From the IMG/VR virus record IMGVR_UViG_3300027759_003534, positions 118,567 through 182,566 of that record: 64,000 bases of DNA. The stretch is one strand, 5' to 3'. Each line of letters starts with the position of its first letter. Within the stretch, counting starts at the first letter, position 1. A program made the position numbers and the translations under genes. This document shows positions 1 through 64,000 of this stretch, piece by piece. A model generated the notes under the pieces. The model worked only from the letters and a program-made list of their open reading frames with translations, had not been told where the DNA came from and did no database searches. This DNA comes from a virus.

Positions 1-1
1 A

Positions 2-496
2 TTTCCTAACCACAACATTGTTTTTATACTTGGCAATTTTAAAAAATGTCTACAACGTGAGTGGATATTAGCTGGACATGAGAGATACATTCAAAAAAAC
101 ATACAACATACCTATGACTATGATAGGATAGAGCACTATAACGCATTTAAAGATAATTCGTGGCCAGCCTGTTTTACTATTAATGATATAGAAAATTTGC
201 CAGTTTCTATTCTTAACGAGATTACTCAAGAGTTTAAAAAAATACAAAAAAGACAAAATGCCACTAACATGCTAGCTGACCTTGAAAACCGTATAATTGG
301 TAAAGTGAACTCTGCATATGAAATTATATGTTGGCATAAAAATTATTATGATCAATATCCTTTGTTAATTTCAAATGAGTCTACAGTAATTGATATTAAT
401 TGTGATGAGGATATTTTTTCAAAAACAATGCAAAAAGAATTAGACTTCTACAACAGCGAAATATTTGATGAAGTGTGGAAGGAATTAAATGTCTAA
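2..496 (+). CDS. 5'-truncated hypothetical protein (frame open to window start)
   Basis: Frame 2 is open from nt 2 (FPNHNIVFILGNF...) into the 197..496 track ORF; contains YNAFKDNSWPACFTINDIENLP; stop overlaps the next ATG. Confidence 0.75.
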   Translation, partial: FPNHNIVFILGNFKKCLQREWILAGHERYIQKNIQHTYDYDRIEHYNAFKDNSWPACFTINDIENLPVSILNEITQEFKKIQKRQNATNMLADLENRIIGKVNSAYEIICWHKNYYDQYPLLISNESTVIDINCDEDIFSKTMQKELDFYNSEIFDEVWKELNV

Positions 497-1520
497 AGTA
501 AACGCATTCAATGGGTTTGATAAGTTAACAGAAGTATGGTTAGGCGATGTTTATCCAACGGATTTTTATCAAGATTTTGATTCAGAAGTTCGAGATGCCT
601 TTGAACAAATTACCGCGATGACTATTGAAGATCTTTCCAAGATACAAACAGTTTTAGAATCAAAAAATGTTAAGGTACAACGTCCTCAATTTAGTTCAAA
701 TCTTGAAAATTATCTCAACGATTCTGGAACTTTAATAAAACCTCCAATAATGCCTAGAGACACTGAATTATCCTTGGGTAATACGTTCTATCATTTAAGA
801 TCTGATTACAAAATAGATCCTTGGCAAAAACAAATTGATGCTATGCTAGACAATGGAGTAGACATAAAAGTTGGACCATCCGGAAATGATTTATCTTGTA
901 TACAGCCACCTAGTATAGTTCGTTGCGGCAATGATCTTTATGTTGACATTGATTCGCATAAGCATGTGATGCCTCAAATCGCGTTAACTTTAATAGAATG
1001 GTCGAAACAGTATAGGGTTCACTTGATTTCTACAGGTGGACATAGCGATGGTGTATTCTGTCCAATTCGTGAAGGATTACTTATTACCACTCACTGGATA
1101 GACGATTACAAAAAAACATTTCCGGGATGGGAAGTATTTAAAATACCCCGGGAGCTTACTGGTATTGCTGGATCTTTACAGAATTGGTGGGTTCCGGAGA
1201 TACAAATTTCGTCAAACAGTTTATTTGCAAAACATATAGAAGAAAGAGCAATAGATTGGGTTGGAAATTATCAAGAAACGCAATTTAGTGTCAACATGCT
1301 GGTTGTTGATCATAATACAGTGATTGCCGTAAATCAAAATCCTGTGTTGACTGAATTTTTAACCAAAAAAGGAATAGAAGTAATTATTGTTGATTTTAGA
1401 TGTAAAGAATTTTGGGATGGTGGTATGCATTGCCTAACGTGTGATACTCAACGCAATGGCTTGATTAAAAATTATTTTCCAGAGCGCCCAGTTGCAAACT
1501 ATTTAGATTGGATAAAATGA
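489..1520 (+). CDS. Amidinotransferase (glycine/inosamine-phosphate amidinotransferase family)
   Basis: N-terminal LTEVWLG, MPRD, GHSDG and C-terminal WDGGMHC catalytic Cys motif. Confidence 0.9.
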   Translation: MSKVNAFNGFDKLTEVWLGDVYPTDFYQDFDSEVRDAFEQITAMTIEDLSKIQTVLESKNVKVQRPQFSSNLENYLNDSGTLIKPPIMPRDTELSLGNTFYHLRSDYKIDPWQKQIDAMLDNGVDIKVGPSGNDLSCIQPPSIVRCGNDLYVDIDSHKHVMPQIALTLIEWSKQYRVHLISTGGHSDGVFCPIREGLLITTHWIDDYKKTFPGWEVFKIPRELTGIAGSLQNWWVPEIQISSNSLFAKHIEERAIDWVGNYQETQFSVNMLVVDHNTVIAVNQNPVLTEFLTKKGIEVIIVDFRCKEFWDGGMHCLTCDTQRNGLIKNYFPERPVANYLDWIK

Positions 1521-2929
1521 ACAACAAAGGCGACGAAAGTGTAAACAATAAAAGCAAGTTTCTCAGCGGTGCCGAGGAAATGCAAAATCTGCTTGGCCCA
1601 GCACTTTGTCTGGCCAAATGGAAACAGGTTAGTTTACATTTACCCACGGGCCTTAACAACAGTTGTTATCATCCTCCACTACACCCTATTCCCGCTGAGT
1701 TGTTGACTGATAATCCTGGTGCGCTACACAATACTCCACACAAAAAAGAACAGCGCAAGATCATGTTACGGCAAGAACGCCCTAGCGAATGTAGTTATTG
1801 CTGGGCTATGGAGGACAATGACAAGTTAAGTGATCGTCATTATCGCAGTGGTGAGCCATGGGCTGCCAAATACTTTGATATTATAACCAATTCAAATGGA
1901 GATGAAGATGTCATACCTAGTTATGTGGAAGTTAACTTTAATCATGCTTGTAATTTGGCATGTAGTTACTGTAGTCCTCAATTTAGTTCAACTTGGCAAC
2001 AAGAAATGGATCAGCATGGCGCTTACCCTACTAGCACTAGACACAACGATCCTAGTCATTTTGTTGGTCGCAATCGGCCTATCCCAGTTCGCGAGCATAA
2101 TCCCTATGTAGAAGCTTTTTGGGCCTGGTGGCCTACGCTTTATCCAGAACTAGAGCACTTTCGTATGACCGGTGGTGAGCCCATGTTGGACAAGAACACG
2201 TATAGAGTGTTTGATTATGTATTAGCCAACCCTAAACCCAACTTGCATTTAAACGTAACCAGTAATTTCAGTGTAGATGAAAAGACTTGGCAAAAGTATA
2301 AGGGATATGTAAAAGAATTATGCAAAGGTGAGCGGATTGAACACTTTATGCAGTTTGTTAGTCTGGACAGCTTCGGTGATCAAGCAGAATATATTAGACA
2401 CGGCTTGGACTTTGATCTGCTGTGGGATCGTGTAAATCAATTCTTAACAGAGATACCTGGACGTAATTCAATTACCTTTATTGTGACTATGAATAATCTT
2501 AGTGTAACAGGATTACCGCACCTGTTTGCTGGCATACTAGGCCTGCGTAAGTTATACAGCAAGACATATCAGCGTGTGTGGTTTGACACACCTGTGCTCA
2601 GACAACCCACATGGCAAAGCCTACAACTGCTACCAGAATCGTATGTGGATCAACTTGAACAACTTTGGGCTTGGATGATTCGTCAAATTGAAACAGAAGA
2701 AACTCGTTTCCACGGATTTAAAGACTACGAGATTGCTCGCTTGGACAGAGATATTGCCTGGATGCGTGATGGACAAAAGTTGGATCCTGCTGTGATCAAT
2801 TGTAATAAAGCAGACTTCTATAGATTCTTTGCAGAAGCTGATCGCAGACACAGTACAAACTTCTTAAAAACTTTTCCAGAAATGACAGCTTGGTGGAAAG
2901 AATGCAAATATTATGCTAAACAATCATAA
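1517..2929 (+). CDS. Radical SAM protein with N-terminal twitch/SPASM-like domain
   Basis: CNLACSYC, TGGEP, N-terminal Cys cluster (CLAKW..SCYHP..CSYCW); ATG 1517 overlaps upstream TGA. Confidence 0.9.
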   Translation: MNNKGDESVNNKSKFLSGAEEMQNLLGPALCLAKWKQVSLHLPTGLNNSCYHPPLHPIPAELLTDNPGALHNTPHKKEQRKIMLRQERPSECSYCWAMEDNDKLSDRHYRSGEPWAAKYFDIITNSNGDEDVIPSYVEVNFNHACNLACSYCSPQFSSTWQQEMDQHGAYPTSTRHNDPSHFVGRNRPIPVREHNPYVEAFWAWWPTLYPELEHFRMTGGEPMLDKNTYRVFDYVLANPKPNLHLNVTSNFSVDEKTWQKYKGYVKELCKGERIEHFMQFVSLDSFGDQAEYIRHGLDFDLLWDRVNQFLTEIPGRNSITFIVTMNNLSVTGLPHLFAGILGLRKLYSKTYQRVWFDTPVLRQPTWQSLQLLPESYVDQLEQLWAWMIRQIETEETRFHGFKDYEIARLDRDIAWMRDGQKLDPAVINCNKADFYRFFAEADRRHSTNFLKTFPEMTAWWKECKYYAKQS

Positions 2930-4052
2930 AATTGTATTAAACAATTTTTGTGAAATTGATCGTCTTATCCGCCCATTTGCCGATGACGAGTTTTACGATT
3001 TAACCAAGCACACTATAGTACCAGGCGCCATATACATAATTGGCCGAGAGCAATTTACAACTAACCGACAGCTTATTAAACAATTAGTTGATAGCGGTAC
3101 TATACGAGCAGTATTATGTAATCCTGCCGAGGGGTCTGAGTCAATGTATTGGTTATATCAGACATTAGGAATAGGCAATTTTACCAAACATGCCGCTGTT
3201 ATCACTGGCGGATATTTGCCCGATGGTATTCCGCATATGTACCATGAACATTTTCTACCGTTGATATTAGATTACGATGAAAACATAAAAGCTATAGAAG
3301 ATTATAAAAACAGAAAAACAACCGACCGCCCTTACAAATTTTTATTTTTAAATGGTAGATTGCGTGTACACCGAAAATATCTATTAGAATATTTTAGATT
3401 AACTGGGTTGTTAGACCAAAGTCTCTGGACAAATCTAGACCATAGAAATAGTCAGCCACCAAAACTAAAATTAGAACATAACGGACAAGATCTTATCAAT
3501 AGTCCATTTCCTGTACACTATCTACCAGCCCAATATGAGATCGACCGTTATCAACAACAAGCAGTTAAAGTGCCAACAGAGTTATCGGGCGACCTGGCTG
3601 CCAAACGATATTTGTTTAACAACGAATGGGGCGACATTTATATTGCACCCGCGCCTTACCTAGACACTTATTTTAGTTTAGTAACCGAAACAGTATTTGA
3701 TTATCCGTATACATTTAGAACAGAAAAAATTTGGAAACCTATAGCAATTGGACATCCGTGGATTGCCGCTACTAACCGTGGCTATTATAGAGATATGCAC
3801 AACCTAGGATTTAAAACTTTTGGACACCTAATTGACGAAAGTTTTGATCAAATAGAAAATGGTCAAGATAGAATTGAGCGTATAACTCAAGTAGTGGAGG
3901 ATCTTTGCCGGCAGGACCTTCCAGCTTTCTTAACAGCAGCCAAAGATGTGTGTAAATACAATCAACAATTGCTTGCGGAGTTAAGGATTAAAGTCCGCAG
4001 TGAGTTTCCTGATCGTTTCCACCAATTTATTAATCAACAATTCAATGCATGA
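2913..4052 (+). CDS. GT10 (fucosyltransferase)-like putative glycosyltransferase
   Basis: YFSLVTETVFDYPYTFRTEKIWKPIAIGHPW resembles the GT10 ENS..DY.TEK..K motif; paralogous to 15955 and 17148 ORFs. Confidence 0.5.
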   Translation: MLNNHKIVLNNFCEIDRLIRPFADDEFYDLTKHTIVPGAIYIIGREQFTTNRQLIKQLVDSGTIRAVLCNPAEGSESMYWLYQTLGIGNFTKHAAVITGGYLPDGIPHMYHEHFLPLILDYDENIKAIEDYKNRKTTDRPYKFLFLNGRLRVHRKYLLEYFRLTGLLDQSLWTNLDHRNSQPPKLKLEHNGQDLINSPFPVHYLPAQYEIDRYQQQAVKVPTELSGDLAAKRYLFNNEWGDIYIAPAPYLDTYFSLVTETVFDYPYTFRTEKIWKPIAIGHPWIAATNRGYYRDMHNLGFKTFGHLIDESFDQIENGQDRIERITQVVEDLCRQDLPAFLTAAKDVCKYNQQLLAELRIKVRSEFPDRFHQFINQQFNA

Positions 4053-5376
4053 TTTAGAATTCAAACAACAAGTGTTAGACACAAAGAGTGCCAGCTTTTG
4101 TGCAGCCAAGTGGTATAATGCTACTATATGGTTAGGTTCAGGACAGACTACAAGTTGTCATCACCCACCCGCACACAAGATTGATCTAGAAGAATTAAAA
4201 ACAAATCCAAAGGCATTACACAACACGGTAGAAAAGAAAATAGATCGATTGAACATGCAGTTGGGCAATCGTCCTAAGGGGTGTGAATATTGCTGGAAGA
4301 TTGAAGACATGGGCCGCGATAGTATTAGCGACCGTGTATATAAAAGTAAAATTTACCCTATAAAGGCCCTAGATGAAGCATATCAAACTCCGCATCAAGC
4401 AGATGTCAATTTACGTACACTGGAAATTGCGTTCGATCGCACTTGCCAATTTGCTTGTAGCTATTGTAACCCTGCTTTCAGTAGCACATGGGTTAAAGAC
4501 ATACGATCCAACGGTCCCTATGAGTCCTTGGTGTCTGATGGGCGTAACCACTTTACTCACGATCACCCTAGCAGTCAACTATACCGCGTTGGCGAAACTA
4601 ATCCCTATGTTGAAGCGTTCTTTGCTTGGTGGGAAACGGATCTTCACCGGACTCTTCAAGAGCTGAGGATCACTGGTGGTGAACCCTTAATGAGTGGCGA
4701 AACCTGGAAGCTGTTGGATTGGTTTAAAACCAATAAAGGTAAAAGCTCAACTCGGTTGGCCATCAACAGTAACTTGGGTGCAAAAGTGGATTTAGATCGT
4801 TTGCTAGACAGCATAGAAGGATTAGAAGTAGATATCTATACTAGTCAAGAAAGCGTATACAATCAAGCTGAATACATTCGAGATGGATTAGATTATGATG
4901 CTTGGATATCCAATGTTCAAAAGTTACTAGACAGCGACTGTGTAAGAGCTGTACATTGCATGGCTACTATCAACGCATTATGCTTAGATAGTTTGACTAG
5001 CTTGCTGTATCAATTGCTAGAATTTAAACAAATGTACGGGCGTGAGCGAGTGAGTTTTACACTGAACATTTTGCGTTTTCCTAGTTTTCAAAGTCCATTG
5101 GTATTGCCTGACGACTTGCGCACACACTATAAAGATCGATTACAAGACTTCCTGGATCGCAATCGCAACAATAAATTCATACACGAGCACGAGCTCAATC
5201 ACATACAACGGTTGATTGATTATCTAGATGTGGTTAAGACCCCGCATTCGGATTCATTTGATATGCCTAAATTGTTAAATGATTTTAAACAGTTTCATAC
5301 TCAATACGATCAGCGTCGTAACAAAAATTTTACCGCAACATTTCCTCAATTGGCAGACTGGTATAACACATTATGA
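4045..5376 (+). CDS. Radical SAM protein with N-terminal twitch-like domain
   Basis: CQFACSYC, TGGEP; paralogue of 1517 ORF; ATG 4045 preferred. Confidence 0.9.
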   Translation: MHDLEFKQQVLDTKSASFCAAKWYNATIWLGSGQTTSCHHPPAHKIDLEELKTNPKALHNTVEKKIDRLNMQLGNRPKGCEYCWKIEDMGRDSISDRVYKSKIYPIKALDEAYQTPHQADVNLRTLEIAFDRTCQFACSYCNPAFSSTWVKDIRSNGPYESLVSDGRNHFTHDHPSSQLYRVGETNPYVEAFFAWWETDLHRTLQELRITGGEPLMSGETWKLLDWFKTNKGKSSTRLAINSNLGAKVDLDRLLDSIEGLEVDIYTSQESVYNQAEYIRDGLDYDAWISNVQKLLDSDCVRAVHCMATINALCLDSLTSLLYQLLEFKQMYGRERVSFTLNILRFPSFQSPLVLPDDLRTHYKDRLQDFLDRNRNNKFIHEHELNHIQRLIDYLDVVKTPHSDSFDMPKLLNDFKQFHTQYDQRRNKNFTATFPQLADWYNTL

Positions 5377-7064
5377 ATTTAGATGATAAAATTATTGAAC
5401 TTAAAACAGCGTACAACGTAATTGACGTGGTAAATTTGGACCAGTGGAGTAACAGTATTAATGAAGGCAAAAACTGGCTCGAGCACACCTGTCGCCGTCT
5501 GCACAAGGATCCGTACAAAAACAATGAGCGTATTGTTTTTACACACTCGGCAGATTTTTACACAGAAGATGATTTAACAACAGCTGGGATTATACTTAGA
5601 AACTTACAAGTTATTTTAAATTCAGTTGATATATCAAACTTTTTTGTTATTGTTGTATCAACCAATAACAATATAGCAGAAGAGTGGAACATTATAAATG
5701 AACTAAGCAAAGACCCGGTGCCATTGGCAGTTGAAATTGTCGATGGAAAATTTACTCAAAACATTATAAAAGATTATTCAAAACGCCAGGAAACTTATAA
5801 ATATGGGTCAGTCGATCCTGTAAAAATACGATTAGACGAGCTTACAACTCAAGAAAAATTTTTACTTACAGAAAGTAAAACCTTCTGTATCTACCCCTGG
5901 ATACATCTACATGCTTATCCAACTGGGGAGGCATATCCTTGTTGTCATGCTGAAATGGCGTATCCGGTAGGCAATACAAAATTTAAAACCCTTGAAGAAA
6001 TATATCGTGATGCGCCCATGCGTGAGCTAAGAAAGGACATGCTGGCCGAGCAACCAAACCCTGCATGCGGTCGTTGTTACGAGCAGGAGGAAGCAGGTTT
6101 CTTCAGCGGTCGCCGGAGTGCCAACAAGCACCATGGACACCATGTCAAACGTATCGATGATGATCAGTTTCAAATGAGCTACTGGGATATTCGTTTCAGT
6201 AACTTATGCAACCTAAGTTGCCGTAGTTGTGGGCATATATTCAGCTCTAGCTGGTATCAAGATCAGGCCAAGTTGGCTGGTGGTGATTGGAAAGATCGCA
6301 ACCAAGTGTTAAACTATGCAGGCCGTACAGAGACAGACATGTGGGAACAGTTGATTCCGCATCTGGACTATGTAGAGCAAATTTACTTTGCTGGCGGCGA
6401 ACCCTTAATGATGAAGGAACACTACAACATTTTAGATGAACTGGAACGTCGTGGGCGGTTTGATGTCAGACTGATATATAATACTAACTTTACACATGTC
6501 AAGCTGAAGGATCGCACAGTATTTGATTATTGGAAACGCTTTAAAAGTGTAGCGGTAGGAGCCAGTTTAGATGCTATGGGCCCACGTGCAGAGTATATAC
6601 GAAAAGGCACTGAATGGGACCAAGTAGAACGCAATCGTGCGCAAATGCTAGAAATATGCCCCAATATAGACTTTTATATAAGCCCTACACTAAGCATAAT
6701 GAATGCACTACACCTACCAGAGTTTCACCGCAACTGGGTTGACAAAGGATTTATTAAACCGCAAGACTTGAATGTGAATATTTTGCAAGACCCAACGCAT
6801 TTCAGAATAGACATAGCACCTGTTGAATATAAGCAACGTATACAAGTAGCATACGAAGAACACTTGGAATGGTTGCGCCCATTGGATTCACTACAGCGAG
6901 CAACTGTGGGGTTTGAGAGTGCTATCAACTTTTTGATGTCCACAGACAATTCTGCATTGTTACCTAAATTTTGGTCGGCGTCTGACAAATTAGATCACAT
7001 TCGATCCGAAAGTTTATTAGACGTAGTTCCGGAATTGACATTAATCGAACAATATAGACAATAA
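5373..7064 (+). CDS. Radical SAM/twitch protein with N-terminal extension
   Basis: CIYPWIH..YPCC..CGRC twitch domain, CNLSCRSC, AGGEP. Confidence 0.9.
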   Translation: MNLDDKIIELKTAYNVIDVVNLDQWSNSINEGKNWLEHTCRRLHKDPYKNNERIVFTHSADFYTEDDLTTAGIILRNLQVILNSVDISNFFVIVVSTNNNIAEEWNIINELSKDPVPLAVEIVDGKFTQNIIKDYSKRQETYKYGSVDPVKIRLDELTTQEKFLLTESKTFCIYPWIHLHAYPTGEAYPCCHAEMAYPVGNTKFKTLEEIYRDAPMRELRKDMLAEQPNPACGRCYEQEEAGFFSGRRSANKHHGHHVKRIDDDQFQMSYWDIRFSNLCNLSCRSCGHIFSSSWYQDQAKLAGGDWKDRNQVLNYAGRTETDMWEQLIPHLDYVEQIYFAGGEPLMMKEHYNILDELERRGRFDVRLIYNTNFTHVKLKDRTVFDYWKRFKSVAVGASLDAMGPRAEYIRKGTEWDQVERNRAQMLEICPNIDFYISPTLSIMNALHLPEFHRNWVDKGFIKPQDLNVNILQDPTHFRIDIAPVEYKQRIQVAYEEHLEWLRPLDSLQRATVGFESAINFLMSTDNSALLPKFWSASDKLDHIRSESLLDVVPELTLIEQYRQ

Positions 7065-7066
7065 TC

Positions 7067-8395
7067 ATGACTGATAAAATTATAGGCAAATACAACTGGC
7101 AAGATCGAATTCCCAGTTACATTCCGTTAGAACAGCTAACCGACATTCAACGGCATAGACTAATGGAAAGTAAAACTTTTTGCATGTTACCTTGGATACA
7201 CTTACATGCATGGCCCGATGGCCGCGCTTATCCGTGTTGTTTAGGCAATGCTCGACATCCTGTGGGTAACTTTAAAGAAAAATCCATGAAGGAAATTTGG
7301 AACGACGACGCCATGCGGCAAATGCGAGTCAACATGCTCAATGATCAGCCTTGCAAGGAATGTAGTGACTGCTACGAGCAAGAAGAGTACGGCTTCGCTA
7401 GTATGCGCAACAACAGCAACAAAAACTTTGGACAGCACGTTGCCGAAGTAGAAGATACATTGCCCGACGGTTCCACGCCAAACTTTCAATTGCACTACTG
7501 GGATGTGCGCTTTAGTAATATATGCCAGCTCAAGTGCCGTAGTTGTGGCAGTATCTTTAGCAGTCGTTGGTATGATGATGATGTCAAGTTATGGGGTAAA
7601 GAACTGCGCCCACGTGTGCAGTTTGCTGGTCGTCATGAAAATGATGTATGGGAACAGATGCAAGAACATGTTCCGCACCTGGACCAAATATATTTTGCCG
7701 GCGGCGAACCCTTGATCATGGAAGAACATGCACGTATATTAAAGCTGCTGATAGAAAAAGGTAATACCAATGTTCGCTTGATTTACAATACCAATTTGAA
7801 TGAATTGCGTTATAAACGAGAATCAGTACTGGATCTATGGAAACATTTCCCCAATGTGTGCGTGGCTGCCAGTTTGGACGACATGGGAGCTCGTGCTGAA
7901 ATCATACGGTCAGGCACAAACTGGGCTCAAGTAGAACAAAACATTAGAGATTTAAAGCGTGAGTGTCCGCATATAGACTTCATGATCAGCCCTACACTCA
8001 GCATGATGAACATCTGGAACTTTACTAGATTCCACCGTTACATGGTTGATCAAGGATTTATACGAGCCCAAGACTTTAACTTGAACATATTACAAGGTCC
8101 CCAAGAATATCGTATAGATATGTTGCCAACTGATATCAAACAACAGTTCAAGCGAGAGTTTGAAGAACACATCCGTTGGTTAGAGCCGATCGACGGAATA
8201 CAACGTGCCACTGGTGGATTCCGTGGAGCTATTGAGTTTATGATGGCCACTGACAACAGCCATTTGTTACAGGGATTTTGGGAAACTGTCAATGATCTGG
8301 ATTGGAGCCGTAGTGAAAGTTTATTGAGTGTGGTTCCAGAGTTGGCGGCCATTGTCCAATATCGCCCCAAAGATAAAAGGATACCCCTTAAGTGA
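7067..8395 (+). CDS. Radical SAM/twitch protein
   Basis: CMLPWIH..YPCC..CSDC, CQLKCRSC, AGGEP; close paralogue of 5373 ORF. Confidence 0.9.
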   Translation: MTDKIIGKYNWQDRIPSYIPLEQLTDIQRHRLMESKTFCMLPWIHLHAWPDGRAYPCCLGNARHPVGNFKEKSMKEIWNDDAMRQMRVNMLNDQPCKECSDCYEQEEYGFASMRNNSNKNFGQHVAEVEDTLPDGSTPNFQLHYWDVRFSNICQLKCRSCGSIFSSRWYDDDVKLWGKELRPRVQFAGRHENDVWEQMQEHVPHLDQIYFAGGEPLIMEEHARILKLLIEKGNTNVRLIYNTNLNELRYKRESVLDLWKHFPNVCVAASLDDMGARAEIIRSGTNWAQVEQNIRDLKRECPHIDFMISPTLSMMNIWNFTRFHRYMVDQGFIRAQDFNLNILQGPQEYRIDMLPTDIKQQFKREFEEHIRWLEPIDGIQRATGGFRGAIEFMMATDNSHLLQGFWETVNDLDWSRSESLLSVVPELAAIVQYRPKDKRIPLK

Positions 8396-9615
8396 CATTA
8401 CCACACGATAAATTCTGCGTACTACCTTGGATTAGTTTAGAAACTAGTCCCGTAGGTACTGTACGTCCTTGTTGTCTAGCTGAAGACGAACTGGTAGACA
8501 ATGCTGGAGATAAGTTTAATCTAGCCACGGCTGAGTTTAGTACTATACAAAACAGCCACGGTATGCGTCGGTTGCGTCAAGAGTTCATTGACCGGAAACA
8601 GCCACAAACATGCCGCAAGTGCTGGAGAGAAGAACGTGCAGGCCGCACTAGTAAACGTATGCATACCTTAGATCGTTTAAAGCACATGTTGGATCACGTA
8701 ACAGACTGGACCGTAGACGCCAAGCCCTTGATGTTTTTAGATCTCAAGCTGGGTAACATATGTAACTTAAAATGCCGCATATGCGGATCATGGAGTTCAA
8801 GTACATTTGCCGCAGAGGAACTGGCCAATCTAGAACCCACGGAAGATCGTAAAACAAATCATCATTATCAAATGCTACGTCAAGGCGCTTGGCCCAGAGA
8901 AAATCTCAAGTTTTGGTCGGAGATAGCTCAGGTAAGCGATCAAATTGAGTATATAGAGTTTACCGGCGGTGAACCCTTTATGATACAAGAACACTTTGAC
9001 CTGTTGCAGGACCTGGTAGATCGTGACCTAGCCCAGAACATAGAAATACACTACAACACCAATGGTACACAATACCCTGAGCAAGGCCCTGAGATATGGC
9101 GCCACTTTCAGCATGTAGAAATAGCCGTCAGCATAGACGATGTGGGTGATAGATTTGAATATCAACGCTCAAATGCTCTTTGGGCAGAAGTAGAAGCCAA
9201 TATAGCCCGTTTTAAAACTCTACGTAGCCAACATTCTAATATGACTCTACAGGTATGTAGCACAGTGAATGTGTTTAACGTGTATTACTTGCCAGAACTG
9301 GCCAAATGGAATTATGCACAAGGATTTGACTATGTGTATTGGAACATGATGCACGAAGCCTACTACTTTAGCGTCAGCACATTGCCCGAAGCCGCAAAAG
9401 CAGATATTACTGCAAAACTACGCACCGGCAAGAGCGACGTTGCGCAAGAATTTGAACGTATCATTAACTTTATGAACAACGGTGCCAGCCTGGATGGGAA
9501 ACTGTTAAGAATGAAAATAGCTGATCTGGATCGCAAACGTGGTCAAGACTTGAGAACTGTAGAGCCAGAATTTGCTGAATTAATAGGATACAATGGACCC
9601 AATGGCAACATCTGA
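8392..9615 (+). CDS. Radical SAM/twitch protein
   Basis: CVLPWIS..RPCC..CRKC, CNLKCRIC, TGGEP; GTG start overlapping upstream TGA. Confidence 0.9.
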   Translation: MTLPHDKFCVLPWISLETSPVGTVRPCCLAEDELVDNAGDKFNLATAEFSTIQNSHGMRRLRQEFIDRKQPQTCRKCWREERAGRTSKRMHTLDRLKHMLDHVTDWTVDAKPLMFLDLKLGNICNLKCRICGSWSSSTFAAEELANLEPTEDRKTNHHYQMLRQGAWPRENLKFWSEIAQVSDQIEYIEFTGGEPFMIQEHFDLLQDLVDRDLAQNIEIHYNTNGTQYPEQGPEIWRHFQHVEIAVSIDDVGDRFEYQRSNALWAEVEANIARFKTLRSQHSNMTLQVCSTVNVFNVYYLPELAKWNYAQGFDYVYWNMMHEAYYFSVSTLPEAAKADITAKLRTGKSDVAQEFERIINFMNNGASLDGKLLRMKIADLDRKRGQDLRTVEPEFAELIGYNGPNGNI

Positions 9616-10897
9616 TCGACTGTGTTTAGCACCCTGGGTCCATACATATCTTAGTCCACAAACCGAAAGGCGCATGTGCTGTGCCAGCAGAGAACCTGCA
9701 CAGGCATTTGAACAGTATATAGATACTGTTGCAGGCACAGGTACATACCACCCTACAACATTAGAAGCACACTGGAACGGCGATCACATGCGCAGTGTAA
9801 GACGGCGCATGATGGCCGACGAAACTTTACCTGAATGCGCTGTGTGCAATGAACAACTGCTTAATACCGACGTGTACCGTAGCTACTTTAACCGTATGTT
9901 TGGGCACTTACGCAATGACATTTATGCTAAAACAGATGATACAGGGTCAACTACTATGCAACCTGTATCATGGGATTATCGCTTCAGTAACCTATGTAAC
10001 TTTAAGTGCCGTACGTGCGGGGATATGTTAAGTAGTAGTTGGGAGTCAGAACAACGTGCTAACAACATGATCAACTGGTCTAACCCAAAGAATAACTGGA
10101 TGCTTCCAGAAGTACGTGAAGAAATAACTCGGTTTCAAGACAGTCAAATTGAGCAAGAGTTTAGTCAAGCAGTAGAAGAACACCGTGTAGAAGAAGTATA
10201 TTGGGTAGGCGGCGAACCTTTGATGTATGAACAGCACTGGCGCTATATGCGTCGCATAATTGAATTAGGAGATGGACCACGTGTTTACGCAAGATATAAT
10301 ACTAACCTTAGTCGGGTTAATTATAGGGGTATTGGGTTGTATACTGATATTCTTGCCCATATTCGTGATTGGCAAATCTGCGCCAGCCTCGACGGAACAG
10401 GACCAACAGGAGAATACATCAGAACGGGATTGGACTATGTGGATTGGCTAGCTAACTTTAAACAAGGGTTAGAACTAGCACAAACACGTAGACAAATGCG
10501 TATAGACTTTACGCTAACATTACCTGGCTTGTTCGAAGTTCATAATATCCAACAATTAGCTGAAGAGCTTGATGTAGACATTTTAGCCAAAGTAGTATTC
10601 AGCTTCTCCCCAGATATCATTATGAGCCCACTTGCACTACCCAGAAAGTTATTAGACAAGACCGTGGATCGTATAATAACTCAACTACCCAACGGTGCTT
10701 TACGAGATGTATTACTACAGTTAAAACGTAGGCCCGTGTTTACCGAACAATGGAACCACGGCGAAGCCGCAGCGCAAATTGCAGTAGGAAAAAAACGTAT
10801 ATTACAGTTAGAACAAATCCGCGGAGACACATTGACTTTACAAACAATATTAAATCAAGACCCAGAAATAGGAGCATGGTATGACAGCATTGCTTGA
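9593..10897 (+). CDS. Radical SAM/twitch protein
   Basis: CLAPWVH..RMCC..CAVC, CNFKCRTC, VGGEP. Confidence 0.9.
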   Translation: MDPMATSDRLCLAPWVHTYLSPQTERRMCCASREPAQAFEQYIDTVAGTGTYHPTTLEAHWNGDHMRSVRRRMMADETLPECAVCNEQLLNTDVYRSYFNRMFGHLRNDIYAKTDDTGSTTMQPVSWDYRFSNLCNFKCRTCGDMLSSSWESEQRANNMINWSNPKNNWMLPEVREEITRFQDSQIEQEFSQAVEEHRVEEVYWVGGEPLMYEQHWRYMRRIIELGDGPRVYARYNTNLSRVNYRGIGLYTDILAHIRDWQICASLDGTGPTGEYIRTGLDYVDWLANFKQGLELAQTRRQMRIDFTLTLPGLFEVHNIQQLAEELDVDILAKVVFSFSPDIIMSPLALPRKLLDKTVDRIITQLPNGALRDVLLQLKRRPVFTEQWNHGEAAAQIAVGKKRILQLEQIRGDTLTLQTILNQDPEIGAWYDSIA

Positions 10898-11912
10898 TCA
10901 AATAGAGTTGGACTTAGAAGATCTCACTGTGTACATTGATGTTTACGATAACAGTCTAGCACGTCGTTGGTTAACTGCTTTAAATGCAGTATTAATCAAT
11001 AACTTGCATCTTGAAAAAAACTACTGCTTTTTAGGTTTTGCAGAAGGGCCGCGCCAGGGTGAATTACTCATTGCAGAGATTAATCGCAGTATCAGTGCAA
11101 TTAATGCCAGTGCTGTAGACTATGCAATAGATCATACCTTTACATTGGCTCAAAGCGTAGACTCAGAGGGTGGAGTTAATCACTCAGAGTTTAATCTACT
11201 ACATCGTTACTTTGAAGACTTACAGGGCACTGCTAGTAGCCCTAGTCCTTTGTATGCAACCGCTGATTCTACCACACGCTGGCATATACGTCAGTTAAAC
11301 TTACTATGTCACGAGTTTGAATCTTGGCAACTTAGTTGGCGCAAGCTACACACAGCACCAGAATGGATGCGTCCCAGCCAACTCATGTGTTGGCTAAATG
11401 CTCCACGCTACACACTGGACCGAGAAGATTTTGAGCTGTTTGGCGTAGACACCATTAACAGAAGCTTGGGTGGTGTGTATGCAGGTGTTAACAAGGCCGT
11501 GGGCAAGCACCATTGGGAAGTGTTCCAGGATGAAGGGCGCGACAGTAGGATAGGTGAATTAACCACAACCAGCTTGGCCGCACAAACCTTGGCCTGTGCA
11601 GACTTTGATATAGAATGGGCCAACAATCCTGGCGCATATCATTGGCAGATAACGCGGTTAAAACAGTTCCGTGAATGGTTAACTGCAAACGGCTGGAACC
11701 CAGAAGATCCCGCCCTTACTATAGGACATCCCAAGATTGGTCAAGTTGACTTGCGGCGTAGTTTTGGTACAGAAGATTATTGCGAAATCTGGGCTCAGTT
11801 AAATACTCGTTTAAATGTGTCAGCCGTACGTACTAGTACAGCACAAGCTGTTTACCCGTATTCATGGACTGATGCAGACTATGCTCAACAACAAATAAAG
11901 GAACTCAAATGA
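10881..11912 (+). CDS. Hypothetical protein in radical SAM operon
   Basis: 343-aa ORF coupled to neighbours; no recognised motif. Confidence 0.75.
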   Translation: MTALLDQIELDLEDLTVYIDVYDNSLARRWLTALNAVLINNLHLEKNYCFLGFAEGPRQGELLIAEINRSISAINASAVDYAIDHTFTLAQSVDSEGGVNHSEFNLLHRYFEDLQGTASSPSPLYATADSTTRWHIRQLNLLCHEFESWQLSWRKLHTAPEWMRPSQLMCWLNAPRYTLDREDFELFGVDTINRSLGGVYAGVNKAVGKHHWEVFQDEGRDSRIGELTTTSLAAQTLACADFDIEWANNPGAYHWQITRLKQFREWLTANGWNPEDPALTIGHPKIGQVDLRRSFGTEDYCEIWAQLNTRLNVSAVRTSTAQAVYPYSWTDADYAQQQIKELK

Positions 11913-12010
11913 ACTGGATTCGTAACATATACAACCAAATTAAACTAGAGATACGCTATCGTAAGAAGCTGAAAGAACTGCGCAAGAGAGACCCGTTTAT
12001 ATACAAATGA
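11909..12010 (+). CDS. 33-aa basic peptide MNWIRNIYNQIKLEIRYRKKLKELRKRDPFIYK
   Basis: Not in the ORF track; ATGA overlaps at both ends (11909-11912, 12007-12010) indicate translational coupling. Confidence 0.75.
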   Translation: MNWIRNIYNQIKLEIRYRKKLKELRKRDPFIYK

Positions 12011-13479
12011 AACTGGCACCCAATCAATATATCTTGGGCATCAGTGCAGGCTACCACGATGCGGCTGCTGCAGTAGTTGATGTACAGGGCAATGTAGTGT
12101 TTGCTGCTCACAGTGAACGTTATAGTAAATGTAAGAATGATCCTAACATTGCCAGTGGCCTACTAGCAGAACTGTGTGACTACCAGTATGCCACAGTGGC
12201 CTACTACGAGCGTCCGTGGTTACATAACCTACAACAGTTGTATTCAGGACAACGCATACTAGGACCGTGGACCACCCGCGGCGCATTACAACAGCATCTA
12301 GGTGCCTGGTATCACAAGCCTGCAGATCGTGAAGTCAGCTACCCACATCATTTAAGCCATGCAGCTGCAGGATTCCAAACCAGTCCGTTTGAACGTGCCA
12401 CAGTAGTAGTAATAGATGCTGTAGGCGAGTTAGATACCGTGAGCATATATGGCGCTGAGTATGACCGACAGGGTCGTGCCGTATATAAAAGACTTTGGGT
12501 ACAACGTTACCCACGTAGCATAGGCCTGTTTTACAGTGCTGTTACGCAACGTGTTGGACTTGACCCCATGCATGAAGAGTACATAACCATGGGCATGGCT
12601 GCATATGGCGAACCCTGCTATGTGGAAGAGCTTAGAGCCCTACTAGACGAGAACTTACATGTGGGTTTAGACCCAGAGTTCTTGCCCAATGCCAAAGATA
12701 CAGATATCGCTGCCAGTGCCCAGGTGCTTGCAGAACAATTGATATATAACATAATGCGTCGTGCTAGAGATTTCAAGTGGAGTACTAACTTGGTCTATCA
12801 GGGCGGTGTTGCACTCAACTGTTTGGCCAATAGAAACTTAGGTGATTACTTTGAAAACGTTTGGATTATGCCTTGCCCTGGCGACGCTGGCTCTAGCCTT
12901 GGCGCTGCTGCCTTGGCCTACGGAAAGCAACTTTGCTGGAACAACGCATTCCTTGGTCAAGAAATCGCTGGAGACTATCCCGTTGATGCCATCTGTGATA
13001 GCTTACAGCATGATAGAATCTGCGGTGTCGCTAGCGGTCGGGCAGAGTTTGGACCCAGAGCTCTTGGAAATAGAAGCCTACTGGCAGACCCCCGCGGACC
13101 AGATATAAAGGAGTTAGTAAATCGAATCAAACGTAGACAACAGTTTAGACCCTTTGCACCAGTCATTTTGGAGGAGCATGTGGATCAGTATTTTGACTTG
13201 CCAGGTGGTTGGGTTGACAGTAGGTATATGCAGATCGTTGGTCGTTGTAGGCATCCTGACCTATTTCCTGCTGTTACCCATGTTGATGGCACCAGTCGCG
13301 TACAGACTGTACCGGCGGATGGATCAGGAATCAGATGTTTACTAGAAGCCTGGTATGCTAGAACAGGATGTCCCATGCTGTTGAACACCAGTCTTAACAT
13401 ACGTGGCGAACCCATGGTCAACGACCGTGCAGATGCTGATCGTTTTGAACAACTGTACGGTATAAGGGTACACAGTTAG
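12007..13479 (+). CDS. Carbamoyltransferase (NodU/CmcH family)
   Basis: HSERYSK, HHLSHAA, GGVALNC, GDAG, GRAEFGPRALGNRS, FRPFAP, HVDGTSRVQT, LNTSLN. Confidence 0.95.
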   Translation: MKLAPNQYILGISAGYHDAAAAVVDVQGNVVFAAHSERYSKCKNDPNIASGLLAELCDYQYATVAYYERPWLHNLQQLYSGQRILGPWTTRGALQQHLGAWYHKPADREVSYPHHLSHAAAGFQTSPFERATVVVIDAVGELDTVSIYGAEYDRQGRAVYKRLWVQRYPRSIGLFYSAVTQRVGLDPMHEEYITMGMAAYGEPCYVEELRALLDENLHVGLDPEFLPNAKDTDIAASAQVLAEQLIYNIMRRARDFKWSTNLVYQGGVALNCLANRNLGDYFENVWIMPCPGDAGSSLGAAALAYGKQLCWNNAFLGQEIAGDYPVDAICDSLQHDRICGVASGRAEFGPRALGNRSLLADPRGPDIKELVNRIKRRQQFRPFAPVILEEHVDQYFDLPGGWVDSRYMQIVGRCRHPDLFPAVTHVDGTSRVQTVPADGSGIRCLLEAWYARTGCPMLLNTSLNIRGEPMVNDRADADRFEQLYGIRVHS

Positions 13480-13480
13480 C

Positions 13481-14215
13481 ATGGACCGCGCCGTTATATT
13501 TGTGGGTGACAGCTACTGTGCCACTACAGACCAAAGCACCTATGATTTTAGCGGACGACCGCGGCATCAATGCTACGTTAAAGATAGCCCTGGGCATCCG
13601 GCCTTGGTTAGTGAACACTACCGAGCAGAACTGGTGTGCCATGGCTATTGGGGTAAAAGCTGGTGGTATAGTCGCCACCGGTTGCAACAAGCACTCAAAC
13701 AGGATCCAGGCCTGTTGGCCCGCACTAGAGCTGTGGTATTTTGTCATACAGATTCGGGTAGAATAAACAGCTCCAATAAAGATCTAACTGTAATGCACTT
13801 TCCACGGCTGTATGATCCTGTCAGGCAGAACATGCCGTATGATCCAGGACTGGCTGACGCAAGCCGGTTGTGGCTCATGCACCTCCACGATTATGAATTC
13901 CAGGACTGGGCACAACAGCAGTACTTTCGCGAACTGGCACGCGAATACAGCACAGTAAAGACCATACACTTTCATTGTTTTAAGCACACGGTCCAGTACA
14001 GTGACTTGTTACCGGGCATGGTATACACTACTCCGCTGATAGAGATCTCTAAGAGAGAATCTGGTGCAGACGAGAGAAGTTTTGTACAAGATGGCAGAGC
14101 CAACCACATGAACGCACACAACAACCGGGCCCTAGCCCAGGTTATTATCAGTGCTATAGACAACTATAGTCCTGGACTACATACAATCAACCTAACAGGA
14201 TTCGACCTCATATGA
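13481..14215 (+). CDS. Hypothetical protein, SGNH-like
   Basis: N-terminal FVGDSY and C-terminal NHMN resemble SGNH blocks I and V. Confidence 0.5.
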   Translation: MDRAVIFVGDSYCATTDQSTYDFSGRPRHQCYVKDSPGHPALVSEHYRAELVCHGYWGKSWWYSRHRLQQALKQDPGLLARTRAVVFCHTDSGRINSSNKDLTVMHFPRLYDPVRQNMPYDPGLADASRLWLMHLHDYEFQDWAQQQYFRELAREYSTVKTIHFHCFKHTVQYSDLLPGMVYTTPLIEISKRESGADERSFVQDGRANHMNAHNNRALAQVIISAIDNYSPGLHTINLTGFDLI

Positions 14216-14257
14216 AACCAGTATTCCCTATACCCACCGCTCAGGACTGCCGCTAGC

Positions 14258-14923
14258 ATGTACTTTCATCACAATAATCAAGTGGCCTGGCTCAGCATAG
14301 CTAAAAACGCATGTCGTAGTTGGGAGCGGGTGTTTGACAATCTGGGCTGGGTCAAAGAAGACCTGTGGAAACCTACTGTGGATATTGCACAGTTGGAGTT
14401 CTTTGGATTACTACGTTGGCCCACTGTGAGACACACCATGGGTGTGATTGAGTTTCTGGAGCAGACTGGTCAGTTGGCCCTGTTGCACAACCCTGAAGTG
14501 AATCGCTTGCTGGTGTCAGCTGTGTTTGATCAGCACAGCTATACAGTGAGTCAGATGATACCAGCCCACATTGTCGAACGTACCACATGGTTCATAATTG
14601 ATCAGGTCAATTGGGACTACGAGCAACTGGTACAAAACTATCTACACAGCCATGGAGTAGAAATTGCCGTTCCTGTGCCTAGAATCACAGATGCTAGACC
14701 CACCACTCGACCTGGTCGAATCGAGCTGACCAAGCTGAAACAAAAATACAGCGATGATTATGCCCGGTTGGTAAAAAACTTCTTGGATGCAGATATTAAA
14801 CTGTATGAACGCACAATAGGGATACAATATCTGCACCGTGGCCCTACACAGTCCCGTCTGGAATCGGTCACCAGGTCGGAATTTTATCCTTGGCTAGCCG
14901 CTGAAGACTGGCTTCAATCCTGA
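14258..14923 (+). CDS. Sulfotransferase-like protein
   Basis: LSIAKNACRSW (5'-PSB-like) and GLLRWPTVR (3'-PB-like). Confidence 0.45.
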   Translation: MYFHHNNQVAWLSIAKNACRSWERVFDNLGWVKEDLWKPTVDIAQLEFFGLLRWPTVRHTMGVIEFLEQTGQLALLHNPEVNRLLVSAVFDQHSYTVSQMIPAHIVERTTWFIIDQVNWDYEQLVQNYLHSHGVEIAVPVPRITDARPTTRPGRIELTKLKQKYSDDYARLVKNFLDADIKLYERTIGIQYLHRGPTQSRLESVTRSEFYPWLAAEDWLQS

Positions 14924-14927
14924 CAGA

Positions 14928-15962
14928 TTATAGATACTGTTCCAGTCCACCGCGGCGGCGTAGATCCTGTGTACAGCATGAAATGCCACCGTCCCAGAAG
15001 TAACTATGTCGCAGTTCACTAATGATGGGTTCAATACCGTGGCTCCTACAGAAGTCAAACACTGGCTTGTTATAAGCACTGAAGATCACATTAGATTCAT
15101 CCAAGACCAAGCAGTTGACATCAAACACTGTTTCGGCCACAAAGCCGGTCCACTTTGACAGGTAGGTATCTACGAAACTAGTAAATTCTGGCGTGGGTGT
15201 TGACCCTTGCACATACCATGCTCCTGGACTAGTTTCATACTTGAACTTGCCCACTTCCATGGCCGCCCATATGCTCGAATCCCACACCTTGCATACCGAC
15301 CAACCTGGAAAGTCTCTGGCCAGATCAAGATGCATGTCGTGTTTACTGCTTAATATAACACCCGGCTTGAGGATAGCAAATACAGCATCTCCGTGTCCGT
15401 CTGTTACTGCTTCGTGTATACGATAACGCGAATCCAGCACATTCGCCACTATCCAAGCTGTCTGTTCCGGTCGCAAATAGTCACTATTATCAAAGAACAC
15501 ATCGCGCCCTACACGTACTATACAACTAGCTGACGCACCATTTAATATGCAATCAGTATCCCACGCTGACCTGTGTGGGTTAACAACTTGATCGCCAAAG
15601 TCTGCACATATTCGATCCAGTTCCGGCATGGCCAATACACGCAACAAACGATCACCCAGACTTATCTGCCAATCACGCGGAGTCAAGGGCGGTAGCGGGG
15701 CTCCTGAACCTGCAGTCTGATGCCATACAAATGAGTCTTTGCTGGGCAAGTCCGGACGACGTACACGGGCACCATAAGTCTCTATAACGCGACTTAATGC
15801 ATCTAAATCTTCTTCAGTTTCGGCTAATATTTGTTGCAACTGATGCCGCACTTGAGCATTGTCAATAAAGTCAAAATAGTCAGGACTATATGCCCGCCCT
15901 ACTATGACTTCTTCAAGCGGTTGCCAACTGGTATAACTGCTGATTCCTTCGGTATTATTCAT
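14928..15962 (-). CDS. Second amidinotransferase
   Basis: PLEEVIVG, LTPRD, GHGDA, WDGGISCC; paralogue of 489 ORF. Confidence 0.9.
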   Translation of the reverse strand: MNNTEGISSYTSWQPLEEVIVGRAYSPDYFDFIDNAQVRHQLQQILAETEEDLDALSRVIETYGARVRRPDLPSKDSFVWHQTAGSGAPLPPLTPRDWQISLGDRLLRVLAMPELDRICADFGDQVVNPHRSAWDTDCILNGASASCIVRVGRDVFFDNSDYLRPEQTAWIVANVLDSRYRIHEAVTDGHGDAVFAILKPGVILSSKHDMHLDLARDFPGWSVCKVWDSSIWAAMEVGKFKYETSPGAWYVQGSTPTPEFTSFVDTYLSKWTGFVAETVFDVNCLVLDESNVIFSAYNKPVFDFCRSHGIEPIISELRHSYFWDGGISCCTQDLRRRGGLEQYL

Positions 15963-17166
15963 TGTGTAATCTTTCGTATAAGCTATTTAAACGATCATAT
16001 TTACTGGCCAAAAATAATGCTTGATTATGTTCTAAGTCCCGTACACAGCTATTATACAGTGTAGTAGGATCTACTAGTAGTAGTTTGCGTATAGTAGCGA
16101 TTACAGCTAGATAACGCTGAGTATTATCCGCAATATGATCATATGAATTATCCAACACTGTGTCAAAGGTTCTATAGCCCATACGACGTAAACTAGCAAG
16201 CGATCCTGCTGGTGCAAACAACACAAACGGGTGACCATGCTTGATACACTTAAAGGTCTTTTCGGTTAGGAAAGCACCGCCCGACCCGTCGGCATCAAAG
16301 TGAGTTTCTAATATGATACTACACGCTGTAGACTCATAGTGTTGTGCTACGTGTTGACTGTGATCATTGTGCTGTGTGCTATCAAGCGCATCACATGTGT
16401 AAGGACCTGCTGTTAAGAACTTTTCTATATCTGACCGTATATCTAGTGTATCAAGCTCGACGGGACAGTCTTCTATACGATCGCCTACTGTTATGGCTGT
16501 ATTATAGCTCCACACAGCTGATCGCAACAATTCCTGGCGTTTAAGGTCCGTTACAACCGACGCTCGCCACCACTTGTGCGATCTAGACAATAATAAAAAA
16601 CTTGACCTCATGGGAACCCCGGTTTTAAGGAATTCTGGCTGTTTTGCTGGTATTTGACTATTTCTCATATAATATAATAACTCATGATCTGCGAAGTGTA
16701 CACAGCGTTCTATAGCATCTGCTGCTGTGTTTCCTGACACTAATCTATATACGTCCACGGGCAAGTCGTTCTTGATACATAGAGCATCTAACCGTTGTTT
16801 TATCCTTTTCGGGTCATCACCTTCATGATAATAAAATAATATCCTTAGGTTGCGTGTATTATCTGCTAATACGCATTTAATGTCGGGCGGTAACAGTGCT
16901 ACATAGTCTATCTCAAAACAAAAGAACCCAAACTGTACAGGATACCAGTGTCGCGCAGTATTAGCACTGTGCAAATACTCAAGGGTAGTCTTTAACTCAA
17001 AAAGATACCCATGCGCTTCACAGTGTGTGATCAACTCAACAGGTACTGTATACGGTCGATATTGTGAAAACTCACGCCAACTCTGTGTATACGGTTCAGC
17101 GGCATGAACAGCTAGATTGGGATATGCTCGCCCACGTTGGATACGATCTACGACAAATCTGAACAT
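15955..17166 (-). CDS. GT10-like putative glycosyltransferase
   Basis: SIILETHF...FLTEKTFKCIKHGHPFV...GYRTFD. Confidence 0.5.
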   Translation of the reverse strand: MFRFVVDRIQRGRAYPNLAVHAAEPYTQSWREFSQYRPYTVPVELITHCEAHGYLFELKTTLEYLHSANTARHWYPVQFGFFCFEIDYVALLPPDIKCVLADNTRNLRILFYYHEGDDPKRIKQRLDALCIKNDLPVDVYRLVSGNTAADAIERCVHFADHELLYYMRNSQIPAKQPEFLKTGVPMRSSFLLLSRSHKWWRASVVTDLKRQELLRSAVWSYNTAITVGDRIEDCPVELDTLDIRSDIEKFLTAGPYTCDALDSTQHNDHSQHVAQHYESTACSIILETHFDADGSGGAFLTEKTFKCIKHGHPFVLFAPAGSLASLRRMGYRTFDTVLDNSYDHIADNTQRYLAVIATIRKLLLVDPTTLYNSCVRDLEHNQALFLASKYDRLNSLYERLHNE

Positions 17167-18419
17167 AGGGTCTTTAACATTTGCTTTAATTCAACCTCTA
17201 GCACATCCCTGAATCCACCACGGTAGAAATGGTTCCAGTTGTGCTCTACTACAGGCAAAAGATCTTGTTGCAGTTGCTTTTTCGCAGCAGCGCTTCGCGC
17301 ATCTATCTCTAGTAATAGCTGGGCCACGGCCTCGATTCTTAGCACTGGGTCAGTTATGGTATCGTAGGTTTCATCTATATACGGAGCAAATGTTCTAAAT
17401 CCGTATTCTCTCAAGTATTCGAGACTGTGTGCGGGTGCTACCAGAACAAACGGCATTTCTAATGCTATTGCTTTGAATGTTTTTTCTGTCAAGTGAGTTC
17501 TGCGCCCAAAATACACTGTTTCAGTGGGCACATATATCATACTGTCGGCCGCTTCGGCCCAGTTGCCCAATTGATAACTGTGCATCAGTTGTTCTGCTTC
17601 GCCCTCAAATGTACAGGGCAAATCAGCCTGTTTAAACACTTGCTCTATGTCGGGATATATGTTATTATACTTGCTAGCCACTTGGCTTATATCTACACCT
17701 TCGTACTGGCAGAATCTTGGTGCTGATATATGGTTATGTTGCAGGTTGTTTTTGAATATGTTATAAAGGAATAGCACACGATGATCTCTTTTACCACCCA
17801 CAATACGATTGGGACTCATAAAGGTCTGTTGTGGATCTCGATCTCTTGCACGGGCTATTAAATATGTTTGATCATATCCGCGGAACCAATCTAAACAAGC
17901 CCATCCGTGATAAAAATAATAGTGTGCTGTCCAACCGTATTGTTTGGTCAATTCTTCAACATATTCGCCCTTTTCTGACACTACAATATGTCCCAAGTTA
18001 AACAGTTCGGTATTGTGTTTTCTAAACTCGGTAAATTTATCACGGCTATTTCTATAAAAATCAATAGCATTGCTGGGCTGACTCATAATAGCTTGTTTGG
18101 CCTGTGCTTGATAGTCAGTATCGGGCCAGTTTAATCTGGGGTTAACTAGGTGATCTGCAATGCTGTTTTGAGATAATATTAAATCGTAATTTCTCAACAG
18201 CACTTCGTCAAATAACGGTTTAAAAATGTCCAAATGTACAGGTTCTTGATCGTGAAAGTATATGTAATCAGTTTCTACTGCATCATCACTGCCCATGTTA
18301 AATAAACAATCAGGGCTGGTATTGCCCGGTGGATCACAAAAAAATACTCTAGTTCCAGATTTATTTTGCTCTATCCAGGGCCAGAAAGTATTGTTGTATA
18401 TTTCGTCTATTCTAATCAT
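17148..18419 (-). CDS. GT10-like putative glycosyltransferase
   Basis: ETVYFG..HLTEKTFKAIALEMPFV...GFRTF. Confidence 0.5.
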   Translation of the reverse strand: MIRIDEIYNNTFWPWIEQNKSGTRVFFCDPPGNTSPDCLFNMGSDDAVETDYIYFHDQEPVHLDIFKPLFDEVLLRNYDLILSQNSIADHLVNPRLNWPDTDYQAQAKQAIMSQPSNAIDFYRNSRDKFTEFRKHNTELFNLGHIVVSEKGEYVEELTKQYGWTAHYYFYHGWACLDWFRGYDQTYLIARARDRDPQQTFMSPNRIVGGKRDHRVLFLYNIFKNNLQHNHISAPRFCQYEGVDISQVASKYNNIYPDIEQVFKQADLPCTFEGEAEQLMHSYQLGNWAEAADSMIYVPTETVYFGRRTHLTEKTFKAIALEMPFVLVAPAHSLEYLREYGFRTFAPYIDETYDTITDPVLRIEAVAQLLLEIDARSAAAKKQLQQDLLPVVEHNWNHFYRGGFRDVLEVELKQMLKTLCSDLS

Positions 18420-18421
18420 TT

Positions 18422-20827
18422 ATGTTTGATATCTTTTATTCGGGAACTAAACCCAACTTATTTGCTCACGAGCGTGAAGCTCGAGATATAGAGCATGCAC
18501 GGACTCTAAGTCGTACTAGGTATTTTTGGTGGACCAATTATTTAACTGACTACACAGACTTTGACTTTTTATTTGAGCCGGTGCCGTGGCAAGCAGAATA
18601 TACTCATACTTGGCCCAGTCAATGGCATGAGTATTCGGGCACTTATCTTGTACCCGTAAATAATACACAAATACAATATTATTTTAATCAGCAAATACTG
18701 CCAAATCGAGATAGTAGCGGCAATTATAATAAAATAAAAGATAATATTGGCTTTGATTATACCTGGGCACCACATCCGTTTGATCCGCCATTTAATTACG
18801 TTTTTGGTAATCAATGGTATCCAGCAAATAAAATGCCCACAGTAGAATATCGGATGCCAGGCGCAGAAGAAACAAAATATATTTTTACTCCCAGAGCAGA
18901 GCTATTATCTAACAAAGACGATTGTTGGCAGACTTTAATTGCGTGTGAGTTTGATTATTCGTGGGTGCCCGATCCTGGCGACCCACCTTATATTTACATA
19001 TTTGGTAATCAGTGGTGGCCTGCTGTTAAAATGCCCACAGTAAAATATACTGTGCCCGGTGCAACTGAAATAAAGTATATGCCTTATCCTAGGGCACAAT
19101 TACTAATTAAAAATAATCAAGATAATTGGGAAATACCTGCAGATATTGATGCAGAAACATTTGATTATTCGTGGGTGCCCGATCCTGGAGATCCGCCGTT
19201 GGTATATCAATTCGGCACACAATGGCAAAAAACTGGTGGCCCTAAATATCGTGTAGCAGGTGCAACGGAAATAAAGTACATTACAGAACCCAGAGCTGAT
19301 AAAATTGTGCAAGATAATAATTGGACAATTCCGGATAATGTAGATACTAGTTCATTTGATTTTACCTGGCATCCGGACACAACAGAACAACCCTACATAT
19401 ATCAATTTGGTACACAGCATCAACGCACAGGTGGCCCACAATATCATGTTAAAGGCGCAACAGAAATCAAATATATTGATCAAATTAAAATTAAAACAGA
19501 GCGTGTTGCGTCTGCTATCTACGAAATAGATCATTTAGATGGTGCTGCAGGGCAACGTGCTGATGTGTTTCGAACTGTTAGATATTTTGACAATTATTTA
19601 GATACATTAAAACGCATAGCTAAAAATGCTCCAGATGATCAGGAGTTTGTTTGGATTTGCTCCAGCATCTGTGATTATAAAGATTTTGACTTTACATGGC
19701 ATCCAGAAGTATGGCAAGCAGGTATGCTACATGTATTTCCCAGTGATGGAGAAAAGTTTGGAGATACTTTCTTTATGCATGTTCCATCATTTCAATATCG
19801 TGCAGATAAGTTACAGTTATTGGATTGGTATGATGTTAATTATATGGATAAGAGTGTGCCACGCAGACCCGTGCCCATCGTACGACATAATTATGATACA
19901 CATGTAGAAGCAGTTAAACAAATAAATTTCGATGGACCCTTGGCTATTTTTACTACCGAAGATAAGCCGGATTATAATATACCCGCTGTTCCGCTGTGGA
20001 GAGAAAAGACCAAAACTATTGTGCCGTTAAGTGCTGGCGCTGGAATAACTATAATTCCTAAAGTGTGTGTTCCTTATATAAAGACGCAATTATATGATTA
20101 TCCCAATATACTTCGTACACAGCGGCATTTATATTCAGATACTCCGTTAGACATAGTGTTTATAGATAATGGCGAATCGAATGCAGAACAAAATTGGACA
20201 TTTTTAAATATAACAACCGCAAATAATAATAATCGAATACATCGCAGTTCAGGAGTCACGGGTCGAGTTGCAGCTTATCGTGCGGCTGCAGAATTAAGTA
20301 CCACTCCTTGGTTTTTTGCTGTATTTGCTAAATTAAAAATTGATCCCTTATTTAATTTTAATTGGCAACCTGATCGTTTACAGGAACCTAAGCATTATAT
20401 TTTTCATGCACAAAATCCTGTAAATGCATTAGTATATGGACATCAAGCCATGATAGCATATAATAAACAATTGGTATTGGAAAATACTGCACTGGGATTA
20501 GACTTTACCCTAGATCAAGCACACGAAGTAGTTCCTATCGTTTCAGGAACAGCTAATTATCACACAGATGCTTGGTCATGCTGGCGTACAGCATTTAGAG
20601 AATGTATTAAATTACAAAATAGTCCAGATGTAGAAAGTCAGTATCGTTTACGTCAATGGCTTACTAAAGATACTACCGAAGAACAATGGAGTCTTAAAGG
20701 TGCAGAAGATGCTGTGGAATATTACGATAGTGTTGCGGGAGACTTTGCTGAATTGAAGAAAAGCTATGACTGGGCCTGGTTGGCTAGTTATGCTTTGTTA
20801 AAGCGGAATCTAATACCGAGTCAATAA
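18422..20827 (+). CDS. 801-aa protein with tandem FDxxWxP repeats and possible glycosyltransferase-like C-terminus
   Basis: Long ORF; four ~65-70-aa internal repeats; C-terminal DIVFID..AYRAAA...WFFAVFAKL domain. Confidence 0.8.
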   Translation: MFDIFYSGTKPNLFAHEREARDIEHARTLSRTRYFWWTNYLTDYTDFDFLFEPVPWQAEYTHTWPSQWHEYSGTYLVPVNNTQIQYYFNQQILPNRDSSGNYNKIKDNIGFDYTWAPHPFDPPFNYVFGNQWYPANKMPTVEYRMPGAEETKYIFTPRAELLSNKDDCWQTLIACEFDYSWVPDPGDPPYIYIFGNQWWPAVKMPTVKYTVPGATEIKYMPYPRAQLLIKNNQDNWEIPADIDAETFDYSWVPDPGDPPLVYQFGTQWQKTGGPKYRVAGATEIKYITEPRADKIVQDNNWTIPDNVDTSSFDFTWHPDTTEQPYIYQFGTQHQRTGGPQYHVKGATEIKYIDQIKIKTERVASAIYEIDHLDGAAGQRADVFRTVRYFDNYLDTLKRIAKNAPDDQEFVWICSSICDYKDFDFTWHPEVWQAGMLHVFPSDGEKFGDTFFMHVPSFQYRADKLQLLDWYDVNYMDKSVPRRPVPIVRHNYDTHVEAVKQINFDGPLAIFTTEDKPDYNIPAVPLWREKTKTIVPLSAGAGITIIPKVCVPYIKTQLYDYPNILRTQRHLYSDTPLDIVFIDNGESNAEQNWTFLNITTANNNNRIHRSSGVTGRVAAYRAAAELSTTPWFFAVFAKLKIDPLFNFNWQPDRLQEPKHYIFHAQNPVNALVYGHQAMIAYNKQLVLENTALGLDFTLDQAHEVVPIVSGTANYHTDAWSCWRTAFRECIKLQNSPDVESQYRLRQWLTKDTTEEQWSLKGAEDAVEYYDSVAGDFAELKKSYDWAWLASYALLKRNLIPSQ
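18752..19490 (+). repeat. Four tandem intragenic repeats (FDY/FxWxPDPGDPPxxYxFGxQW...GAxExKY)
   Basis: 29-nt identity tttgattattcgtgggtgcccgatcctgg at 18950-18978 and 19160-19188 (210-nt period). Confidence 0.9.
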
Positions 20828-21869
20828 CGTATTCTACTTCTAGATCTGTTAATTCAGGATATAAGGGTAAACTTAATACTCGTCTACTTAAACTACTAGC
20901 AACACTTAATATATCAGTACCAGTATAATCTGAATAAGCAGGTAACTCGTGCAAGGGCTGTCGATAATGTACTCGAGTTTCAATACCTTTTATATCTAAA
21001 TTACGTGCAAGTATATCTCTAGCATCTACATCAATAACAAATTTGTGATAACAATGTGTTTCAAAGTTATTTGCATCAATTAAACTTCTAACTCCGCTAT
21101 TCTTTAAACGGCCCATCCAATATAATGCAATCGTCTTGCGACGAGCTTGCCACGCATCAATATACCGTGTTTTAATTAACATTTGCGCAGACTCTGTTTC
21201 ACTCATACGACTATTTGTTCCTATATTGGTATGAGCAGGCTTTCCATTATTTGTCCACTCGCGGGCAAATTCCAACAAGTCCATGTCATCGGTTACAACA
21301 GCGCCGCCATTGCCGTAGGCATTTAAGTTTTTCATAGGATCAAAACTAACGGCAGTAGCATTACCTATTCTATTACAGTTGTTGCTTAACCAATGTTGAG
21401 CACCATCTTCTATAATTAAATCTGTGCCCCAAAAGCGATCAGCATTTACTGCTGCACCGTATAAGCCAACCAACACAGTTGCTTGTACGCTTAGGTCGTG
21501 TGGTATTTTATTTTTGTTTAATAAGCCATGTGTGTCTGTATCGGCAATATATACTTCCCAACCAGCTCGCATAAATGCATTGGCAGTGGCCACATAAGTC
21601 ATTGCAGGTACGACCACCCTGGGTGGATTTGTGCTGGTTTGTGCGCGATAGTATTCGGCTATTATTTCTAAGGCTTGACTACCCGAGTGACAGGTCACAG
21701 CATACTTAGAGTGATTCTTTCGAGCTAACCAGTTTTCAAATTCAGCAGTATAATTGCCCGCCATGAGTTGACCCGAACGTAGCACTTCATCGGTGGCATC
21801 TAAGATCTCTGTGCGGAGATTATTATACTGTTTTTTGAGCCCAGTAAAGGGAATTTTAAGCCCGTTCAT
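20784..21869 (-). CDS. DegT/DnrJ/EryC1/StrS family PLP aminotransferase
   Basis: IIEDGAQH, SFDPMKNLNAYGNGGA, LSLPLYPEL. Confidence 0.95.
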   Translation of the reverse strand: MNGLKIPFTGLKKQYNNLRTEILDATDEVLRSGQLMAGNYTAEFENWLARKNHSKYAVTCHSGSQALEIIAEYYRAQTSTNPPRVVVPAMTYVATANAFMRAGWEVYIADTDTHGLLNKNKIPHDLSVQATVLVGLYGAAVNADRFWGTDLIIEDGAQHWLSNNCNRIGNATAVSFDPMKNLNAYGNGGAVVTDDMDLLEFAREWTNNGKPAHTNIGTNSRMSETESAQMLIKTRYIDAWQARRKTIALYWMGRLKNSGVRSLIDANNFETHCYHKFVIDVDARDILARNLDIKGIETRVHYRQPLHELPAYSDYTGTDILSVASSLSRRVLSLPLYPELTDLEVEYVIDSVLDSALTKHN

Positions 21870-21871
21870 TA

Positions 21872-22831
21872 TTATCTATTAAAATAAGGTGAATCTTTAA
21901 TCCATTTATAGTACCTTTGGAACCCTTCTTCAACATCAACTTTAGGATCGTAGCCAAGAATTACTCTAGCACGATTGATATCTAATGCTCCGCGACTGGG
22001 AAAGTCTGCACTTTTGTCTTGAACTTCTACTGTTCCTTTGCCTACAATTTCAACAATCATTTCTGCAGCTTTTAATAGTGTAACTGAATGTGATTTTGTA
22101 ATATTATATATGCGATTGGCACTCATGATACGGGTAGTGGCACTGACAATTCCGTCAACAACGTCGTCAACGTAGGTAAAGTCCAGGGTTTCCTCTGCAC
22201 CATTTACTCGAAGGATTTCTCCGCGCATGGCAGACAGCATGAATTTTGAAACAACTCGATCCTCGACATCAAGAGGACCATACACAGCACTGGGACGAAT
22301 AATAGTATAATCAAAAGCCCCGCGACGATGGTAATCTTTGACCAGTTGTTCTCCTGCCAGTTTCATAATGCCATATTGTCCAATAGGGTTGCATTCACTG
22401 TCCTCGGCAACCTGATCTTCAAAATCACCATATACCATTGAACTGCTAATATAAACAACACGTTCTACTTTATGACGTTTGGCACTCTCTAGAACATTAA
22501 TCAAGCCTTCCATCATGACTTGCGCACCCCACGCAGGATCGGCATTGACTACTTTTTGCCTGGGAAAACTAGCCAGGTGTATAACTGTATCTGGTTTATG
22601 CTCACGCACGACCCAATCAATTCCGTCGCGATCAGTGATATCAATTTGATAAATTCTATCTGTGACAATCTTTTTACGACGCTCGGCTATCAAGTAATCC
22701 AGTTCTGCTTGTGGCACAATACCATAGGTAGTTCTGGTATCGGTAATCACACAGGTATGACCCTTTGCTTCCAGGGCAGCCACTACATTGTGTCCAATAA
22801 ATCCTAAACCGCCGGTTACTAATATTTTCAT
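21872..22831 (-). CDS. NAD-dependent epimerase/dehydratase
   Basis: TGGLGFIG, YGIMK, IRPSAVYGP, LDFTYVDD. Confidence 0.95.
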   Translation of the reverse strand: MKILVTGGLGFIGHNVVAALEAKGHTCVITDTRTTYGIVPQAELDYLIAERRKKIVTDRIYQIDITDRDGIDWVVREHKPDTVIHLASFPRQKVVNADPAWGAQVMMEGLINVLESAKRHKVERVVYISSSMVYGDFEDQVAEDSECNPIGQYGIMKLAGEQLVKDYHRRGAFDYTIIRPSAVYGPLDVEDRVVSKFMLSAMRGEILRVNGAEETLDFTYVDDVVDGIVSATTRIMSANRIYNITKSHSVTLLKAAEMIVEIVGKGTVEVQDKSADFPSRGALDINRARVILGYDPKVDVEEGFQRYYKWIKDSPYFNR

Positions 22832-23355
22832 AATTCTGGCTCATTAAATGTCATGCACTGTAATCCCAGTCTGGGAAATACAATATTTTCTTCGCACCAA
22901 ACATCATGCGGTATTCCTGCGTTGATAACACACGGAGCAATCACTTCCATACGACCAATTTCTTCAAGCTCGTTGGGATTAGTAAACTGTTGTCCGCCTA
23001 GAGAATTTACAGTAACAGTAGGATTTAAAACCGTTGTACGGAACCATCGATTAAATGTTCCAGCAGTATTGTGTATAGGCCAACTCAGCTTGTTCACAGC
23101 CGGCAGAGTATCAATGTGAATTCCACAACATTCTCTGGTTTGCCCCACAGTCAGTGCTACAGAATGCAACTTTAATCCCACACCGTTGGCCCAGATATAA
23201 AATTCAGGAGCTGCCTTTAGAAACTCCACAGTGTTGAGGGGATTCCAAAACTGAGTAGTTGATTCAACAATGCCAGTTGATTGCACATAGGACTTTATCT
23301 GTTGATTGATATGATCATAATTTGCGCAATCTAATTTTTTATATAGTTTAATCAT
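22828..23355 (-). CDS. Hypothetical protein, cupin/2OG-Fe(II) oxygenase-like
   Basis: HID and IPHDV fit an HxD...H triad; ATG 23355 overlaps upstream stop. Confidence 0.4.
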   Translation of the reverse strand: MIKLYKKLDCANYDHINQQIKSYVQSTGIVESTTQFWNPLNTVEFLKAAPEFYIWANGVGLKLHSVALTVGQTRECCGIHIDTLPAVNKLSWPIHNTAGTFNRWFRTTVLNPTVTVNSLGGQQFTNPNELEEIGRMEVIAPCVINAGIPHDVWCEENIVFPRLGLQCMTFNEPEL

Positions 23356-24925
23356 ATCCCATGGCCTTGGCAATTTCTTTGTGTGTACTAGAGAAATTTT
23401 CATTTCTCCAATGATCCTTTTGCTTCATCTCTTGTATAAATGTTGTGTTGTCTGAGTATTTTTGCTCTTGTAGCAGGCACAATACCGACTGTATTTTTTT
23501 CCTGGCTTCGTTGTTGAATTTCCACTGAGACAATTTGTTCAAGGTCATTAGTCTGGCCTGCTCGGTTAAATTACTTACGCTGAGATACTCTGGATGAGTC
23601 AGCAAGTTTAGATAATAATGATCAAACTGTTGACGGTCTATCCACTCAATCAGTTCGGGTAGATAAAATACATTCTGAATATTTACTGTAACACACACGC
23701 CTATTTTTAATTTTGAGTTGGCAGATCTTATCTGTTTAAACTGATCTAGGTTAGCAACAACCAAATCCCAGTCAGCACCCTTGCGTTCATAGTTGAATTT
23801 TTCCCCGACGTTGTCTATACTAACAGTGACCACTAGCCTTTTAAATTGATCCACTTGCTTAAAGATATCTGGGCACAGAGTACCATTGGTAGTAATATCA
23901 AATATACAGTCCTGACTGTGTCCTTGATCTATCAAATACTGCATAAAATCTAAATTCTGTTTTAGCATAAGTGGCTCGCCACCTAAAAACTCAAACACTT
24001 TGATTTGCCCGGCACGCTGTTTAAGTGAATCCCAAAACTCGTTTTTCTTTTTTGCCCAGCTGGTGTTTTCGGTCCATTGATAAGCAGGATGCTGTTTGCG
24101 TTGATCTTGTGGTATCTGAGACAACTGCTCAGCTGCCACAGTTGAACTAAAACTTGGATCGCAAATGCGACATTTTAGATTGCACAAGTTTCCAAGATGC
24201 CCACCCACATAACGCAAGTTGTTTGAGACATCATTGCTTTCCCAATCAATTAGTCCCCAAATATTTTCTAATCTATAAGAAGACAATGTACGACGCGAAT
24301 CAACGCCCATCTGTTCTCTTTTGGTGCAATTTGCACAACCCACAGGATCAATATTGTTTCTCATCTGATCTCTAACATTGCTCATGTAATCACTAGAGAC
24401 TATGGTTTCAATTGAGTGTTGTTTGATATTGTACGGAACACCGTCTGGGTCTGTGATTGTTCCTTTGTAATCACAGCATACTCCGGCTGTGCCATCAGTC
24501 CAGACATGCAATCCAGCCCAGGCATGAGCACACATTTTTTTGTTGGCGTTGAACAGTGGAATTGTATCTAAACACAGCACGTCAGTTCTTGTTACCTGTG
24601 TTTGATGTACAGTAATTGGAGAAGTCAGTGATCTAAAAAAATCTGCTGTTTGATGTTGATTGGTATAAATTTCAACAAAGTAGGGACTGATGTCAAGATA
24701 GTTAATTATACTAGCAACATGATCTAGTGTTGCCGGTTGTAACGGTTTAGCATTACATAAAATAAATCTATAATTGTTGTTGTAGGCCGTCTGTTGAAAT
24801 GATACTAGGGTTTTATAAAATGTAGAACTGGGACTGTGTTCAAGATCCTCAAGAAAGATCCAGCAATCAACTTTATATTGTTTACTTAAATCACTTTTAA
24901 GTTGCTCAAACTCTATTATTTTCAT
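23348..24925 (-). CDS. Radical SAM/twitch protein with N-terminal extension
   Basis: CAHAW..VCC..CANC, CNLKCRIC, LGGEP; N-extension like that of 5373 ORF. Confidence 0.9.
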   Translation of the reverse strand: MKIIEFEQLKSDLSKQYKVDCWIFLEDLEHSPSSTFYKTLVSFQQTAYNNNYRFILCNAKPLQPATLDHVASIINYLDISPYFVEIYTNQHQTADFFRSLTSPITVHQTQVTRTDVLCLDTIPLFNANKKMCAHAWAGLHVWTDGTAGVCCDYKGTITDPDGVPYNIKQHSIETIVSSDYMSNVRDQMRNNIDPVGCANCTKREQMGVDSRRTLSSYRLENIWGLIDWESNDVSNNLRYVGGHLGNLCNLKCRICDPSFSSTVAAEQLSQIPQDQRKQHPAYQWTENTSWAKKKNEFWDSLKQRAGQIKVFEFLGGEPLMLKQNLDFMQYLIDQGHSQDCIFDITTNGTLCPDIFKQVDQFKRLVVTVSIDNVGEKFNYERKGADWDLVVANLDQFKQIRSANSKLKIGVCVTVNIQNVFYLPELIEWIDRQQFDHYYLNLLTHPEYLSVSNLTEQARLMTLNKLSQWKFNNEARKKIQSVLCLLQEQKYSDNTTFIQEMKQKDHWRNENFSSTHKEIAKAMGYD

Positions 24926-25161
24926 TTGCCCCACCGTAGTAAGTATTCTGTGGCTAATTGATCTTCTACTAGACCGTACACAATGATTTTGTGTCCCCAG
25001 TTGTGTTCATCGGCTCGTACAATGTATTGTGGGTCTGAACAGTTTTTCATCGCCCACTGACCTTGTTCTGTTTGTTGCCACTCATATAATGGTTGTGCGA
25101 CATAGAGTTCTGGATCCTCTACATCGCCCATACTAAAAGAATGGAATGTAATTTTTTGCAC
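24922..25161 (-). CDS. Small hypothetical protein (C-terminal YLLRW motif)
   Basis: 79-aa GTG-start ORF coupled to neighbours. Confidence 0.7.
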   Translation of the reverse strand: MQKITFHSFSMGDVEDPELYVAQPLYEWQQTEQGQWAMKNCSDPQYIVRADEHNWGHKIIVYGLVEDQLATEYLLRWGK

Positions 25162-25629
25162 TTATTTTTTCTTGTGCAATTCTGCTGTTGCCACACGTTG
25201 GCGCAGTCCTGAACTACTAAAACTATGATCTCGTCCATTAAAAATTGGAACAATACCGCGAACAGTTCCTTCTTTTTTACCAGTATATTCTTTGTCTTGA
25301 TACTCAACACCAAGTACACGAACATCCAACGGAAGTATTAGCAATAGGTCTACTAGATCCTGTTCGGTTTGATATACTACTACTTCATCCACATAACGAC
25401 ATGCAGCCAGCTGTATTTGACGCTCCACAATACTTTGAACTGGTTTGTTCTTGGTATCAGGACGATCAATTGTTGGATCTGTTTGCAAGCCAGCAATCAA
25501 ATAATCGCAATGATTCTTTGCTTCAGCCAACATGGCAATATGTCCTGCGTGTAACATGTCAAAGGTACTGAAGGTAATGCCAATCTTTTTACCTTCTTCT
25601 TTGAGTTTACGTATGTGATTGAATATCAT
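25162..25629 (-). CDS. Cytidylyltransferase (glycerol-3-phosphate cytidylyltransferase-like)
   Basis: FDMLHAGH HxGH motif, YLIAGLQTD, HSFSSS. Confidence 0.9.
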   Translation of the reverse strand: MIFNHIRKLKEEGKKIGITFSTFDMLHAGHIAMLAEAKNHCDYLIAGLQTDPTIDRPDTKNKPVQSIVERQIQLAACRYVDEVVVYQTEQDLVDLLLILPLDVRVLGVEYQDKEYTGKKEGTVRGIVPIFNGRDHSFSSSGLRQRVATAELHKKK

Positions 25630-25653
25630 ACTACCATTATAACAGAAAGTCTG

Positions 25654-26316
25654 TTAGTTCACAAGAAATTCAGTGACCATTGGGAAGATTAATTCGAGTG
25701 CGACGGCACATGCCTGCGCAATTTCTCTATGTTCCTTTTGTGTTTCTGGACCACTACGCAATTCAATATAGTGCAACCAGCTACGAAGAGTGCCTTGCAT
25801 ATACAAACGACTAGTGGTAATACCTTCTGGTAATACAGCACGAGCCTGCTCTTTAGCAATACCACTTCTAATAGCCCAGTTGTACACTTCTTGAGTTGTT
25901 TCGACCACTCGTTGTTGCTTTAATTGCCAGGCTGAACTCAATGCAGGATCTTCAATTTCAATACTGTTTTGGCGATTCTTAGTGTCTTGCAGTCTAGCTT
26001 CTTTGTATTCTATGCCCAAGTCTGCTACAGCATACCGCTGGCTAAACTCTTGAAATGAGAAACTACGATGACGTAGGATTTGTCTAGCAATATCGCGTGT
26101 GGTTTCAATTTCTAAACAAGCCGACACCATTTCTAATGGACTCCAGTGCTGGTGTTTGATAAGATAGCGAATGAGCTTTTCGCTGGTGTCTGTGTTGGTT
26201 TGATTACCAGGATTGCTAACTCTAGCGCAGAATGCAACCAACTCTTGGGCATTTAATATACCCTGGGCCGCTAATTCTGCGCTAGGTTGGCTCGACGAAA
26301 CCAGTGAGACTTTCAA
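25654..26316 (-). CDS. thyX: FAD-dependent thymidylate synthase
   Basis: RHRSFSFQEFSQRY signature; HWSPLEM; ARAVLP. Confidence 0.95.
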   Translation of the reverse strand: MKVSLVSSSQPSAELAAQGILNAQELVAFCARVSNPGNQTNTDTSEKLIRYLIKHQHWSPLEMVSACLEIETTRDIARQILRHRSFSFQEFSQRYAVADLGIEYKEARLQDTKNRQNSIEIEDPALSSAWQLKQQRVVETTQEVYNWAIRSGIAKEQARAVLPEGITTSRLYMQGTLRSWLHYIELRSGPETQKEHREIAQACAVALELIFPMVTEFLVN

Positions 26317-26615
26317 ATTTTTCCTAACAGCTTGTCGGTTTCGGGTTGTACAAGATTTGCCACAGCAGTAACATCTACCACAAAGTCTACATCGCGAATT
26401 TGATGATCGTTCTCACTAAAAAATCTAGTGAGCATCTGTTCAACTTCTGCTAGGTCCAGGCCCTGCTTTAACAAGGTATGAACATTGATAGTTTTTTGTT
26501 TACCACCTGCAAGTTTAATTACAACTTTCTTGATACATTCTAAGGGAACATCAGTTTTGTTTACATCAGCAAGAATGTGTTCCCATTGGGTTAAGAAATC
26601 ATCCGTGTGTTGCAT
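26313..26615 (-). CDS. Hypothetical protein
   Basis: ATG 26615 (MQHTDDFLTQW) preferred over track start. Confidence 0.7.
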   Translation of the reverse strand: MQHTDDFLTQWEHILADVNKTDVPLECIKKVVIKLAGGKQKTINVHTLLKQGLDLAEVEQMLTRFFSENDHQIRDVDFVVDVTAVANLVQPETDKLLGKI

Positions 26616-27360
26616 CTGCCGCCACAGTCTTAGGTTTGTTAGGACCACGGCCGCGACGCTTAGGCGCTTCCGTAACTGGGGCTTCGGATTGTACATTTGG
26701 TGCTACGGCTCTTGCTGACACTGTAGGATCCATACGTTCTGCATCTTTCTTCATTCTAGCAGCTTCTGCTACCATGTTTCTAGCATTGATTTCCATGGCT
26801 TTAGCCTGCGACAACATATTAGCGGCAATGTCGCGATCACTTAAGGCACCGTCTTGTCCAGCCGTTAATGTTGGAGGTACAACCATGCCTGGGTTAGCGG
26901 CAGCAACTTGCTGGGCCTTGTAAGCGGCTTCGGCGGCACGTTTAACGTCAGGAGCAACCATACCACGGCTAGCATCATTTTCGGCCATCTTCTTGATAGC
27001 AGCTTCACCCTGCTTCATTTCGTTTAGCATCTTGTTAAGTTCATCCAACCGAATCTTGGCATCTGGTGTTGGAGTTACAATAATATCACTGGTACGAAGT
27101 TTCTTAATCATACGCTCTTGGTGTAGAGTTTCTAACACAGGACGACCATCGGGCAAATAACTACGATGTAGCGCATCGGCAAGCTCTTCGCTTTGTTGTG
27201 CCACATCGCTTTCTAATGCCTTCTGGATTGAGTCTTGCCAGTGTGCGTGTAGCGTGTCTGGATAGATGACCAAGCACATGTGATCTTCGCCCGGGACCTG
27301 GCGGAACAGGATACAGACTTTACGGTCTCCGTGTTTACCTACGTGTTTCATAAATGCCAT
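26599..27360 (-). CDS. Hypothetical protein
   Basis: ATG 27360 with GGAGAA Shine-Dalgarno. Confidence 0.8.
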   Translation of the reverse strand: MAFMKHVGKHGDRKVCILFRQVPGEDHMCLVIYPDTLHAHWQDSIQKALESDVAQQSEELADALHRSYLPDGRPVLETLHQERMIKKLRTSDIIVTPTPDAKIRLDELNKMLNEMKQGEAAIKKMAENDASRGMVAPDVKRAAEAAYKAQQVAAANPGMVVPPTLTAGQDGALSDRDIAANMLSQAKAMEINARNMVAEAARMKKDAERMDPTVSARAVAPNVQSEAPVTEAPKRRGRGPNKPKTVAADATHG

Positions 27361-27361
27361 G

Positions 27362-27571
27362 TTATTCTCCTTGAGTTTCGCCGGCTTCAGCGTTTGTTGC
27401 TTCTTGGGCTTTCGCCTGTTCAATCACTGCTTCTAAAAATACAGTGAGCTTGTCATACACCACACCCACTTGACTAAGTTCTGCACCGCGAAATGCACCA
27501 CGAGTGCAAGCTAGGTCGATAATGTTTTTAATAGTATCAAGATCTGCAATTGTAATTTGTGTATTATCCAT
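27362..27571 (-). CDS. Hypothetical protein
   Basis: 69-aa ORF, ATG 5 nt after a TAAATA box. Confidence 0.75.
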   Translation of the reverse strand: MDNTQITIADLDTIKNIIDLACTRGAFRGAELSQVGVVYDKLTVFLEAVIEQAKAQEATNAEAGETQGE

Positions 27572-27616
27572 ATAGATATTTACGACTAATATAGGTACTT
27601 AATTTATTTTTTAAAC

Positions 27617-27643
27617 AAAAAACACCCCATTTAGGGGTGTTTT
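27617..27643 (-). terminator. Intrinsic terminator
   Basis: AAAACACCCC-TAAAT-GGGGTGTTTT followed by T tract. Confidence 0.85.
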
Positions 27644-27661
27644 GGTTAAACTGATGTAAAG

Positions 27662-27829
27662 TTATCTACGGTTTAAGTAGTAGTTAGCAACGGCGATAGC
27701 CCAGAAGACCAATGCCGCATCAAATTCACCTTGACTAAATTTTTCTGCTCCGGCAGCTGCTAGAATACCGATTATAAACCAATTAATTTCTGTAAAATTT
27801 CTTTGATACCACTGTCTAAATTTATTCAT
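27662..27829 (-). CDS. 55-aa putative membrane peptide (MNKFRQWY...)
   Basis: Below track cutoff; two hydrophobic stretches; start overlaps upstream ORF end. Confidence 0.65.
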   Translation of the reverse strand: MNKFRQWYQRNFTEINWFIIGILAAAGAEKFSQGEFDAALVFWAIAVANYYLNRR

Positions 27830-28013
27830 CTTCTTCTCTATTAAGTTCTAAATCCTGCCCAACCATGTCTACCATGCAACTGTAGCAGGTAGGGCAAAAT
27901 GCTACAGGTAATATTCCAAAGTGTCCTTGTATGCCACCTTCGTCGTCGGCAAACTCACAGGAGCATACATTACAATTGTGATCAGTACCTACATGTTCAA
28001 ATCCTACAATCAT
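27822..28013 (-). CDS. Small CxxC..CxxC putative zinc-binding protein
   Basis: CNVC and CPTCYSC. Confidence 0.6.
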   Translation of the reverse strand: MIVGFEHVGTDHNCNVCSCEFADDEGGIQGHFGILPVAFCPTCYSCMVDMVGQDLELNREEDE

Positions 28014-28408
28014 GGTGTTTCCTTAACAATGTTTTTGTATCCGGCCCAACTTGGATGAATACCATCTGGTTGTAGTCGGGTAATAGGTAATACTATATCT
28101 CCGTTTTCTGTTGCTACCTTACGAACAATTTCTTGAATGTCGGGCTTAACGGCCGGCAAGATCCAATATACCCGATTGGCTTTTGTTAGCTGTCGTATAG
28201 TTTGCAGTTCACTTTCTGTTTTAATATACTTGTGATCGTTTGATCCTAAACTGATGATAACAGTTTTAGCAATATAAGGACTTTTGCCTACATTACGATC
28301 GACCCACTGTTTGCTATTGAGTCCTCCGGTGGCATAGGCTACACATTCTTGCTTGAACATATGAGTTCCTACAGCAATACTATCACCCATTATTAAACAA
28401 TCGATCAT
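28010..28408 (-). CDS. SGNH hydrolase-like protein
   Basis: GDSIAVG, SLGSND, DGIHP; ATG 28408 overlaps upstream TGA. Confidence 0.75.
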   Translation of the reverse strand: MIDCLIMGDSIAVGTHMFKQECVAYATGGLNSKQWVDRNVGKSPYIAKTVIISLGSNDHKYIKTESELQTIRQLTKANRVYWILPAVKPDIQEIVRKVATENGDIVLPITRLQPDGIHPSWAGYKNIVKETP

Positions 28409-28632
28409 TTTGTATCTCTCAAATATGGTGGTATGTCTGTGTCTGCAATAGCCAGGCCAAAATGTTCTTTGATAATGAGATTCCAAGGCCGACCACGGCC
28501 AAATATGTTGTAACTGTAGGCCAAGTCAGCACAGTCCTGAATGATCAATTGGGCAAACAAGTCTAAGCCTTCTTGATCAGGATTATCATCGATACCTGCG
28601 GCCTGTTTAAGTTTGTTAATATTCTCGTTCAT
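28405..28632 (-). CDS. Hypothetical protein
   Basis: 75-aa coupled ORF. Confidence 0.65.
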   Translation of the reverse strand: MNENINKLKQAAGIDDNPDQEGLDLFAQLIIQDCADLAYSYNIFGRGRPWNLIIKEHFGLAIADTDIPPYLRDTK

Positions 28633-28633
28633 A

Positions 28634-29080
28634 TTAAGTCTTTAAACATTCACTACGATGGATTACAGTGTACTCTGGTATGGTGCGCCAACTAAGTATG
28701 CCAACCCATATAGCCATACATACTGCAAATCCAATCCAAAATTGTTTTGTCATTCGCTAGTATCCACAGCAACAATAATAATTACTACCGCAATCAATAC
28801 GAAAGTAATCCACATGGCCATTAGTAGTTCTCCTTAACGATGTAATATTGCGGCTTCGTATATTCTTCAACGATCCGTTGTTCTTTGATAAATCGATTCA
28901 TTTCGGGTGCCGTAAAAAACATTTTATGTACTACCGGCTTGTGAGTTGCAGTATCTACTACACTTAGGTACCAGGATTTGACAGCCATTATTTTTCACTC
29001 CAAGGATCATATGCAGGAATCTCAACAAACAAGTATAAGATACAAAGTAATGCAACAAAATTAAGTACAATATCGATCAT
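28634..29080 (-). other. Chain of four micro-ORFs (39, 23, 55, 30 aa): 28634-28753, 28750-28821, 28821-28988, 28988-29080
   Basis: Each start overlaps the preceding stop; three are hydrophobic. Confidence 0.55.
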
Positions 29081-30372
29081 TAGTGTTGACTTTCTTCTTC
29101 ATAGTAAGCGTATTGACCAAACGGTGGCACAATGCTTGTGGTACCGTGCATGATAAAAACTGTATCGCAATACTGCTCATCACCCCACGACCCATTAGGA
29201 TAACCGTCTGTGAACATGATATGACGCTTGGGTTCAATTTCGTTAGCTTTGAAGTATTCAAATACTGAATCAAAGTCTGTACCACCACCACCGTGGATTT
29301 CATAGCCGGTGATATCATCCAAGTTCTCTGAATCAAACTGTCGAGGATTGTAAACCTGCGTATCAAATGATAATACATGAATGCGATATGCTGGAAATTG
29401 TTCCATGATACCTGCTACTTCACTTAGGAAGTCTTTGAGCATGCGTTCGCCCATTGACCCGCTAGCATCAATACTGACAGCAATATCAATCATTGGATCC
29501 AGCTTCATACCGGGCATAACGGCATCCATATGCCAACCTCTGCGACTGTTGCGCATCCAGGTGTAGTCACTCTTGATAGTGCTTTCTAATTGCATACGGA
29601 GCAATTCACGCCAGTTCATCTTGGGTGCAGTCATGTCTTCAATAATACGCTTGACACCGGCTGGCAAGTTGCCTGCACCATCACTGGCACTTGCTGCGGC
29701 TAAGACAGCTTCTTTAATTTCGTCACGTATTTTTTGTTTTTCTTCTGCACTTATTTTAGGACGACCTTTACCCTTACCACTTTTTTCATCGCCATCACCT
29801 TCACCACTGGCATCGTTGCCTTCGCCATCTAAGTGTTCGTCTAGCATTTTGTCAATCAAACTGCTGATGTCGATCTTTTCGGCATTTTCGTACAAGATAT
29901 CATAGATCTCTTCTGAACTCATACCTTCGTATTTGTGATCATATAAACAAGGCACACTGGTAATAAACTCGCCTACCCGATGTTTCTTCAAGTCGCCATT
30001 TACACAATAATCATTGGCAATATTAAACAGCATAGGATCACGATCTCCACGACGACCAAAGTGATCATACACACAATGCAAGACCTCGTGACCAAACAAG
30101 AATTCAAGTTCTTTGGGTTTGAGCAGCTCTACAAATCGAGTATTATAATAAAAATTACGCCCGTCTGTGGCGGCAGTAGGACACCATTCGTCAGCATTTA
30201 CTAATTTCAGTCTAGTGGCCAAGTTACCAAAAAAGCTGGCACGGAGCAATAAACCCACACGGGCAGTGATCAATTTTTCACGAACTTCACGATCCAATTT
30301 AGGATCAGTAGGACCACACAAATCTTTGAACTTATCTGATTCTTTTTTGTTTACTGAAGTAGCTGTGCTCAT
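29080..30372 (-). CDS. VWA-domain protein with N-terminal HEXXH metallopeptidase-like domain (DUF2201-like)
   Basis: TAATDG, HEVLH, DASGS MIDAS, GGGGTDF, FTDG. Confidence 0.9.
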   Translation of the reverse strand: MSTATSVNKKESDKFKDLCGPTDPKLDREVREKLITARVGLLLRASFFGNLATRLKLVNADEWCPTAATDGRNFYYNTRFVELLKPKELEFLFGHEVLHCVYDHFGRRGDRDPMLFNIANDYCVNGDLKKHRVGEFITSVPCLYDHKYEGMSSEEIYDILYENAEKIDISSLIDKMLDEHLDGEGNDASGEGDGDEKSGKGKGRPKISAEEKQKIRDEIKEAVLAAASASDGAGNLPAGVKRIIEDMTAPKMNWRELLRMQLESTIKSDYTWMRNSRRGWHMDAVMPGMKLDPMIDIAVSIDASGSMGERMLKDFLSEVAGIMEQFPAYRIHVLSFDTQVYNPRQFDSENLDDITGYEIHGGGGTDFDSVFEYFKANEIEPKRHIMFTDGYPNGSWGDEQYCDTVFIMHGTTSIVPPFGQYAYYEEESQH

Positions 30373-30389
30373 AAGTGTCCTAATTATTA

Positions 30390-30431
30390 ACTATACTACT
30401 ATTATATACGAAATGGAATTAATGGTCAACC
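30390..30431 (-). promoter_or_regulatory. sigma70 promoter TTGACC-N17-TATAAT with AGTAGTATAGT downstream
   Basis: -35 at 30424-30429, -10 at 30401-30406; near copy at 35719-35760. Confidence 0.85.
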
Positions 30432-30449
30432 GTTAGTTATTGCGGTATT

Positions 30450-31448
30450 TTAACATAGATCCTCTTTGATCCATTTATTAACATAGCCATCAGCCACAAG
30501 ATTGCCTACAATACCTGTTAAAATTTTAGTCACCTGAAGAATCATATCGTTAACCCCGTTAATATGCCAATCAAATTTGTCTTCTTTGATTAGATTGTTC
30601 TCTTTTAAAAAAATTAAATCTTTTTTCATCGCTGAATATACAGACAATCTAATTAATTGAAAGTTAAAAAAATTTGCAGGTTCGTGTTCAAACGAGAGTA
30701 GTTCTTTATGCAACTGATTTTTATGTAGACGCCGTTTCAGTAAAGGGGTATCTATCACATAGCAACCACCTACAAGAAACGATCTCCAGGCCATTACCTT
30801 ATCATGTCCGTATGTGCAATAAGATGTTGTCAATAATGGAAAATCTTTGAATAACGATTTACGCCAGGCCATATTACTACCAATCAGACGGTCATCTCGA
30901 TCTGTGATTACATCGGCATATTTTACAGACTCTACTTTTATATTAGATAAGGAAAAATCTTTTGGCTTGCCTAGTGCTTTTCCTTGGCTGTCAATCATTA
31001 AAGGATTCACAAAAATCATAGATACGGTTTTATCTTCTTGGTTGAATGCCTTAATCAAAACCGAACACCGAAGAGGGTGTGAGATGTCGTCGCCGTGAGC
31101 TTGACACACCAACTCGCAGGATGCTTTTTTGGCCAACAAGTGTAGGTGATCTCTTATTAACTGTGATGATCCAATACGCATCAAGACTGTGTGTTTTGAT
31201 CCATGTTGACTGATGTAGTCAACTACTGCCCGATATGCAACAACAAAAGTATCATCGGTAGAAGCGTCATCTGATATCAGGATCTCGGCCACTACATCTT
31301 GTTGCGCTAAAACTGAAACAACTGCATCGGCAACAAATTCCGTACAGTTATAAATGGGCATGACTACGGAAATTTCTGGGTGATCTGCTCCTTGGTGAAC
31401 GACTACAAAGTTGTCCTTATAGATGCTTGAATCGTTAATCATACTCAT
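30450..31448 (-). CDS. Glycosyltransferase family 2
   Basis: ISVVMPIYN, ISDDASTD, AHGDD (DXD-like). Confidence 0.85.
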   Translation of the reverse strand: MSMINDSSIYKDNFVVVHQGADHPEISVVMPIYNCTEFVADAVVSVLAQQDVVAEILISDDASTDDTFVVAYRAVVDYISQHGSKHTVLMRIGSSQLIRDHLHLLAKKASCELVCQAHGDDISHPLRCSVLIKAFNQEDKTVSMIFVNPLMIDSQGKALGKPKDFSLSNIKVESVKYADVITDRDDRLIGSNMAWRKSLFKDFPLLTTSYCTYGHDKVMAWRSFLVGGCYVIDTPLLKRRLHKNQLHKELLSFEHEPANFFNFQLIRLSVYSAMKKDLIFLKENNLIKEDKFDWHINGVNDMILQVTKILTGIVGNLVADGYVNKWIKEDLC

Positions 31449-32085
31449 GCCCGGGAATTCCAAGATTTTTTGAATATTCTTGCGTGTTGCGATTTATCAA
31501 GGTACTGGAGCCAATAAAACTTCCATCAGCAATGATGATTGAATTCAATACCGTAGTGTTCAAACCAATATATGTTTGCGAACCAATTGTGGTCCTGCTA
31601 CCCACCGTAACTTCGGCTGATATGAAGCAGTGGTCTTTGACCACACAGTGATGTCCTAAGTTAACACCGGAACGAACGATTGTGTTGTTGCCAATTGTAA
31701 CAAAAGGTTGCACTACGGCGCCTTCGTATATTAATACATTTTCACCAATGTTAACATTCGTTGCTACCATGGCTTGGCTGGATATGTAATTGATAAACCG
31801 GTAGCCCATGGTCTTGATTAACTCGTAGCGAGTTTGTCTGAACACGTTGGTGTTGTAAGGATTTGATATTTGAAACCCTGCAGGAAATATAAAATCAAAT
31901 TGGTCAGGCGGAAATTCTTCCTGTATGTTTTCAAATGCCACAACTGGAAGGTTTTCATAACTGGAGTTGGTAATCCTGTCTTGGTCCACGGTAAATGCTG
32001 CCACTTGGTAAGGACTGTCTACAGATAGATAATAATGAGTAGTGCTGGCCGAATCCTGATTGCCAAATATTATTACGGGTTTCAT
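31435..32085 (-). CDS. Sugar O-acyltransferase (NeuD/PglD-like hexapeptide repeat)
   Basis: IGENVLI, IGNNTIV, LGHH, IGSQTYIG left-handed beta-helix repeats. Confidence 0.85.
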   Translation of the reverse strand: MKPVIIFGNQDSASTTHYYLSVDSPYQVAAFTVDQDRITNSSYENLPVVAFENIQEEFPPDQFDFIFPAGFQISNPYNTNVFRQTRYELIKTMGYRFINYISSQAMVATNVNIGENVLIYEGAVVQPFVTIGNNTIVRSGVNLGHHCVVKDHCFISAEVTVGSRTTIGSQTYIGLNTTVLNSIIIADGSFIGSSTLINRNTQEYSKNLGIPGHEYD

Positions 32086-32093
32086 TTTAATAC

Positions 32094-32399
32094 TTATGTA
32101 TGATTTAGGTAGCGAAGCACAAAAAAGCTCATTTGAGCTTCGTTATAGAAGTCCAGATGTATCTGCGGTTCATAATGATAACGATTATGGAATCCTTCGC
32201 TTTTCATTACTTCCCACGTGTCTTTGTCATGCTCGACCAGACCTTTGTGATGACGTATGGTAAATCCTAGTTCACGTTTCATACGCCAGCTGACCAACAT
32301 GGTGGCACGACCGTGTTCTTCCAACAAGCGATGGTGTAGTTCCTCAAACTCACGCACACTATGGAATATGATTAGATTCTTTTTGACAGTGGTTTTCAT
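32094..32399 (-). CDS. Small paralogue-array protein
   Basis: Ends DFYNEAQMSFFVLRYL. Confidence 0.75.
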   Translation of the reverse strand: MKTTVKKNLIIFHSVREFEELHHRLLEEHGRATMLVSWRMKRELGFTIRHHKGLVEHDKDTWEVMKSEGFHNRYHYEPQIHLDFYNEAQMSFFVLRYLNHT

Positions 32400-32402
32400 T
32401 CT

Positions 32403-32624
32403 TTACACAAATCGTAATCTAAACATTAAGGCATCCTGCTCATTGCTAAACCAATAACAATCTTCGTGTGGTCCCTCTACTACAACTGCCATGGTCATGT
32501 CTGGAAAATCCTTCCACCATGACTCATTCCATACACCTATATTGACTTGACACCAGAGCTCGCACTCGGTATAGTGAGTGTAAGTTTTAACTGGAATAGT
32601 TAATCTAGGATTACGATCAATCAT
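32403..32624 (-). CDS. Small paralogue-array protein
   Basis: Ends WFSNEQDALMFRLRF. Confidence 0.75.
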   Translation of the reverse strand: MIDRNPRLTIPVKTYTHYTECELWCQVNIGVWNESWWKDFPDMTMAVVVEGPHEDCYWFSNEQDALMFRLRFV

Positions 32625-32869
32625 TTGTATTTCAATCTAAACAAGGTAGCATCCGCTGGATCAACAAAGTAAAAGGCCGCGGCCTCATCAAAGTAGGCAC
32701 TAACATCCGATGTTTCGACCAACTCTGACCATACTAAACTTAACTTATTTGCCCAACAGTATTTTTTCATTGCCCACATACGAAACGCAGGATCGTTGAC
32801 CACAACCAAGTGACATTGGTCCAGTGCCGATTCAGCAGGTCTAGGTAGGGTGTAGTTGTTAACATGCAT
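32621..32869 (-). CDS. Small paralogue-array protein
   Basis: Ends YFVDPADATLFRLKY. Confidence 0.75.
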   Translation of the reverse strand: MHVNNYTLPRPAESALDQCHLVVVNDPAFRMWAMKKYCWANKLSLVWSELVETSDVSAYFDEAAAFYFVDPADATLFRLKYK

Positions 32870-33144
32870 TATTGGCCAAACTTTAATAGGAACATGGTGT
32901 ACTTCTTTTCATCTATAACGGCATAGTCTAACTTTATGTCATCGCCATCATAAACTAGTTTAACACCATAGTATTCTTTAACATAGTCGTAGAACGTAAG
33001 AAAACCTTGCCCAACAGGTACCACTTGTGCTAGTGCATCGTATTCATTCTTAACTTGCTGTAAGCGCAGGAAGTGTGTAGTGTCACCACCTATGATAGTG
33101 TCTAATCTGGCGGCGGTGTTGATGTAGTATTCATCCTGGCTCAT
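32869..33144 (-). CDS. Small paralogue-array protein
   Basis: Ends VIDEKKYTMFLLKF. Confidence 0.75.
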   Translation of the reverse strand: MSQDEYYINTAARLDTIIGGDTTHFLRLQQVKNEYDALAQVVPVGQGFLTFYDYVKEYYGVKLVYDGDDIKLDYAVIDEKKYTMFLLKFGQ

Positions 33145-33418
33145 CTTGCCACCATTTGATTGTTTTTGCCTTGAGCTTGACTAAGGTAAACTCGTGAGGA
33201 TCCACTGACCGATGTCCATGCCAGATTGGATGTACTTGGTATACACCGTTACGATTTTCTACCCATACTCTACTACTGCGAGCCACAAACTCGTCGTGCG
33301 TTTTAAAACACATCTTGCCATTGTCTGCCGGGCTACAGTTGGCCATACACCACCACCGCCACTTGTCTCCGTGCGGTGTACTGTTATACTTGGGATCTAT
33401 TTCGTAATAGTAATTCAT
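33131..33418 (-). CDS. Small hypothetical protein
   Basis: 95-aa coupled ORF; ends DPHEFTLVKLK. Confidence 0.7.
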   Translation of the reverse strand: MNYYYEIDPKYNSTPHGDKWRWWCMANCSPADNGKMCFKTHDEFVARSSRVWVENRNGVYQVHPIWHGHRSVDPHEFTLVKLKAKTIKWWQDEPG

Positions 33419-33633
33419 TTAGCCCACTTCAATTGAAAATATGTTGCCCATTGTTTGTCCTTAAAATCAAACTCCACTGTGGCCGGAGTTATTATATCAT
33501 CGCCTAACCATGTATTTACTGCCGGAGTGAATCGCCAAGTGTAATCAACGTCACGACGCAGGCCTTGATCTGCAATTTGATCGTTGTATAAGAAAGCCTC
33601 GTGGGCTGTTTTAACTGTGATCTTCAACCCCAT
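33415..33633 (-). CDS. Small paralogue-array protein
   Basis: Ends DFKDKQWATYFQLKW. Confidence 0.75.
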   Translation of the reverse strand: MGLKITVKTAHEAFLYNDQIADQGLRRDVDYTWRFTPAVNTWLGDDIITPATVEFDFKDKQWATYFQLKWAK

Positions 33634-33842
33634 TGTAACATGAACCAAGTGTAATCTTCGTCGCGGTCGAATATATAGTAAACTGTTTCAGCAGGACTAT
33701 TAGGATCAATCCTGCACTTAAACGCTTCACGCCAACGCCGTCCGTACTGTCTAGGCTGTTCTAAATTCTCAACAGGTAATGTCCGCCTGGCATTCCAGTA
33801 TGCATGGTTAAACGCATCGTCTAGGACATTAACTCTAATCAT
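33624..33842 (-). CDS. Small paralogue-array protein
   Basis: Ends IFDRDEDYTWFMLQW; ATG 33842 overlaps upstream TGA. Confidence 0.75.
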   Translation of the reverse strand: MIRVNVLDDAFNHAYWNARRTLPVENLEQPRQYGRRWREAFKCRIDPNSPAETVYYIFDRDEDYTWFMLQWG

Positions 33843-34030
33843 GACCACCTTAACATAAACAACACATAGTCTGAATCCCATTCGAATTCAAACACACCTT
33901 CGCTAATGAACAACCAAGGCCCTTCACAATGCTCGTCGCACCATTTGATACAAGGTGTCCAACCTTGATATCTGTGACCTGACACTGGATCTGAATTTGC
34001 TATGGGTGCCATAACACTAGCTATTTTCAT
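33839..34030 (-). CDS. Small paralogue-array protein
   Basis: Ends EFEWDSDYVLFMLRW. Confidence 0.75.
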   Translation of the reverse strand: MKIASVMAPIANSDPVSGHRYQGWTPCIKWCDEHCEGPWLFISEGVFEFEWDSDYVLFMLRWS

Positions 34031-34278
34031 ACCGGATTACCGTGCCGTATCTTAAACCAACTCAATTCTTCGTCGCCACGTAGGTAAACAGTACAGCCGG
34101 CTAGTCTAATCTCAAATCCCCAATGCGGATTGTATATAGTATCACGATCAACCTGTTCAGCTAGTCCATAAGTCTGCGATAGCCATTGCCTTACTGAGTG
34201 GAACTCCAACATTCGACCTATCCTAATTAGATACTTAAAATGATTGTTCGGTCTAGTGTCTTCTAAGGTATAGTTCAT
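34027..34278 (-). CDS. Small paralogue-array protein
   Basis: Ends YLRGDEELSWFKIRH. Confidence 0.75.
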   Translation of the reverse strand: MNYTLEDTRPNNHFKYLIRIGRMLEFHSVRQWLSQTYGLAEQVDRDTIYNPHWGFEIRLAGCTVYLRGDEELSWFKIRHGNPV

Positions 34279-34291
34279 AGTATAAAAGGTT

Positions 34292-34339
34292 GGAGGGCGG
34301 TGCGAACACAGCCCGTGTAATACCGCTACACCACCCTCC
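34292..34339 (-). other. GC-rich intergenic stem-loop with alternative pairing
   Basis: ggagggcggtg (34292-34302) pairs with caccaccctcc (34329-34339); GCGGT can instead pair with ACCGC (34322-34326). Confidence 0.55.
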
Positions 34340-34347
34340 TTGGACGA

Positions 34348-35433
34348 CTAGGCGGATGCCTGTAAAATGTACTTGCCGTAGCGTTGATGGAATTCATCAA
34401 AGTTCTTGAGCTTGGTAGGCTGGAACGGTAAGTTGTATGTGGTAAGCGCAATTCTAGCACCCATAACAACCAACTCGGTTTCAAAGTTCTTCATCATGTA
34501 AGCAAAGAAATTATCGGCCATTTCATGGAACTGCTTGTCAGATACCTTTTGCTCAATTGCGGCTTTGAGCTCATAGCACATACTAATTACCAGGCTATAC
34601 ATAGCTGATACCTCTTTGACATTCAACTCTTTTTCCTTGCCTGCCAGGATATCTTCTGGCTTAGGCATCTTACCAGCAATCTTGCGGTGTGCCATAAACT
34701 TAACAGCAAGGCCTTCACCTACAGTGCCGGCAATCAGGTTCATGATTGTGTCATCATCGCTGTCGTCATCTTCCAACAATTCGCTTACGAATGTCCATGA
34801 ACGTGGTGTTGCAAAGGCGCGGCTTGCTGACTTGGCATCAAAATCGTAGAGATCCTGCTTGGCGTATGAAATGTAACCTACTACATCTTTGTGAATGTTT
34901 TTGTTCACTGCCCACTCTTGCCAGCTTGAAAAGTCACATTTCATTTCTTGATGAATGAAACGATTTGCAAGTGGAGTTGGCATACGATATGTGACACCTT
35001 TGTCACTTTCTCTATTGCCAGCAGCAACCATTACTACATTGTCAGGCAGTATGTATTTGCCACTACGACGATTTAGGATCAACTGATAGGCCGCGGCCTG
35101 TACACTAGGAGCCGCACTGTTGAGTTCGTCAAAGAACACAACCACAATAGGATGCTGGCTAGCGAATTCTTCTGTAGGAAGATCGATAGGTTCGGCCCAG
35201 TCCATCTTGCCGTTGTCTTTATTATAAAACGGAATACCACGAATGTCTGTCGGCTCCATCTGACCCAAACGAAGGTCAATCATTACACCACCAAGTTCAG
35301 CAGTGATGTCTGCTACCAATTCACTCTTACCAATACCAGGAGGGCCCCACAGGAATAGTGGGCGTTGTTTTTTAAATGCTTTGAGTAGACTCTTGCGAGC
35401 TTGAGTCGAAGTGACGGTTCTTGTTTCTGACAT
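34348..35433 (-). CDS. MoxR-like AAA+ ATPase
   Basis: Walker A GPPGIGKS, Walker B VFFDE, AAGN, LANRF. Confidence 0.92.
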   Translation of the reverse strand: MSETRTVTSTQARKSLLKAFKKQRPLFLWGPPGIGKSELVADITAELGGVMIDLRLGQMEPTDIRGIPFYNKDNGKMDWAEPIDLPTEEFASQHPIVVVFFDELNSAAPSVQAAAYQLILNRRSGKYILPDNVVMVAAGNRESDKGVTYRMPTPLANRFIHQEMKCDFSSWQEWAVNKNIHKDVVGYISYAKQDLYDFDAKSASRAFATPRSWTFVSELLEDDDSDDDTIMNLIAGTVGEGLAVKFMAHRKIAGKMPKPEDILAGKEKELNVKEVSAMYSLVISMCYELKAAIEQKVSDKQFHEMADNFFAYMMKNFETELVVMGARIALTTYNLPFQPTKLKNFDEFHQRYGKYILQASA

Positions 35434-35470
35434 GAGGGCTGTGTCCTATAAATTGTGATTAAAATTAACT

Positions 35471-35511
35471 ACTATACGACTATTATACTATTAAAGAGAT
35501 TTTTGTGTCAA
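35471..35511 (-). promoter_or_regulatory. sigma70 promoter TTGACA-N18-TATAAT with AGTCGTATAGT downstream
   Basis: -35 at 35506-35511, -10 at 35482-35487, upstream of MoxR. Confidence 0.75.
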
Positions 35512-35700
35512 ACGGTCAAAGATCTGCTGTTGTAAAACGACAACATCTTCATGGCTTACATAGAAGTCGGTGCGTGGGTCATAATACTCTCCAGCTCGGG
35601 GATCGTAGTATAGGACAGCACCACTAGGGTAATGAAAAGGTCCTTCTAAGCCTGCACGTGGGCCAAAGTTAGGATCATGTTGGAAAACGGTGTAAGCCAT
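35491..35700 (-). CDS. Hypothetical protein
   Basis: 69 aa, AAGGAG SD; YYDPRAGEYYDPRTD internal repeat. Confidence 0.8.
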   Translation of the reverse strand: MAYTVFQHDPNFGPRAGLEGPFHYPSGAVLYYDPRAGEYYDPRTDFYVSHEDVVVLQQQIFDRLTQKSL

Positions 35701-35718
35701 CTTGAACTCCTTTTAATT

Positions 35719-35760
35719 ACTATACAACTATTATAGCAAAATGGAAATTAATGGTCAACC
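35719..35760 (-). promoter_or_regulatory. sigma70 promoter TTGACC-N17-TATAAT with AGTTGTATAGT downstream
   Basis: -35 at 35753-35758, -10 at 35730-35735. Confidence 0.85.
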
Positions 35761-35788
35761 ACCAGCGAGAATACTGTTTATCTACTGT

Positions 35789-36946
35789 TTATTCTAAAAA
35801 ATACTCTTTACTGAAACTTAGTTTTTGACCAAAATAAATGTTGTTGGGGTTGTTTCTCCAGTAGTCTGGTATTTTGTTCCATATATTGGCCATGCTATTA
35901 TAGAAATTTTTAGCAGCCTTTTCGTTGTTGTTGGCGGAAAAAAACCAGTTGTCGCGTTGGGCAAAAAAGATGCTAGGAGTTTTGCTTTCTACATACACCG
36001 TAGGGTTCCATTTTGGGTATATCAAGGTATGCACTCCAGACGCACTCAACCAAAGTTGTGATCCATCTGACAAGTATTTGTAAGCCAAATCTGATTTTGT
36101 TTTTGTCATAAATTCTGTACGTTCATTGGCATGTTGCAAATAATTTTTAATAACATGAGCCTGTTTGATTGGGATTAGTGGAGCTTCTGGAGACCAATAA
36201 AAAAGCTCATAGTTATTGCCGTCCTTATTTTCTTTTTGTTCACGTGCCGAAATTGCCATATCAACACTTTCGATAAATCTAAATGCATATCGTCCTTCTT
36301 TAAGAGTGACTCGAGGTTTATCCAGGCCATAAATTATGACTAGCCTACGACCCGAATCTATAATATCTCTCCATTCGGGTATGCGTTCTTTTAAACCATA
36401 TTTAAAACTGTGCCAGGGAGTTCTATGTATATTGGTTTCGTAACCCCAAGATTCTATCATGTCAGAGTTTTCAAACCGCTCAATTACATCCTGGGTAAAA
36501 TCAATTGTTCTGAACTGCAGATCAGGCCATTTAACCTTGAGTTGTTCAAACTTAGGAGTAACCACTTTGAATATTTCAGCATTGGCTAAGTTGTCTGCGT
36601 CACCGGTGTATTCATAATTATGAAAACTAAACAGCTCGTCGATCTTGATGTTGTTGTCTACAAAAGTATCAAGGATATTATTGCTGTCTGCACCGCCGCT
36701 GTAGGCTAATATTACATAGTCATAATTTATGCGTATTTGTTCAGCACGTTGGCGATACAACTCACTAAGACTTTGCTTGGGCTCTACTGTCCAATCAAAT
36801 TGATTGTAAACCTGCTCATTGAAATTCCAGTGAGGATGTATGCCTGTTTTGGTATGTAGTTCGATGGCTTCCAGTTTGCTGTAGGTCTGACAATTACCAA
36901 CTTGGTAAAAGCCAAACATATCGGGGTTTTGTCTCATGACGGTCAT
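35789..36946 (-). CDS. PP-loop (adenine nucleotide alpha-hydrolase-like) protein
   Basis: ILAYSGGADS motif. Confidence 0.65.
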   Translation of the reverse strand: MTVMRQNPDMFGFYQVGNCQTYSKLEAIELHTKTGIHPHWNFNEQVYNQFDWTVEPKQSLSELYRQRAEQIRINYDYVILAYSGGADSNNILDTFVDNNIKIDELFSFHNYEYTGDADNLANAEIFKVVTPKFEQLKVKWPDLQFRTIDFTQDVIERFENSDMIESWGYETNIHRTPWHSFKYGLKERIPEWRDIIDSGRRLVIIYGLDKPRVTLKEGRYAFRFIESVDMAISAREQKENKDGNNYELFYWSPEAPLIPIKQAHVIKNYLQHANERTEFMTKTKSDLAYKYLSDGSQLWLSASGVHTLIYPKWNPTVYVESKTPSIFFAQRDNWFFSANNNEKAAKNFYNSMANIWNKIPDYWRNNPNNIYFGQKLSFSKEYFLE

Positions 36947-36949
36947 CTA

Positions 36950-37915
36950 TTATTGTTGTTCGCTAAAGTTTGAACTTTCCATGACTTTTCGACTGGAACG
37001 AATACTATCGCTAATAATCTTTAAAAACTCTGCGGATTCTGTAATTGGCAATGGATAGGCCATATTTTTGGCTAAAATATTTAAAAACTCAGGATCCTTG
37101 GCGGCTACACGCATAGCATTTCTCAACCGGTCAATCACATAAGCTGGCGTATTAGCCGGAGCAATTATACCATACCACGGAACTATGTTGGCTTCTGGCA
37201 ACTCTAATTCTGTAAACGTGGGCACGTTTGGTAGTTCGGCCAAGCGGTTCGGCCAAGCTACGGCCAAAGGAACAGCACTGCCTGCGGCAATATGTTGATT
37301 AACGGGCATGATAATTTCAGCCATGGAATTTAAATCACCTCGCAAAAAGTCTAACAACATCTGATTAGCAGCCTTGTAAGGAATCATGGTCAATTTGGTA
37401 TTGGTTTTAAAAGCAATAGTTTCCATGATCAAATGCGTATGGTTGCAATACTGTGCGCCGTAGTTAACCTTGTTGGGATTTTGCCTTGCTGTGCTGACAA
37501 GTTCTTGAAAAGTTTTTAAAGACGAATTTTTTGGCACTGCTAATACAATAGGCGAAGCTGCAAACCGCGACACAGGTGTAAAATCAGTAACTGAATTATA
37601 AGGTGCGTTCTTGACGCATTGCGGACTGATAACCAAGGCCGAAACGGTACCCATGCCTATAGTGTACCCATCAGGCTTTGCTTTTGACACCTGAGACAAC
37701 CCTATAGATCCGCCTGCTCCGGTTACATTAACTACTACCAACGGCTGTCCAAGAGAGTTAGACATGGATTTGGCTATGGCACGGGCTAAGATATCCGATG
37801 CACCACCTGTTCCGAATGGCACAATAAACTCAATGGGTTTAACCGGATAAGCAGGCGTCTGTGCTTGCGATACTATCCAAAATAATCCCAAAAAAATTGT
37901 TGCAAAATATTTCAT
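36950..37915 (-). CDS. Tripartite tricarboxylate transporter substrate-binding protein (Bug/TctC)
   Basis: Signal peptide, YPVKPIEFIVPFGTGGASDILAR, GAGGSIG, KPDGYTI, PYK; SD AAGGAG before ATG 37915. Confidence 0.92.
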   Translation of the reverse strand: MKYFATIFLGLFWIVSQAQTPAYPVKPIEFIVPFGTGGASDILARAIAKSMSNSLGQPLVVVNVTGAGGSIGLSQVSKAKPDGYTIGMGTVSALVISPQCVKNAPYNSVTDFTPVSRFAASPIVLAVPKNSSLKTFQELVSTARQNPNKVNYGAQYCNHTHLIMETIAFKTNTKLTMIPYKAANQMLLDFLRGDLNSMAEIIMPVNQHIAAGSAVPLAVAWPNRLAELPNVPTFTELELPEANIVPWYGIIAPANTPAYVIDRLRNAMRVAAKDPEFLNILAKNMAYPLPITESAEFLKIISDSIRSSRKVMESSNFSEQQ

Positions 37916-37960
37916 AAAACTCCTTTTAATGTTGTAAATGTTTTCGCCGTACGTTTTACT

Positions 37961-37988
37961 ATTATACAATGTATAGCAAAAATGTCAA
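37961..37988 (-). promoter_or_regulatory. sigma70 promoter TTGACA-N16-TATAAT
   Basis: -35 at 37983-37988, -10 at 37961-37966, upstream of Bug/TctC. Confidence 0.7.
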
Positions 37989-38002
37989 GCAATTTTTAGA
38001 AG

Positions 38003-38116
38003 CTGGCGATGAATATCGCTCACGGTGGGCGTTCTGTGTTTTTAACACAGTAAAGACATCAATATGTCAGGCGTCTGTAATATATCCGACGTCGGTGAAT
38101 CCGGCGTTGCTAGAAT
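38003..38116 (-). ncRNA. Candidate structured small RNA of unknown class
   Basis: Intergenic, directly after TATAAATA (38117-38124); several hairpins (38006-19, 38034-50, 38055-68) and palindrome CCGACGTCGG. Confidence 0.45.
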
Positions 38117-38119
38117 TAT

Positions 38120-39367
38120 TTATAACTGATCAATCCATTTTAACATTTTTATGGCCACCAAGCTATTGATAGGAATATGACCGTGTGTGTGAGCAAGAGC
38201 AATTTGATCTTGAATATAGTCAAGACCTTCGGCGTCGTGCGACAGAGAATCAGGTATGGTCAGCAACTGTTGATCCAACAATGATAACGGAATCAAGGTG
38301 TCTTTAAGCATGTCATTGTCGTATAGGCTTTCAATGCCAATATAAGGTTCCAAAAAATTATCTACATTTGAAAACATGATGTCTTGGGCTATTGTAGCAT
38401 TGGCCACGTGTGACAAACTAACACCGGTAAAATCAAGCCTTCGTAACAGATCAAATGTTAAATCTGTACCTATAGGACTGTAGACTTTATTACCATTTAT
38501 TCCATCCATCAACGCCCAGGGTTTTTGTAACAAGTGAGTGCGATCTATACCTATCCGGGGTTTGTAAACATCATAGGATTTCAAAGATTGGGTGTAAAAT
38601 GTTTGTGAGTTTAAATAATCCTTGACCTGGGCGGAAGTTACCTGGTCTTGCAACAATAACTCGTCCACAAATACAGGTTTGTGCAATAAAATTTGGTTGC
38701 CATGGAATCCAAAAATAAACGCCGTGTCACGATGTTTTCTTAATATGCTGTGCGTAGTGTAGCACTTCAAGTGCTGTAAATCTCCATGGTTAAAACTATA
38801 GGCTATATCTTCTACAGTCATGGTCATGCGGGTAATAGATTTGCACTGTGATTCTAACCTGTTTAAAAGAGCATCAACTTTGTGTTTGTTTTCTAGATTG
38901 TTATGTAGACTCAGCTCGCTGTCTTGAGTGCGATTTTCAAAACACAATATATTGGTTCTTGGCAACAGTTTTTGCGAAATGACAAAACTCAACAACACCA
39001 TTGAATCTATTCCACCACTGTAGCAAAGAGTAACTTGTGCATGGCTTTGATATATGCTTGATATGGCCCGACTTATTTGGTCATGCACCTGTTGTGTATA
39101 AAACTCTAAATTGACATTTCTTGTTACAGGCGTGCAAGACAATATATCACCATCTTGGCTGTAGATGAAATTGCCAGTGGGAATAAAATATCCAGCCCAA
39201 CAACTACCCAGTTGTGAATCGGCAATATTTATAATAGGTGCATTTGATGGGCGGAAATAGACAGCTCTATCAAGTGGTTGATTCTTGATTTTAGATATAT
39301 CTGTTTCTATTAGATTGTCTTTGACAATAAATTTATTGAGCTCTAGGTCTTTGTTACAAAACTGCAT
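38120..39367 (-). CDS. PP-loop protein, asparagine-synthase-like
   Basis: TLCYSGGIDS; FIFGFHGNQ. Confidence 0.6.
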   Translation of the reverse strand: MQFCNKDLELNKFIVKDNLIETDISKIKNQPLDRAVYFRPSNAPIINIADSQLGSCWAGYFIPTGNFIYSQDGDILSCTPVTRNVNLEFYTQQVHDQISRAISSIYQSHAQVTLCYSGGIDSMVLLSFVISQKLLPRTNILCFENRTQDSELSLHNNLENKHKVDALLNRLESQCKSITRMTMTVEDIAYSFNHGDLQHLKCYTTHSILRKHRDTAFIFGFHGNQILLHKPVFVDELLLQDQVTSAQVKDYLNSQTFYTQSLKSYDVYKPRIGIDRTHLLQKPWALMDGINGNKVYSPIGTDLTFDLLRRLDFTGVSLSHVANATIAQDIMFSNVDNFLEPYIGIESLYDNDMLKDTLIPLSLLDQQLLTIPDSLSHDAEGLDYIQDQIALAHTHGHIPINSLVAIKMLKWIDQL

Positions 39368-39375
39368 AAGTTAAA

Positions 39376-39543
39376 TTACCGTCCACGGCCAGCACTACGA
39401 GTTGGCGGTTTCTTGGCTGGCCCAGCTGAGGGTTTAACTTTGGCTTTTTTCTCTACAACAGAATTAACATCGCTACTGTCTGGGTGAGTTCGACCTTGTT
39501 TCTTTGCTAATGCTTTGGCAATTGTGTCAGAAAGTTTTGACAT
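39376..39543 (-). CDS. 55-aa basic protein (MSKLSDTIAKALAKK...GRGR)
   Basis: Below track cutoff; AAGGAA SD; Lys/Arg-rich. Confidence 0.65.
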   Translation of the reverse strand: MSKLSDTIAKALAKKQGRTHPDSSDVNSVVEKKAKVKPSAGPAKKPPTRSAGRGR

Positions 39544-39575
39544 TTCGTGTTCCTTTTTCTTTGTGTCTAGTCTTG

Positions 39576-39779
39576 CTACTCTGCTACAACCTCTTTTTCG
39601 ACGAATCCTGGGCGAGCTTTTAGTACTGCAATTCTGCGTTGAATTTTTGGTGCAGTCTTTTTACGAGCATTGACCAGCAACTTTTCTAACTGGGTTACAT
39701 TCAGCGGCCCTAAGCGTTCCCGACCATTCTTGGTACGCATTGGATCTGATTTGCGAGCTTTTTGTCCTGTCTTTGCCAT
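39576..39779 (-). CDS. 67-aa basic protein
   Basis: SD AAGGAA; TATAAGTA box upstream. Confidence 0.7.
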   Translation of the reverse strand: MAKTGQKARKSDPMRTKNGRERLGPLNVTQLEKLLVNARKKTAPKIQRRIAVLKARPGFVEKEVVAE

Positions 39780-39858
39780 GTTGTTTCCTTGTGTTATATT
39801 TTACTTATAACTGGAATAGCTGGCAATTAAAATTCTGGTGGGCCCTGAAGGTGTTTTG

Positions 39859-39932
39859 TGGACCCCTCCGGACTCGAACCGGAATAGTACAAATTATGAG
39901 TTTGCGGCAATAACCAATTATGCTAGAGGTCC
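39859..39932 (-). tRNA. tRNA with CAT anticodon, probably Ile2 (lysidine) type; CCA not encoded
   Basis: GGACCTC/GGGGTCC acceptor with C4-G69, C5-G68; loop CT-CAT-AA; T-arm TCCGG-TTCGAGT-CCGGA. Confidence 0.8.
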
Positions 39933-39958
39933 ACAAAACATCCTTGCCCTACAAAACT

Positions 39959-40048
39959 TGGCGGAAGCGGTCCGATTCGAACGGACGGAGGATTTAACTC
40001 CTCGGCAGGTTAGTAATCTGCTGGTTTCGGCCACTCACCCACGCTTCC
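39959..40048 (-). tRNA. tRNA-Ser with ACT anticodon (type II)
   Basis: GGAAGCG/CGCTTCC-G-CCA, long variable arm, anticodon loop TT-ACT-AA, A31.C39 mismatch. Confidence 0.8.
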
Positions 40049-40056
40049 GTACAACT

Positions 40057-40132
40057 TGGCGCTCCCGACCGGATTCGAACCGGTGTACTTGCCGTGAAAG
40101 GGCAATGTCCTAGGCCTCTAGACGACGGGAGC
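40057..40132 (-). tRNA. tRNA-Glu(TTC)
   Basis: GCTCCCG/CGGGAGC-G-CCA, TTGCC-CT-TTC-AC-GGCAA, ACCGG-TTCGAAT-CCGGT. Confidence 0.95.
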
Positions 40133-40139
40133 CTGTACT

Positions 40140-40301
40140 TTACCTCATGAATTGTTGTTGCTTAATGGCCTTGTTGATAGCTTTGATGCGTTGGTTGGCG
40201 TCCATGATACTACGGCTAGCCGATTCGCGTTTTTCACTCTTGGTCCACTGTCCTGCAAGGGTACGGCCTAATTCACTTGATGTTTGTTGTGGCTTTGCCA
40301 T
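40140..40301 (-). CDS. 53-aa basic hypothetical protein (MAKPQQTSSELGR...)
   Basis: Below track cutoff; begins immediately after rpoZ-like stop. Confidence 0.6.
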   Translation of the reverse strand: MAKPQQTSSELGRTLAGQWTKSEKRESASRSIMDANQRIKAINKAIKQQQFMR

Positions 40302-40302
40302 G

Positions 40303-40530
40303 CTATTTTACCTTTGCTAAGTAATCAACTAAATTGACCTGCCCTGCTTGGATTTCATGCAGTGCATCTACGCAGGTCACATAACGGTTGGTGTCTTCAC
40401 GGTGAACACGTTTGAGTTCACGCAGTCGTTGTGCGCCAATTAGGACCATGTCATAACGTCCGCCGCCAGCTTGACGTACACACTGTTCCATATCAATCGC
40501 TGGGCCACGACTTGCAATTCTTGCTTTCAT
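40303..40530 (-). CDS. rpoZ: RNA polymerase omega subunit homologue
   Basis: RYDMVLIGAQRLREL and VDALHEIQAGQV match RpoZ RFxLVLxAAxRARQL and xALxEIxxG motifs; AGGAGA SD. Confidence 0.75.
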   Translation of the reverse strand: MKARIASRGPAIDMEQCVRQAGGGRYDMVLIGAQRLRELKRVHREDTNRYVTCVDALHEIQAGQVNLVDYLAKVK

Positions 40531-40553
40531 GATATCTCCTGTTGTAAAAGTGT

Positions 40554-40582
40554 ATTATATATTAAATTGATGGCAATGTCAA
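40554..40582 (-). promoter_or_regulatory. Consensus sigma70 promoter TTGACA-N17-TATAAT for rpoZ-like gene
   Basis: -35 at 40577-40582, -10 at 40554-40559. Confidence 0.9.
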
Positions 40583-40631
40583 TATGAGTATGCTCATTTG
40601 ATCTTGTTAAAATTGAACAACGGCACGTTGA

Positions 40632-41255
40632 TTATACCGGCTCTTTATTTGTTATATTTAAATATTCTTGATATAGTTCTTCCCAATTTAAAATTATGTT
40701 TTTAAAAAAATAAGGACTTTTTTGATGTACCTTCCCAACTCGCAATTCATTGTATTCTAAGCCCAATTCGTCAGCAAGAAATTTTGCCCCTTGATCTATT
40801 AGATCTTCGTAGTAAATTGTTACAACTTTTTTATAAACAGATAAATTAACTTTATGGTCCCAACTACGCTTTGATTTTAGTAAATTAATAAATTTTAATT
40901 TGTCAATGACAGTTGGCTCTACAACTTTGCTACTATAATCTTTACCGCTCCATTCATTGACTATGTTGGCTACAATAACACTCATTAATTGAGCAAATAC
41001 ATCTTTCCTGAGACTTATTATTAAAGTTACAGTTGCTGGATCTAAATCTTTGATTAAATTAATGTCATGCAGATGTATTACTACATTTTGATCTTTAATA
41101 TGTTGCCGACATTCTTTTTCATTCATCGGAAGCCATAGCCCGTACGCATCAGCTAATCCTCCTTTATTAAACGGAGTACCTGCTAACATCTCTAGTATAA
41201 TATGACTTCCGGTTCTTCCTGGAGAAAAAATAGTATAGACACTGTTCATGCCCAT
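40632..41255 (-). CDS. Sulfotransferase-like (Stf0-like) protein
   Basis: FSPGRTGSH, SLRKDVFAQLMS, IYYED; very AT-rich; TATAAATA at 41255-41262. Confidence 0.55.
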   Translation of the reverse strand: MGMNSVYTIFSPGRTGSHIILEMLAGTPFNKGGLADAYGLWLPMNEKECRQHIKDQNVVIHLHDINLIKDLDPATVTLIISLRKDVFAQLMSVIVANIVNEWSGKDYSSKVVEPTVIDKLKFINLLKSKRSWDHKVNLSVYKKVVTIYYEDLIDQGAKFLADELGLEYNELRVGKVHQKSPYFFKNIILNWEELYQEYLNITNKEPV

Positions 41256-41325
41256 ATTTATAGATCAATTCCGCTTGTCTCAATGTTTCCATTCGTTATA
41301 AAAATTTGTGTGTTGACCGTTAGCA

Positions 41326-41402
41326 TGGTACCCTGGGGAGGATTCGGACCTCCACATTCCGATTTCTTGGACCGGTGACTTTACCTGTTTGTCTACCAGG
41401 GC
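41326..41402 (-). tRNA. Atypical tRNA, AAG anticodon (Leu-like), short variable loop
   Basis: GCCCTGG/CCAGGGT-A-CCA; anticodon arm CCGGT-CC-AAG-AA-ATCGG (C33); T loop TCCGAAT. Confidence 0.65.
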
Positions 41403-41408
41403 TAATTT

Positions 41409-42020
41409 TTACATTGTTACTTGTGTGGTACCATTACCGTTTTGAAAACCTATTACACCACCTTCTGCTTCGATCCGTTTAATTACATCTTCGAACAGTA
41501 TTGGAGCAAAATCAGTTTGCTCAACACAAACACAGTGGTAGCGCACATCGTTCTCATCACTGTAAAGAAGTTCTCCGGTCTTGACGTTTACTCCACGAAT
41601 TTTCTTTACGCGATTTGCGTGAGTATGTCCGTGAATATTGACTCCAAAACGTCCTAAGCTTTCTGGGTGAACCGGAATGTGACTAAGTATCATTCCGTTC
41701 ATAACATGGTATCCACGTAGACTTCTAAAGTAAGGAGTGTAGTCCTCGTCTTTAAAGATATCATGGTTGCCACGTATAAGAACTTTGTCACCGTTGAGCC
41801 TGTTCAAGATAGGCAAAGCCCGGCGGTTGATAACCACATCACCCAAGTGATACACTTTGTCATTAGGGCGAACACGGTTGTTCCACGCTTCGACCATAAA
41901 CTCGTCCATTTCTTCCGGAGTGTCAAATGGACGCAACTTGGTTACACCATCATTACGGGTGAAGTGGCACACACCTTTGTGACCAAAGTGAGTATCGCTT
42001 ACTAAAAATACACTAGGCAT
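41409..42020 (-). CDS. Calcineurin-like metallophosphoesterase
   Basis: SDTHFGH, HLGDV, RGNHD, SHIP, HGHTH; AGGAGG SD before ATG 42020. Confidence 0.92.
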   Translation of the reverse strand: MPSVFLVSDTHFGHKGVCHFTRNDGVTKLRPFDTPEEMDEFMVEAWNNRVRPNDKVYHLGDVVINRRALPILNRLNGDKVLIRGNHDIFKDEDYTPYFRSLRGYHVMNGMILSHIPVHPESLGRFGVNIHGHTHANRVKKIRGVNVKTGELLYSDENDVRYHCVCVEQTDFAPILFEDVIKRIEAEGGVIGFQNGNGTTQVTM

Positions 42021-42042
42021 ATGTGCCTCCTTTCTTTGTGAT

Positions 42043-42116
42043 TGGCGCCGGTCTAAGGAATCGAACCTCAATTAACGGTTTTGGAGACCGCTGTAATGCC
42101 ATTATACCAGACCGAC
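42043..42116 (-). tRNA. tRNA-Trp(CCA)
   Basis: GTCGGTC/GACCGGC-G-CCA, GCGGT-CT-CCA-AA-ACCGT. Confidence 0.93.
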
Positions 42117-42117
42117 C

Positions 42118-42195
42118 TGGAGGTGAAGGTTGGATTCGAACCAACGATTGTAGAGATTTGCAGTCACTTGCCTTGGACCACTCGGCCACTTCACC
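42118..42195 (-). tRNA. tRNA-Cys(GCA)
   Basis: GGTGAAG/CTTCACC-T-CCA (U73), CT-GCA-AA loop; 1 nt from tRNA-Trp. Confidence 0.93.
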
Positions 42196-42203
42196 ATAAT
42201 ACA

Positions 42204-42377
42204 TTAATCTTTAACTTTAAAATATAGCGGACTTTGGTCACGAGCCTGAATCATGTCTGCAGCCCTACGAATCTTATCTTGAAACAGTTTGGTCTTGAGT
42301 TCTTCACTCAGTGTTAAATTACTAAATTCCCAAGCCTGTCTCACAATACGATCGTTTAATTTTGTAAAATCTGTCAT
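42204..42377 (-). CDS. 57-aa hypothetical protein (MTDFTKLND...)
   Basis: ATG 42377 with GGAAAGGA SD just after the terminator. Confidence 0.65.
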   Translation of the reverse strand: MTDFTKLNDRIVRQAWEFSNLTLSEELKTKLFQDKIRRAADMIQARDQSPLYFKVKD

Positions 42378-42392
42378 GTTATCCTTTCCTCT

Positions 42393-42428
42393 AAATAAAA
42401 AACCCCGGAGTGTTAAGTCCAGGGTTCT
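42393..42428 (-). terminator. Intrinsic terminator (probable attenuator)
   Basis: AACCCTGGA-CTTAACAC-TCCGGGGTT + TTTTATTT. Confidence 0.85.
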
Positions 42429-42450
42429 TAAATACGATTTAAAACTTATT

Positions 42451-42555
42451 CTATTCAGAACCCCTTGCACCATCTTCGCAGACCACTGGCCACAGATTGG
42501 ATTGCCCAATAATGAGTAGGGTTGACAAAGAAAGATGCAAGTTATTATTCATCAT
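42451..42555 (-). CDS. 34-aa leader peptide MMNNNLHLSLSTLLIIGQSNLWPVVCEDGARGSE
   Basis: ATG 7 nt after -10 box; last codons contain GGGGTTCT complementary to the terminator 5' arm. Confidence 0.65.
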   Translation of the reverse strand: MMNNNLHLSLSTLLIIGQSNLWPVVCEDGARGSE

Positions 42556-42562
42556 AGCAAGT

Positions 42563-42591
42563 ATTATACAAGGGTATTTATACTTTGTCAA
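42563..42591 (-). promoter_or_regulatory. Dual promoter: TTGACA-N17-TATAAT with TATAAATA late box inside the spacer
   Basis: -35 42586-42591, -10 42563-42568, TATAAATA 42575-42582. Confidence 0.88.
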
Positions 42592-42614
42592 CCAGTATAG
42601 TACATAAATATTCC

Positions 42615-43640
42615 ATGCTTAAACTCCACGAAATTACTCGACTTCAAATTGAACTTACTACTCGTTGTAACTCTCGATGCCCCATGTGCATGCGTAATTA
42701 TCGGGGGCTTGAGTACAATAGCGGATATCCAATAACTGAGTTGTCTTTAGAAGATATTAAAAAAATATTGAAACCAGATTTTTTAAAGCAAATCGACCAT
42801 GTGTTGTTTAATGGTAATTTGGGAGATTTTGGACTGGCCAAAGACGGAATTGAGATTGTTCGGTACCTAGTTGATAATAACTGTAATGTTAATATTTACA
42901 CCAATGGTAGCATGAGAACTCCAGATTGGTGGGCACGGTTAGCACTGCCAGGAGTCAAAGTGGGATTTGCATTGGATGGCTTAGCAGACACGCACTCTCT
43001 CTATCGTCAGGATACGGATTGGAATACGGTAATTAAAAATGCTACAGCATTTATTGCCGCCGGCGGCACTGCAATTTGGAGATTTATTCCATTTACCCAT
43101 AATCAACATCAAGAAAAAGAGTGTAGAGAATTGGCCAAAGAATTAGGATTTAAATATTTTGATAACATTAGTGATGGAAGAAACAATGGACCAGTTTATA
43201 GTCGTACTGGGGATTTTAGTCATTGGCTTGGTGAACCATGGCCCAACACTGCTATAGAGCCTGATATTATCTCCATGATACAAAGTCATATCACTTGGTT
43301 TGATGCAAAAACATTTAAATCATCAAAAGACATCACTCCACTGAATATTGGGTGTAATCATAAACGAAATCAAGAATTATATATTGCTGCAAATGGAGAA
43401 ATATATCCATGTTGTTATCTTGGCTATTATCCAAAGACCATGCACCACGCAGGCAATGAACAATTAAAACTTTTAGTGCAAGGAAATAATGCCTTGGAAT
43501 CGTCATTGGAAGATTGTATTAAATGGTTTGATAGTGTTGAACACACATGGGATATGCCAAGCATTGCAGAAGGCAGATTGTATACTTGTGTAAATACTTG
43601 CGGATCGTGGAAACCTCCTGTAAACAAACAAACACTATGA
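42615..43640 (+). CDS. Radical SAM protein with C-terminal SPASM/twitch domain
   Basis: CNSRCPMC; IYPCCY...CVNTC; ATG 4 nt after CATAAATA. Confidence 0.88.
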   Translation: MLKLHEITRLQIELTTRCNSRCPMCMRNYRGLEYNSGYPITELSLEDIKKILKPDFLKQIDHVLFNGNLGDFGLAKDGIEIVRYLVDNNCNVNIYTNGSMRTPDWWARLALPGVKVGFALDGLADTHSLYRQDTDWNTVIKNATAFIAAGGTAIWRFIPFTHNQHQEKECRELAKELGFKYFDNISDGRNNGPVYSRTGDFSHWLGEPWPNTAIEPDIISMIQSHITWFDAKTFKSSKDITPLNIGCNHKRNQELYIAANGEIYPCCYLGYYPKTMHHAGNEQLKLLVQGNNALESSLEDCIKWFDSVEHTWDMPSIAEGRLYTCVNTCGSWKPPVNKQTL

Positions 43641-44515
43641 CACAACGAATAATCATTAATAAACTAGAATTTTATATCACAAATGTATGTAATTTAACCT
43701 GCTCCGGTTGCAATAGATACAATAATTATAAATTTGCTGGATGGGAAAAATGGGAAGATTACGAACCAATTTTTAAAAAGTGGGCGGAAAAAATTGATAT
43801 TATTAAGCCAGTGGTTCTTGGCGGAGAACCACTACTCAATCCTTCAATCACTAAATGGATTGAAGGAATACGTCTCTTGTGGCCAGATCACTATGCACCA
43901 CAAATACAATCAAACGGTACCAGGATTGATTTAGTTCCAGGATTGTACGACTCGTGCAAGGCAATCGGGGCTTGGATAGGAATTAGTTTACATTCGCTTG
44001 ATGATCGAGATGCAATTTTTACTCGTATTAGAAATTATCTGGTGCATCCTATAAAAGAAACTAACGATTTAAATTCACCCATTGGGTCTACATTTCAATT
44101 TATTGATGCTAATAGAGTTGAAGTTCATGTATGGATTAGTGATCACTTTAATCAAAGCAACATTATAGAAGGTCCTAACGGTGAATTTAAATTATATAAT
44201 AGTGATCCATTAAAAGCACACAGCAATTGTGGGTTTGTACAGTGGAAAAATTATCATTTCATTGATGGAAAAATTCATAAATGTGGACCGGCACCGTTAA
44301 TGCAACAGTTTGATCAACAGTATCCATTTGATGTATCGGATGAAGACAGAGCACTGATACATAGTTATCGTGGGTTGAGTATAGATGAATTTGATGAACG
44401 CGGTGAAGAATTTTTCCGTACACTAGATGACCCTATTCCGCAATGTAAATTTTGCCCCGAGTCATACGAATACAAAAAAATACAATTTTCAAATCTAAAA
44501 CCTAACAAGGTTTAA
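43637..44515 (+). CDS. Radical SAM protein
   Basis: CNLTCSGC, LGGEPLL, HKCG..CKFCP; ATGA overlap. Confidence 0.88.
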   Translation: MTQRIIINKLEFYITNVCNLTCSGCNRYNNYKFAGWEKWEDYEPIFKKWAEKIDIIKPVVLGGEPLLNPSITKWIEGIRLLWPDHYAPQIQSNGTRIDLVPGLYDSCKAIGAWIGISLHSLDDRDAIFTRIRNYLVHPIKETNDLNSPIGSTFQFIDANRVEVHVWISDHFNQSNIIEGPNGEFKLYNSDPLKAHSNCGFVQWKNYHFIDGKIHKCGPAPLMQQFDQQYPFDVSDEDRALIHSYRGLSIDEFDERGEEFFRTLDDPIPQCKFCPESYEYKKIQFSNLKPNKV

Positions 44516-44520
44516 TCAAT

Positions 44521-44548
44521 AAAAAAAGCCTCCTTAGGAGGCTTTTTT
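44521..44548. terminator. Bidirectional intrinsic terminator
   Basis: AAAAAAAGCCTCC-TTA-GGAGGCTTTTTT between convergent genes. Confidence 0.9.
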
Positions 44549-44566
44549 GTGAACTCTAATTAACTA

Positions 44567-45019
44567 TTAGAATGAGTACTTGACACCGGCAGTTACAATG
44601 TTACCATCGTATGCTTTAGTAATGTTGTTACCTTTTTGATATGCATAATCAGCAACTAAATTAACTTTAGATGTAACTGGGTATGCAATACCGGCACCTA
44701 TAAAACCAGCACCGCCATTGGATGCTTTTGCACTTTGTGGATCGACAAAAGCAACGCCTGCACGAACATTAGTTTGTACTGGACCTAATTTAATTACATC
44801 ATAGCTGGCACTAGCAGTGTAACGATTTACATCGGTACGCTGAGTTGTGCTACGATCGGCTGTGGCTTGAACACCAATTTTTCCAAAAGACTGTCCAACT
44901 GAAATACCAACCAGATTGTTTTCGGAACCCATATTGCGACCACCATACACACCAACATCAGCGGCGCTTGCAACCCCGGCGGCTACAGTTAATGCTACTG
45001 TTAAGATTACTTTTTTCAT
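44567..45019 (-). CDS. Small outer-membrane beta-barrel protein (OmpA-TM/Ail-Lom-like)
   Basis: Signal peptide MKKVILTVALTVAAGVASA, alternating beta strands, terminal GVKYSF beta-signal. Confidence 0.75.
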   Translation of the reverse strand: MKKVILTVALTVAAGVASAADVGVYGGRNMGSENNLVGISVGQSFGKIGVQATADRSTTQRTDVNRYTASASYDVIKLGPVQTNVRAGVAFVDPQSAKASNGGAGFIGAGIAYPVTSKVNLVADYAYQKGNNITKAYDGNIVTAGVKYSF

Positions 45020-45142
45020 TCTAATATTTCCTTTTAAAAGAAAGTTCACTGATCTGTGAACCTAGACAAATATTTAGTGGTTACTACTAGTGGTTAGCAA
45101 TTTTTGCAGACTTTCTTGGTACTTTTAGGAGTTAGCAACGCA

Positions 45143-45170
45143 TAAAAAGAAACCCGCCGAAGCGGGTTCT
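45143..45170 (-). terminator. Intrinsic terminator after tmRNA
   Basis: AGAACCCGC-TTCG-GCGGGTTTCT-TTTT. Confidence 0.9.
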
Positions 45171-45492
45171 ACTATTTTCTGTTACGAGGGATAATTCCCC
45201 TAAGCAGTGATTAAACTGCTAATGGTTGGCGTTGTGCTGTGCGAGCAGAGAATTTAACATTCTTACCAGTTACAGTTACTTCGCCTTTAGATGCGTTTGC
45301 ATTTAAAGTTTTTGTGTCTTCGACTGAGTAGTCCCAATCCTAACGGCTTCTACATTGCCGATCCTCCAGTAGCCCTTTAGCGCCAATCGATTCTAATTCA
45401 TCCCCACCGCAGAATACTATCTAATACTCTCCGGTGGAGATGTCGGGAGTTGCACCCGAGTCTTGATCGCCATACTTCTACCTTCAACGAAT
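45171..45492 (-). ncRNA. ssrA: Circularly permuted (two-piece) tmRNA; tag ANASKGEVTVTGKNVKFSARTAQRQPLAV* at 45211-45300
   Basis: Acceptor piece (T-arm TCGGG-TGCAACT-CCCGA, CATCTCC-A-CC, ends ~45433) precedes coding piece starting GGGGATG at 45405; G3.U pair; resume TAAAT|GCA AAC. Confidence 0.9.
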
Positions 45493-45498
45493 TCTTTA

Positions 45499-45527
45499 AT
45501 TATACCCTTTAACATTCTTACCGTCAA
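45499..45527 (-). promoter_or_regulatory. sigma70 promoter TTGACG-N17-TATAAT for tmRNA
   Basis: -35 45522-45527, -10 45499-45504. Confidence 0.85.
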
Positions 45528-45601
45528 TCTTAGGATTACCTTTTGCGTGAACATCTTGAAACTTATTACGATCACGCCCATATTGAGTATTTAGTATAAC
45601 A

Positions 45602-45973
45602 CTATGTTTGATAGTTGTCAAGAAACTTTTGTAAATTGCCGTACAAGTTAACCAACATGGCTTCTTTACTGCCAAAAAATATCACACTAACCGGTACACC
45701 TTTTTTAATCACAATATAGTAAGGCAATTCCAGTTGTCGATCTAAGGCAATTACAGTGCGTAGATTAAATTCGTGTGCATCTTCGATACGGAATTCGTAT
45801 TGTGCAAGATCAAGATAGTCAACAAAGATTATGTACCCTAGAGTGGTCAATCTAAGACCTCCGGTACTGCGTAAGTTGTACCACCATGCGCTGAATGCTG
45901 AGGCCGGGCTCATGCGTTGAGCCTCGGGTAATAGGCCTACAAGTTCTTGAGTAAGTTTCTTTTTATCGCGCAC
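45602..45973 (-). CDS. Hypothetical protein
   Basis: GTG 45973 just after upstream stop. Confidence 0.7.
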   Translation of the reverse strand: MRDKKKLTQELVGLLPEAQRMSPASAFSAWWYNLRSTGGLRLTTLGYIIFVDYLDLAQYEFRIEDAHEFNLRTVIALDRQLELPYYIVIKKGVPVSVIFFGSKEAMLVNLYGNLQKFLDNYQT

Positions 45974-45974
45974 A

Positions 45975-46262
45975 TTATGGATATATCTGATCACCAGCAC
46001 GTAGTAACACTACTGTGAACTTGTCAGTTTTAAATTGTGTGTTGAGCTTACGGGCTAAGTTTTTAGCATGCCCAGGATTACTGAATGAAACTTTTTTATA
46101 CTTGGGGCCAGGATATTGCACCAACATGTTTGATGTTTTTAAATTGATAGGTTTGGATTCAAAAAACACAGCCCATACACCTTCGCTGGCCAAAACTTGT
46201 TCGGTCTTGTAGGTAGATTTGTTAGTGTGTTCGATTAATACGCTGGGTTTTGGTCGGCTCAT
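45975..46262 (-). CDS. Hypothetical protein
   Basis: 95 aa; GATAAATA box and AGGA SD upstream. Confidence 0.75.
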   Translation of the reverse strand: MSRPKPSVLIEHTNKSTYKTEQVLASEGVWAVFFESKPINLKTSNMLVQYPGPKYKKVSFSNPGHAKNLARKLNTQFKTDKFTVVLLRAGDQIYP

Positions 46263-46307
46263 AGCATTATATTCCTATGTTTTATTTATCTAGAAATATA
46301 GGTATAT

Positions 46308-46517
46308 TTAGAATGAGCCGCCACCTACTTGCACTGTTATTACTTCTTCTGTTTGTGGTTTACTAACCTGTTCACGTAGATCGTGCAGTTCTAACAGTAG
46401 TCTAGTGATATCAGCATGCATATCTTTGGCCTCAGCTAGAGTCATAATAAAGTCCTTTGACCCACGAGCTTCGTGTCCACGCACTCGATCAACAAACTTT
46501 TGTAAGTGTAGGCTCAT
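46308..46517 (-). CDS. Hypothetical protein
   Basis: ATG 46517 overlaps upstream TGA. Confidence 0.7.
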   Translation of the reverse strand: MSLHLQKFVDRVRGHEARGSKDFIMTLAEAKDMHADITRLLLELHDLREQVSKPQTEEVITVQVGGGSF

Positions 46518-46888
46518 TCGGGAAGTCGTGCAAATGGTTCTAGATTGGGAGGAGTCCACCCCTCGGGTTTAAGAATTTTTCCATCGCCACGCTTGCGAAT
46601 CTTGCCAGTGACAGGATCAATCTTGGCAAAGTTAGTACGCATTACTTCCTTCCATGCAGCTTCTCCATCGAAGCCGGCGCTGTGGATGGCTCCAATTGTA
46701 ACCACAAGAATATCAATCAAGGCATCAAGATCGTCTGTGCGGGTTTTTGAGTCTTCTAACTCTTGAACTTCTTCTTTAATTAAATTTAAGTATAGTGCGT
46801 ATTGATCAACGTTTTCAGTAGCTACAGATTGTCCGCATAGTTGCATAAATCGTGCTTGGTCTAAAAATGGATTTGTCATTTCAGTCAT
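46514..46888 (-). CDS. MazG-like/PRA-PH family NTP pyrophosphohydrolase
   Basis: EEVQEL..DALIDILVV..EVMRTNFAK..GKILKP. Confidence 0.8.
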   Translation of the reverse strand: MTEMTNPFLDQARFMQLCGQSVATENVDQYALYLNLIKEEVQELEDSKTRTDDLDALIDILVVTIGAIHSAGFDGEAAWKEVMRTNFAKIDPVTGKIRKRGDGKILKPEGWTPPNLEPFARLPE

Positions 46889-47333
46889 TAGTATCAGCTT
46901 CCTCTTGAGTATAAAATGGCCCTTGATAAGGATATCTCTGTAGTGTAATTAACTTGGGTGCAAGTATCTCTTTCCATTTGCGACCCTTTTTGACATTATA
47001 CCAACCAGCGGCAAACCAACTTTTGCTTTTGCTAGTTTTGGTATACACAGGCAATTGTTGTGCAACATTCCACATGGGATTGTACACTCGACCTGTGACA
47101 GCGTAGCCGTAGATCTGATCTATGTTTGTTTTGGGCTTGACAATTTTAGTCGCCGGTTCAAATTCAATATTTGCAGTTCGAGCTGCTAATTTGATTGTTT
47201 TAAATTGTACAATCTGATCATTGATCTTGACTTGGTATCCGCCAGCACAGGCTTCCACATTGCCGACCTTGCGATCGTTTTCTTTCAAAATCCAATACTG
47301 TTTATCTACCACCGGCAGTGCTATTAAGCTCAT
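46881..47333 (-). CDS. Hypothetical protein
   Basis: 150-aa coupled ORF. Confidence 0.7.
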   Translation of the reverse strand: MSLIALPVVDKQYWILKENDRKVGNVEACAGGYQVKINDQIVQFKTIKLAARTANIEFEPATKIVKPKTNIDQIYGYAVTGRVYNPMWNVAQQLPVYTKTSKSKSWFAAGWYNVKKGRKWKEILAPKLITLQRYPYQGPFYTQEEADTND

Positions 47334-47530
47334 TTGTCTAACTCCCTTTTTCTACATTGTTCCTGAACTCTAAGAGGTATATCAGGATGCCAGCCACCTA
47401 TGAGTTGACTGCAATCGTATTTTACAACAACTACATTGCCTTTACTACCAGGCCAGAACGCTGATACCAATAACGCAAGTACAATAACACTACTAGATGC
47501 TACTGTAATCCAAAATAAATCTTTAGCCAT
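47330..47530 (-). CDS. Small membrane protein
   Basis: N-terminal hydrophobic helix; two Cys. Confidence 0.65.
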   Translation of the reverse strand: MAKDLFWITVASSSVIVLALLVSAFWPGSKGNVVVVKYDCSQLIGGWHPDIPLRVQEQCRKRELDK

Positions 47531-48524
47531 TCAATACACCTTTATAGGTTTCGTTTAACCAACGTCCAAAACTGTCTGCACTTTCACTACACTTGTTCAA
47601 TTCATACTTGCCACAGAATTGCATAAATCGTACACCCACTTGTCCTATGTCTTTGTGACTAATCTGCTCGCGTATGGCGGCATCTACTGTTGCCTTAATT
47701 TCTTCAGGCTGTGCTGTTAAATCAATCAGCGTTCTGTTGCGTTCGTAGTCATCCAATACTCTATGCTCCGCACCATCTGGATCAGTCCATCGTTGCAACA
47801 TCATGTTGTTCCAGTTATAGCCTTTTCGATTCTTGTCTGAATACGCTTCCTGAAGGCCAACTTTGTTTTTAGTGCCTTTCGTCCGAACGCCAGGGAATGC
47901 CGAGAACACATTATCTGAGCTGTCACCGCGCATACACTTCTCGAAGAGAAGCCACTGCGGATCAGGAATTGTCTTAGGCTCTTTTGTTTTCTTGTCAATA
48001 ACTGGTTTACCTTTGGCATCAAAGATCCCTTCTATGGTGTGTAATTCATCTGTAATGCCATTGTATTGTGTTACATTGGGAGCAAGCAATTGTACAAAGT
48101 CGGTGTCGCTTGAAATTACCACATGTTGGTCTTGGGGATGTAAAGCAATCCAGCGAGCTATGATATCGTCACCTTCTGCGGTTGGACAACGTAGTACACT
48201 ACAGTTGGTCCTCTCACTCAAGTATTTAGTCAAATTGTCATAGGTTTCCCAGAACATTTTATCTTCTTCTTGCTCTGCCTCTGTTAGGGCTTGTCTAGCT
48301 ACAGCGCGATTAGCTTTATAAGGCTTATAGTGATCCTTGCGCCAACTGCGCCCTTCTAAGGCAAAAACCACATGATCCGCTTCAAATCTACGGGCCATTT
48401 TGTTGGCAGCCATCAGGGTAACGTGTAGTGCAAAGCCAACTTTTTCCCAAGTATCTGAGGCACGAAAAGCACCATGTCTGGCACGAAAGAATAAATTGGC
48501 AGTATCTATAAGTACATATTTCAT
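47523..48524 (-). CDS. rnh: T4-type RNase H / 5'-3' exonuclease
   Basis: LIDTANL, ALEG.SWRK..YKANR, EGDD, SSDTDF.QL, GDSSDN. Confidence 0.88.
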   Translation of the reverse strand: MKYVLIDTANLFFRARHGAFRASDTWEKVGFALHVTLMAANKMARRFEADHVVFALEGRSWRKDHYKPYKANRAVARQALTEAEQEEDKMFWETYDNLTKYLSERTNCSVLRCPTAEGDDIIARWIALHPQDQHVVISSDTDFVQLLAPNVTQYNGITDELHTIEGIFDAKGKPVIDKKTKEPKTIPDPQWLLFEKCMRGDSSDNVFSAFPGVRTKGTKNKVGLQEAYSDKNRKGYNWNNMMLQRWTDPDGAEHRVLDDYERNRTLIDLTAQPEEIKATVDAAIREQISHKDIGQVGVRFMQFCGKYELNKCSESADSFGRWLNETYKGVLNG

Positions 48525-48530
48525 GCTATA

Positions 48531-48559
48531 AGTATAGCAAAAATAAATTTTTTAGTCAA
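48531..48559 (-). promoter_or_regulatory. sigma70 promoter TTGACT-N17-TATACT; ATG 6 nt downstream (leaderless)
   Basis: -35 48554-48559, -10 48531-48536. Confidence 0.75.
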
Positions 48560-49648
48560 CTATTTTTTTAATAATTCAGTTAACCGTGGAAGATACTCCT
48601 CAATATCAAGACCTTTAAAAGATTTGGTAAAATTAGTAGATTCATAAAATTTACTTAGTAGGCTAGAATCATAGTTTGATGAGCGTACATGATCTTTAAT
48701 CTGAGCCATGTTAAACATTGAGTTAGATAATTTACTGATAATTAGACTTTTTTGGTTGTCTGTGAATAAAGAAAACGAATATTCAGGAATGTTAGCACCC
48801 ATAACAAAATTATAATCTATATTGTTAGCTTGGTACCATGTATACAATTCATCAAGATACAAAACATTCAATGCACTAATAGTTGGGTGACCGGACAATC
48901 TAATATTGTAAAACTTAGAACGCCATTCATTAATATTACTAACAACATCATTCCATATACCATTGGTTCGAATATATTCAAATTGCATATGAGTAGCATC
49001 AATTGATACTATTAAATTTACTTTTTTAAAGTTGGAGAATAAATTGTAAATCTGCGGTGATAATTTTGTAGTAGCATTAGTAGTATAACTAAGCGTAATA
49101 TTTTTACTATTACCATTAGTAATAATTTTTTCAAGCACCATTAAATGATCTAAATTTTGAAAAGGTTCACCCCCTAGAATATCTATGCGAATTAAGTCAC
49201 TGTAATCCTCTTCTAGCAGAGAATCAATTTTTGTTTTTTTTATACGGTAATAATCTTGCCCATACCTTACTCTAAATTCTTTTATAAGGCCTGAACTTGC
49301 CGATGGCCCGCACGTACGGCATGCAAGATTACAAACATTTCCGCTATCAATAACTAGATATTTTAATTTCTTATGCGTGATTTCTTTAATAATTTCGTCT
49401 TCATTTTTGTTTAATAAAACTGTTTGACGCATACTTATAATATTGAAATCTTCACTTTCCCAGCATGCACCACATTTAGAGTGTCTAACTCCTGACAATA
49501 ATGTTTGTTGTAATTCATGTATTTCTGTAGATTGTTGCATTTCTGCAAATGAATTTACTTTCTCATCTAATTTCAACCAACAACATGCGGATGAGGTTCT
49601 GTTATCAAAACCTGAAAACGGTAATGAACAATAAGTATTAAGATTCAT
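48560..49648 (-). CDS. Radical SAM/twitch protein (AT-rich)
   Basis: CSLPF..ACC..CGAC, CNLACRTC, LGGEP. Confidence 0.88.
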   Translation of the reverse strand: MNLNTYCSLPFSGFDNRTSSACCWLKLDEKVNSFAEMQQSTEIHELQQTLLSGVRHSKCGACWESEDFNIISMRQTVLLNKNEDEIIKEITHKKLKYLVIDSGNVCNLACRTCGPSASSGLIKEFRVRYGQDYYRIKKTKIDSLLEEDYSDLIRIDILGGEPFQNLDHLMVLEKIITNGNSKNITLSYTTNATTKLSPQIYNLFSNFKKVNLIVSIDATHMQFEYIRTNGIWNDVVSNINEWRSKFYNIRLSGHPTISALNVLYLDELYTWYQANNIDYNFVMGANIPEYSFSLFTDNQKSLIISKLSNSMFNMAQIKDHVRSSNYDSSLLSKFYESTNFTKSFKGLDIEEYLPRLTELLKK

Positions 49649-50352
49649 TAGACAAACTTATTGGACATGATGTAATTGAGAATAAAACGAGCAAAACTTG
49701 AGTGGCCATCTCGTCCAAAATGCCATGAGTTGGGCATGACTGTTTCTATGCCGGTTGATCGGATAATAGCATCATACGTTTGAGCGGGATTATACGGGCC
49801 AATGTAATTAACTCCCCAATTTTTTTGATCGGTGATGTTACTAAAATCATTATTGCCATTGAAAAAAATATGTTTAATATCTTGGTTTTTCAATTCGGCA
49901 TGAAACTGCCAAATTTCTTCATGTGCCTGTTCAGTTTTGATTTTCCAATCAGTACCAAGCACGTAGTTTCTATACGTTTCTTGCAAATCCTGTGGAACAT
50001 GATCAATTCCGCTGGCACCAACTTGGTAATAAGTTTCGTTATGCAACCATTCTTCTCGTTCCCAAGTTGACCATTGTATGATGACCAACTGATCTGGATG
50101 GGCATTGCCGCCGCCGGCTAACCAGTTACGTGTAGTTCTTATGATACGAGCGTTACTACTAGCACTCTCAGCATCACATCGAAGACCCGATCTAAGTGCC
50201 AAACTTAATATCTTGCCCCAACTGACTGCAAGATTGTCCGGGTGCGGCGCACGACCTAGATAAAATAAGGCAGGATCGTCTTCGGCAAATGCATGAGGAT
50301 TTACAGCCTCGGCACCAGCAGTGTGACTGTCACCGTTGACATATAGCATCAT
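49648..50352 (-). CDS. Hypothetical protein, SGNH-like
   Basis: YVNGDSHT; ASSNARI; HFGRDGH. Confidence 0.55.
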   Translation of the reverse strand: MMLYVNGDSHTAGAEAVNPHAFAEDDPALFYLGRAPHPDNLAVSWGKILSLALRSGLRCDAESASSNARIIRTTRNWLAGGGNAHPDQLVIIQWSTWEREEWLHNETYYQVGASGIDHVPQDLQETYRNYVLGTDWKIKTEQAHEEIWQFHAELKNQDIKHIFFNGNNDFSNITDQKNWGVNYIGPYNPAQTYDAIIRSTGIETVMPNSWHFGRDGHSSFARFILNYIMSNKFV

Positions 50353-50732
50353 GATACTTCAGATCTGCCATCACCAATGTTGCGAGTTTTTACCACACGG
50401 TCACGTTCGGGATTCATAGCTTCGTACTGCTCGTAAGTTTCCAAAACCACATTGCGACATACTGCTGTAAACCAACGGTCTACAATATCAGCATCTGTGT
50501 CTTTAGAATCCATTTGGTAGCCAGCACGAACTAGATTAGCTACAAACTTATCGTTCCAGTCTAGTTCAAATGCGCCAGCTTGTATGTTTTCGGGGTCAAT
50601 CTCCATGCTAACAATATTGACATAAGGCTCGCCTTTTTCGTTAGCAATCTCTTTCTCCGTTTTTTGTGGAGCCGTTGGTTGCTCGGCGGCAATGGCCTTT
50701 TTCTTTTTAAAGATGTCAAATATTTTTAGCAT
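50349..50732 (-). CDS. Hypothetical protein
   Basis: 127-aa coupled ORF. Confidence 0.75.
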   Translation of the reverse strand: MLKIFDIFKKKKAIAAEQPTAPQKTEKEIANEKGEPYVNIVSMEIDPENIQAGAFELDWNDKFVANLVRAGYQMDSKDTDADIVDRWFTAVCRNVVLETYEQYEAMNPERDRVVKTRNIGDGRSEVS

Positions 50733-50738
50733 GGTTTC

Positions 50739-51980
50739 CTATCGAGTATTACCATAGTGTACTACAGTTATATCCTGCATGTCAACGGGTAATTTGCGCC
50801 ATGGGTCAACAATAACACTTCCTGGTAAGATTGTACAATACGGTTGTGTATCTAGTTGGTCACCGGTATACTCGTATGTGATCTTACGATTGTGTGCCCA
50901 TAAAAACACTGCTGGGTGATCTACAGTAACAACTACATCGTCGCAATTATCAGCAAGTGGATCAACATAGCTGACACTATGCCCAGCCTCGGCTACATAG
51001 AATCCAACCAATGTGCTATAACTACCGATGCAGTATTCAACATCTGGCTTGTAGGCTTTACCGTGAATGACCACAGGCAAGTTGTGTTTCTTGGCCTGCT
51101 CAACTAGGAACAAGGCCAAGTTCTTTGCTTGAATTTCTCTAGCATGCATGACAGTGTCAAACAAGTCGTAACCAATATCATACTCTTCAGCTAACCAACG
51201 CAAGGCAATGTTATCTCTAGGATGGCAAGCACCTGCATCACCCATGCCTGCTGTCATGTATTTGGGACCCATGATACGCATTGTGCTCTTGGCCAGGGCA
51301 TCTGTAACAACGTCAACGTTGATGTTGCCAATCTTCATAGCAAAGTCTTGTACCATGTTAACTAGGCCGACCTTGGCACTGATAAATGTGTTGTAGAAAA
51401 TCTTAATAGCTTCGCACTCATCCCATGTGCCGACTTCGTAGCGTGGATTGTTTTGCATGATAGTTTTGTACAAGTCTTTAAGTTCACCAGCTACGCCAGT
51501 TAAACTACCATCCACTGTGCCCAACATAATCATCTCAGGGTTGACCATGTCCCACTTAACTGAACCCATAGCAATTAAATAAGGATTGTAAACAAATTGG
51601 TGTTTAGTATCTAGTAGTGGAACAAACTTGTTGCGAGTTGTTCCAGGTAGTACTGTACTAATCAATACTACTTTTTTGGGGCTAGTAGCATATTGATTCA
51701 CTTTAGTAATAGCATCAATAACAGCATCATGCCCAAAGTCTCGGGGAGTCATATGACTTGACGGAACACTTCCATCGTAACCTTCGGCGTGTGGAGTGGG
51801 AACAGCAATAAAAATCCATTCGCTTTCTTCAACAAGCTCTTTGATACTGCATACTTTTACTGAATCGCTAGTGCGTGGGTAAATGTCGTAACCGCGTACT
51901 TCGTGCTTTTCAGCAAATACTTCGGCACAGTCTAATCCTAATTTTCCAATTCCGATGAATCCCACCTTACATTTTTTCAT
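50739..51980 (-). CDS. ugd: UDP-glucose/nucleotide-sugar 6-dehydrogenase
   Basis: GFIGIGKLG, IAVPTP, STVLPGT, KIFYN, GACHPRD, GKAYKP. Confidence 0.9.
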   Translation of the reverse strand: MKKCKVGFIGIGKLGLDCAEVFAEKHEVRGYDIYPRTSDSVKVCSIKELVEESEWIFIAVPTPHAEGYDGSVPSSHMTPRDFGHDAVIDAITKVNQYATSPKKVVLISTVLPGTTRNKFVPLLDTKHQFVYNPYLIAMGSVKWDMVNPEMIMLGTVDGSLTGVAGELKDLYKTIMQNNPRYEVGTWDECEAIKIFYNTFISAKVGLVNMVQDFAMKIGNINVDVVTDALAKSTMRIMGPKYMTAGMGDAGACHPRDNIALRWLAEEYDIGYDLFDTVMHAREIQAKNLALFLVEQAKKHNLPVVIHGKAYKPDVEYCIGSYSTLVGFYVAEAGHSVSYVDPLADNCDDVVVTVDHPAVFLWAHNRKITYEYTGDQLDTQPYCTILPGSVIVDPWRKLPVDMQDITVVHYGNTR

Positions 51981-52645
51981 TCAATATCCTTTAATTTTAA
52001 TCTTGGCCCACGCATTTTTTGTTTTGTTTCTTCTGACAAAACTTTTCCTAAATTTGCTTCTCTAAGTTTTTGCTTTGTTTCTTCTGCTCTTGGTTTTCCG
52101 TAAGTCCAATGCAATTCCTTTTTTTGACCTTTTTTAGAATTAACATCTTCTGAATATGTTTTTCCTAAGTTTGCTTCTCTAAGTTTTTGCTTTGTTTCTT
52201 TAGATGTTGGAATACCCTTCCTAGTATTTACTTGCTGTGCTCTGGCCTCTCTAATTTTTTGTTTATGTGCTTCTGATTTTGGTTTTCCTTTATGAACCGA
52301 ACTAATTTTTGCCTTGGTTTCAGATGACATAACTCGATCATTAATTGGAGGTGCAGGAGCATCGTTTTTGTTAAGAAAATCTTCACGAACAACAACTTTC
52401 ATTTTGGTTAATACTCGTGTTTCCCACTGCCTTGCTTGTTCTTTAGTTGAGAAAGTTTTTCTAATTTGTATAATATCTGGGTCTCCGTGCTTTAACCGCA
52501 TAGCCAAAACAGCAGGAGATGAGGTAAAATATTTGGTCCAGAAATCTCCAGGAGAACAATTTTTAGCGTATCTTACGCCATAGTAGTATTTTTGTTGTTC
52601 TTGCCATCCGATCAAATAAGTGTAAGGTTGGTATGTGGTATTCAT
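51977..52645 (-). mobile_element. Free-standing GIY-YIG-like homing endonuclease with NUMOD3 repeats
   Basis: YTYLIGW....YYGVR N-terminus; repeated ETKQKLREANLGK; TATAAATA 5 nt before ATG. Confidence 0.8.
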
Positions 52646-52677
52646 ACATATATTTATACCAATACCAACAAATCCTA

Positions 52678-53424
52678 TTATTTTTTAAATACAGGAATAG
52701 GATTCATTTTGTGCAAACTACGGGCTTGTATAGTACGAAATTTTTCCAAGTTAGCCACAAGTTCTGGCACAGCGGATTTAATTTCACCTAGATCCATACG
52801 CATAGCAACTTCTAAATCAGCATAGCTCATACCCAGTTGATCTTCATCGGTACGCCCATCATCCCATAAGCCATCTGTGGGTGCCGCATTGATAATATCT
52901 TGTAACACACCTAGTTCACGGCCCATTTGCCATACTTCTGTTTTGTAACAGTCAGCAATGGGACTGATGTCCACCCCACCATCACCGTACTTGGTATAAA
53001 ATCCCACACCAAAGTCTTCTACCTTGTTGCCAGTGCCTACCACAAGACCACCAACTGTTTGAGCAATTTGATACAGGGTAACCATGCGTAGTCGACTACG
53101 ACTGTTGGCAAACCCCAACAAACTGTTGTAGGTAGCCAATCGGCCTTCAAACTCATCAAATGTTGAAGTTAAATCAATGATGTCGTGGCGCACATTGTCA
53201 AAGTTTTGTGTCAGCCAAACACCTTGTTGCATACTGAGATCGTGTAAGTCTGGACGTTGACGAATAGGCATAGTTACTGCTACTGTGTGCAAGCCAGTTC
53301 TAGCGCAGAGTGCGCTGACTACAGCACTATCAATACCACCGCTGATACCAACTACTAAACTGCGCATACCAGCTGTGGCGGCATAGTCTCGAATCCAGGC
53401 GGTGATACGATCTTGTAATTTCAT
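52678..53424 (-). CDS. nadE: NH3-dependent NAD+ synthetase
   Basis: GISGGIDS, NSRSRLRM, GTGNKVE, FYTKYGDG, APTDGLW, DEDQLGMSY. Confidence 0.93.
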   Translation of the reverse strand: MKLQDRITAWIRDYAATAGMRSLVVGISGGIDSAVVSALCARTGLHTVAVTMPIRQRPDLHDLSMQQGVWLTQNFDNVRHDIIDLTSTFDEFEGRLATYNSLLGFANSRSRLRMVTLYQIAQTVGGLVVGTGNKVEDFGVGFYTKYGDGGVDISPIADCYKTEVWQMGRELGVLQDIINAAPTDGLWDDGRTDEDQLGMSYADLEVAMRMDLGEIKSAVPELVANLEKFRTIQARSLHKMNPIPVFKK

Positions 53425-53657
53425 TTCTTTAAATTCCATATTAAATGTTCTTTGGGCTCGTGATATCTAAACTCAAACACAGCTTCGCCTGGCCCATGAT
53501 ACATTGCCGTACCTTCGTACGCTTGGCGTAACCATAACCAATGTCCTGTTATGTCACTACGTTTAGGCCACCATAAAAATCTTAGTCGCCAAAATGCTTT
53601 ATGATAAAAGTGATCGTAAGCATCTACACCAGGAGAATAGTAACCGGCACCCATCAT
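53421..53657 (-). CDS. Hypothetical protein
   Basis: ATG 53657 overlaps queE stop. Confidence 0.65.
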   Translation of the reverse strand: MMGAGYYSPGVDAYDHFYHKAFWRLRFLWWPKRSDITGHWLWLRQAYEGTAMYHGPGEAVFEFRYHEPKEHLIWNLKK

Positions 53658-54517
53658 TTGCCCCAGCCGTTGCCCCACAAGTCCACATGCAAGCGTGGGC
53701 TATAGTTAAATCCACGTTCACAGCAGATGTTGGCAATGTTTAACTTGTTTGATTCATATGGATCAACAACACCGCCTTGTGGCATTAGATAGACTAGCCC
53801 TGTAAATCCTGCCGCACGATACTGATCTACAGCTTGCACCGCTTCGTTGACGTGTTCTTCAGTTTCAACTACAAACTTAAGATACACAGGCCCAACATTT
53901 AAATCTTGGTAGCTTTTGACAATGTCAGGGCAAATAGCATCTTCGGCTTTCTCGCCAGACGCACTTAATTTAGCACTCACACTGAATGTAAACTCTGTGC
54001 CGTTAAGCAAATGTCTGTTATAAGCATAATGTTTGAAACCGTCTTGTAGTGCTTGAGTGCCGTTCGTTTCAAATGTGATGTTCTTGAGGTCGGCCATGTC
54101 AGGATGACTTAGCAATTCTTCGTAAGCACGTTGCCAGCCCAGCAAAGGCTCACCACCTGTAATAACCAAGTGTACATCATTACCGTTGTTTTGCATCCAA
54201 TGGTTGTTGGGAGTCAACAACAACATGTTGGCAACTAGATCTTCTGTTGGCATGTTAGGACTTAGATGCTTGAATGCTGGATGCCAACTTGCATAACTAT
54301 CGCATCCGGTTTCCACCAATGGCAAATCTGTAAACTTATCATACAAGTGAACTACTTCTGCCACCTCATCTGCACCTGTTGACTTTTCGCCTGGCTTGCA
54401 CCCAAACGAACTACACGTAAAATTGCAACCATATGTTCTTAAGAACACGCTGGGTACCCCAACAAATCGACCTTCTCCTTGAAGACTATAAAATAATTCG
54501 CTGACTTTAATTTTCAT
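53654..54517 (-). CDS. queE: 7-carboxy-7-deazaguanine synthase
   Basis: ELFYSLQGEG, FLRTYGCNFTC..(insertion)..GCDSY, TGGEPLL, ETNGT, PRLHVDLWG. Confidence 0.92.
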   Translation of the reverse strand: MKIKVSELFYSLQGEGRFVGVPSVFLRTYGCNFTCSSFGCKPGEKSTGADEVAEVVHLYDKFTDLPLVETGCDSYASWHPAFKHLSPNMPTEDLVANMLLLTPNNHWMQNNGNDVHLVITGGEPLLGWQRAYEELLSHPDMADLKNITFETNGTQALQDGFKHYAYNRHLLNGTEFTFSVSAKLSASGEKAEDAICPDIVKSYQDLNVGPVYLKFVVETEEHVNEAVQAVDQYRAAGFTGLVYLMPQGGVVDPYESNKLNIANICCERGFNYSPRLHVDLWGNGWGK

Positions 54518-54723
54518 TCTTTAACCTTTATTGCAACGCCCTTGTATGAATAGGCAGTTGTATTGTCCTTGCCCGTAGTTTTATCAAAATTGCTGTAGTT
54601 AGAATTCAGCTCCTGGCTGGTTAATTCAAAATAATCAATGGGTTTTCTATTAGCTTCGTCGCTGACCTTAATGGCATTATTCATCTGTTCTACTACAGTA
54701 GGTTCTCTATAATGTATTTTCAT
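54514..54723 (-). CDS. Hypothetical protein
   Basis: ATG 54723 overlaps upstream TGA. Confidence 0.65.
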   Translation of the reverse strand: MKIHYREPTVVEQMNNAIKVSDEANRKPIDYFELTSQELNSNYSNFDKTTGKDNTTAYSYKGVAIKVKE

Positions 54724-55217
54724 TTCCACCAATCCTCCCAAGGAAACACAACCCAGCAATCCTCCTCAGCTTTATTTAGGTCAACAGCATTGTAATTGAT
54801 ATTTAATTCGCTGGCGCTTGCTTCGTTATCTACCAACACAGCAACACGTACATGGTCGCCCCATAACTTAAACCAGCGGTCGGCTTCGGGCAAACAGTTA
54901 TCTTGCCAATCTTGTTTGATCCAGTTTAAAGTAGCACCTGAATCGTTAATGTCGTCTACAATAAGGATCTTTTTACCATTGTAAGCATCCTCGGCCATCC
55001 ACAAGTTGCTTTCGGGCTGACTGTTATCATCACGCAGGCTTACTTTGAGCGTTTCCATTGGAACTGCTAGATATTGACTAATAAGGTTAGCTGGAACCAA
55101 TCCGCCACGGGTAAGACCTACTACATAATCGGGTATCCATGCATCACGTTGTAGTTGACGTAGGATTTCTTGTGTTTGACATTCAACATCTTGCCAGGAA
55201 TAGTAGATTTTTTTCAT
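54720..55217 (-). CDS. Type I phosphoribosyltransferase (purine PRT-like)
   Basis: GLTRGGLVPA, ILIVDDINDSGATL, WVVFPWE. Confidence 0.9.
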   Translation of the reverse strand: MKKIYYSWQDVECQTQEILRQLQRDAWIPDYVVGLTRGGLVPANLISQYLAVPMETLKVSLRDDNSQPESNLWMAEDAYNGKKILIVDDINDSGATLNWIKQDWQDNCLPEADRWFKLWGDHVRVAVLVDNEASASELNINYNAVDLNKAEEDCWVVFPWEDWWK

Positions 55218-56023
55218 GTGTTGTAAATTTTAAGAGATTGTTCTAAACCCAATAACGGTAGTTGATACTGATTCAGTCGGGTTCCGTTACCGGTGTATGA
55301 GTTTGTGTCGTGCCCAGACACTTGAATCAACTTGCTGTCTAGATGGTGTAACTGTGCATACATTTTTACGATCTCACTAAGATAATATTTTTTATTATAC
55401 ACTATATTTAGGTCGTTGTCATGTATTTGTTTAGCCAAAACGGCTTCGACCACAGTTAATAGGTCCTGAGCACTGATCATATCAAACAAACGGTCTTTAG
55501 AAATCAACAATGATTCGTTGAGTTGGCATTTTTTAGTAAACAATTGTAACAGGCGGGTGTTGCCTTCACTGCTATCAAAACAACCAAAGATTCGTAGATT
55601 GTAAAAATTTGGCATGGTTTGTGCAAACTTGGCTATGACGTTTTTACTACGCCCATAGCTATGATTGGGATTCCTGGTCCAAATTTCTTCCTCGGACGCT
55701 TCACAAATATCAGTGTCAATATCAAACTCTGCACCACTGCCAAAATTAATAAACTTATCGTAATATGTTTTATTGACAGCTAAATTATAAAACATCCTCA
55801 GATTATTTTCTTCGATCTTGGGATCTATAGCATACACACTTTCTCTGCCTACCACAGCACAATGTACCACAGCATCAAATTGTTGTGATTTTAAAAACTT
55901 GGTTACTGAATTTAAATCTAAAAGATTAATTTCTTTTGAAGCGGGTGCAATAACATCGTGTTTGAGATGTTGTTTAAGGTAGCCTCCAATAAATCCAGTG
56001 CCACCCGTTAATAATATTCTCAT
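55214..56023 (-). CDS. NAD-dependent epimerase/reductase
   Basis: TGGTGFIG, YGRSK, LRIFGCF. Confidence 0.85.
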   Translation of the reverse strand: MRILLTGGTGFIGGYLKQHLKHDVIAPASKEINLLDLNSVTKFLKSQQFDAVVHCAVVGRESVYAIDPKIEENNLRMFYNLAVNKTYYDKFINFGSGAEFDIDTDICEASEEEIWTRNPNHSYGRSKNVIAKFAQTMPNFYNLRIFGCFDSSEGNTRLLQLFTKKCQLNESLLISKDRLFDMISAQDLLTVVEAVLAKQIHDNDLNIVYNKKYYLSEIVKMYAQLHHLDSKLIQVSGHDTNSYTGNGTRLNQYQLPLLGLEQSLKIYNT

Positions 56024-56553
56024 TTACCGTAATCTGGAAATTCAACTAAAATTGTACTACGGTTACTAGTGTAGGCTGATTGATATGCTGGAAGAATATC
56101 TTCTGGTTGGTATAACTCTACAATGTCAATATTTTTACACATTAATCTAAATGCGTCTGCAAAATTGCCTTTGTGTTGATCTTGAGGGTCAACGGGATTT
56201 TCACTGCCCTTGGCCACACGAATAATGACTTTGGGTCTACAACGTCCGTCACTCATTGATTCCATTTTATCAAGATGATTAACAATTTGATCTGTAGCAT
56301 TTAATAAAAAATTCCATCTTGGGACAACACTAACAGGCACCATGCCATTGATTGCCATTCCTGTGCTTACACCAATTTGAAAGTTCTCTGCTACAGGAAA
56401 TTCCATTTTTTTATCATCAGACACTTCTGTAATGCTTTCATAACAGCCGGTACCAGCATAGCAAACAGCTTGACCGAGGATCATAACACGATCTTGTGCA
56501 CCGATCCAATTCATTGCCGCTTTGAGTTGTTGATTATACAGTTGTGTGGTCAT
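56020..56553 (-). CDS. TPP-dependent dehydrogenase/transketolase, beta (PYR) subunit, short form
   Basis: ILGQAV, EFPVAEN..GVSTGMAING..PV. Confidence 0.8.
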   Translation of the reverse strand: MTTQLYNQQLKAAMNWIGAQDRVMILGQAVCYAGTGCYESITEVSDDKKMEFPVAENFQIGVSTGMAINGMVPVSVVPRWNFLLNATDQIVNHLDKMESMSDGRCRPKVIIRVAKGSENPVDPQDQHKGNFADAFRLMCKNIDIVELYQPEDILPAYQSAYTSNRSTILVEFPDYGK

Positions 56554-57173
56554 TAAAATTGCACCCTTATTCCGGCGCCAGCATGTGGATATTTTGTATT
56601 TTTATATTTGTAATAGATTAAATGTTTATCTTCATACCAAACTTTGTTTTGTACAGGAAGATACCACTTATCAGGGCCCCACATTTCGTGCGTAGGAGTC
56701 AATACGCTTAGTTCATTGTCTTCAACAATAAATGTAATTGGTAAGTCTTGTGCTCGAGAATATTTGTAGGCTTCGGCCCAGGCACCTGTTTCGGCACTCA
56801 TATCTCCGGACCAACACCATACATGTTCATCTGTGTCACGAAGTTTTGCAGCAAGTGCCAGTCCTGTGGCAATGCTCGGAATGCCTCCTACAATACTTGA
56901 ACATATAAATTTGTATTCTGGAAGATTCATAACCATGCTTTTACCAGCCATGATGCGTTCTTTAATTACTTCAGGTGGAATACCTTTTAACAGTGCTTGA
57001 TAATGATTACGCCAGGTACAACAGATCCAATCTTTCTTGACGTCAATGTGTTCAAACACTTGCATGATCTGATCTTCACTGCCAGCATATAGATGTATAG
57101 GAGCACGAATTTCTCCACGATTAAATGTTTCACCTATATCTGTTTCAAAGTCAATTAGATCTTGTTTGTTCAT
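56553..57173 (-). CDS. TPP-dependent dehydrogenase E1 alpha-like subunit, short form
   Basis: HLYAGSE, TWRNH, IVGG, GDMSAETG..EDN TPP motif. Confidence 0.8.
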   Translation of the reverse strand: MNKQDLIDFETDIGETFNRGEIRAPIHLYAGSEDQIMQVFEHIDVKKDWICCTWRNHYQALLKGIPPEVIKERIMAGKSMVMNLPEYKFICSSIVGGIPSIATGLALAAKLRDTDEHVWCWSGDMSAETGAWAEAYKYSRAQDLPITFIVEDNELSVLTPTHEMWGPDKWYLPVQNKVWYEDKHLIYYKYKNTKYPHAGAGIRVQF

Positions 57174-58489
57174 AGATATAAACTCATAAATCCATCAACC
57201 TTCTCTCCGATGTAGGCAATCTGTTCAGGCGTGATAACTGGGCTACAGCCATGGAAGTAAGTGTTCTTCATTGTAAATGTGGCCACTGGATAGTTGTCAC
57301 GTGCATCTTCAGGATTCATTAAATGACTATATGCAGGTTGCAACATGATATTACCAGCAAAGTACGGGCGTGTCTGTATCAAGTTCTCTTCAAGATAGTC
57401 AACAATGTCCATTCGGGAGAACGGAGCATCCGCACGTATGGTCAATGGAAACGCAAACCAACTAACATCGGCTTTGTCTCTAGCACGTGGCAAGTGGAAA
57501 AACTCTTCGTACTTTTCGTAGATAGCAAACAATAGATTGTAATTGCGTTGGCGCAAAGCATGTATTTCTGGCAATTTTTTAAGTTGCTCAAGTCCCATGG
57601 CCGCTTGTAGTTCGATGGGTTTTAAGTTATACCCAATTTCGTCATACACATACTTGTGATCAAAAATCTGATCTGGCATTTCGGGAATCCACTCATTGAA
57701 TCGCTTGCCACAAGTACCACATTTTAACTTGTTGGCCTCGGGCCCCACACAATAACAGCCACGTCCCCATTCACGTAGACTACGCACAATGATTTCTTGC
57801 TGTGGATCATTCATGGCTACAAAACCACCTTCACCCATGGTCATGTGGTGTGCTGGATAAAAACTGCAACTGGCCATTAGACCAAAACTGCCCAATGGCT
57901 TTCCATCATAATTAGTACCCAGCCCGTCACAACAATCTTCTAATAAGATTAAATTGTGTCGATTGACCAGTTCCATTATTTTGTCCATGTTAGGTGGGTT
58001 ACCCAACACATGTGCAAAGGTAATAATTTTAATGTCAGGATCGTTAGCCAATATCTGTTCTGCCTGATCCAGATCAATGTTTAAAGTATCAATTTCAATA
58101 TCGCAGAACACTGGCACAAATCCATTTTGTAAGGTTGGATTAAGTGTGGTTGGAAATCCTGCAATGGGCATCAATACTTTAGTGCCTGATGGAAAGTTAT
58201 AGCCACGCTTGGACTTCATTGCTGTCATCATCAGCAGGTTAGCACTACTACCTGAGTTAGTTAGCACTCCGCGAGTCTTGCCAAATTCTTTGGGGAATTT
58301 TTGTTCAAAACGCAGGCTCTTGTTGCCCATAACTAGCCAGCCATTCAGCAAGGCTTCTGCAGCCGCCACATACTCGTCCGAGTCAAAATGCGGACCTGCG
58401 TAGTTGACAAAGTCCTTACCGGCTACCCAGGTCTTGTCTGCGTGTTTAGTGTCAATGTATTTTTTAATGTCTTCCAATATTTGTTTCAT
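57170..58489 (-). CDS. rfbH: CDP-4-keto-6-deoxyglucose 3-dehydrase (RfbH/DdhC)
   Basis: NSGSSANL, EDCCD, SFYPAHHMTMGEGG (His replacing Lys), RDWGR-like REWGRGC, YNLK, YFAGN. Confidence 0.92.
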   Translation of the reverse strand: MKQILEDIKKYIDTKHADKTWVAGKDFVNYAGPHFDSDEYVAAAEALLNGWLVMGNKSLRFEQKFPKEFGKTRGVLTNSGSSANLLMMTAMKSKRGYNFPSGTKVLMPIAGFPTTLNPTLQNGFVPVFCDIEIDTLNIDLDQAEQILANDPDIKIITFAHVLGNPPNMDKIMELVNRHNLILLEDCCDGLGTNYDGKPLGSFGLMASCSFYPAHHMTMGEGGFVAMNDPQQEIIVRSLREWGRGCYCVGPEANKLKCGTCGKRFNEWIPEMPDQIFDHKYVYDEIGYNLKPIELQAAMGLEQLKKLPEIHALRQRNYNLLFAIYEKYEEFFHLPRARDKADVSWFAFPLTIRADAPFSRMDIVDYLEENLIQTRPYFAGNIMLQPAYSHLMNPEDARDNYPVATFTMKNTYFHGCSPVITPEQIAYIGEKVDGFMSLYL

Positions 58490-59211
58490 ATTTTAATTCC
58501 AAGGTGGTTAGATAGTTGTTTCATAATTTCAATTACTGCCTGGCTGCCTCGGCTGCCATGAAAATGTAGTATGTGTGCGGAATTGATGCTTATACCATTC
58601 CATTGATCATGTTGCCTTAAAACACTAGCATCTAAACTGCGAAACTTTATAGCCTGATAAGCCATTTCTGGATGTAGTCTGTCCGATTCTGGAATGTCTT
58701 GGCTCCAAAACATGGCATTGTGTCTTAACTGATCAAAACCCCAACTGCGGTTTGGATGATTCTCTATGTTGTTCCACCATTGTTCACCAAGGTCCCAAAC
58801 GTTATCGCTGGTGGTGTGTGGGTAATACATTAGGTCGTCGTTAAAATAGCGTGGAAATTCATTATGATTTTTAGGATCAGTGAAGTTAAACAATCTGTAT
58901 TCTGAAAATCGATCTGAAAAAAGACTAGTAGGTTGTACCATCATAGTATCAGCACCGGCCCAAAATATATTACACGGGCCGCTGTTGCGAAGTTCCACAG
59001 TGGCTTTCCAATTGGCTAGAGCATATTCTTCATTGTTGGCCACCGGGTCAGTCCACAGTATTGTTTCAAATGGTTCCTGAACAAAGTGTTGAAAACTAGC
59101 TAAACTTATTTGATACATTTCTGAATAATCAGAATATAAATTAGCACTGGCTTGATCCATCCAATTATCAGTTACCGGTCTAACTGCACCTATAAGATAG
59201 TTTTTTACCAT
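58486..59211 (-). CDS. Hypothetical protein, possible glycosyltransferase
   Basis: AGADT (DXD-like), HILHFHGS; sits in sugar operon. Confidence 0.45.
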   Translation of the reverse strand: MVKNYLIGAVRPVTDNWMDQASANLYSDYSEMYQISLASFQHFVQEPFETILWTDPVANNEEYALANWKATVELRNSGPCNIFWAGADTMMVQPTSLFSDRFSEYRLFNFTDPKNHNEFPRYFNDDLMYYPHTTSDNVWDLGEQWWNNIENHPNRSWGFDQLRHNAMFWSQDIPESDRLHPEMAYQAIKFRSLDASVLRQHDQWNGISINSAHILHFHGSRGSQAVIEIMKQLSNHLGIKI

Positions 59212-60155
59212 ACAAAATTATTCCGATAGTATTCAACTACATTTGCCAGTTCCTGATCAAACTGAGCCTGTGGTTGCCATCCTAATAGTTTTAATTTGTT
59301 ATCATTAATGGCATAGCGTACATCCTGACCTTGCCTTGCACTAGGAATAGTAAATGATTCCCAGTCGCTGTTATGGTCGACACCGTAATACAATTTTAAT
59401 ATTTTTTTAATTACTTCACAGTTGGGCAACTCAGTGTTACCACTAATGTTGAATATTTCGTTTTTACAACCTGAATCAATGATAGTCAGCACTGCTGCGG
59501 CTGTATCGCCGGCGTGTAGCCAAGTGCGTATAGGGTTACCTCGGTTGTGTAAGTCGATTGGCTTGCCTAGCTCAAGATATTTAATACTTTTGGGTATGAG
59601 TTTTTCTACGTACTGTCCGATTCCGTAATTGTTGGTTGGACGAATTATGACGTACTTGATACCATAGGTTCTAGCCCAGGCCAGTATCAGCATATCGGCT
59701 GCCGCTTTTGAGGCCGAATACGGATTACTGGGTTTGAGTAAATCCGTTTCGGTATGAGTTCCGGCTTCAATATCTCCGTAGACTTCGTCGGTGCTAAAAT
59801 GTAAAAATATTGGAGCCTTGTACAAAGGTTGTTGTTTGATCAACTCTAATAAATGATGTACACCGTTGATGTTGCTACGAATAAACACGTCAGAACTCAT
59901 GATTGAATTATCCACGTGTGTTTCTGCAGCGGTGTTGATTACATAGTCGCAATCGACCAACCGATCAATGTCATTGATGTCTGAGTTAATAAATTTGAAA
60001 TTGGGATTTTTATTAAATTGTTCTAAAAAATTCCAATTACTGGCGTAAGTACCTTTGTCTATGCCAAGCACATACCATCCACGTTCTAAACATTGTTGGG
60101 TAACATGAACTCCTATAAATCCTAAACATCCAGTTACATATACAATTTTTTTCAC
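59205..60155 (-). CDS. rfbB: dTDP/CDP-glucose 4,6-dehydratase
   Basis: TGCLGFIG, AAETHVD, STDEVYG, PYSASK, RPTNNYG. Confidence 0.9.
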   Translation of the reverse strand: MKKIVYVTGCLGFIGVHVTQQCLERGWYVLGIDKGTYASNWNFLEQFNKNPNFKFINSDINDIDRLVDCDYVINTAAETHVDNSIMSSDVFIRSNINGVHHLLELIKQQPLYKAPIFLHFSTDEVYGDIEAGTHTETDLLKPSNPYSASKAAADMLILAWARTYGIKYVIIRPTNNYGIGQYVEKLIPKSIKYLELGKPIDLHNRGNPIRTWLHAGDTAAAVLTIIDSGCKNEIFNISGNTELPNCEVIKKILKLYYGVDHNSDWESFTIPSARQGQDVRYAINDNKLKLLGWQPQAQFDQELANVVEYYRNNFVW

Positions 60156-60931
60156 AGTCGTCGAGCTTTAACTAATAGGTGCCAACCAAGATATTCTTTG
60201 ACTGCTTCGCGCATGGCCTCGGGCATGGCTTCGAACCATGGCTCCAATTCGTAACGACCTTGCTTGTATGCGTCCACATTGTACATGAAACAATGATCTT
60301 GCCGTAGTCTTTCTAGTTGAAATTTTGACCCTAGCAAGTCAGTGATGTCATCCTTGGTATAACTTTTAGCATAGGGACAACCGGCTTGTGCTTCAAACTG
60401 ATCTAGCCCTTTGTTAATCATGGCCTGTTTCCAGGAATTTTTAGCATAGACCATAAAACGGAATTCACCACCGGGCTTGAGAATATTGTACACATTATCA
60501 ATAATACGATCTATGGCTGGAAAATGATGTATCACTCCGTAACTATACACCAAGTCCATCTTGGGTAATGTGCTGTATGATTCGATATCACTAGAGTCAC
60601 CACATACAAATGTACCTTCGAGTTCTTCAACTTTGAATCTTTGTTGTGCTAATTTAACACTTTCATCTGAATAGTCTATACCATAGTAATCCGCGCCATT
60701 GCGAGCAAACTCAGCTGCATCTGATCCAATGCCAGGCCCAATTTCTAATACTTGTCGACCTTGCCAAAGATAAAAGCCAGCAAATTCTGGAATATGTGGC
60801 TCAACGCGATATCGACGAGCAGATACGTCTTGAAAAAATTCTAAACTTCCCGGGGCATTTTTACTGTGGCGAACATTGCAAGGTTGGTTGTTCCAGTAAT
60901 CTCGAATACGTTGTTCTAGAGATTTTGTCAT
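60152..60931 (-). CDS. Class I SAM-dependent methyltransferase
   Basis: VLEIGPGIG, DLVYSYGVIHH, LKPGG. Confidence 0.9.
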   Translation of the reverse strand: MTKSLEQRIRDYWNNQPCNVRHSKNAPGSLEFFQDVSARRYRVEPHIPEFAGFYLWQGRQVLEIGPGIGSDAAEFARNGADYYGIDYSDESVKLAQQRFKVEELEGTFVCGDSSDIESYSTLPKMDLVYSYGVIHHFPAIDRIIDNVYNILKPGGEFRFMVYAKNSWKQAMINKGLDQFEAQAGCPYAKSYTKDDITDLLGSKFQLERLRQDHCFMYNVDAYKQGRYELEPWFEAMPEAMREAVKEYLGWHLLVKARRL

Positions 60932-61764
60932 GCTTTTAACCTGCCATCTCGACCGATACTAAATTGGCGCATTTGATCGTTTACATCATTAATGCGTAAT
61001 TTTTCCCAAGGGTCTTGTTTATTTTGCTTGATGTTTTCCCACCAATCAGTATCTAGACCTTTGGATTTCATGTAGGCAGTTAATGTGTCGCAGTCTTTTG
61101 CCCTTTTAGCAGCCCATGTGTAATGATGAAAGTCATGTGGACTGCTAGGATTGCCTTCAAGCATGGGTCTATTTTTATAAGTTTGATCTAGATTATTTCC
61201 AGTAAGATCAGCACGGTCATGTTTGACCTGTACCGGTATACGTTGCATGATATCTATACAATAGGCAACTTGGCTGATCCAGCCGTCTGATATTTGGTGT
61301 GGACTGAGATGCCCTAACACAGTCAGCCAATCGCACGGCACTATAGGAAAAATGCTGTAAGGATGATCGTTGTGGGTCCTAAATGCTAAAATTTTAAACT
61401 CTCCAGTGTAGCTAGCAATCTCACGATCCCAATCTTGAGTTTCCATCAAAGCATCATCATTCCAAAAGACCAACCAGTCTGCAGATGAATTTTTTGCTAG
61501 GGTGTTAACGTATTCGTTAAGACGTATATACCCCATAGGTTCAAATGTCATAGCAGTGTAATTAACACGATGCTGATCTAGCCACGGTTGTAGTTCTGAT
61601 TGAAAATATTCAACGCCTACGGCATCGTCATTATCAAATCCTAGCATAATTTGTATACTGTCAACATCTTCTGCTAAAGTGACTAGGCTCTGGATACTAC
61701 GAGATAATGCTGCTGTGCGACCTCGTGTGGGTAATAATATGGCTATTCGGTATTCGTTTGTCAT
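60928..61764 (-). CDS. Glycosyltransferase family 2-like
   Basis: ILLPTRGR, FDNDD, FWNDD. Confidence 0.7.
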   Translation of the reverse strand: MTNEYRIAILLPTRGRTAALSRSIQSLVTLAEDVDSIQIMLGFDNDDAVGVEYFQSELQPWLDQHRVNYTAMTFEPMGYIRLNEYVNTLAKNSSADWLVFWNDDALMETQDWDREIASYTGEFKILAFRTHNDHPYSIFPIVPCDWLTVLGHLSPHQISDGWISQVAYCIDIMQRIPVQVKHDRADLTGNNLDQTYKNRPMLEGNPSSPHDFHHYTWAAKRAKDCDTLTAYMKSKGLDTDWWENIKQNKQDPWEKLRINDVNDQMRQFSIGRDGRLKA

Positions 61765-61806
61765 TGTAGAAATATTTATATGCGTACTTTATTGCGTGTA
61801 TAAAAG

Positions 61807-62256
61807 TTAACCTTCATATATGGCACTATTGGCACCGTGTTCTGCACATTCTACCCTAACGCAATAGCAACGATTATTAGTTTTTTCTCTAATCAGGGCA
61901 TCAGCAAAGTTGAAAGCATGTTCGGCAAACTTCTCTGCACCCACACCATCAAAGATACGTATCTCTGCCAGGTCCAATGCCGCCAGTTCTTGGAACTTGG
62001 CCAAGTGTGGATCTTGTTGATCCAGAGCCAGCTTGTGATCAAAACTATCTTCTAACCAGGCCTTGAGCGGTTTGAGTCCGCCAAAGTCTACCGCCCAGTT
62101 TTTGTCGTCTAATGTGTCACAGCCAAATGTAAATGTAAACGCTAGACTGTAACCATGCAACAAATGACAGTGGCTATGATCAGCATTGGGTTGACGGAAT
62201 ACCGCACTCAGTCCAATGTTGTGTCCGTAATGTTTTGTTGAATAATATTTTGCCAT
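61807..62256 (-). CDS. queD: 6-carboxy-5,6,7,8-tetrahydropterin synthase
   Basis: HCHLLHGY, VDFG, FDH, AEKFA, VECAE. Confidence 0.9.
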   Translation of the reverse strand: MAKYYSTKHYGHNIGLSAVFRQPNADHSHCHLLHGYSLAFTFTFGCDTLDDKNWAVDFGGLKPLKAWLEDSFDHKLALDQQDPHLAKFQELAALDLAEIRIFDGVGAEKFAEHAFNFADALIREKTNNRCYCVRVECAEHGANSAIYEG

Positions 62257-62260
62257 TGTA

Positions 62261-62327
62261 TTCTCCTATGTTAGATTATAGCATAGATGGCAGAGTTTAT
62301 AAACCGGGATGACACCGAAAGGCCGGT
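62261..62327 (-). promoter_or_regulatory. Structured queD leader with SD-sequestering hairpin (candidate cis-regulatory RNA)
   Basis: ACCGG/CCGGT stem with 15-nt loop, A-rich linker, CTATG/CATAG hairpin overlapping AGGAG. Confidence 0.45.
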
Positions 62328-62335
62328 AATGAATA

Positions 62336-62560
62336 TTATTTTTTCTTTTTGGCGACTACAGAATTTTCTGGTGTTGTTTTTCTAGCTGACTTGGTTTGAG
62401 TGACATCACCTGTGTTGATTAACTGTTGCACAGTATCAAGTGCTTCGGTTGTAGCAAACATCTGCCATAGTCGATCACCAGTAGCTTCTATTGATGAAAA
62501 TTCAAGTGTAATAGCTTGATCGTTTTTTAATTGTAATACAAATGTGCGTTTTTGGCTCAT
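62336..62560 (-). CDS. Hypothetical protein
   Basis: 74 aa; AATAAATA box upstream. Confidence 0.7.
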   Translation of the reverse strand: MSQKRTFVLQLKNDQAITLEFSSIEATGDRLWQMFATTEALDTVQQLINTGDVTQTKSARKTTPENSVVAKKKK

Positions 62561-62585
62561 AATATCTCTTTCTTAATAAAATTAT

Positions 62586-62744
62586 TTATTTTTGTTCAGC
62601 AGGCGATTGAGGTTTTGTCGGAGGCATAACTTGATCTATTGCTGGATTGAGATAGGGTTCAACCACGGTTTTTTGAGCAGTGCCCCAACCGATTGCACTA
62701 AAAAATCCAATAACTATCCATGTTCCAATAAGTTCAATGATCAT
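62586..62744 (-). CDS. 52-aa membrane peptide (MIIELIGTWIVIGFF...)
   Basis: Below track cutoff; ATGA overlap with HIT gene. Confidence 0.65.
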   Translation of the reverse strand: MIIELIGTWIVIGFFSAIGWGTAQKTVVEPYLNPAIDQVMPPTKPQSPAEQK

Positions 62745-63109
62745 TTTTGATAGTTACCTTTGCCGGGTATAGTATTGCGTACTCCGCCCACAGGATCTTC
62801 TACATCGCCTGTTCTGCGTGGAATAAGATGAACATGTGGATACATTACAGTTTGTCCGGCTGCTACACCTGAATTAAATCCAATGTTAAATCCGTTACAC
62901 TCGCCCGACTTGATCATTTGATTGCCGTCAGATAGGGCTTCTTCCATGGCCTGCACAATCCAGTTGGGATGATCATTCTTGGGCACATATAATCTATGTC
63001 CTGGAGTACACGGATACTTGTCCAAATATACTGCAACCAGCGGACGGTCTTTTATCTGATTGTTCCAAGGTGCTATACCTGCCTGCTGTGCTTCTAGTAA
63101 TGTTGTCAT
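62741..63109 (-). CDS. HIT family hydrolase
   Basis: PGHRL, FNIGFN, AGQTV.YPHVHLIPRR. Confidence 0.92.
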   Translation of the reverse strand: MTTLLEAQQAGIAPWNNQIKDRPLVAVYLDKYPCTPGHRLYVPKNDHPNWIVQAMEEALSDGNQMIKSGECNGFNIGFNSGVAAGQTVMYPHVHLIPRRTGDVEDPVGGVRNTIPGKGNYQK

Positions 63110-63130
63110 AGGTGATTTTTACAAAAAATT

Positions 63131-63355
63131 TTAAGCTCTTTGCCCACGCAACCAATCATTTACACGCTGTTCAGCTTCGTCCTGGCTGATTGCCGGCACT
63201 GTAATTTCTACCTGTTCACCCATAACATGATTAAGCGTATAAGGGATTGGTGTACCGCAAAACACAATATCTTCCATGTCGCGGAATACAGCAAATTCTT
63301 GTAAATTTTTTGCCCGTTCAATAGCCTCTGCGGCCAATATGCTTACATTATTCAT
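63131..63355 (-). CDS. Hypothetical protein
   Basis: 74 aa, AGGAGA SD. Confidence 0.75.
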   Translation of the reverse strand: MNNVSILAAEAIERAKNLQEFAVFRDMEDIVFCGTPIPYTLNHVMGEQVEITVPAISQDEAEQRVNDWLRGQRA

Positions 63356-63367
63356 TGTGTTTCTCCT

Positions 63368-63796
63368 TTATGATACAAAAACTTCTTCTTCTAAATAGCG
63401 TCTTAGTTCTTTGTCGGTAGGCTCTACGGCATAATTGTTCTTGAAAAATATTTCATAGCTGTCTGAACCGTACTTGCCAATACCATATAATTCGGTGGCA
63501 TCATCACAGTTCCAAGTCACAAAGTCCTCTGTCATCTTGCGTAGTCTTTTATAACGTACATTGACCATGCCCAGAGGCCAAATCACATCTTTTACTTCTT
63601 GTTCGGTGGCTTTCAGTAACTCAAGCGGATGCGACCAGCGATCCATGAATACAGGAAATACGGTTTTTACAGGCTTACGCCCGGTCTGATTCAGCATGAT
63701 CACAGCCACCATGTGTTGCCAAGCACCACGGAGATTGTCTAATCCTGCCGGCAACTGCTGTTGCACCATGAGATCATCTTTCAAGGGCTGGATCAT
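63368..63796 (-). CDS. MBD4-like HhH-GPD DNA glycosylase
   Basis: VIMLNQT and LYGIGKYGSDSYEIF match the MBD4 catalytic-domain motifs. Confidence 0.85.
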   Translation of the reverse strand: MIQPLKDDLMVQQQLPAGLDNLRGAWQHMVAVIMLNQTGRKPVKTVFPVFMDRWSHPLELLKATEQEVKDVIWPLGMVNVRYKRLRKMTEDFVTWNCDDATELYGIGKYGSDSYEIFFKNNYAVEPTDKELRRYLEEEVFVS

Positions 63797-64000
63797 CTTG
63801 GTGCAAAGTCCTGTTGTAGTTTGATATTGTCCATGAACTCTTTCTTTGTTCCCGGGTCTGCGTTGAAAGCTCCTTTTAATACTGTGGTCTGTGTTAGGCT
63901 TGAGTGTGCCATAATGCCACGATTCTCACAACAACCATGTGTGGCTTGGATATACACACCTACATTTTCACTTTCGGTCGCTCGCATTATTTCTCTTGCG
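63793..64000 (-). CDS. folE: GTP cyclohydrolase I, 3' part (continues beyond window)
   Basis: VGVYIQATHGCCENRG..TQTTVLKGAF matches the FolE C-terminus. Confidence 0.88.
   Translation of the reverse strand, partial: AREIMRATESENVGVYIQATHGCCENRGIMAHSSLTQTTVLKGAFNADPGTKKEFMDNIKLQQDFAPR

Follow-up and report, generated by a model that had tools for sequence, protein, structure and literature searches.

The window analysed here, a stretch of 64,000 nucleotides, forms the end of an IMG/VR record of 182.5 kb. A gene for the T4 Gp23 capsid protein in the same record marks the phage as T4-like, and its relatives have genomes of 320-364 kb, three of them with terminal repeats. The island described below is carried by a T4-like jumbo phage, a giant lake phage, in agreement with the initial annotation, which had placed it in a phage. 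Upstream there is a block of baseplate genes and a gene for a giant fibre of 4915 aa, and the island always lies directly downstream and is co-directional. To assess conservation, 80 related loci from viruses were compared, 50 having full flanks, and absence searches covered four complete relatives (320-364 kb). Positions 489-22831 code for two amidinotransferases (AmT1 and AmT2), a carbamoyltransferase, a DegT aminotransferase, an SDR enzyme, three paralogous GT-B proteins, and a protein of 801 aa that contains a GT-A domain, and every gene named in the initial annotation is an intact ORF where it had been placed. The features are as follows, with fractions referring to full-flank loci.

2-496, plus strand: C-terminal part of a 233-aa ORF, co-inserted with AmT1
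489-1520, plus strand: AmT1, accessory amidinotransferase paralogue of the AGAT/StrB1 family (PDB matches, phrog_25854)
1508-2929, plus strand: N-terminal-twitch radical SAM 1 (NF033640, 3e-90)
2913-4052, plus strand: GT-B-type glycosyltransferase paralogue, 379 aa (conserved columns; fold assigned on the 403-aa paralogue)
4000-5376, plus strand: N-terminal-twitch radical SAM 2 (NF033640, 2e-87; Cys motifs)
5373-7064, plus strand: N-terminal-twitch radical SAM 3, with an extra 170-aa N-terminal extension (NF033640, 2e-116)
7067-8395, plus strand: N-terminal-twitch radical SAM 4 (NF033640, 1.5e-121)
8392-9615, plus strand: N-terminal-twitch radical SAM 5, core, 49/50 (NF033640, 6e-102)
9593-10897, plus strand: N-terminal-twitch radical SAM 6, core, 50/50 (NF033640, 2e-81)
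10881-11912, plus strand: conserved 343-aa protein (alignment)
12007-13479, plus strand: NodU/CmcH-family O-carbamoyltransferase, core, 50/50 (both Pfam domains above cut-offs; PHROG)
13481-14923, plus strand: variable slot with two accessory ORFs, one of 244 aa (GDS motif at the N terminus) and one of 221 aa (related-locus comparison)
14928-15962, minus strand: AmT2, core amidinotransferase (PDB matches, conservation)
15955-17166, minus strand: GT-B glycosyltransferase, 403 aa (AF2 model, fold matches)
17148-18419, minus strand: GT-B glycosyltransferase paralogue, 423 aa, 50/50 (alignment, conservation)
18422-20827, plus strand: 801-aa multidomain protein, 50/50 (AF2 pLDDT 73.9, Foldseek, VIA)
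20784-21869, minus strand: DegT/DnrJ/EryC1/StrS-family PLP aminotransferase (Pfam, 3e-55)
21872-22831, minus strand: extended-SDR nucleotide-sugar epimerase or oxidoreductase (Pfam Epimerase, 4e-48)
22828-24934, minus strand: strain-specific edge with a 191-aa ORF and the seventh N-terminal-twitch radical SAM (relatives lack both)

Both amidinotransferases belong to the AGAT/StrB1 family, as had been proposed. AmT1 and AmT2 share 29% identity (E 9e-40), and among solved structures each matches AGAT, HsvA, SxtG, and StrB1 only (AGAT at 2e-16 for AmT2). The family profile aligned over its full length with StrB1 (E 2e-41) and AGAT (9e-37), and also with HsvA and SxtG; StrB1 was the top PDB match at 145 bits, but AGAT and HsvA followed only 15 bits behind. 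The equivalents of Cys407, His303, Asp305, and Asp170 of AGAT are invariant in all phage paralogues. At the AGAT triad position Asp254, AmT2 has Asn and AmT1 has Ser, and conservation does not extend to the Arg322 loop, the part of AGAT that holds the substrate carboxylate, so that donor and acceptor may differ from those of the textbook reaction. Of the island genes, AmT2 is the best conserved, with 82-86% identity across four relatives (major capsid protein, 90-97%; other island genes, 43-85%) and more than 1599 metagenome homologues. The relatives of AmT1 fall off fast, from 94% to 44% identity among the best 120, and AmT1 is missing together with the adjoining 233-aa ORF at the same site in the complete relatives G002 and G003. 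AmT1 is a strain-level insertion and not part of the island core.

The twitch radical SAM enzymes seen initially were confirmed: seven proteins lie far above the curated cut-off of NCBIfam NF033640 (N_Twi_rSAM, 'twitch domain-containing radical SAM protein'), with E values of 1e-81 to 1e-121. Radical SAM 1 carries a CX3CX2C motif at residue 148 and four N-terminal Cys, and the Pfam order is SPASM (172-236) and then Radical_SAM (274-420) in radical SAM 3, and SPASM (39-102) and then the radical SAM domain (148-306) in radical SAM 4. The seventh enzyme (528 aa; NF033640, 5e-88) matched only its paralogues in the 80 related loci, at about 30%. These enzymes had been likened to BtrN. However, their sequences are not BtrN-like but belong to the N-terminal-twitch family, and their sole PDB match was a lipid synthase at E 0.02. 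An experimentally characterised member of NF033640 was looked for and not found, and the family provides a name only.

Pfam also supported the carbamoyltransferase, the DegT protein, and the epimerase of the initial annotation. The carbamoyltransferase matched Carbam_trans_C (1e-47), Carbam_trans_N (9e-38), and phrog_1601, 'Nol-like carbamoyltransferase' (1e-86). The closest PDB entries of the DegT protein were 7b0d, QdtB, DesV, and WbpE (E 1e-33 to 1e-41), and it is equidistant from the sugar 3-aminotransferases (QdtB, DesV, WbpE) and an entry named scyllo-inositol transaminase. By eye, the PLP lysine of SFDPMK and the EDGAQH motif are kept. The PDB neighbours of the SDR protein were RmlB, UDP-GlcA 4-epimerase, GalE, and UXS, with E values of about 1e-25 to 1e-29 throughout; by eye, GxxGxxG, SSSMVYG, and YxxxK are present and the TDE dehydratase pair is absent.

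Glycosyltransferase-like genes had likewise been reported, and fold comparison bore this out. The AF2 model of the 403-aa protein (pLDDT 84.7, pTM 0.86) gave top Foldseek matches that were all GT-B, with a probability of about 1.0. Its VIA Z scores were 12.0 for T4 beta-glucosyltransferase, 11.0 for alpha1,3-fucosyltransferase, and 10.7 for exostosins and T4 AGT, the lead of the T4 enzyme over fucosyltransferases and exostosins being only at the tie margin. That T4 DNA beta-glucosyltransferase is the best GT-B neighbour was counted against a virion-glycan reading of the island. Invariant C-terminal E...TEK...G...D...R columns are common to the 379-aa, 403-aa, and 423-aa proteins. The 801-aa protein consists of about four beta-rich repeats of 65 aa followed by two nucleotide-sugar-transferase-like domains. 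Residues 571-715 adopt a GT-A fold (VIA Z 10-12), which nucleotidyltransferases match at equal Z. Its Foldseek neighbours include K4CP and three proteins, Mimivirus R699, LH3, and the PBCV-1 capsid enzyme A64R, that exemplify the tandem GT-A protein glycosylators it resembles; R699 is a collagen glucosyltransferase (PMC9546862). Orthologues range from 734 to 1199 aa, and the number of repeats varies.

In the 343-aa protein, column identity averages 70%, and many His, Glu, Asp, and Cys positions are invariant; it had no match in Pfam, NCBIfam, PHROG, or PDB, and the names of the 512 clusters (50% identity) of its family say nothing of function and go no further than 'hypothetical protein'. The 233-aa ORF had no match in Pfam or PHROG. 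Relatives fill the variable slot with different genes, the 244-aa ORF being found in 8/80 related loci and the 221-aa ORF (14258-14923) in 1/80, and neither matched Pfam, NCBIfam, or PHROG. The latter ORF had been called sulfotransferase-like, which these searches did not support. At the edge, the 191-aa ORF had no match among the 80 related loci, and in relatives the SDR gene is followed directly by ThyX or another flanking gene.

Co-conservation across related phages, on which the proposed pathway had been staked, was found. The core genes are syntenic with a fixed order in the 50 full-flank loci: AmT2, the carbamoyltransferase, the SDR gene, the 801-aa protein, and one GT-B gene occur in 50/50, and DegT in 45/50, the remaining loci examined carrying a divergent DegT. 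AmT2 was also present in 26/26 long relatives. The tailoring enzymes are conserved (AmT2, 82-86%) and the glycosyltransferases divergent (43-59%), and relatives show swappable slots and alternative DegT and SDR cassettes. Such a pattern is that of diversifying glycans.

The initial interpretation holds in part. A co-conserved phage sugar-tailoring pathway is supported, with DegT-type transamination, amidino transfer, and carbamoylation as plausible reactions on sugars that are later joined by glycosyltransferases, but the aminocyclitol/streptidine analogy is not, as no member of the DHQS-like or inositol-1-phosphate synthase families was detected in four complete relatives. A streptomycin-type pathway was rejected on the absence of cyclitol synthases, a DegT protein as near to sugar 3-aminotransferases as to the scyllo-inositol transaminase entry, and radical SAM enzymes unlike BtrN in sequence. 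Instead, we tentatively read the island as a soluble, cytoplasmic pathway of glycan assembly and tailoring that works on host nucleotide sugars and a non-lipid acceptor, probably a virion (fibre) protein. Its product is most likely a sugar chain carrying amino, guanidino, and carbamoyl groups. Gene identities, folds, catalytic residues, synteny, and conservation were observed directly, as was the lack of alternative entry enzymes. We infer in what order the steps run, which substrates are used, and what serves as amidino donor and as acceptor, each chemical step being taken from family membership. A keto-sugar would come from the SDR enzyme, from a radical SAM enzyme, or from the two together, and be converted to an amino-sugar by the DegT aminotransferase, whose nearest relatives are C-3 enzymes. 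AmT2 would then move an amidino group, presumably that of arginine, onto the amine to give a guanidino-sugar, and the NodU/CmcH enzyme would O-carbamoylate a hydroxyl. At single positions of the sugars, the six to seven N-terminal-twitch paralogues may perform oxygen-independent C-H chemistry, for instance epimerisation, dehydrogenation, or deoxygenation. Chain building could fall to the three GT-B enzymes together with the GT-A-type protein of 801 aa.

Searches of the four complete relatives revealed no sugar-1-phosphate nucleotidyltransferase, so the pathway must draw on host sugars. No island protein has membrane segments, and neither a WbaP- or WecA-type initiating transferase (PF02397, PF00953) nor a Wzx flippase (PF01943) was found in these relatives, which points to a cytoplasmic pathway. 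A virion protein, one of the three targets first suggested, is the likeliest acceptor, above all the giant fibre whose gene lies just upstream, an adjacency that is circumstantial evidence. If a virion protein is glycosylated, the particle would gain a cationic, variable glycan coat.

It is also conceivable, though unlikely, that protein or peptide is the direct substrate of the amidinotransferases and N-terminal-twitch radical SAM enzymes, which might for instance turn lysine into homoarginine or cross-link or epimerise side chains, and that glycosylation is an added layer on a hypermodified virion protein. The partnership recurring in distant lineages (L100, Campylobacter phages) is that of an amidinotransferase with radical SAM arrays and not with DegT, which fits a non-sugar amine acceptor equally well: L100 has an amidinotransferase, at least 13 radical SAM proteins, and an Asp/Asn beta-hydroxylase-domain protein without the DegT partnership, and Campylobacter phages combine radical SAM enzymes with an amidinotransferase (PMC2853527). 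Weak secondary NCBIfam matches of the island radical SAM enzymes to peptide maturases, the 2OG oxygenases around the S-SCSM2R amidinotransferases, some annotated as prolyl or leucine hydroxylases, and the collagen-glycosyltransferase likeness of the 801-aa protein point the same way. However, neither a precursor peptide nor a gene for a repeat-rich acceptor was identified, the contig has no collagen-like repeats, DegT and SDR, which are nucleotide-sugar enzymes, are conserved within the island, and none of the characterised AGAT-family matches listed acts on protein.

We consider it similarly improbable that a free aminoglycoside-like or pseudo-oligosaccharide small molecule is made and then released or retained in the infected cell, as an inhibitor of rival phages or microbes or as a modulator of the host. 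The amidinotransferase profile matches StrB1 best, the top PDB match of DegT is named glutamine-scyllo-inositol transaminase, the enzymes are all soluble with no acceptor found, and related genes have been called 'antibiotic synthesis genes' (PMC12801897). However, a cyclitol-forming enzyme (DHQS-like or MIPS) occurs in 0/4 complete relatives, the island has no exporter or membrane protein, and the preference for StrB1 is slight. The fast-diverging glycosyltransferases, the repeat-bearing 801-aa transferase, and the fixed position after the fibre gene fit a macromolecular glycan better.

DNA, one of the targets first suggested, is a somewhat more doubtful acceptor, hypermodified with decorated sugars for evasion of restriction. 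The phage is T4-like, and T4 glucosylates hydroxymethylcytosine; the GT-B model resembles the T4 beta- and alpha-glucosyltransferases (Z 12.0, the top score, and 10.7), and ThyX flanks the island. However, ThyA/hydroxymethylase (dCMP-dUMP) and TGT/DpdA family members are absent from the four complete relatives, and therefore a known DNA handle is not made. Together with the acidic to neutral island proteins (pI 4.8-6.9; glycosyltransferases, 5.2-6.3), this argues against DNA, and the lead of the T4 enzyme is only at the tie margin. Remodelling of the host envelope (LPS, capsule), with receptors masked and superinfecting phages excluded, had also been suggested at first and is the least probable reading. 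Phage GtrABC-type systems do act so and O-antigens contain carbamoylated and amino sugars, but the island has no membrane protein, the initiating phosphoglycosyl transferases and Wzx are missing from the relatives, and masking would be of little gain to a lytic jumbo phage.

Among known systems, PBCV-1 A64R and Mimivirus R699 are viral cytoplasmic glycosyltransferases that decorate structural proteins and are fold neighbours of the 801-aa protein (PMC9546862, PMC12279948). However, they belong to eukaryotic viruses without amidinotransferase, carbamoyltransferase, or radical SAM enzymes, and the likeness is in fold only, at 7-14% identity. The streptidine branch of streptomycin synthesis shares the logic of the virion-glycan pathway proposed here, in that a DegT-family (StsC-type) enzyme turns a ketone into an amine and an AGAT/StrB1-family enzyme then transfers the amidino group of arginine. 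It differs in that no cyclitol synthase was detected in the four complete relatives, the phage having instead four proteins of glycosyltransferase fold and seven radical SAM enzymes of the N-terminal-twitch type, and StrB1 itself is only distantly related (145 bits by profile; the triad Asp replaced by Asn or Ser in the phage).

The statement that such a phage pathway is not characterised stands as regards biochemistry, but related modules in CP220/CPt10 (PMC2853527) and S-SCSM2R (PMC12801897) are already in the literature, by annotation only. The T4-like Campylobacter phages CP220 and CPt10 carry a module of radical SAM enzymes and a putative glycine amidinotransferase (Timms et al. 2010, PMC2853527). 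Like the island, this module, also present in vB_CjeM_WX1, combines tandem radical SAM enzymes, an AGAT-family amidinotransferase, and an aminotransferase in one block of a T4-like myovirus. It is smaller, however, without a carbamoyltransferase or annotated glycosyltransferases, and its aminotransferase is of class I/II and not DegT. AmT1 is 24% identical to the Campylobacter phage 'glycine amidinotransferase', and an AmT2 search at E 1e-5 did not detect the module. In S-SCSM2R, a cultured T4-like Synechococcus cyanophage, the operon ORF301-310 (PMC12801897, 2025) contains co-directional genes that, as in the island, encode glycosyltransferases and a radical SAM enzyme beside an 'AHBA synthase' of DegT-like type and an 'inosamine amidinotransferase'. 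It differs in having 2OG-Fe(II) oxygenases in place of the N-terminal-twitch radical SAM enzymes of the lake phage, and a carbamoyltransferase is not annotated there. Its authors read it as antibiotic synthesis, without experiments (PMC12801897). A second amidinotransferase of S-SCSM2R, ORF266, which shows 26-30% identity to AmT1 and AmT2, was detected in the proteome of purified virions (PMC12801897).

The window carries a genuine and conserved island of soluble enzymes (about 489-24934) whose biochemistry is uncharacterised. The 182.5-kb IMG/VR viral record of which the window forms the 3' end is 49% complete according to CheckV. A T4-type Gp23 capsid gene in the record, the size of its close relatives (320-364 kb) and the direct terminal repeats found in three of them identify a T4-like jumbo phage. 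Among public runs, the stretch was present in freshwater metagenome DNA runs only, which places the phage in freshwater, and no RNA run was listed as containing it. The genes of the island are as follows, where AmT1 and AmT2 denote the two amidinotransferases and N-twitch rSAM an N-terminal-twitch radical SAM enzyme.

Gene map of the island from ORF calling and profile searches (window coordinates)
489-1520, + strand: AmT1
1508-10897, + strand: six overlapping N-twitch rSAM genes, split by a gene for a 379-aa protein (2913-4052)
10881-11912, + strand: conserved 343-aa protein with no assigned function
12007-13479, + strand: NodU/CmcH carbamoyltransferase
13481-14923, + strand: two small variable ORFs
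14928-15962, - strand: AmT2
15955-17166, - strand: 403-aa protein
17148-18419, - strand: 423-aa protein
18422-20827, + strand: 801-aa protein
20784-21869, - strand: DegT aminotransferase
21872-22831, - strand: short-chain dehydrogenase/reductase (SDR)
22828-23403, - strand: 191-aa ORF with no assigned function
23348-24934, - strand: seventh N-twitch rSAM

The T4 late-promoter motif TATAAATA occurred at chance level (7 observed vs 5.6 expected), and sigma-70 and terminator scans gave no informative signal. A ThyX-type thymidylate synthase gene (25654-26316, - strand; RHRxxSxxxxSQRY motif recognised by eye) lies beside the island in most relatives. No more than 15 of the 80 related loci contain the HNH endonuclease gene at 29080-30372 (- strand; phrog_1314, 4e-107), probably a mobile element of the homing type inserted close to the island. 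Outside the island, the window has one more radical SAM gene (48560-49648, - strand; phrog_14086, 1e-13), which with the island's seven makes at least eight. In addition, a second nucleotide-sugar block, which may supply precursors to the island, occupies 50739-61764 on the - strand.

Genes of the second nucleotide-sugar block (window coordinates)
50739-51980, - strand: UDP-glucose dehydrogenase-like
52678-53439, - strand: NAD synthase-like
55214-56023, - strand: short SDR
56553-57173, - strand: ORF resembling a fragment of a TPP-dependent E1 dehydrogenase
57170-58489, - strand: aminotransferase
59205-60155, - strand: Gmd/RmlB-like SDR

The conservation of the island was assessed in 80 related viral loci fetched around AmT2, with presence counted in the 50 that had full 10-kb flanks. 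Gene order was identical in every inspected locus. AmT2, the carbamoyltransferase, the SDR, the 801-aa protein, the 423-aa protein and the rSAM at 9593-10897 were present in 50/50 loci, the rSAM at 8392-9615 in 49/50, and the DegT aminotransferase and the 343-aa protein in 45/50 each; the two inspected loci lacking that DegT (L073 and L078) carry a divergent DegT and an additional or alternative SDR in the same place. The island has AmT2 as its core gene: all 26 long relatives examined carry it, and its orthologues in four genomes share 82-86% identity with it, compared with 90-97% for the capsid protein and 43-85% for other island genes. This conservation, almost that of the capsid protein within the phage clade, together with more than 1599 AmT2 relatives in environmental metagenomes, indicates that the pathway is clearly important to abundant giant lake phages. 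AmT1 is accessory: it forms an insertion with a 233-aa ORF, two complete relatives have neither at this site, and its relatives diverge fast. Near-complete genomes of the clade contain 2-4 amidinotransferase paralogues, which are spread over the genome. Within the island, the glycosyltransferases evolve fastest, and strain-specific genes occupy the slot between the carbamoyltransferase and AmT2 as well as both island edges. Conserved tailoring chemistry combined with diversifying transferases and swappable cassettes is the pattern of a glycan locus. The genome-contig scan returned seven loci only, all on contigs of metagenome-assembled genomes (MAGs), and revealed no bacterial donor context. 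The best of the seven is a fully syntenic, 80% identical island copy on a 148-kb contig labelled Haliscomenobacter sp.; it resembles a phage contig that ended up in a bacterial MAG by binning, and its label is a weak hint at most to the host.

AmT1 and AmT2 share 29% identity and both belong to the AGAT/StrB1 family. A profile of 22 phage amidinotransferases gave full-length matches, each spanning both the N- and C-terminal parts, to StrB1 (2e-41), AGAT (9e-37), HsvA (2e-36) and SxtG (3e-32), where the bit scores serve as a rough stand-in for phylogeny. As single sequences, AmT1 and AmT2 matched only AGAT, HsvA, SxtG and StrB1 in the PDB, apart from weak matches to arginine deiminase. In AGAT, Cys407 and His303 are catalytic, and Asp170 and Asp305 bind the guanidinium group. 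By alignment, Cys407, His303, Asp305 and Asp170 correspond to C329, H190, D192 and D97 of AmT2, which do not vary across the 22 phage sequences, among them AmT1 and members of three further paralogue types. The third triad residue of AGAT, Asp254 (FDAAD; FDAAN in StrB1), falls in a gapped alignment segment, where it corresponds approximately to Asn141 of AmT2 (LNGAS), kept in AmT2 orthologues, and to Ser in AmT1; within this gapped segment, Asp is retained only in other phage paralogue types. The Arg322 loop, which holds the substrate carboxylate in AGAT (NPDRP; NPSRV in StrB1), appears not to be conserved and reads SKHDMH in AmT2, the alignment being gapped here too. Arginine-dependent amidino transfer is a predicted activity for both enzymes.

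The seven island rSAMs scored 274-406 bits against the NF033640 cut-off of 170 bits and are members of this family, which is named and uncharacterised. Each has one CX3CX2C motif and 4-5 conserved cysteines N-terminal to it. The twitch/SPASM-like cluster is N-terminal in these enzymes. BtrN, the type invoked in the initial annotation, is a C-terminal-twitch dehydrogenase, and sequence-level searches of the PDB gave no BtrN match for the island rSAMs. The carbamoyltransferase contains Carbam_trans_N (Kae1-like; 131 bits, Pfam cut-off 24) and Carbam_trans_C (162 bits, cut-off 27) domains and matches phrog_1601 at 1e-86; it is no NodU equivalog, scoring 129 bits where the cut-off is 1000. The aminotransferase belongs to the DegT family (PF01041, 188.5 bits, cut-off 19.8) and reached no NCBIfam equivalog cut-off. 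Its translation holds the PLP-binding lysine in SFDPMK and the EDGAQH motif of the family. Its nearest PDB entries are QdtB, DesV, WbpE and NtdA, which are 3-aminotransferases, and an equally near entry named glutamine-scyllo-inositol transaminase. The SDR is equidistant from RmlB, UDP-GlcA 4-epimerase, GalE and UXS. It has Ser-Ser-Ser-Met in place of the Thr-Asp-Glu of 4,6-dehydratases, and looks more epimerase- or oxidoreductase-like than dehydratase-like.

Several island proteins are candidate glycosyltransferases. The model of the 403-aa protein (pLDDT 84.7) shows a GT-B fold with two Rossmann-like domains. Its top Foldseek matches are all GT-B (probability 0.9-1.0), and an exhaustive structural search (VIA) gave Z scores of 10-12 over residues 1-403, with T4 beta-glucosyltransferase at 12.0, alpha1,3-fucosyltransferase at 11.0, and exostosins and T4 alpha-glucosyltransferase at 10.7, neighbouring rows differing by no more than the tie margin. 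Its paralogues, the 379-aa and 423-aa proteins, are joined to it by sequence alignment only, and the three have in common an invariant C-terminal Glu/Thr-Glu-Lys block. All three are predicted GT-B glycosyltransferases, with the fold modelled for the 403-aa protein only. When 29 GT-B paralogues were scanned against Pfam at E <= 5, no glycosyltransferase family matched. In the model of the 801-aa protein (pLDDT 73.9), about four beta-rich repeats of about 65 residues precede two nucleotide-sugar-transferase-like domains. The repeats (window 18722-19500, residues ~100-360; motif W-x-P-D-P-x-x-P-P-Y-I-Y-x-F-G-N-Q) differ in number between relatives, whose orthologues are 734-1199 aa long, and none of the other contig genes contains the motif. 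Over residues 571-715, the model matches GT-A enzymes (Z 10-12, rmsd ~3 A over 130-140 residues) and also the nucleotidyltransferases IspD, MobA and HddC (Z ~10). Two-domain matches were human LH3, chondroitin polymerases and Mimivirus R699, a collagen glucosyltransferase (PMC9546862). In the protein atlas, the 801-aa protein matched only unnamed viral clusters, plus a weak GT2 lead (0.85).

The profiles of the 343-, 403- and 801-aa families had no match among PDB sequences. The 343-aa protein itself has no match to any Pfam, NCBIfam or PHROG family, the PDB or the atlas, although its family falls into 512 clusters at 50% identity; no cluster has a functional name, "hypothetical protein" being the most specific label. 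Kinship to the GT-B or amidinotransferase families was considered, and hhalign found no relationship; the long fused members (745-770 aa) proved not to be fusions with an rSAM like that encoded upstream. The sulfotransferase-like gene of the initial annotation found no support, as the ORF at 14258-14923 had no Pfam, NCBIfam or PHROG match at E <= 0.01.

As for the acceptor, baseplate genes and a gene for a 4915-aa fibre protein always directly precede the island and share its strand, with nine small conserved ORFs between the fibre gene and the island. The fibre ORF (contig 97192-111939; positions 92-14839 of fetched locus L103) lies upstream of the window, is kept in relatives, has CBM_5_12 and FG-GAP repeat matches and is Thr-rich (10.8%); a gp5/VgrG-like baseplate protein gene precedes it. 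Collagen-like repeats were absent from the contig. In the cultured Synechococcus phage S-SCSM2R, one amidinotransferase, matched by both AmT1 and AmT2 in tblastn, was detected in purified virions (PMC12801897). A second amidinotransferase of this phage lies in an operon with glycosyltransferases, a DegT-like gene, a radical SAM gene and 2OG oxygenases. Taken together, the position beside the fibre gene and the observations on S-SCSM2R make a virion protein our best guess for the acceptor.

Direct modification of protein side chains is a serious rival to glycan tailoring, because the constant partner of the amidinotransferase across distant lineages is the radical SAM array rather than DegT. 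For example, on a MAG contig labelled Pseudobdellovibrionaceae (L100, 1-21056), a single amidinotransferase gene, whose product is 29% identical to AmT2, is accompanied by at least 13 radical SAM genes and a gene for an 808-aa protein that bears an Asp/Asn beta-hydroxylase domain; no DegT was detected within these 21 kb. Similarly, Campylobacter phages carry five rSAMs with an amidinotransferase and a class I/II aminotransferase (PMC2853527).

Entry enzymes for other pathways were sought in five sequences, the contig and four relatives of 92-100% completeness; the controls for PF01761 and PF01658 gave the expected matches. For an aminocyclitol pathway, both a DHQS-like cyclase (2-deoxy-scyllo-inosose/sedoheptulose-7-P cyclase; PF01761) and inositol-1-phosphate synthase (PF01658) were absent from all five. 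The missing cyclitol-forming enzymes weigh against this pathway, which might start from host inositol. The chemistry put forward in the initial annotation makes sense for amino-sugars but is probably wrong for aminocyclitols. For DNA hypermodification, ThyA/hydroxymethylase and TGT/DpdA were absent from the same five sequences, which removes the known routes to a DNA handle. WbaP-type and WecA-type initiating transferases and a Wzx flippase for a lipid-linked envelope glycan were likewise absent from them, and the island proteins are all acidic to neutral and have no membrane segment. What remains as acceptor is a cytoplasmic soluble one, either a protein or a free small molecule. A sugar-1-phosphate nucleotidyltransferase was also absent from the contig and the four relatives, which leaves nucleotide sugars of the host as the necessary starting material. 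Saxitoxin-like chemistry, suggested by the pairing of amidinotransferase and carbamoyltransferase, was dropped because SxtG scored lowest among the four PDB matches and the annotation contains nothing like the polyketide-like starter enzyme.

A doubtful though possible reading is that, in several jumbo-phage lineages, amidinotransferases from a virus-specific branch of the AGAT family work with N-twitch rSAMs to decorate the glycans or side chains of the phages' own virion proteins with guanidino (and carbamoyl) groups. If true, virion hypermodification of a new kind would be at work, altering particle charge, host recognition or environmental stability, and the NF033640 family would gain its first function. 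Solving the pathway would give a first function to the 512-cluster family as well as to the N-twitch rSAMs, establish the role of an AGAT-type enzyme in a virus, and test whether bacteriophages, like giant eukaryotic viruses, make their own complex particle glycans. Cultured phages with related modules, S-SCSM2R and CP220-like Campylobacter phages, make the question open to bench testing.

Among known systems, the streptidine pathway has the logic of transamination followed by amidination in common with the island, but no cyclitol-forming enzyme was found in the contig or the four relatives. The closest described systems are the module of the Campylobacter phages CP220 and CPt10, reported in 2010 (PMC2853527), and the S-SCSM2R operon, reported in 2025, both of which are known by annotation only.

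Follow-up and report, generated by a model that had tools for sequence, protein, structure and literature searches.

A short element at the head of a tRNA operon in an uncultured phage is probably a ribosome-mediated (leader-peptide) transcription attenuator that gates the operon. This was the original prediction, made from one sequence alone, and comparison to related loci supports it: the open reading frame (ORF), its 5'-terminal place in the transcript, the terminator, and the tRNA context are conserved, and the pairing between the end of the ORF and an arm of the terminator covaries. The element has three of the structural features of such an attenuator, namely a short ORF at the 5' end, an intrinsic terminator before the first gene, and a mutually exclusive antiterminator that a ribosome could cover. 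Translation of the leader, the dependence of termination on it, the direction of the response, and the nature of the signal are inferred.

The element is from IMGVR_UViG_3300027759_003534, a record of 182.6 kb that is rated as 49% complete, so it derives from a giant phage, which has not been cultured. By the window, we mean the final 64 kb of this record, which is the whole stretch of DNA that we analyzed (64,000 nucleotides). We searched for relatives in viral contigs and metagenomes, using as queries a protein of 57 amino acids that is encoded just downstream of the element, two conserved DNA words, and the neighboring radical-SAM protein. This recovered about 90 related loci, all of them from lake samples (viromes and metagenomes), on contigs that reach 337 kb and more. 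After deduplication, there were 72 distinct upstream regions, 69 of which were non-identical and fully parsed. Most of the loci were recovered with the 57-amino-acid query, so the presence of this gene in the relatives is partly by construction. Among cultured phages, we found neither a near DNA match nor a homolog of the 57-amino-acid protein. Nearly all of the relatives share one gene order: sigma-70 promoter, ATG, ORF, AU-rich spacer of 22-32 nt, terminator, ribosome-binding site, the gene for the 57-amino-acid protein, and tRNA genes on the same strand.

Table 1. Features of the element and of the operon behind it, with positions in the window
Feature	Position	Strand	Remarks
Sigma-70 promoter, consensus	42563..42591	-	-35 box 42591-42586, 17-nt spacer, -10 box 42568-42563
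ATAAATA motif in promoter spacer	42581-42575	-	Conserved in the promoters of 69/70 relatives
Leader ORF, 34 codons + TAG	42451..42555	-	ATG 42555-42553, 7 nt past the -10 box; TAG 42453-42451
Candidate control codons, Trp22 to Cys26	42478..42492	-	Trp22 42492-42490, Cys26 42480-42478; just upstream of the switch
Antiterminator, 5' strand	42452..42464	-	Codons 31-34 plus the stop codon's first two bases
Antiterminator, 3' strand	42421..42434	-	42428-42421 is the lower part of the terminator's 5' arm
Intrinsic terminator	42393..42428	-	11-bp stem 42428-42418/42409-42399, 8-nt loop 42417-42410, U tract to 42393
Ribosome-binding site and 57-amino-acid gene	42204..42391	-	ORF 42377-42204; first gene behind the switch; function unknown
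tRNA-Cys(GCA)	42195-42118	-	Starts 8 nt after the 57-amino-acid gene
tRNA-Trp(CCA)	42116-42043	-	After tRNA-Cys
Metallophosphoesterase gene	42020-41409	-	Pfam and PHROG matches
tRNA-Leu(AAG)	41402-41326	-	After the metallophosphoesterase gene

The promoter is the perfect one that had been predicted on the minus strand (TTGACA, 17 nt, TATAAT). This full pattern occurs once in the window, as compared to 0.00 expected, and the spacer is 17 nt long in all 70 of the relatives. In 67 of these 70, the ATG is 6-10 nt after the -10 box, which is so near that we predict a leaderless or nearly leaderless transcript. In three lineages, the ATG is 21-53 nt from the -10 box, and a purine-rich stretch that resembles a Shine-Dalgarno sequence lies ahead of it. 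(These Shine-Dalgarno-led variants include L077, L078, and L081.)

The small ORF is a coding sequence, as judged from the conservation of its reading frame; that it is translated remains an inference, as there are no ribosome data. The frame is open in 69 of 69 relatives, while frame 2 is interrupted by stops in all 69 and frame 3 in 65. The length of the ORF changes only in frame (to 32, 33, 34, 43-49, 53, or 57 codons), and the sequences diverge strongly among lineages. In the two largest lineages, dN/dS outside of the pairing region comes to 0.38 and 0.56. Where residues are conserved, their codons vary synonymously; for example, both of the Cys codons are in use. The ORF of 34 codons that was originally called from a single sequence is confirmed, and the 69 relatives conserve it with a coding signature. 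We also considered whether the ORF might encode a type I toxin and rejected this idea, as hydrophobic leaders are not what the largest lineage has.

The predicted terminator, with its U tract, is present in the window, and it is both conserved and covarying in the relatives. In the window, an AU-rich spacer of 22 nt separates it from the TAG of the leader, and its stability is -15.7 to -16.4 kcal/mol. In the alignment of the relatives, 99.4% of the terminator's cells are paired, two pairs show compensatory changes, and none of 500 shuffles match the observed score. RNAalifold also recovers the stem in both of the large alignments.

The other half of the switch is the antiterminator. The original prediction was that 42457-42464, within codons 31-33 of the leader, is complementary to the 5' arm of the terminator (42421-42428). 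This complementarity is there, and the relatives keep it by compensatory changes, but the helix is longer than was described: it has 13 bp and extends through the final sense codon into the stop codon, of which it takes in the first two bases. When the RNA of the window is truncated past the terminator's 5' arm, this 13-nt strand pairs with 42434-42430 and with 42428-42421, with a predicted energy of -12.7 kcal/mol. Because 42428-42421 takes part in both hairpins, the antiterminator and the terminator are mutually exclusive. The antiterminator has two parts: an outer helix with the arm, and an inner helix in which a short motif immediately 5' to the arm pairs with the final sense codon and the beginning of the stop codon. 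The leader RNA of the window folds with z = -3.9 relative to shuffles.

The pairing between the end of the ORF and the arm is stronger than expected by chance. For the window, the duplex is at -12.8 kcal/mol, as compared to -6.5 +/- 1.9 for dinucleotide shuffles, and just 1 of 200 shuffles equals it. Across 67 members of the family, the mean is -13.4 kcal/mol; dinucleotide shuffles average -7.4, the best site elsewhere in the ORF gives -8.0, and in 50 of the 67, at most 5 of 200 shuffles do as well. The match is specific to each member's own terminator: the arms of other classes give -10.0 kcal/mol instead of -13.4, and the cognate arm is better in 58 of 67 cases. If we fold each RNA up to just after the 5' arm, then at least five bases of the arm pair with the end of the ORF in 66 of 67 members.

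These pairings are also maintained while the sequences change. The 67 members contain 51 distinct pairs of strands. Within a single lineage (the largest), two pairs of the antiterminator change on both sides (AU in 12 and GC in 6; GC in 15 and AU in 5). In this lineage, 92.8% of the antiterminator's cells are paired, versus 25-48% if the partner is slid, and none of 500 shuffles reach the score. The covariation is three-way: terminator arms of CCCUG/CGGGG go with CAGGG in the ORF, and arms of CCUCG/CGAGG go with CGAGG. This last switch, from CAGGG to CGAGG, also swaps an amino acid, from Gln to Arg. Similarly, in two members of the window's own lineage, the last codon changes from Glu to Arg along with a change beside the arm, and the helix is lengthened. 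Pairing at the end of the ORF is weak in four of the relatives (L025, L047, L050, and L053), and in two of these, the fold uses the Cys-Gly codons instead. A loss of the ORF or of the complementarity in homologs would have refuted the original prediction, and about 70 diverged homologs keep both. So we conclude, from comparative evidence and without any test at the level of RNA, that the switch between antiterminator and terminator is real.

In neither of the two RNAalifold alignments did we find a conserved anti-antiterminator or pause (1:2) hairpin, as is known from the classical attenuators; only small, invariant hairpins are predicted inside of the ORF. The window's own fold does contain a large hairpin within the ORF, which we considered as a 1:2 hairpin, but only its apical 5 bp recur, and these are invariant, so we do not count it as evidence for one.

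Lambda PR'-tR' is likewise laid out as a promoter, a short transcript, and a strong terminator ahead of the genes; its short terminated transcript is the 6S RNA, and the protein Q modifies RNA polymerase. This raises another possibility, which is that a protein of the phage or the host, or a processive antiterminator that is loaded at the promoter (as with lambda's Q), decides between termination and read-through, and that the ORF is an unrelated microprotein or is incidental. In both systems, the promoter is strong and constitutive, the transcript is short (about 160 nt in our case), the regulated genes follow, and there is a motif in the promoter's spacer. ATAAATA (in 69 of 70 relatives) sits where the Q-binding element does in lambda, and none of the window's six other consensus promoters has it. 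Also, the loop of the terminator (8-11 nt) is conserved in sequence, whereas the stems covary, and the first regulated gene encodes a conserved, helical protein of 57 amino acids that could feed back on the switch. We nevertheless think that control by such a factor is unlikely. A processive antiterminator does not need an RNA antiterminator, and lambda has neither that nor a leader ORF, whereas the phage element has a covarying antiterminator that overlies the last codons and the stop of a conserved ORF. The first 20 transcribed nucleotides contain no conserved pause element that resembles a -10 box. One relative that was recovered with the radical-SAM query (L125) is a natural deletion variant, with its promoter immediately before the 57-amino-acid gene and neither the ORF nor the terminator, and it retains ATAAATA without the switch, which implies that the motif belongs to the promoter. 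Finally, no protein in the 182-kb record matches PF03589, PF06530, or PF06323, that is, no protein of the Q families. This is weak evidence, as the record is just 49% complete and the model for PF06323 did not match any of 14 control genomes.

The spacer motif had been read as part of a late box, TATAAATA, and that reading is not supported. Our promoter search fixed both hexamers and left the spacer motif free. The T that precedes ATAAATA is kept in only 34 of 70 promoters, and TATAAATA is not enriched in the window (7 occurrences versus 5.6 expected). We dropped the late box and treat ATAAATA as an unexplained motif of the promoter's spacer. Together with the conserved loop of the terminator, it is a conserved feature that the attenuator model does not account for.

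If the element is a leader-peptide attenuator, then we envision that it would work as follows. The host's RNA polymerase would start at the strong sigma-70 promoter, and the transcript would begin at or next to the AUG of the leader. The 5' strand of the 13-bp antiterminator would consist of codons 31-34 and the stop codon's first two bases, and its 3' strand would be the lower half of the terminator's 5' arm. If a ribosome is at the end of the leader while the polymerase is transcribing the terminator, then it would cover the antiterminator strand, the terminator would form, and transcription would stop about 160 nt from its start. If the ribosome is absent, is lagging, or has stalled upstream, then the antiterminator would form first, and transcription would read through into the 57-amino-acid gene, tRNA-Cys, tRNA-Trp, the phosphoesterase, and tRNA-Leu. 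In the relatives, only 0-8 nt separate the end of the antiterminator from the stop codon. A ribosome that is on the stop or is translating the last codons must therefore unwind the antiterminator and free the arm for the terminator. Because we found no conserved anti-antiterminator, read-through should be the default in the absence of translation, unlike in the trp operon. A caveat about this model is that the host's efficiency with leaderless mRNA has not been established.

What might the leader respond to? Of the places where a ribosome could stall and still allow read-through, the conserved Trp and Cys codons would be the latest, and the signal might be slow decoding in general or a shortage of Trp-tRNA or Cys-tRNA in particular. 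Both residues are found in 67 of 67 leaders, just upstream of the switch. Counting upstream from the base at which pairing in the antiterminator begins, the last Cys mostly lies at 13-16 nt and the last Trp at 22-28 nt. These distances are about the reach of the ribosome past its A site, so these codons appear to be the last positions at which a stalled ribosome leaves the antiterminator free. Each leader contains a single Cys and a single Trp (or two Trp in some lineages), and there is no run of control codons. The original prediction also pointed to five different Leu codons; these are indeed in the leader, but they are not conserved in the relatives and carry no signal.

The composition of the leaders matches the tRNAs behind them only in part. 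A cognate tRNA gene is found downstream for only 42% of the residues in the leaders, versus 26% of those in the 57-amino-acid protein, and for 54% of the eight residues that start at the Trp. On the other hand, if we permute the sets of tRNAs, the match is 0.393, as compared to 0.417 for the actual sets, and although only 0.3% of permutations reach 0.417, the loci are related and so are not independent. The match is merely partial, and we rejected the idea that the leader mirrors the downstream tRNAs codon by codon. Sensing of Trp-tRNA and Cys-tRNA fits the data but has not been shown. Because the excess is small and the loci are not independent, we favor a sensor that responds to the speed of translation in general, in which Trp and Cys are the final codons where stalling is effective, over a strict sensor of these two amino acids. 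A more elaborate scenario is that the leader is a gauge of the downstream tRNAs. The supply of charged tRNA-Trp and tRNA-Cys would be read out by the Trp and Cys codons, probably along with the codons for Gly, Glu, and Asp just after them; the depletion of the host's tRNAs (through their degradation in the course of infection, anticodon nucleases, or starvation) would turn on the phage's tRNAs; and they would be turned off once decoding recovers, which would close a feedback loop. We hold this scenario only tentatively, as less likely than not.

Alternatively, the nascent peptide itself could be the sensor, as in tnaC or SpeFL: a small molecule or a stress would cause its conserved residues to arrest the ribosome, and the position of the arrest would set the fold of the RNA. 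The leader is under moderate purifying selection (dN/dS of 0.4-0.6), which along with the conserved residues at its C terminus suggests that the peptide could have a function of its own. Trp and Cys are invariant even though other residues have diverged past recognition among the lineages, there are conserved motifs at the C terminus, and one Ser is encoded from both families of Ser codons in different lineages. However, conservation of the C terminus is due in large part to the RNA pairing, and changes in the amino acids there track changes in the arm. A ribosome arrested on the stop codon or close to it would cover the antiterminator and so could only raise termination. Also, the leader peptide is not similar to any known arrest peptide in the libraries that we compared it to. 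Arrest of this kind seems improbable to us as the explanation for the element, but we have not excluded it, and it could co-exist with attenuation.

Returning to attenuation by a translating ribosome, the genes behind the switch appear to depend on read-through. The layout that was originally described (a small ORF, tRNA-Cys, tRNA-Trp, a phosphoesterase, and a tRNA with an AAG anticodon) is correct, and in the relatives too the element stands at the head of a tRNA operon: all 276 of the tRNA genes that we detected within 3.5 kb downstream of the element, across the relatives, are on the same strand as the element. The gap between the 57-amino-acid gene and tRNA-Cys is too short for a separate promoter. 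From the switch down to 40582, there is no further consensus promoter on the minus strand, so transcription of the 57-amino-acid gene, the tRNAs, and the phosphoesterase must cross the terminator. Among the 32 loci with enough flanking sequence, the most common species downstream are tRNA-Trp (28 loci) and tRNA-Cys (27); Gly (24) and Glu (23) come next. In 18 loci, tRNA-Trp is one of the first three tRNAs, and the count for tRNA-Cys is also 18. As to the proteins, we analyzed both the leader peptide and the 57-amino-acid protein with Pfam, PHROGs, NCBIfam, the ESM Atlas, a profile search of the PDB, and structure modeling. All that we obtained was a two-helix hairpin, which is the AlphaFold model of the 57-amino-acid protein (pLDDT 72); this protein has no match in Pfam, PHROG, or NCBIfam.

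It is also conceivable that the element exists to make a small RNA that acts in trans, namely the terminated transcript of about 160 nt, with read-through as a side effect. The strong promoter, the strong terminator, and the structured RNA would suit this, and small RNAs that derive from attenuators and have functions in trans are known (in the portion of the literature that we consulted, rnTrpL; PMC6614838). But the downstream genes lack a promoter of their own and need read-through to be expressed, the switch is the only conserved RNA structure, and a small RNA has no need to keep a reading frame open. We consider it very unlikely that this is what the element is for. Still, we cannot exclude a role in trans, and it too could co-exist with attenuation.

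Another possibility, which we rejected, involves a neighboring gene. In the window, a radical-SAM/SPASM gene starts about 60 nt upstream of the element, on the other strand, and such a divergent neighbor is found in 18 related loci from several lineages of leaders. The ORF might then be an independent gene for a small protein with a leaky terminator behind it, such as the precursor of a peptide that is modified by this enzyme (a RiPP), and not a regulator at all. Cys and Trp are typical targets of radical-SAM enzymes that modify peptides, so their conservation would fit, as would the terminator, since partial terminators are often found behind the genes for RiPP precursors. But 71 of the 80 loci with a homolog of the enzyme have neither the leader nor the 57-amino-acid gene within 1.5 kb, and about two thirds of the loci with the element have other upstream neighbors, so the linkage is not obligate. 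Furthermore, the enzyme matches only generic families and scores below the threshold of every peptide-maturase family; its iron-sulfur motif begins at residue 18, which leaves no space for an N-terminal domain to recognize a peptide; and this explanation, which we regard as highly improbable, does not account for the covarying pairing between the end of the ORF and the arm of the terminator.

If the element is a leader-peptide attenuator, its closest counterparts are trpL, hisL, leuL, pheL, thrL, and ilvL of Escherichia coli, which also have a short promoter-proximal ORF and then an intrinsic terminator. In these systems too, the antiterminator shares a strand of the terminator and lies beside or over the end of the ORF; completing the leader favors termination and stalling upstream favors read-through, as we infer for the phage element. 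In the phage element, the terminator is more stable than the antiterminator (-15.7 to -16.4 versus -12.7 kcal/mol), and the 3:4 and 2:3 hairpins of E. coli trp are ordered alike. There are also clear differences. First, the trpL class controls genes for the biosynthesis of amino acids, whereas the phage element precedes tRNA genes, the gene for the 57-amino-acid protein, and a phosphoesterase. Second, the trpL class is led by Shine-Dalgarno sequences, whereas the phage leader is leaderless or nearly so. Third, trpL and hisL have runs of control codons, whereas the phage leader has only its single conserved Trp and Cys. Fourth, trp has a 1:2 pause hairpin, whereas we did not find a conserved 1:2 hairpin or anti-antiterminator in the phage element.

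T-box riboswitches control termination in response to the charging of tRNAs, as the phage element may, and they too regulate genes of the translation apparatus. However, T-boxes bind the uncharged tRNA via a specifier loop and do not require translation, whereas the phage element has a conserved ORF and does not match the T-box models. When we compared 39500-43000 of the window to Rfam, only tRNAs were above the threshold, and there was no leader, T-box, or riboswitch even at E <= 1. Another likeness is to Deinococcus deserti, in which mapping of transcription starts led to the prediction of leaderless leader peptides upstream of genes for aminoacyl-tRNA synthetases and for amino acid metabolism, including a leader with Cys upstream of cysS (PMC4007540). 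There too, the leader is at the 5' end of the transcript and the targets include the translation apparatus. The targets in D. deserti are bacterial protein-coding genes, whereas ours are tRNA genes, and our evidence is comparative (covariation), without RNA data.

Attenuation by leader peptides is well known for amino acid genes, but we did not find a published case for tRNA genes. Specifically, full-text searches of the literature did not turn up any account of attenuation of tRNA genes or of phage tRNA arrays. The tRNA genes of phages are usually discussed as a fixed cargo, which either matches codon usage or allows escape from defenses that cleave tRNAs. If our interpretation is correct, then phages can regulate their supply of tRNAs on demand, with the ribosome as the sensor, and leader-peptide attenuation extends from amino acid operons to RNA genes and to viruses. 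The element would also be a compact natural sensor of translation speed, at about 200 nt. And the roughly 70 natural variants, with their compensatory stems, Shine-Dalgarno-led forms, and one deletion, amount to a ready-made mutational series.

Finally, the 182-kb record (49% complete) contains one copy of the element, and all of the record's tRNA genes are downstream of it. Among the 80 loci with a homolog of the radical-SAM protein, 7 have the full attenuator, and in each of these, the 57-amino-acid gene follows. In another locus that was recovered in this way (L114), the 57-amino-acid gene is about 950 nt away, and the promoter lies beyond the stretch that we searched. In several relatives, the element is preceded by the terminator of another gene or by a tmRNA gene, which implies that the module is insulated on its upstream side.

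Within the 17-nt spacer of the promoter, the motif ATAAATA is kept at the same place in 69 of the 70 family members, and it is absent from the remaining six consensus promoters of the window. The variant that has no attenuator still carries it. ATAAATA could be a regulator's site or a second, overlapping promoter. At the other end of the element, the gene for the 57-aa protein is the first one behind the switch in the related loci (from lake viromes and metagenomes), with a sole exception, L054. About ten of its residues are invariant, and modeling predicts a two-helix hairpin. Searches of Pfam, PHROGs, NCBIfam, PDB, and the ESM Atlas gave no match.

In one relative (L125), the same promoter stands immediately ahead of the 57-aa gene, with an untranslated leader of 34 nt. 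There is neither a leader ORF nor a terminator, and the sole trace of them is a remnant of the end of the ORF. L125 is a natural deletion variant.

Features discussed in the text, with their locations
Feature	Location	Strand	Remark
57-aa protein gene	window 42204-42377	minus	first gene behind the switch
Deletion variant	L125:1-1500	reverse	upstream of a radical-SAM gene
Terminator loop	window 42410-42417	minus	equivalent loops in relatives
Two adjacent radical-SAM genes	window 42615-44515	plus	divergent from the attenuator
Leader ORFs with displaced start	L077:2281-2494; L078:1122-1332; L081:683-893; L055, upstream of 2501		
Upstream permuted tmRNA	L001, L002, L021, L023, L067, L070, L086, L088, L091		
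A34 tRNAs Ser(ACU), Leu(AAG)	window 39959-40048, 41326-41402		recur in L003, L004, L056, L059, L072, and others
ATAAATA motif	window 42575-42581	minus	inside the promoter spacer

At 8-11 nt, the terminator loop is long, and its sequence (consensus ACUAAACAC) is kept across lineages whose stems covary; 4-nt loops occur only in two small lineages. The long conserved loop may be a binding site for some factor.

The leader ORF itself takes several forms. Some lineages (L077, L078, L081, and L055) start it 21-53 nt past the -10 box, preceded by a purine-rich stretch that resembles a Shine-Dalgarno sequence, and their ORFs run to 43-51 codons; L055 additionally has a 5-codon mini-ORF at the start of the transcript. 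The leader of L095 (upstream of 2345) has a frame of 57 codons that stays open through the terminator region, probably due to a 1-nt indel close to the usual stop. Either a sequencing error or decay of the switch could account for this long frame.

As for the neighboring genes, the first of the two radical-SAM genes in the window has a SPASM domain. Homologues with 55-71% identity are found in many virus contigs of 200-365 kb, and mostly the attenuator is not near them. Many relatives have permuted (two-piece) tmRNA genes 0.1-2 kb upstream of the attenuator, some with ordinary tags ending in ALAA and others with long tags of 29 residues that end in FAV or LAV. Two tRNAs with the unusual A34, Ser(ACU) and Leu(AAG), recur in many relatives, each in the same position, and are therefore conserved genes, not miscalls. 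Further odd tRNA calls were Phe(AAA) (L067), Ala(GGC) (L072), and Ile(UAU) (L107).

Follow-up and report, generated by a model that had tools for sequence, protein, structure and literature searches.

The minus strand of the window, that is, the whole 64,000-nucleotide stretch of DNA analyzed, carries a circularly permuted tmRNA (ssrA) gene of the known two-piece kind, and the tag that it encodes has 29 residues and ends in Leu-Ala-Val (LAV). The gene is genuine and more than a chance likeness, because of its score against the Rfam permuted-tmRNA model RF04321 and because its pairing and covariation lay above shuffled and slid controls. The earlier note had proposed a phage-encoded permuted tmRNA with such a tag, and this was borne out by the RF04321 match, the ARAGORN calls in relatives, the covariation, and the selection on the tag frame. 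Two-piece tmRNAs of phages are already known; the 29-residue tag family, the exchange of its cassette, and the Clp machinery in relatives are new, with putative functions.

The window makes up the final 64 kb of an IMG/VR virus record that is 182,566 bases long and has a CheckV completeness of 49%. The same record codes for a T4-type major capsid protein (Gp23, 326 bits), which places the permuted ssrA in a T4-like myophage; the source is a T4-like jumbo phage from lakes, about half of whose genome is in the record. The stretch recurred in lake and freshwater metagenomes from several studies in a search of sequencing runs. A BLAST search against 50,697 GenBank phage records gave no match to the tmRNA gene or to the surrounding 20 kb. 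The neighbors of the tmRNA gene are a T4 rnh-like exonuclease, a MazG-like protein, and radical SAM enzymes, and ARAGORN located six tRNA genes in the window at 39858-42195.

Structure and fold of the tmRNA gene

RF04321 matched window positions 45492-45211 (-) over the full model (1-213) with 75.7 bits (E = 1e-12) against a gathering cut-off of 47 bits, and the fold was thus accepted by a permuted-tmRNA covariance model. The alphaproteobacterial model RF01849 scored 51.1 bits (cut-off, 50) and matched only at model positions 80-179 of 355, which correspond to the tRNA-like part. ARAGORN, which the earlier note had named as a check, called no tmRNA in the window and missed 20 of 37 related stretches; its support came from relatives, in which version 1.2.41 called permuted tmRNAs with the identical 29-residue frame. 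The miss is a limit of the tool and not evidence against the gene. As the window gene and many relatives are overlooked in this way, ARAGORN-based pipelines under-count phage tmRNAs.

The gene has the permuted order, in which the T-arm and the acceptor 3′ strand come first and the acceptor 5′ strand follows after a 27-nt segment, and the same order was found in 25 homologues. All gene features given below are on the minus strand. The acceptor piece, the 5′ part of the precursor, spans 45433..45492, with its 5′ end deduced from the promoter. It contains the T-arm (45459-45443, loop UGCAACU), the acceptor 3′ strand CAUCUCC (45442-45436), A73 (45435), and CC (45434-45433). The intervening segment (45406..45432) forms a hairpin that prolongs the acceptor helix and would be removed on maturation. 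The coding piece (45145..45405) runs from the acceptor 5′ strand GGGGAUG (45405-45399) to the terminator and includes the D-loop analogue. The two acceptor strands make a 7-bp stem with G3.U, and two further inter-piece helices are formed by UUGG-CGC (45386-45380) with GCG-A-UCAA (45470-45463) and by CUACU (45372-45368) with GGUAG (45482-45478). Two hairpins precede the tag (45360-45344 and 45339-45322), the hairpin GCAGU/ACUGC (45219-45204), read from the sequence, covers the stop codon, and another hairpin (45200-45187) follows it. The two pieces, the hairpin segment, the acceptor stem, both inter-piece helices, and the stop-codon hairpin are all present as the earlier note had described them.

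Covariation was evaluated in an alignment of 25 distinct homologous viral genes. RNAalifold found the T-arm, the acceptor stem, the intervening-segment helix, the post-stop hairpin, and the terminator, and pairs were counted on a structure that adds the inter-piece helices of the earlier note. Over the 25 homologues, 86% of the cells of this structure were paired, and the covariation score was 0.304; shuffles scored 0.137, with none of 500 reaching the observed value, and slid partners scored 0.06-0.09. Compensatory changes backed the acceptor stem, the T-arm, the intervening-segment helix, and four hairpins. The acceptor stem was paired in every gene (25/25, 100%); four of its seven pairs showed compensatory change, and pairs 4 to 7 alternated between two complementary versions. 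The G3.U alanine determinant was likewise present in all 25 genes, and UCCACC, including the A73 discriminator, was invariant. The T-arm was 97.6% paired with two covarying pairs, the intervening-segment helix 95.9% with five, the post-stop hairpin 97.5% with three, and the two pre-tag hairpins 100%. A single clean compensatory change, in the relative L137, was observed for the helix CUACU/GGUAG. The T-loop UGCAACU, with G at position 55, was considered as an oddity and set aside: more than 118 viral contigs share this 3′ end, as do genomes from many bacterial phyla, and bacterial tmRNAs commonly have G instead of U55, so that the feature is uninformative on the host.

The intervening segment ranges from 12 to more than 100 nt in relatives. 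In L022, L025, L044, and L057, it extends over 80-170 nt and opens with a ribosome-binding-site-like GGAG followed by ATG, which suggests that small genes may be nested in the spacers of these permuted tmRNAs. In L071 and L108, two permuted tmRNA T-arm/acceptor ends lie about 190 nt apart on one contig, and they may be tandem tmRNA genes or a duplicated acceptor piece.

The gene has its own sigma-70-type promoter at 45499..45527, as had been claimed, with the -35 box TTGACG (45527-45522), a 17-nt spacer, and the -10 box TATAAT (45504-45499), matching 11 of 12 consensus positions. Sites of this kind turn up readily in DNA as AT-rich as this (8 found against 4.0 expected), and the support for the promoter therefore rests on its position: the -10 box ends 7 nt ahead of the start of the Rfam match. 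The promoter and the terminator are placed exactly at the ends of the gene. The intrinsic terminator (45144..45169) has a stem of 45168-45162 with 45157-45151, a UUCG loop, and then a U run, with compensatory changes in relatives; the UUCG terminator described after the tag was thus found, at 45169-45150.

The promoter sits inside the last codons of a small upstream gene. The 3′ end of this conserved small protein gene (45496..45576, -) shows codon-wise conservation in 12 relatives and ends in ...IDGK.VKGYN and a stop, and TTGACGG...TATAAT-TAA, a near-consensus sigma-70 promoter, is kept at the end of the upstream gene in 12/12 relatives. Several relatives have other genes between the end of the small gene and the tmRNA gene. 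Because only the 3′ end of the small gene in the window aligns with the gene of the relatives, it may be no more than a remnant in this phage. The 15-nt sequence GGTAAGAATGTTAAA occurs as an exact direct repeat at 45522-45508 and 45267-45253 (-), and it encodes GKNVK in frame both in the end of the upstream gene and in the tag. The sharing of this repeat by the promoter spacer and the tag is probably due to chance, because it has no DNA-level conservation in relatives; less probably, the tag insert arose by gene conversion.

The independent freshwater metagenome run X2 contained one contig without differences over exactly the tmRNA gene (window 45145-45499), and the remaining contigs of that run diverge at the borders of the gene. 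From these contigs, the tmRNA gene looks like a conserved island common to several strains. The RNA libraries contained only small shares of the stretch. The RNA runs yielded contigs of relatives only, with a different intervening segment and no sign of expression or processing, so RNA ends cannot be read from them; one such contig extends far into both flanks of the tmRNA gene.

Tag peptide and its probable exchange between tmRNA scaffolds

The tag reading frame (45211..45300) begins at the resume codon GCA (45300-45298) in the context UAAAU|GCA, comprises 29 codons, and ends at the stop UAA (45213-45211). The tag reads ANASKGEVTVTGKNVKFSARTAQRQPLAV, and the Rfam alignment places UAAAUGCAAACG at the resume region. 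Both the resume context and the LAV-ending tag agreed with what the earlier note had written.

Among about 30 contigs, 17 distinct versions of the tag were found, all of 29 codons, with no indel and no stop, and both other frames were broken by stops in nearly all of the 17 sequences. The pooled pN/pS was 0.53 in the tag frame (0.39 without three divergent versions) and 1.1-2.6 in the other two frames, and these figures are descriptive, as the pairs compared are not independent and no formal test applies. Ala28 and Val29 were unchanged in 17/17 versions, residue 27 was Leu in 16/17, and the tag frame was the best conserved part of the gene. The tag evolves as a peptide, under selection. The conserved C-terminus and the conserved insert show that something reads the tag peptide, and the combination of the invariant Ala-Val end with the insert argues that recognition may occur at two places. 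The second half of the tag presumably resembles cyanobacterial and plastid tags; string searches on this likeness returned nothing useful.

The relatives were collected by three pattern scans of IMG/VR. The pattern of the T-arm and acceptor alone occurred in more than 118 viral contigs, nearly all of which were permuted tmRNA genes with ordinary 10-17-residue tags ending in LAA, and the long tag was found in about 30 contigs of up to 340 kb. A degenerate DNA pattern of the tag core had no match in one genome each of about 185,000 bacterial and archaeal species, a search from which diverged versions would escape. A full-text literature search with a seven-residue stretch of the tag retrieved no paper. 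Ordinary tags occur on almost the same tRNA-like domain, namely ANDELFAVAA in L153 and ANASNDEVFALAA in L150. Compared with the L150 tag, the long tag keeps both ends and has 48 extra bases in the middle and a Val ending. The long tag thus appears to be derived and mobile. No other peptide similar to the 16-residue insert was found when a donor was sought in the phage genome.

The identities of the tRNA-like part and of the tag-plus-tail part disagree between pairs of genes. The window gene is 83% identical to L150 in the tRNA-like part and 65% in tag and tail, and the corresponding values are 55% and 90% for the window gene and L132, 55% and 94% for L150 and L081, and 85% and 59% for L124 and L081. 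On a tree of the tRNA-like part, the tag type must have changed at least four times. A single long-tag clade was rejected on this part (log-likelihood difference of 77.7, p-AU of 0.0002, the latter weakened because the long-tag group was named after the alignment had been seen). Because the long tags are plainly homologous while the tRNA-like tree rejects a single clade, recombination that swaps the tag cassette between tmRNA scaffolds is the simplest reading.

Proposed ribosome-rescue pathway and alternative readings

We consider it probable that the gene yields a working two-piece tmRNA that is processed and charged by the host and whose tag is a two-part degron for a Clp-type unfoldase. For processing, charging, tagging, and the fate of the tagged proteins, we infer the following course, of which the steps from processing to resumption are those established for two-piece tmRNA. 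One precursor would be transcribed from the promoter (45527-45499) to the terminator (45169-45144). Host RNase P would cut ahead of G45405, the 27-nt segment between the pieces would be taken out after C45433 by host 3′ processing, and the missing A of CCA would come from the CCA-adding enzyme of the host. An acceptor piece of about 60 nt and a coding piece of about 260 nt would then be held together by the acceptor stem and the two further helices. Host AlaRS would charge the RNA via G3.U and A73, and host SmpB and EF-Tu would deliver it to ribosomes stalled on broken mRNAs. Translation would resume at GCA 45300 and add 29 residues ending in Leu-Ala-Val. In the two-part degron, the invariant hydrophobic end would be fed to a Clp-type unfoldase, and the 16-residue insert would be recognized either by an adaptor or directly by the unfoldase, which could be the ClpA-like protein or ClpX seen in relatives.

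The dependence on host factors was indicated by the gene content of these phages. Searches of the 182-kb record, which covers about half of the genome, gave no SmpB, CCA-adding enzyme, ClpP, or ClpS, and SmpB and the CCA-adding enzyme were also absent from five long-tag relatives, of which two have a completeness of 98% and 100%. The phage must therefore rely on host factors, and the remark in the earlier note that the window has no smpB holds for the record and for the near-complete relatives as well. The CCA end is not fully encoded, as had been noted: the window gene and its closest relatives have G after ACC, where others have A or T, and the last A must therefore be added after processing. 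The incomplete CCA, against a CCA encoded in five of the six tRNA genes of this phage, counts against the reading as a working gene.

Two readings in which the gene performs no rescue were weighed, and both are unlikely because the tag frame is selected and the gene is complete. The tRNA-like domain could soak up host SmpB as a decoy and block host trans-translation, leaving the tag frame vestigial, as might be expected from a phage without an SmpB of its own and from the inhibition of tmRNA in E. coli by an RNA consisting of only the tRNA-like domain (mycobacteriophage DS6A; PMC4131195, PMC11915505). We regard this as very improbable, as the tag frame is conserved better than any other part of the gene, is fixed in length, and evolves as a peptide, and the resume context and the stop-codon hairpin are intact. 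It is hardly credible that the gene is inert, a piece of a host ssrA that was acquired through imprecise excision or serves as an attachment site. Integration at ssrA is frequent, and fragments of this gene are often found in prophages (PMC9004378, PMC4383910), but here both pieces, the promoter, and the terminator are complete, and compensatory evolution over about 30 contigs shows selection. Moreover, inspection of the gene neighborhood revealed no integrase near the tmRNA gene, the phage is of the T4-like lytic type, and the tag pattern occurred in none of about 185,000 bacterial species genomes.

The fate of the tagged proteins allows a closer contest. The suggestion in the earlier note that the tag may alter the protease routing or half-life of rescued proteins is a hypothesis. 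How fast a tagged protein is degraded in E. coli depends on the last three residues of the tag, and the endings AAV and ASV still work there as weaker degrons (PMC9097571); because a final Val weakens ClpXP recognition there, the tag may equally be a poor degron. The main rival explanation, to which we give a limited chance, is that rescue works and the tag avoids rapid proteolysis, with the Val end and the long basic insert uncoupling rescue from destruction or giving the proteins another fate, which would spare protease capacity in infection. Val endings are indeed more stable than LAA in E. coli (PMC9097571), and sister genes with nearly the same tRNA-like domain keep LAA or VAA tags, so that the change of ending was selected and not inherited. 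However, a tag that is merely ignored would not keep its 29 codons, its Ala-Val end, and its insert under purifying selection, and the relatives invest in Clp unfoldases and ClpP.

Comparison with known tmRNAs and Clp genes in relatives

A published set of 133 distinct phage tmRNA structures contains 53 two-piece forms, nearly all of them from phages of aquatic habitats, the T4-like Melnitz among them (PMC9004378). The 2025 tmRNA database holds 79 phage sequences, and the most frequent tag length in it is 10 residues (PMC11915505). The closest likeness of the window gene is to those of Methylophilales phage Melnitz, Pelagibacter phage Mosig, and the pelagimyophages (PMC9004378), which are aquatic T4-like phages with a permuted ssrA of the alphaproteobacterial type and its own promoter; no phage smpB was reported for the Melnitz-type phages, and the window phage likewise has none. 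Unlike this group, the window phage comes from fresh water, has a genome about twice as large, and carries the 29-residue LAV tag in place of an ordinary short tag. A glutamine riboswitch in the 3′ domain is common in Melnitz-type ssrA but not defining (PMC9004378), and neither this nor any other riboswitch family was found at the Rfam cut-off anywhere in the window. Caulobacter ssrA (RF01849) shares the gene order, the tRNA-like domain, G3.U, and the resume context UAAAU GCA AAC, but the region from the tRNA domain to the tag, the tag itself, and the 3′ tail differ, and CCA is not fully encoded in the window gene. Mycobacteriophages and Bacillus phage G are similar in that large phages carry ssrA beside many tRNA genes (PMC4131195); unlike the window gene, the forms of mycobacteriophages, Bacillus phage G, and DS6A are one-piece or truncated and belong to phages of Gram-positive hosts (PMC4131195).

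The tag resembles the E. coli tag endings LVA, AAV, and ASV (PMC9097571) in its hydrophobic three-residue C-terminus, and the Val endings among these are still degrons. In contrast to the lab-made 11-residue tags of E. coli (PMC9097571), it is natural, basic, and 29 residues long, with an ending invariant in the phage lineage. To the extent that PMC9097571 cites it, the Lon-read tag of Mesoplasma florum is also a long ssrA tag that fits a protease other than the ClpXP of E. coli and sets a precedent for joint change in a tag and a protease; that tmRNA is, on the same account, bacterial and one-piece with an unrelated tag, whereas the protease partner of the window tag is only putative.

Phage tmRNAs are a means by which large phages top up the ribosome-rescue capacity of the host. 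Here, the tag is confined to phages and fixed in length, is under selection as a peptide, has a Val ending instead of Ala-Ala, and hops between scaffolds, which makes the tag itself a selected trait. If its reader is a phage Clp protein, the system would be a quality-control pathway owned by the virus and a source of orthogonal degradation tags for synthetic biology.

Clp genes were seen in relatives and not in the 182 kb of this phage. Seven of 12 records encoded a ClpA-like protein of about 760 residues, and none of the four records with a completeness of 66% or more lacked it. Three records had a true ClpX (NCBIfam equivalog, 509 bits) together with one or two ClpP genes, and in an alignment to a solved ClpX structure, the RKH loop of the ClpX of these relatives reads RKV. 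In L293 (G001:C1:303500-306500), L280 (G002:C1:196000-206000), and L294 (G003:C1:216500-221500), a protein quality-control set of the jumbo relatives was observed; it comprises a ClpA-like unfoldase, two ClpP paralogues, of which one is divergent, and a ClpX whose gene neighbor is an IbpA-like small heat-shock protein. The co-occurrence of the tag and Clp genes is a lead and not a finding, because it is confounded by relatedness and genome size. It is possible, but in our judgment improbable, that the tag is a private degron of phage-run proteolysis, read by the phage ClpA-like unfoldase, ClpX (RKV), and two ClpP paralogues, maybe together with a Bpt/ATE-like enzyme, and that tag cassettes are swapped as the reader changes. 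Bpt/ATE1-like transferases make N-degrons for ClpS-ClpAP. An ATE_C match (Bpt/ATE1-like aminoacyl-tRNA-protein transferase; 27.1 bits against a cut-off of 25) was observed in the same phage record outside the window (G000:C1:77651-77878).

Among twelve other tmRNA-bearing phage records, one had a ClpA-like gene, and it belonged to a related 357-kb phage with a 24-residue ALAA tag. In the lineage of this phage (L043 and L070), the 24-residue tag is another long tag, with a canonical ALAA end, and the start codon assigned to it by ARAGORN differs between L043 and L070.
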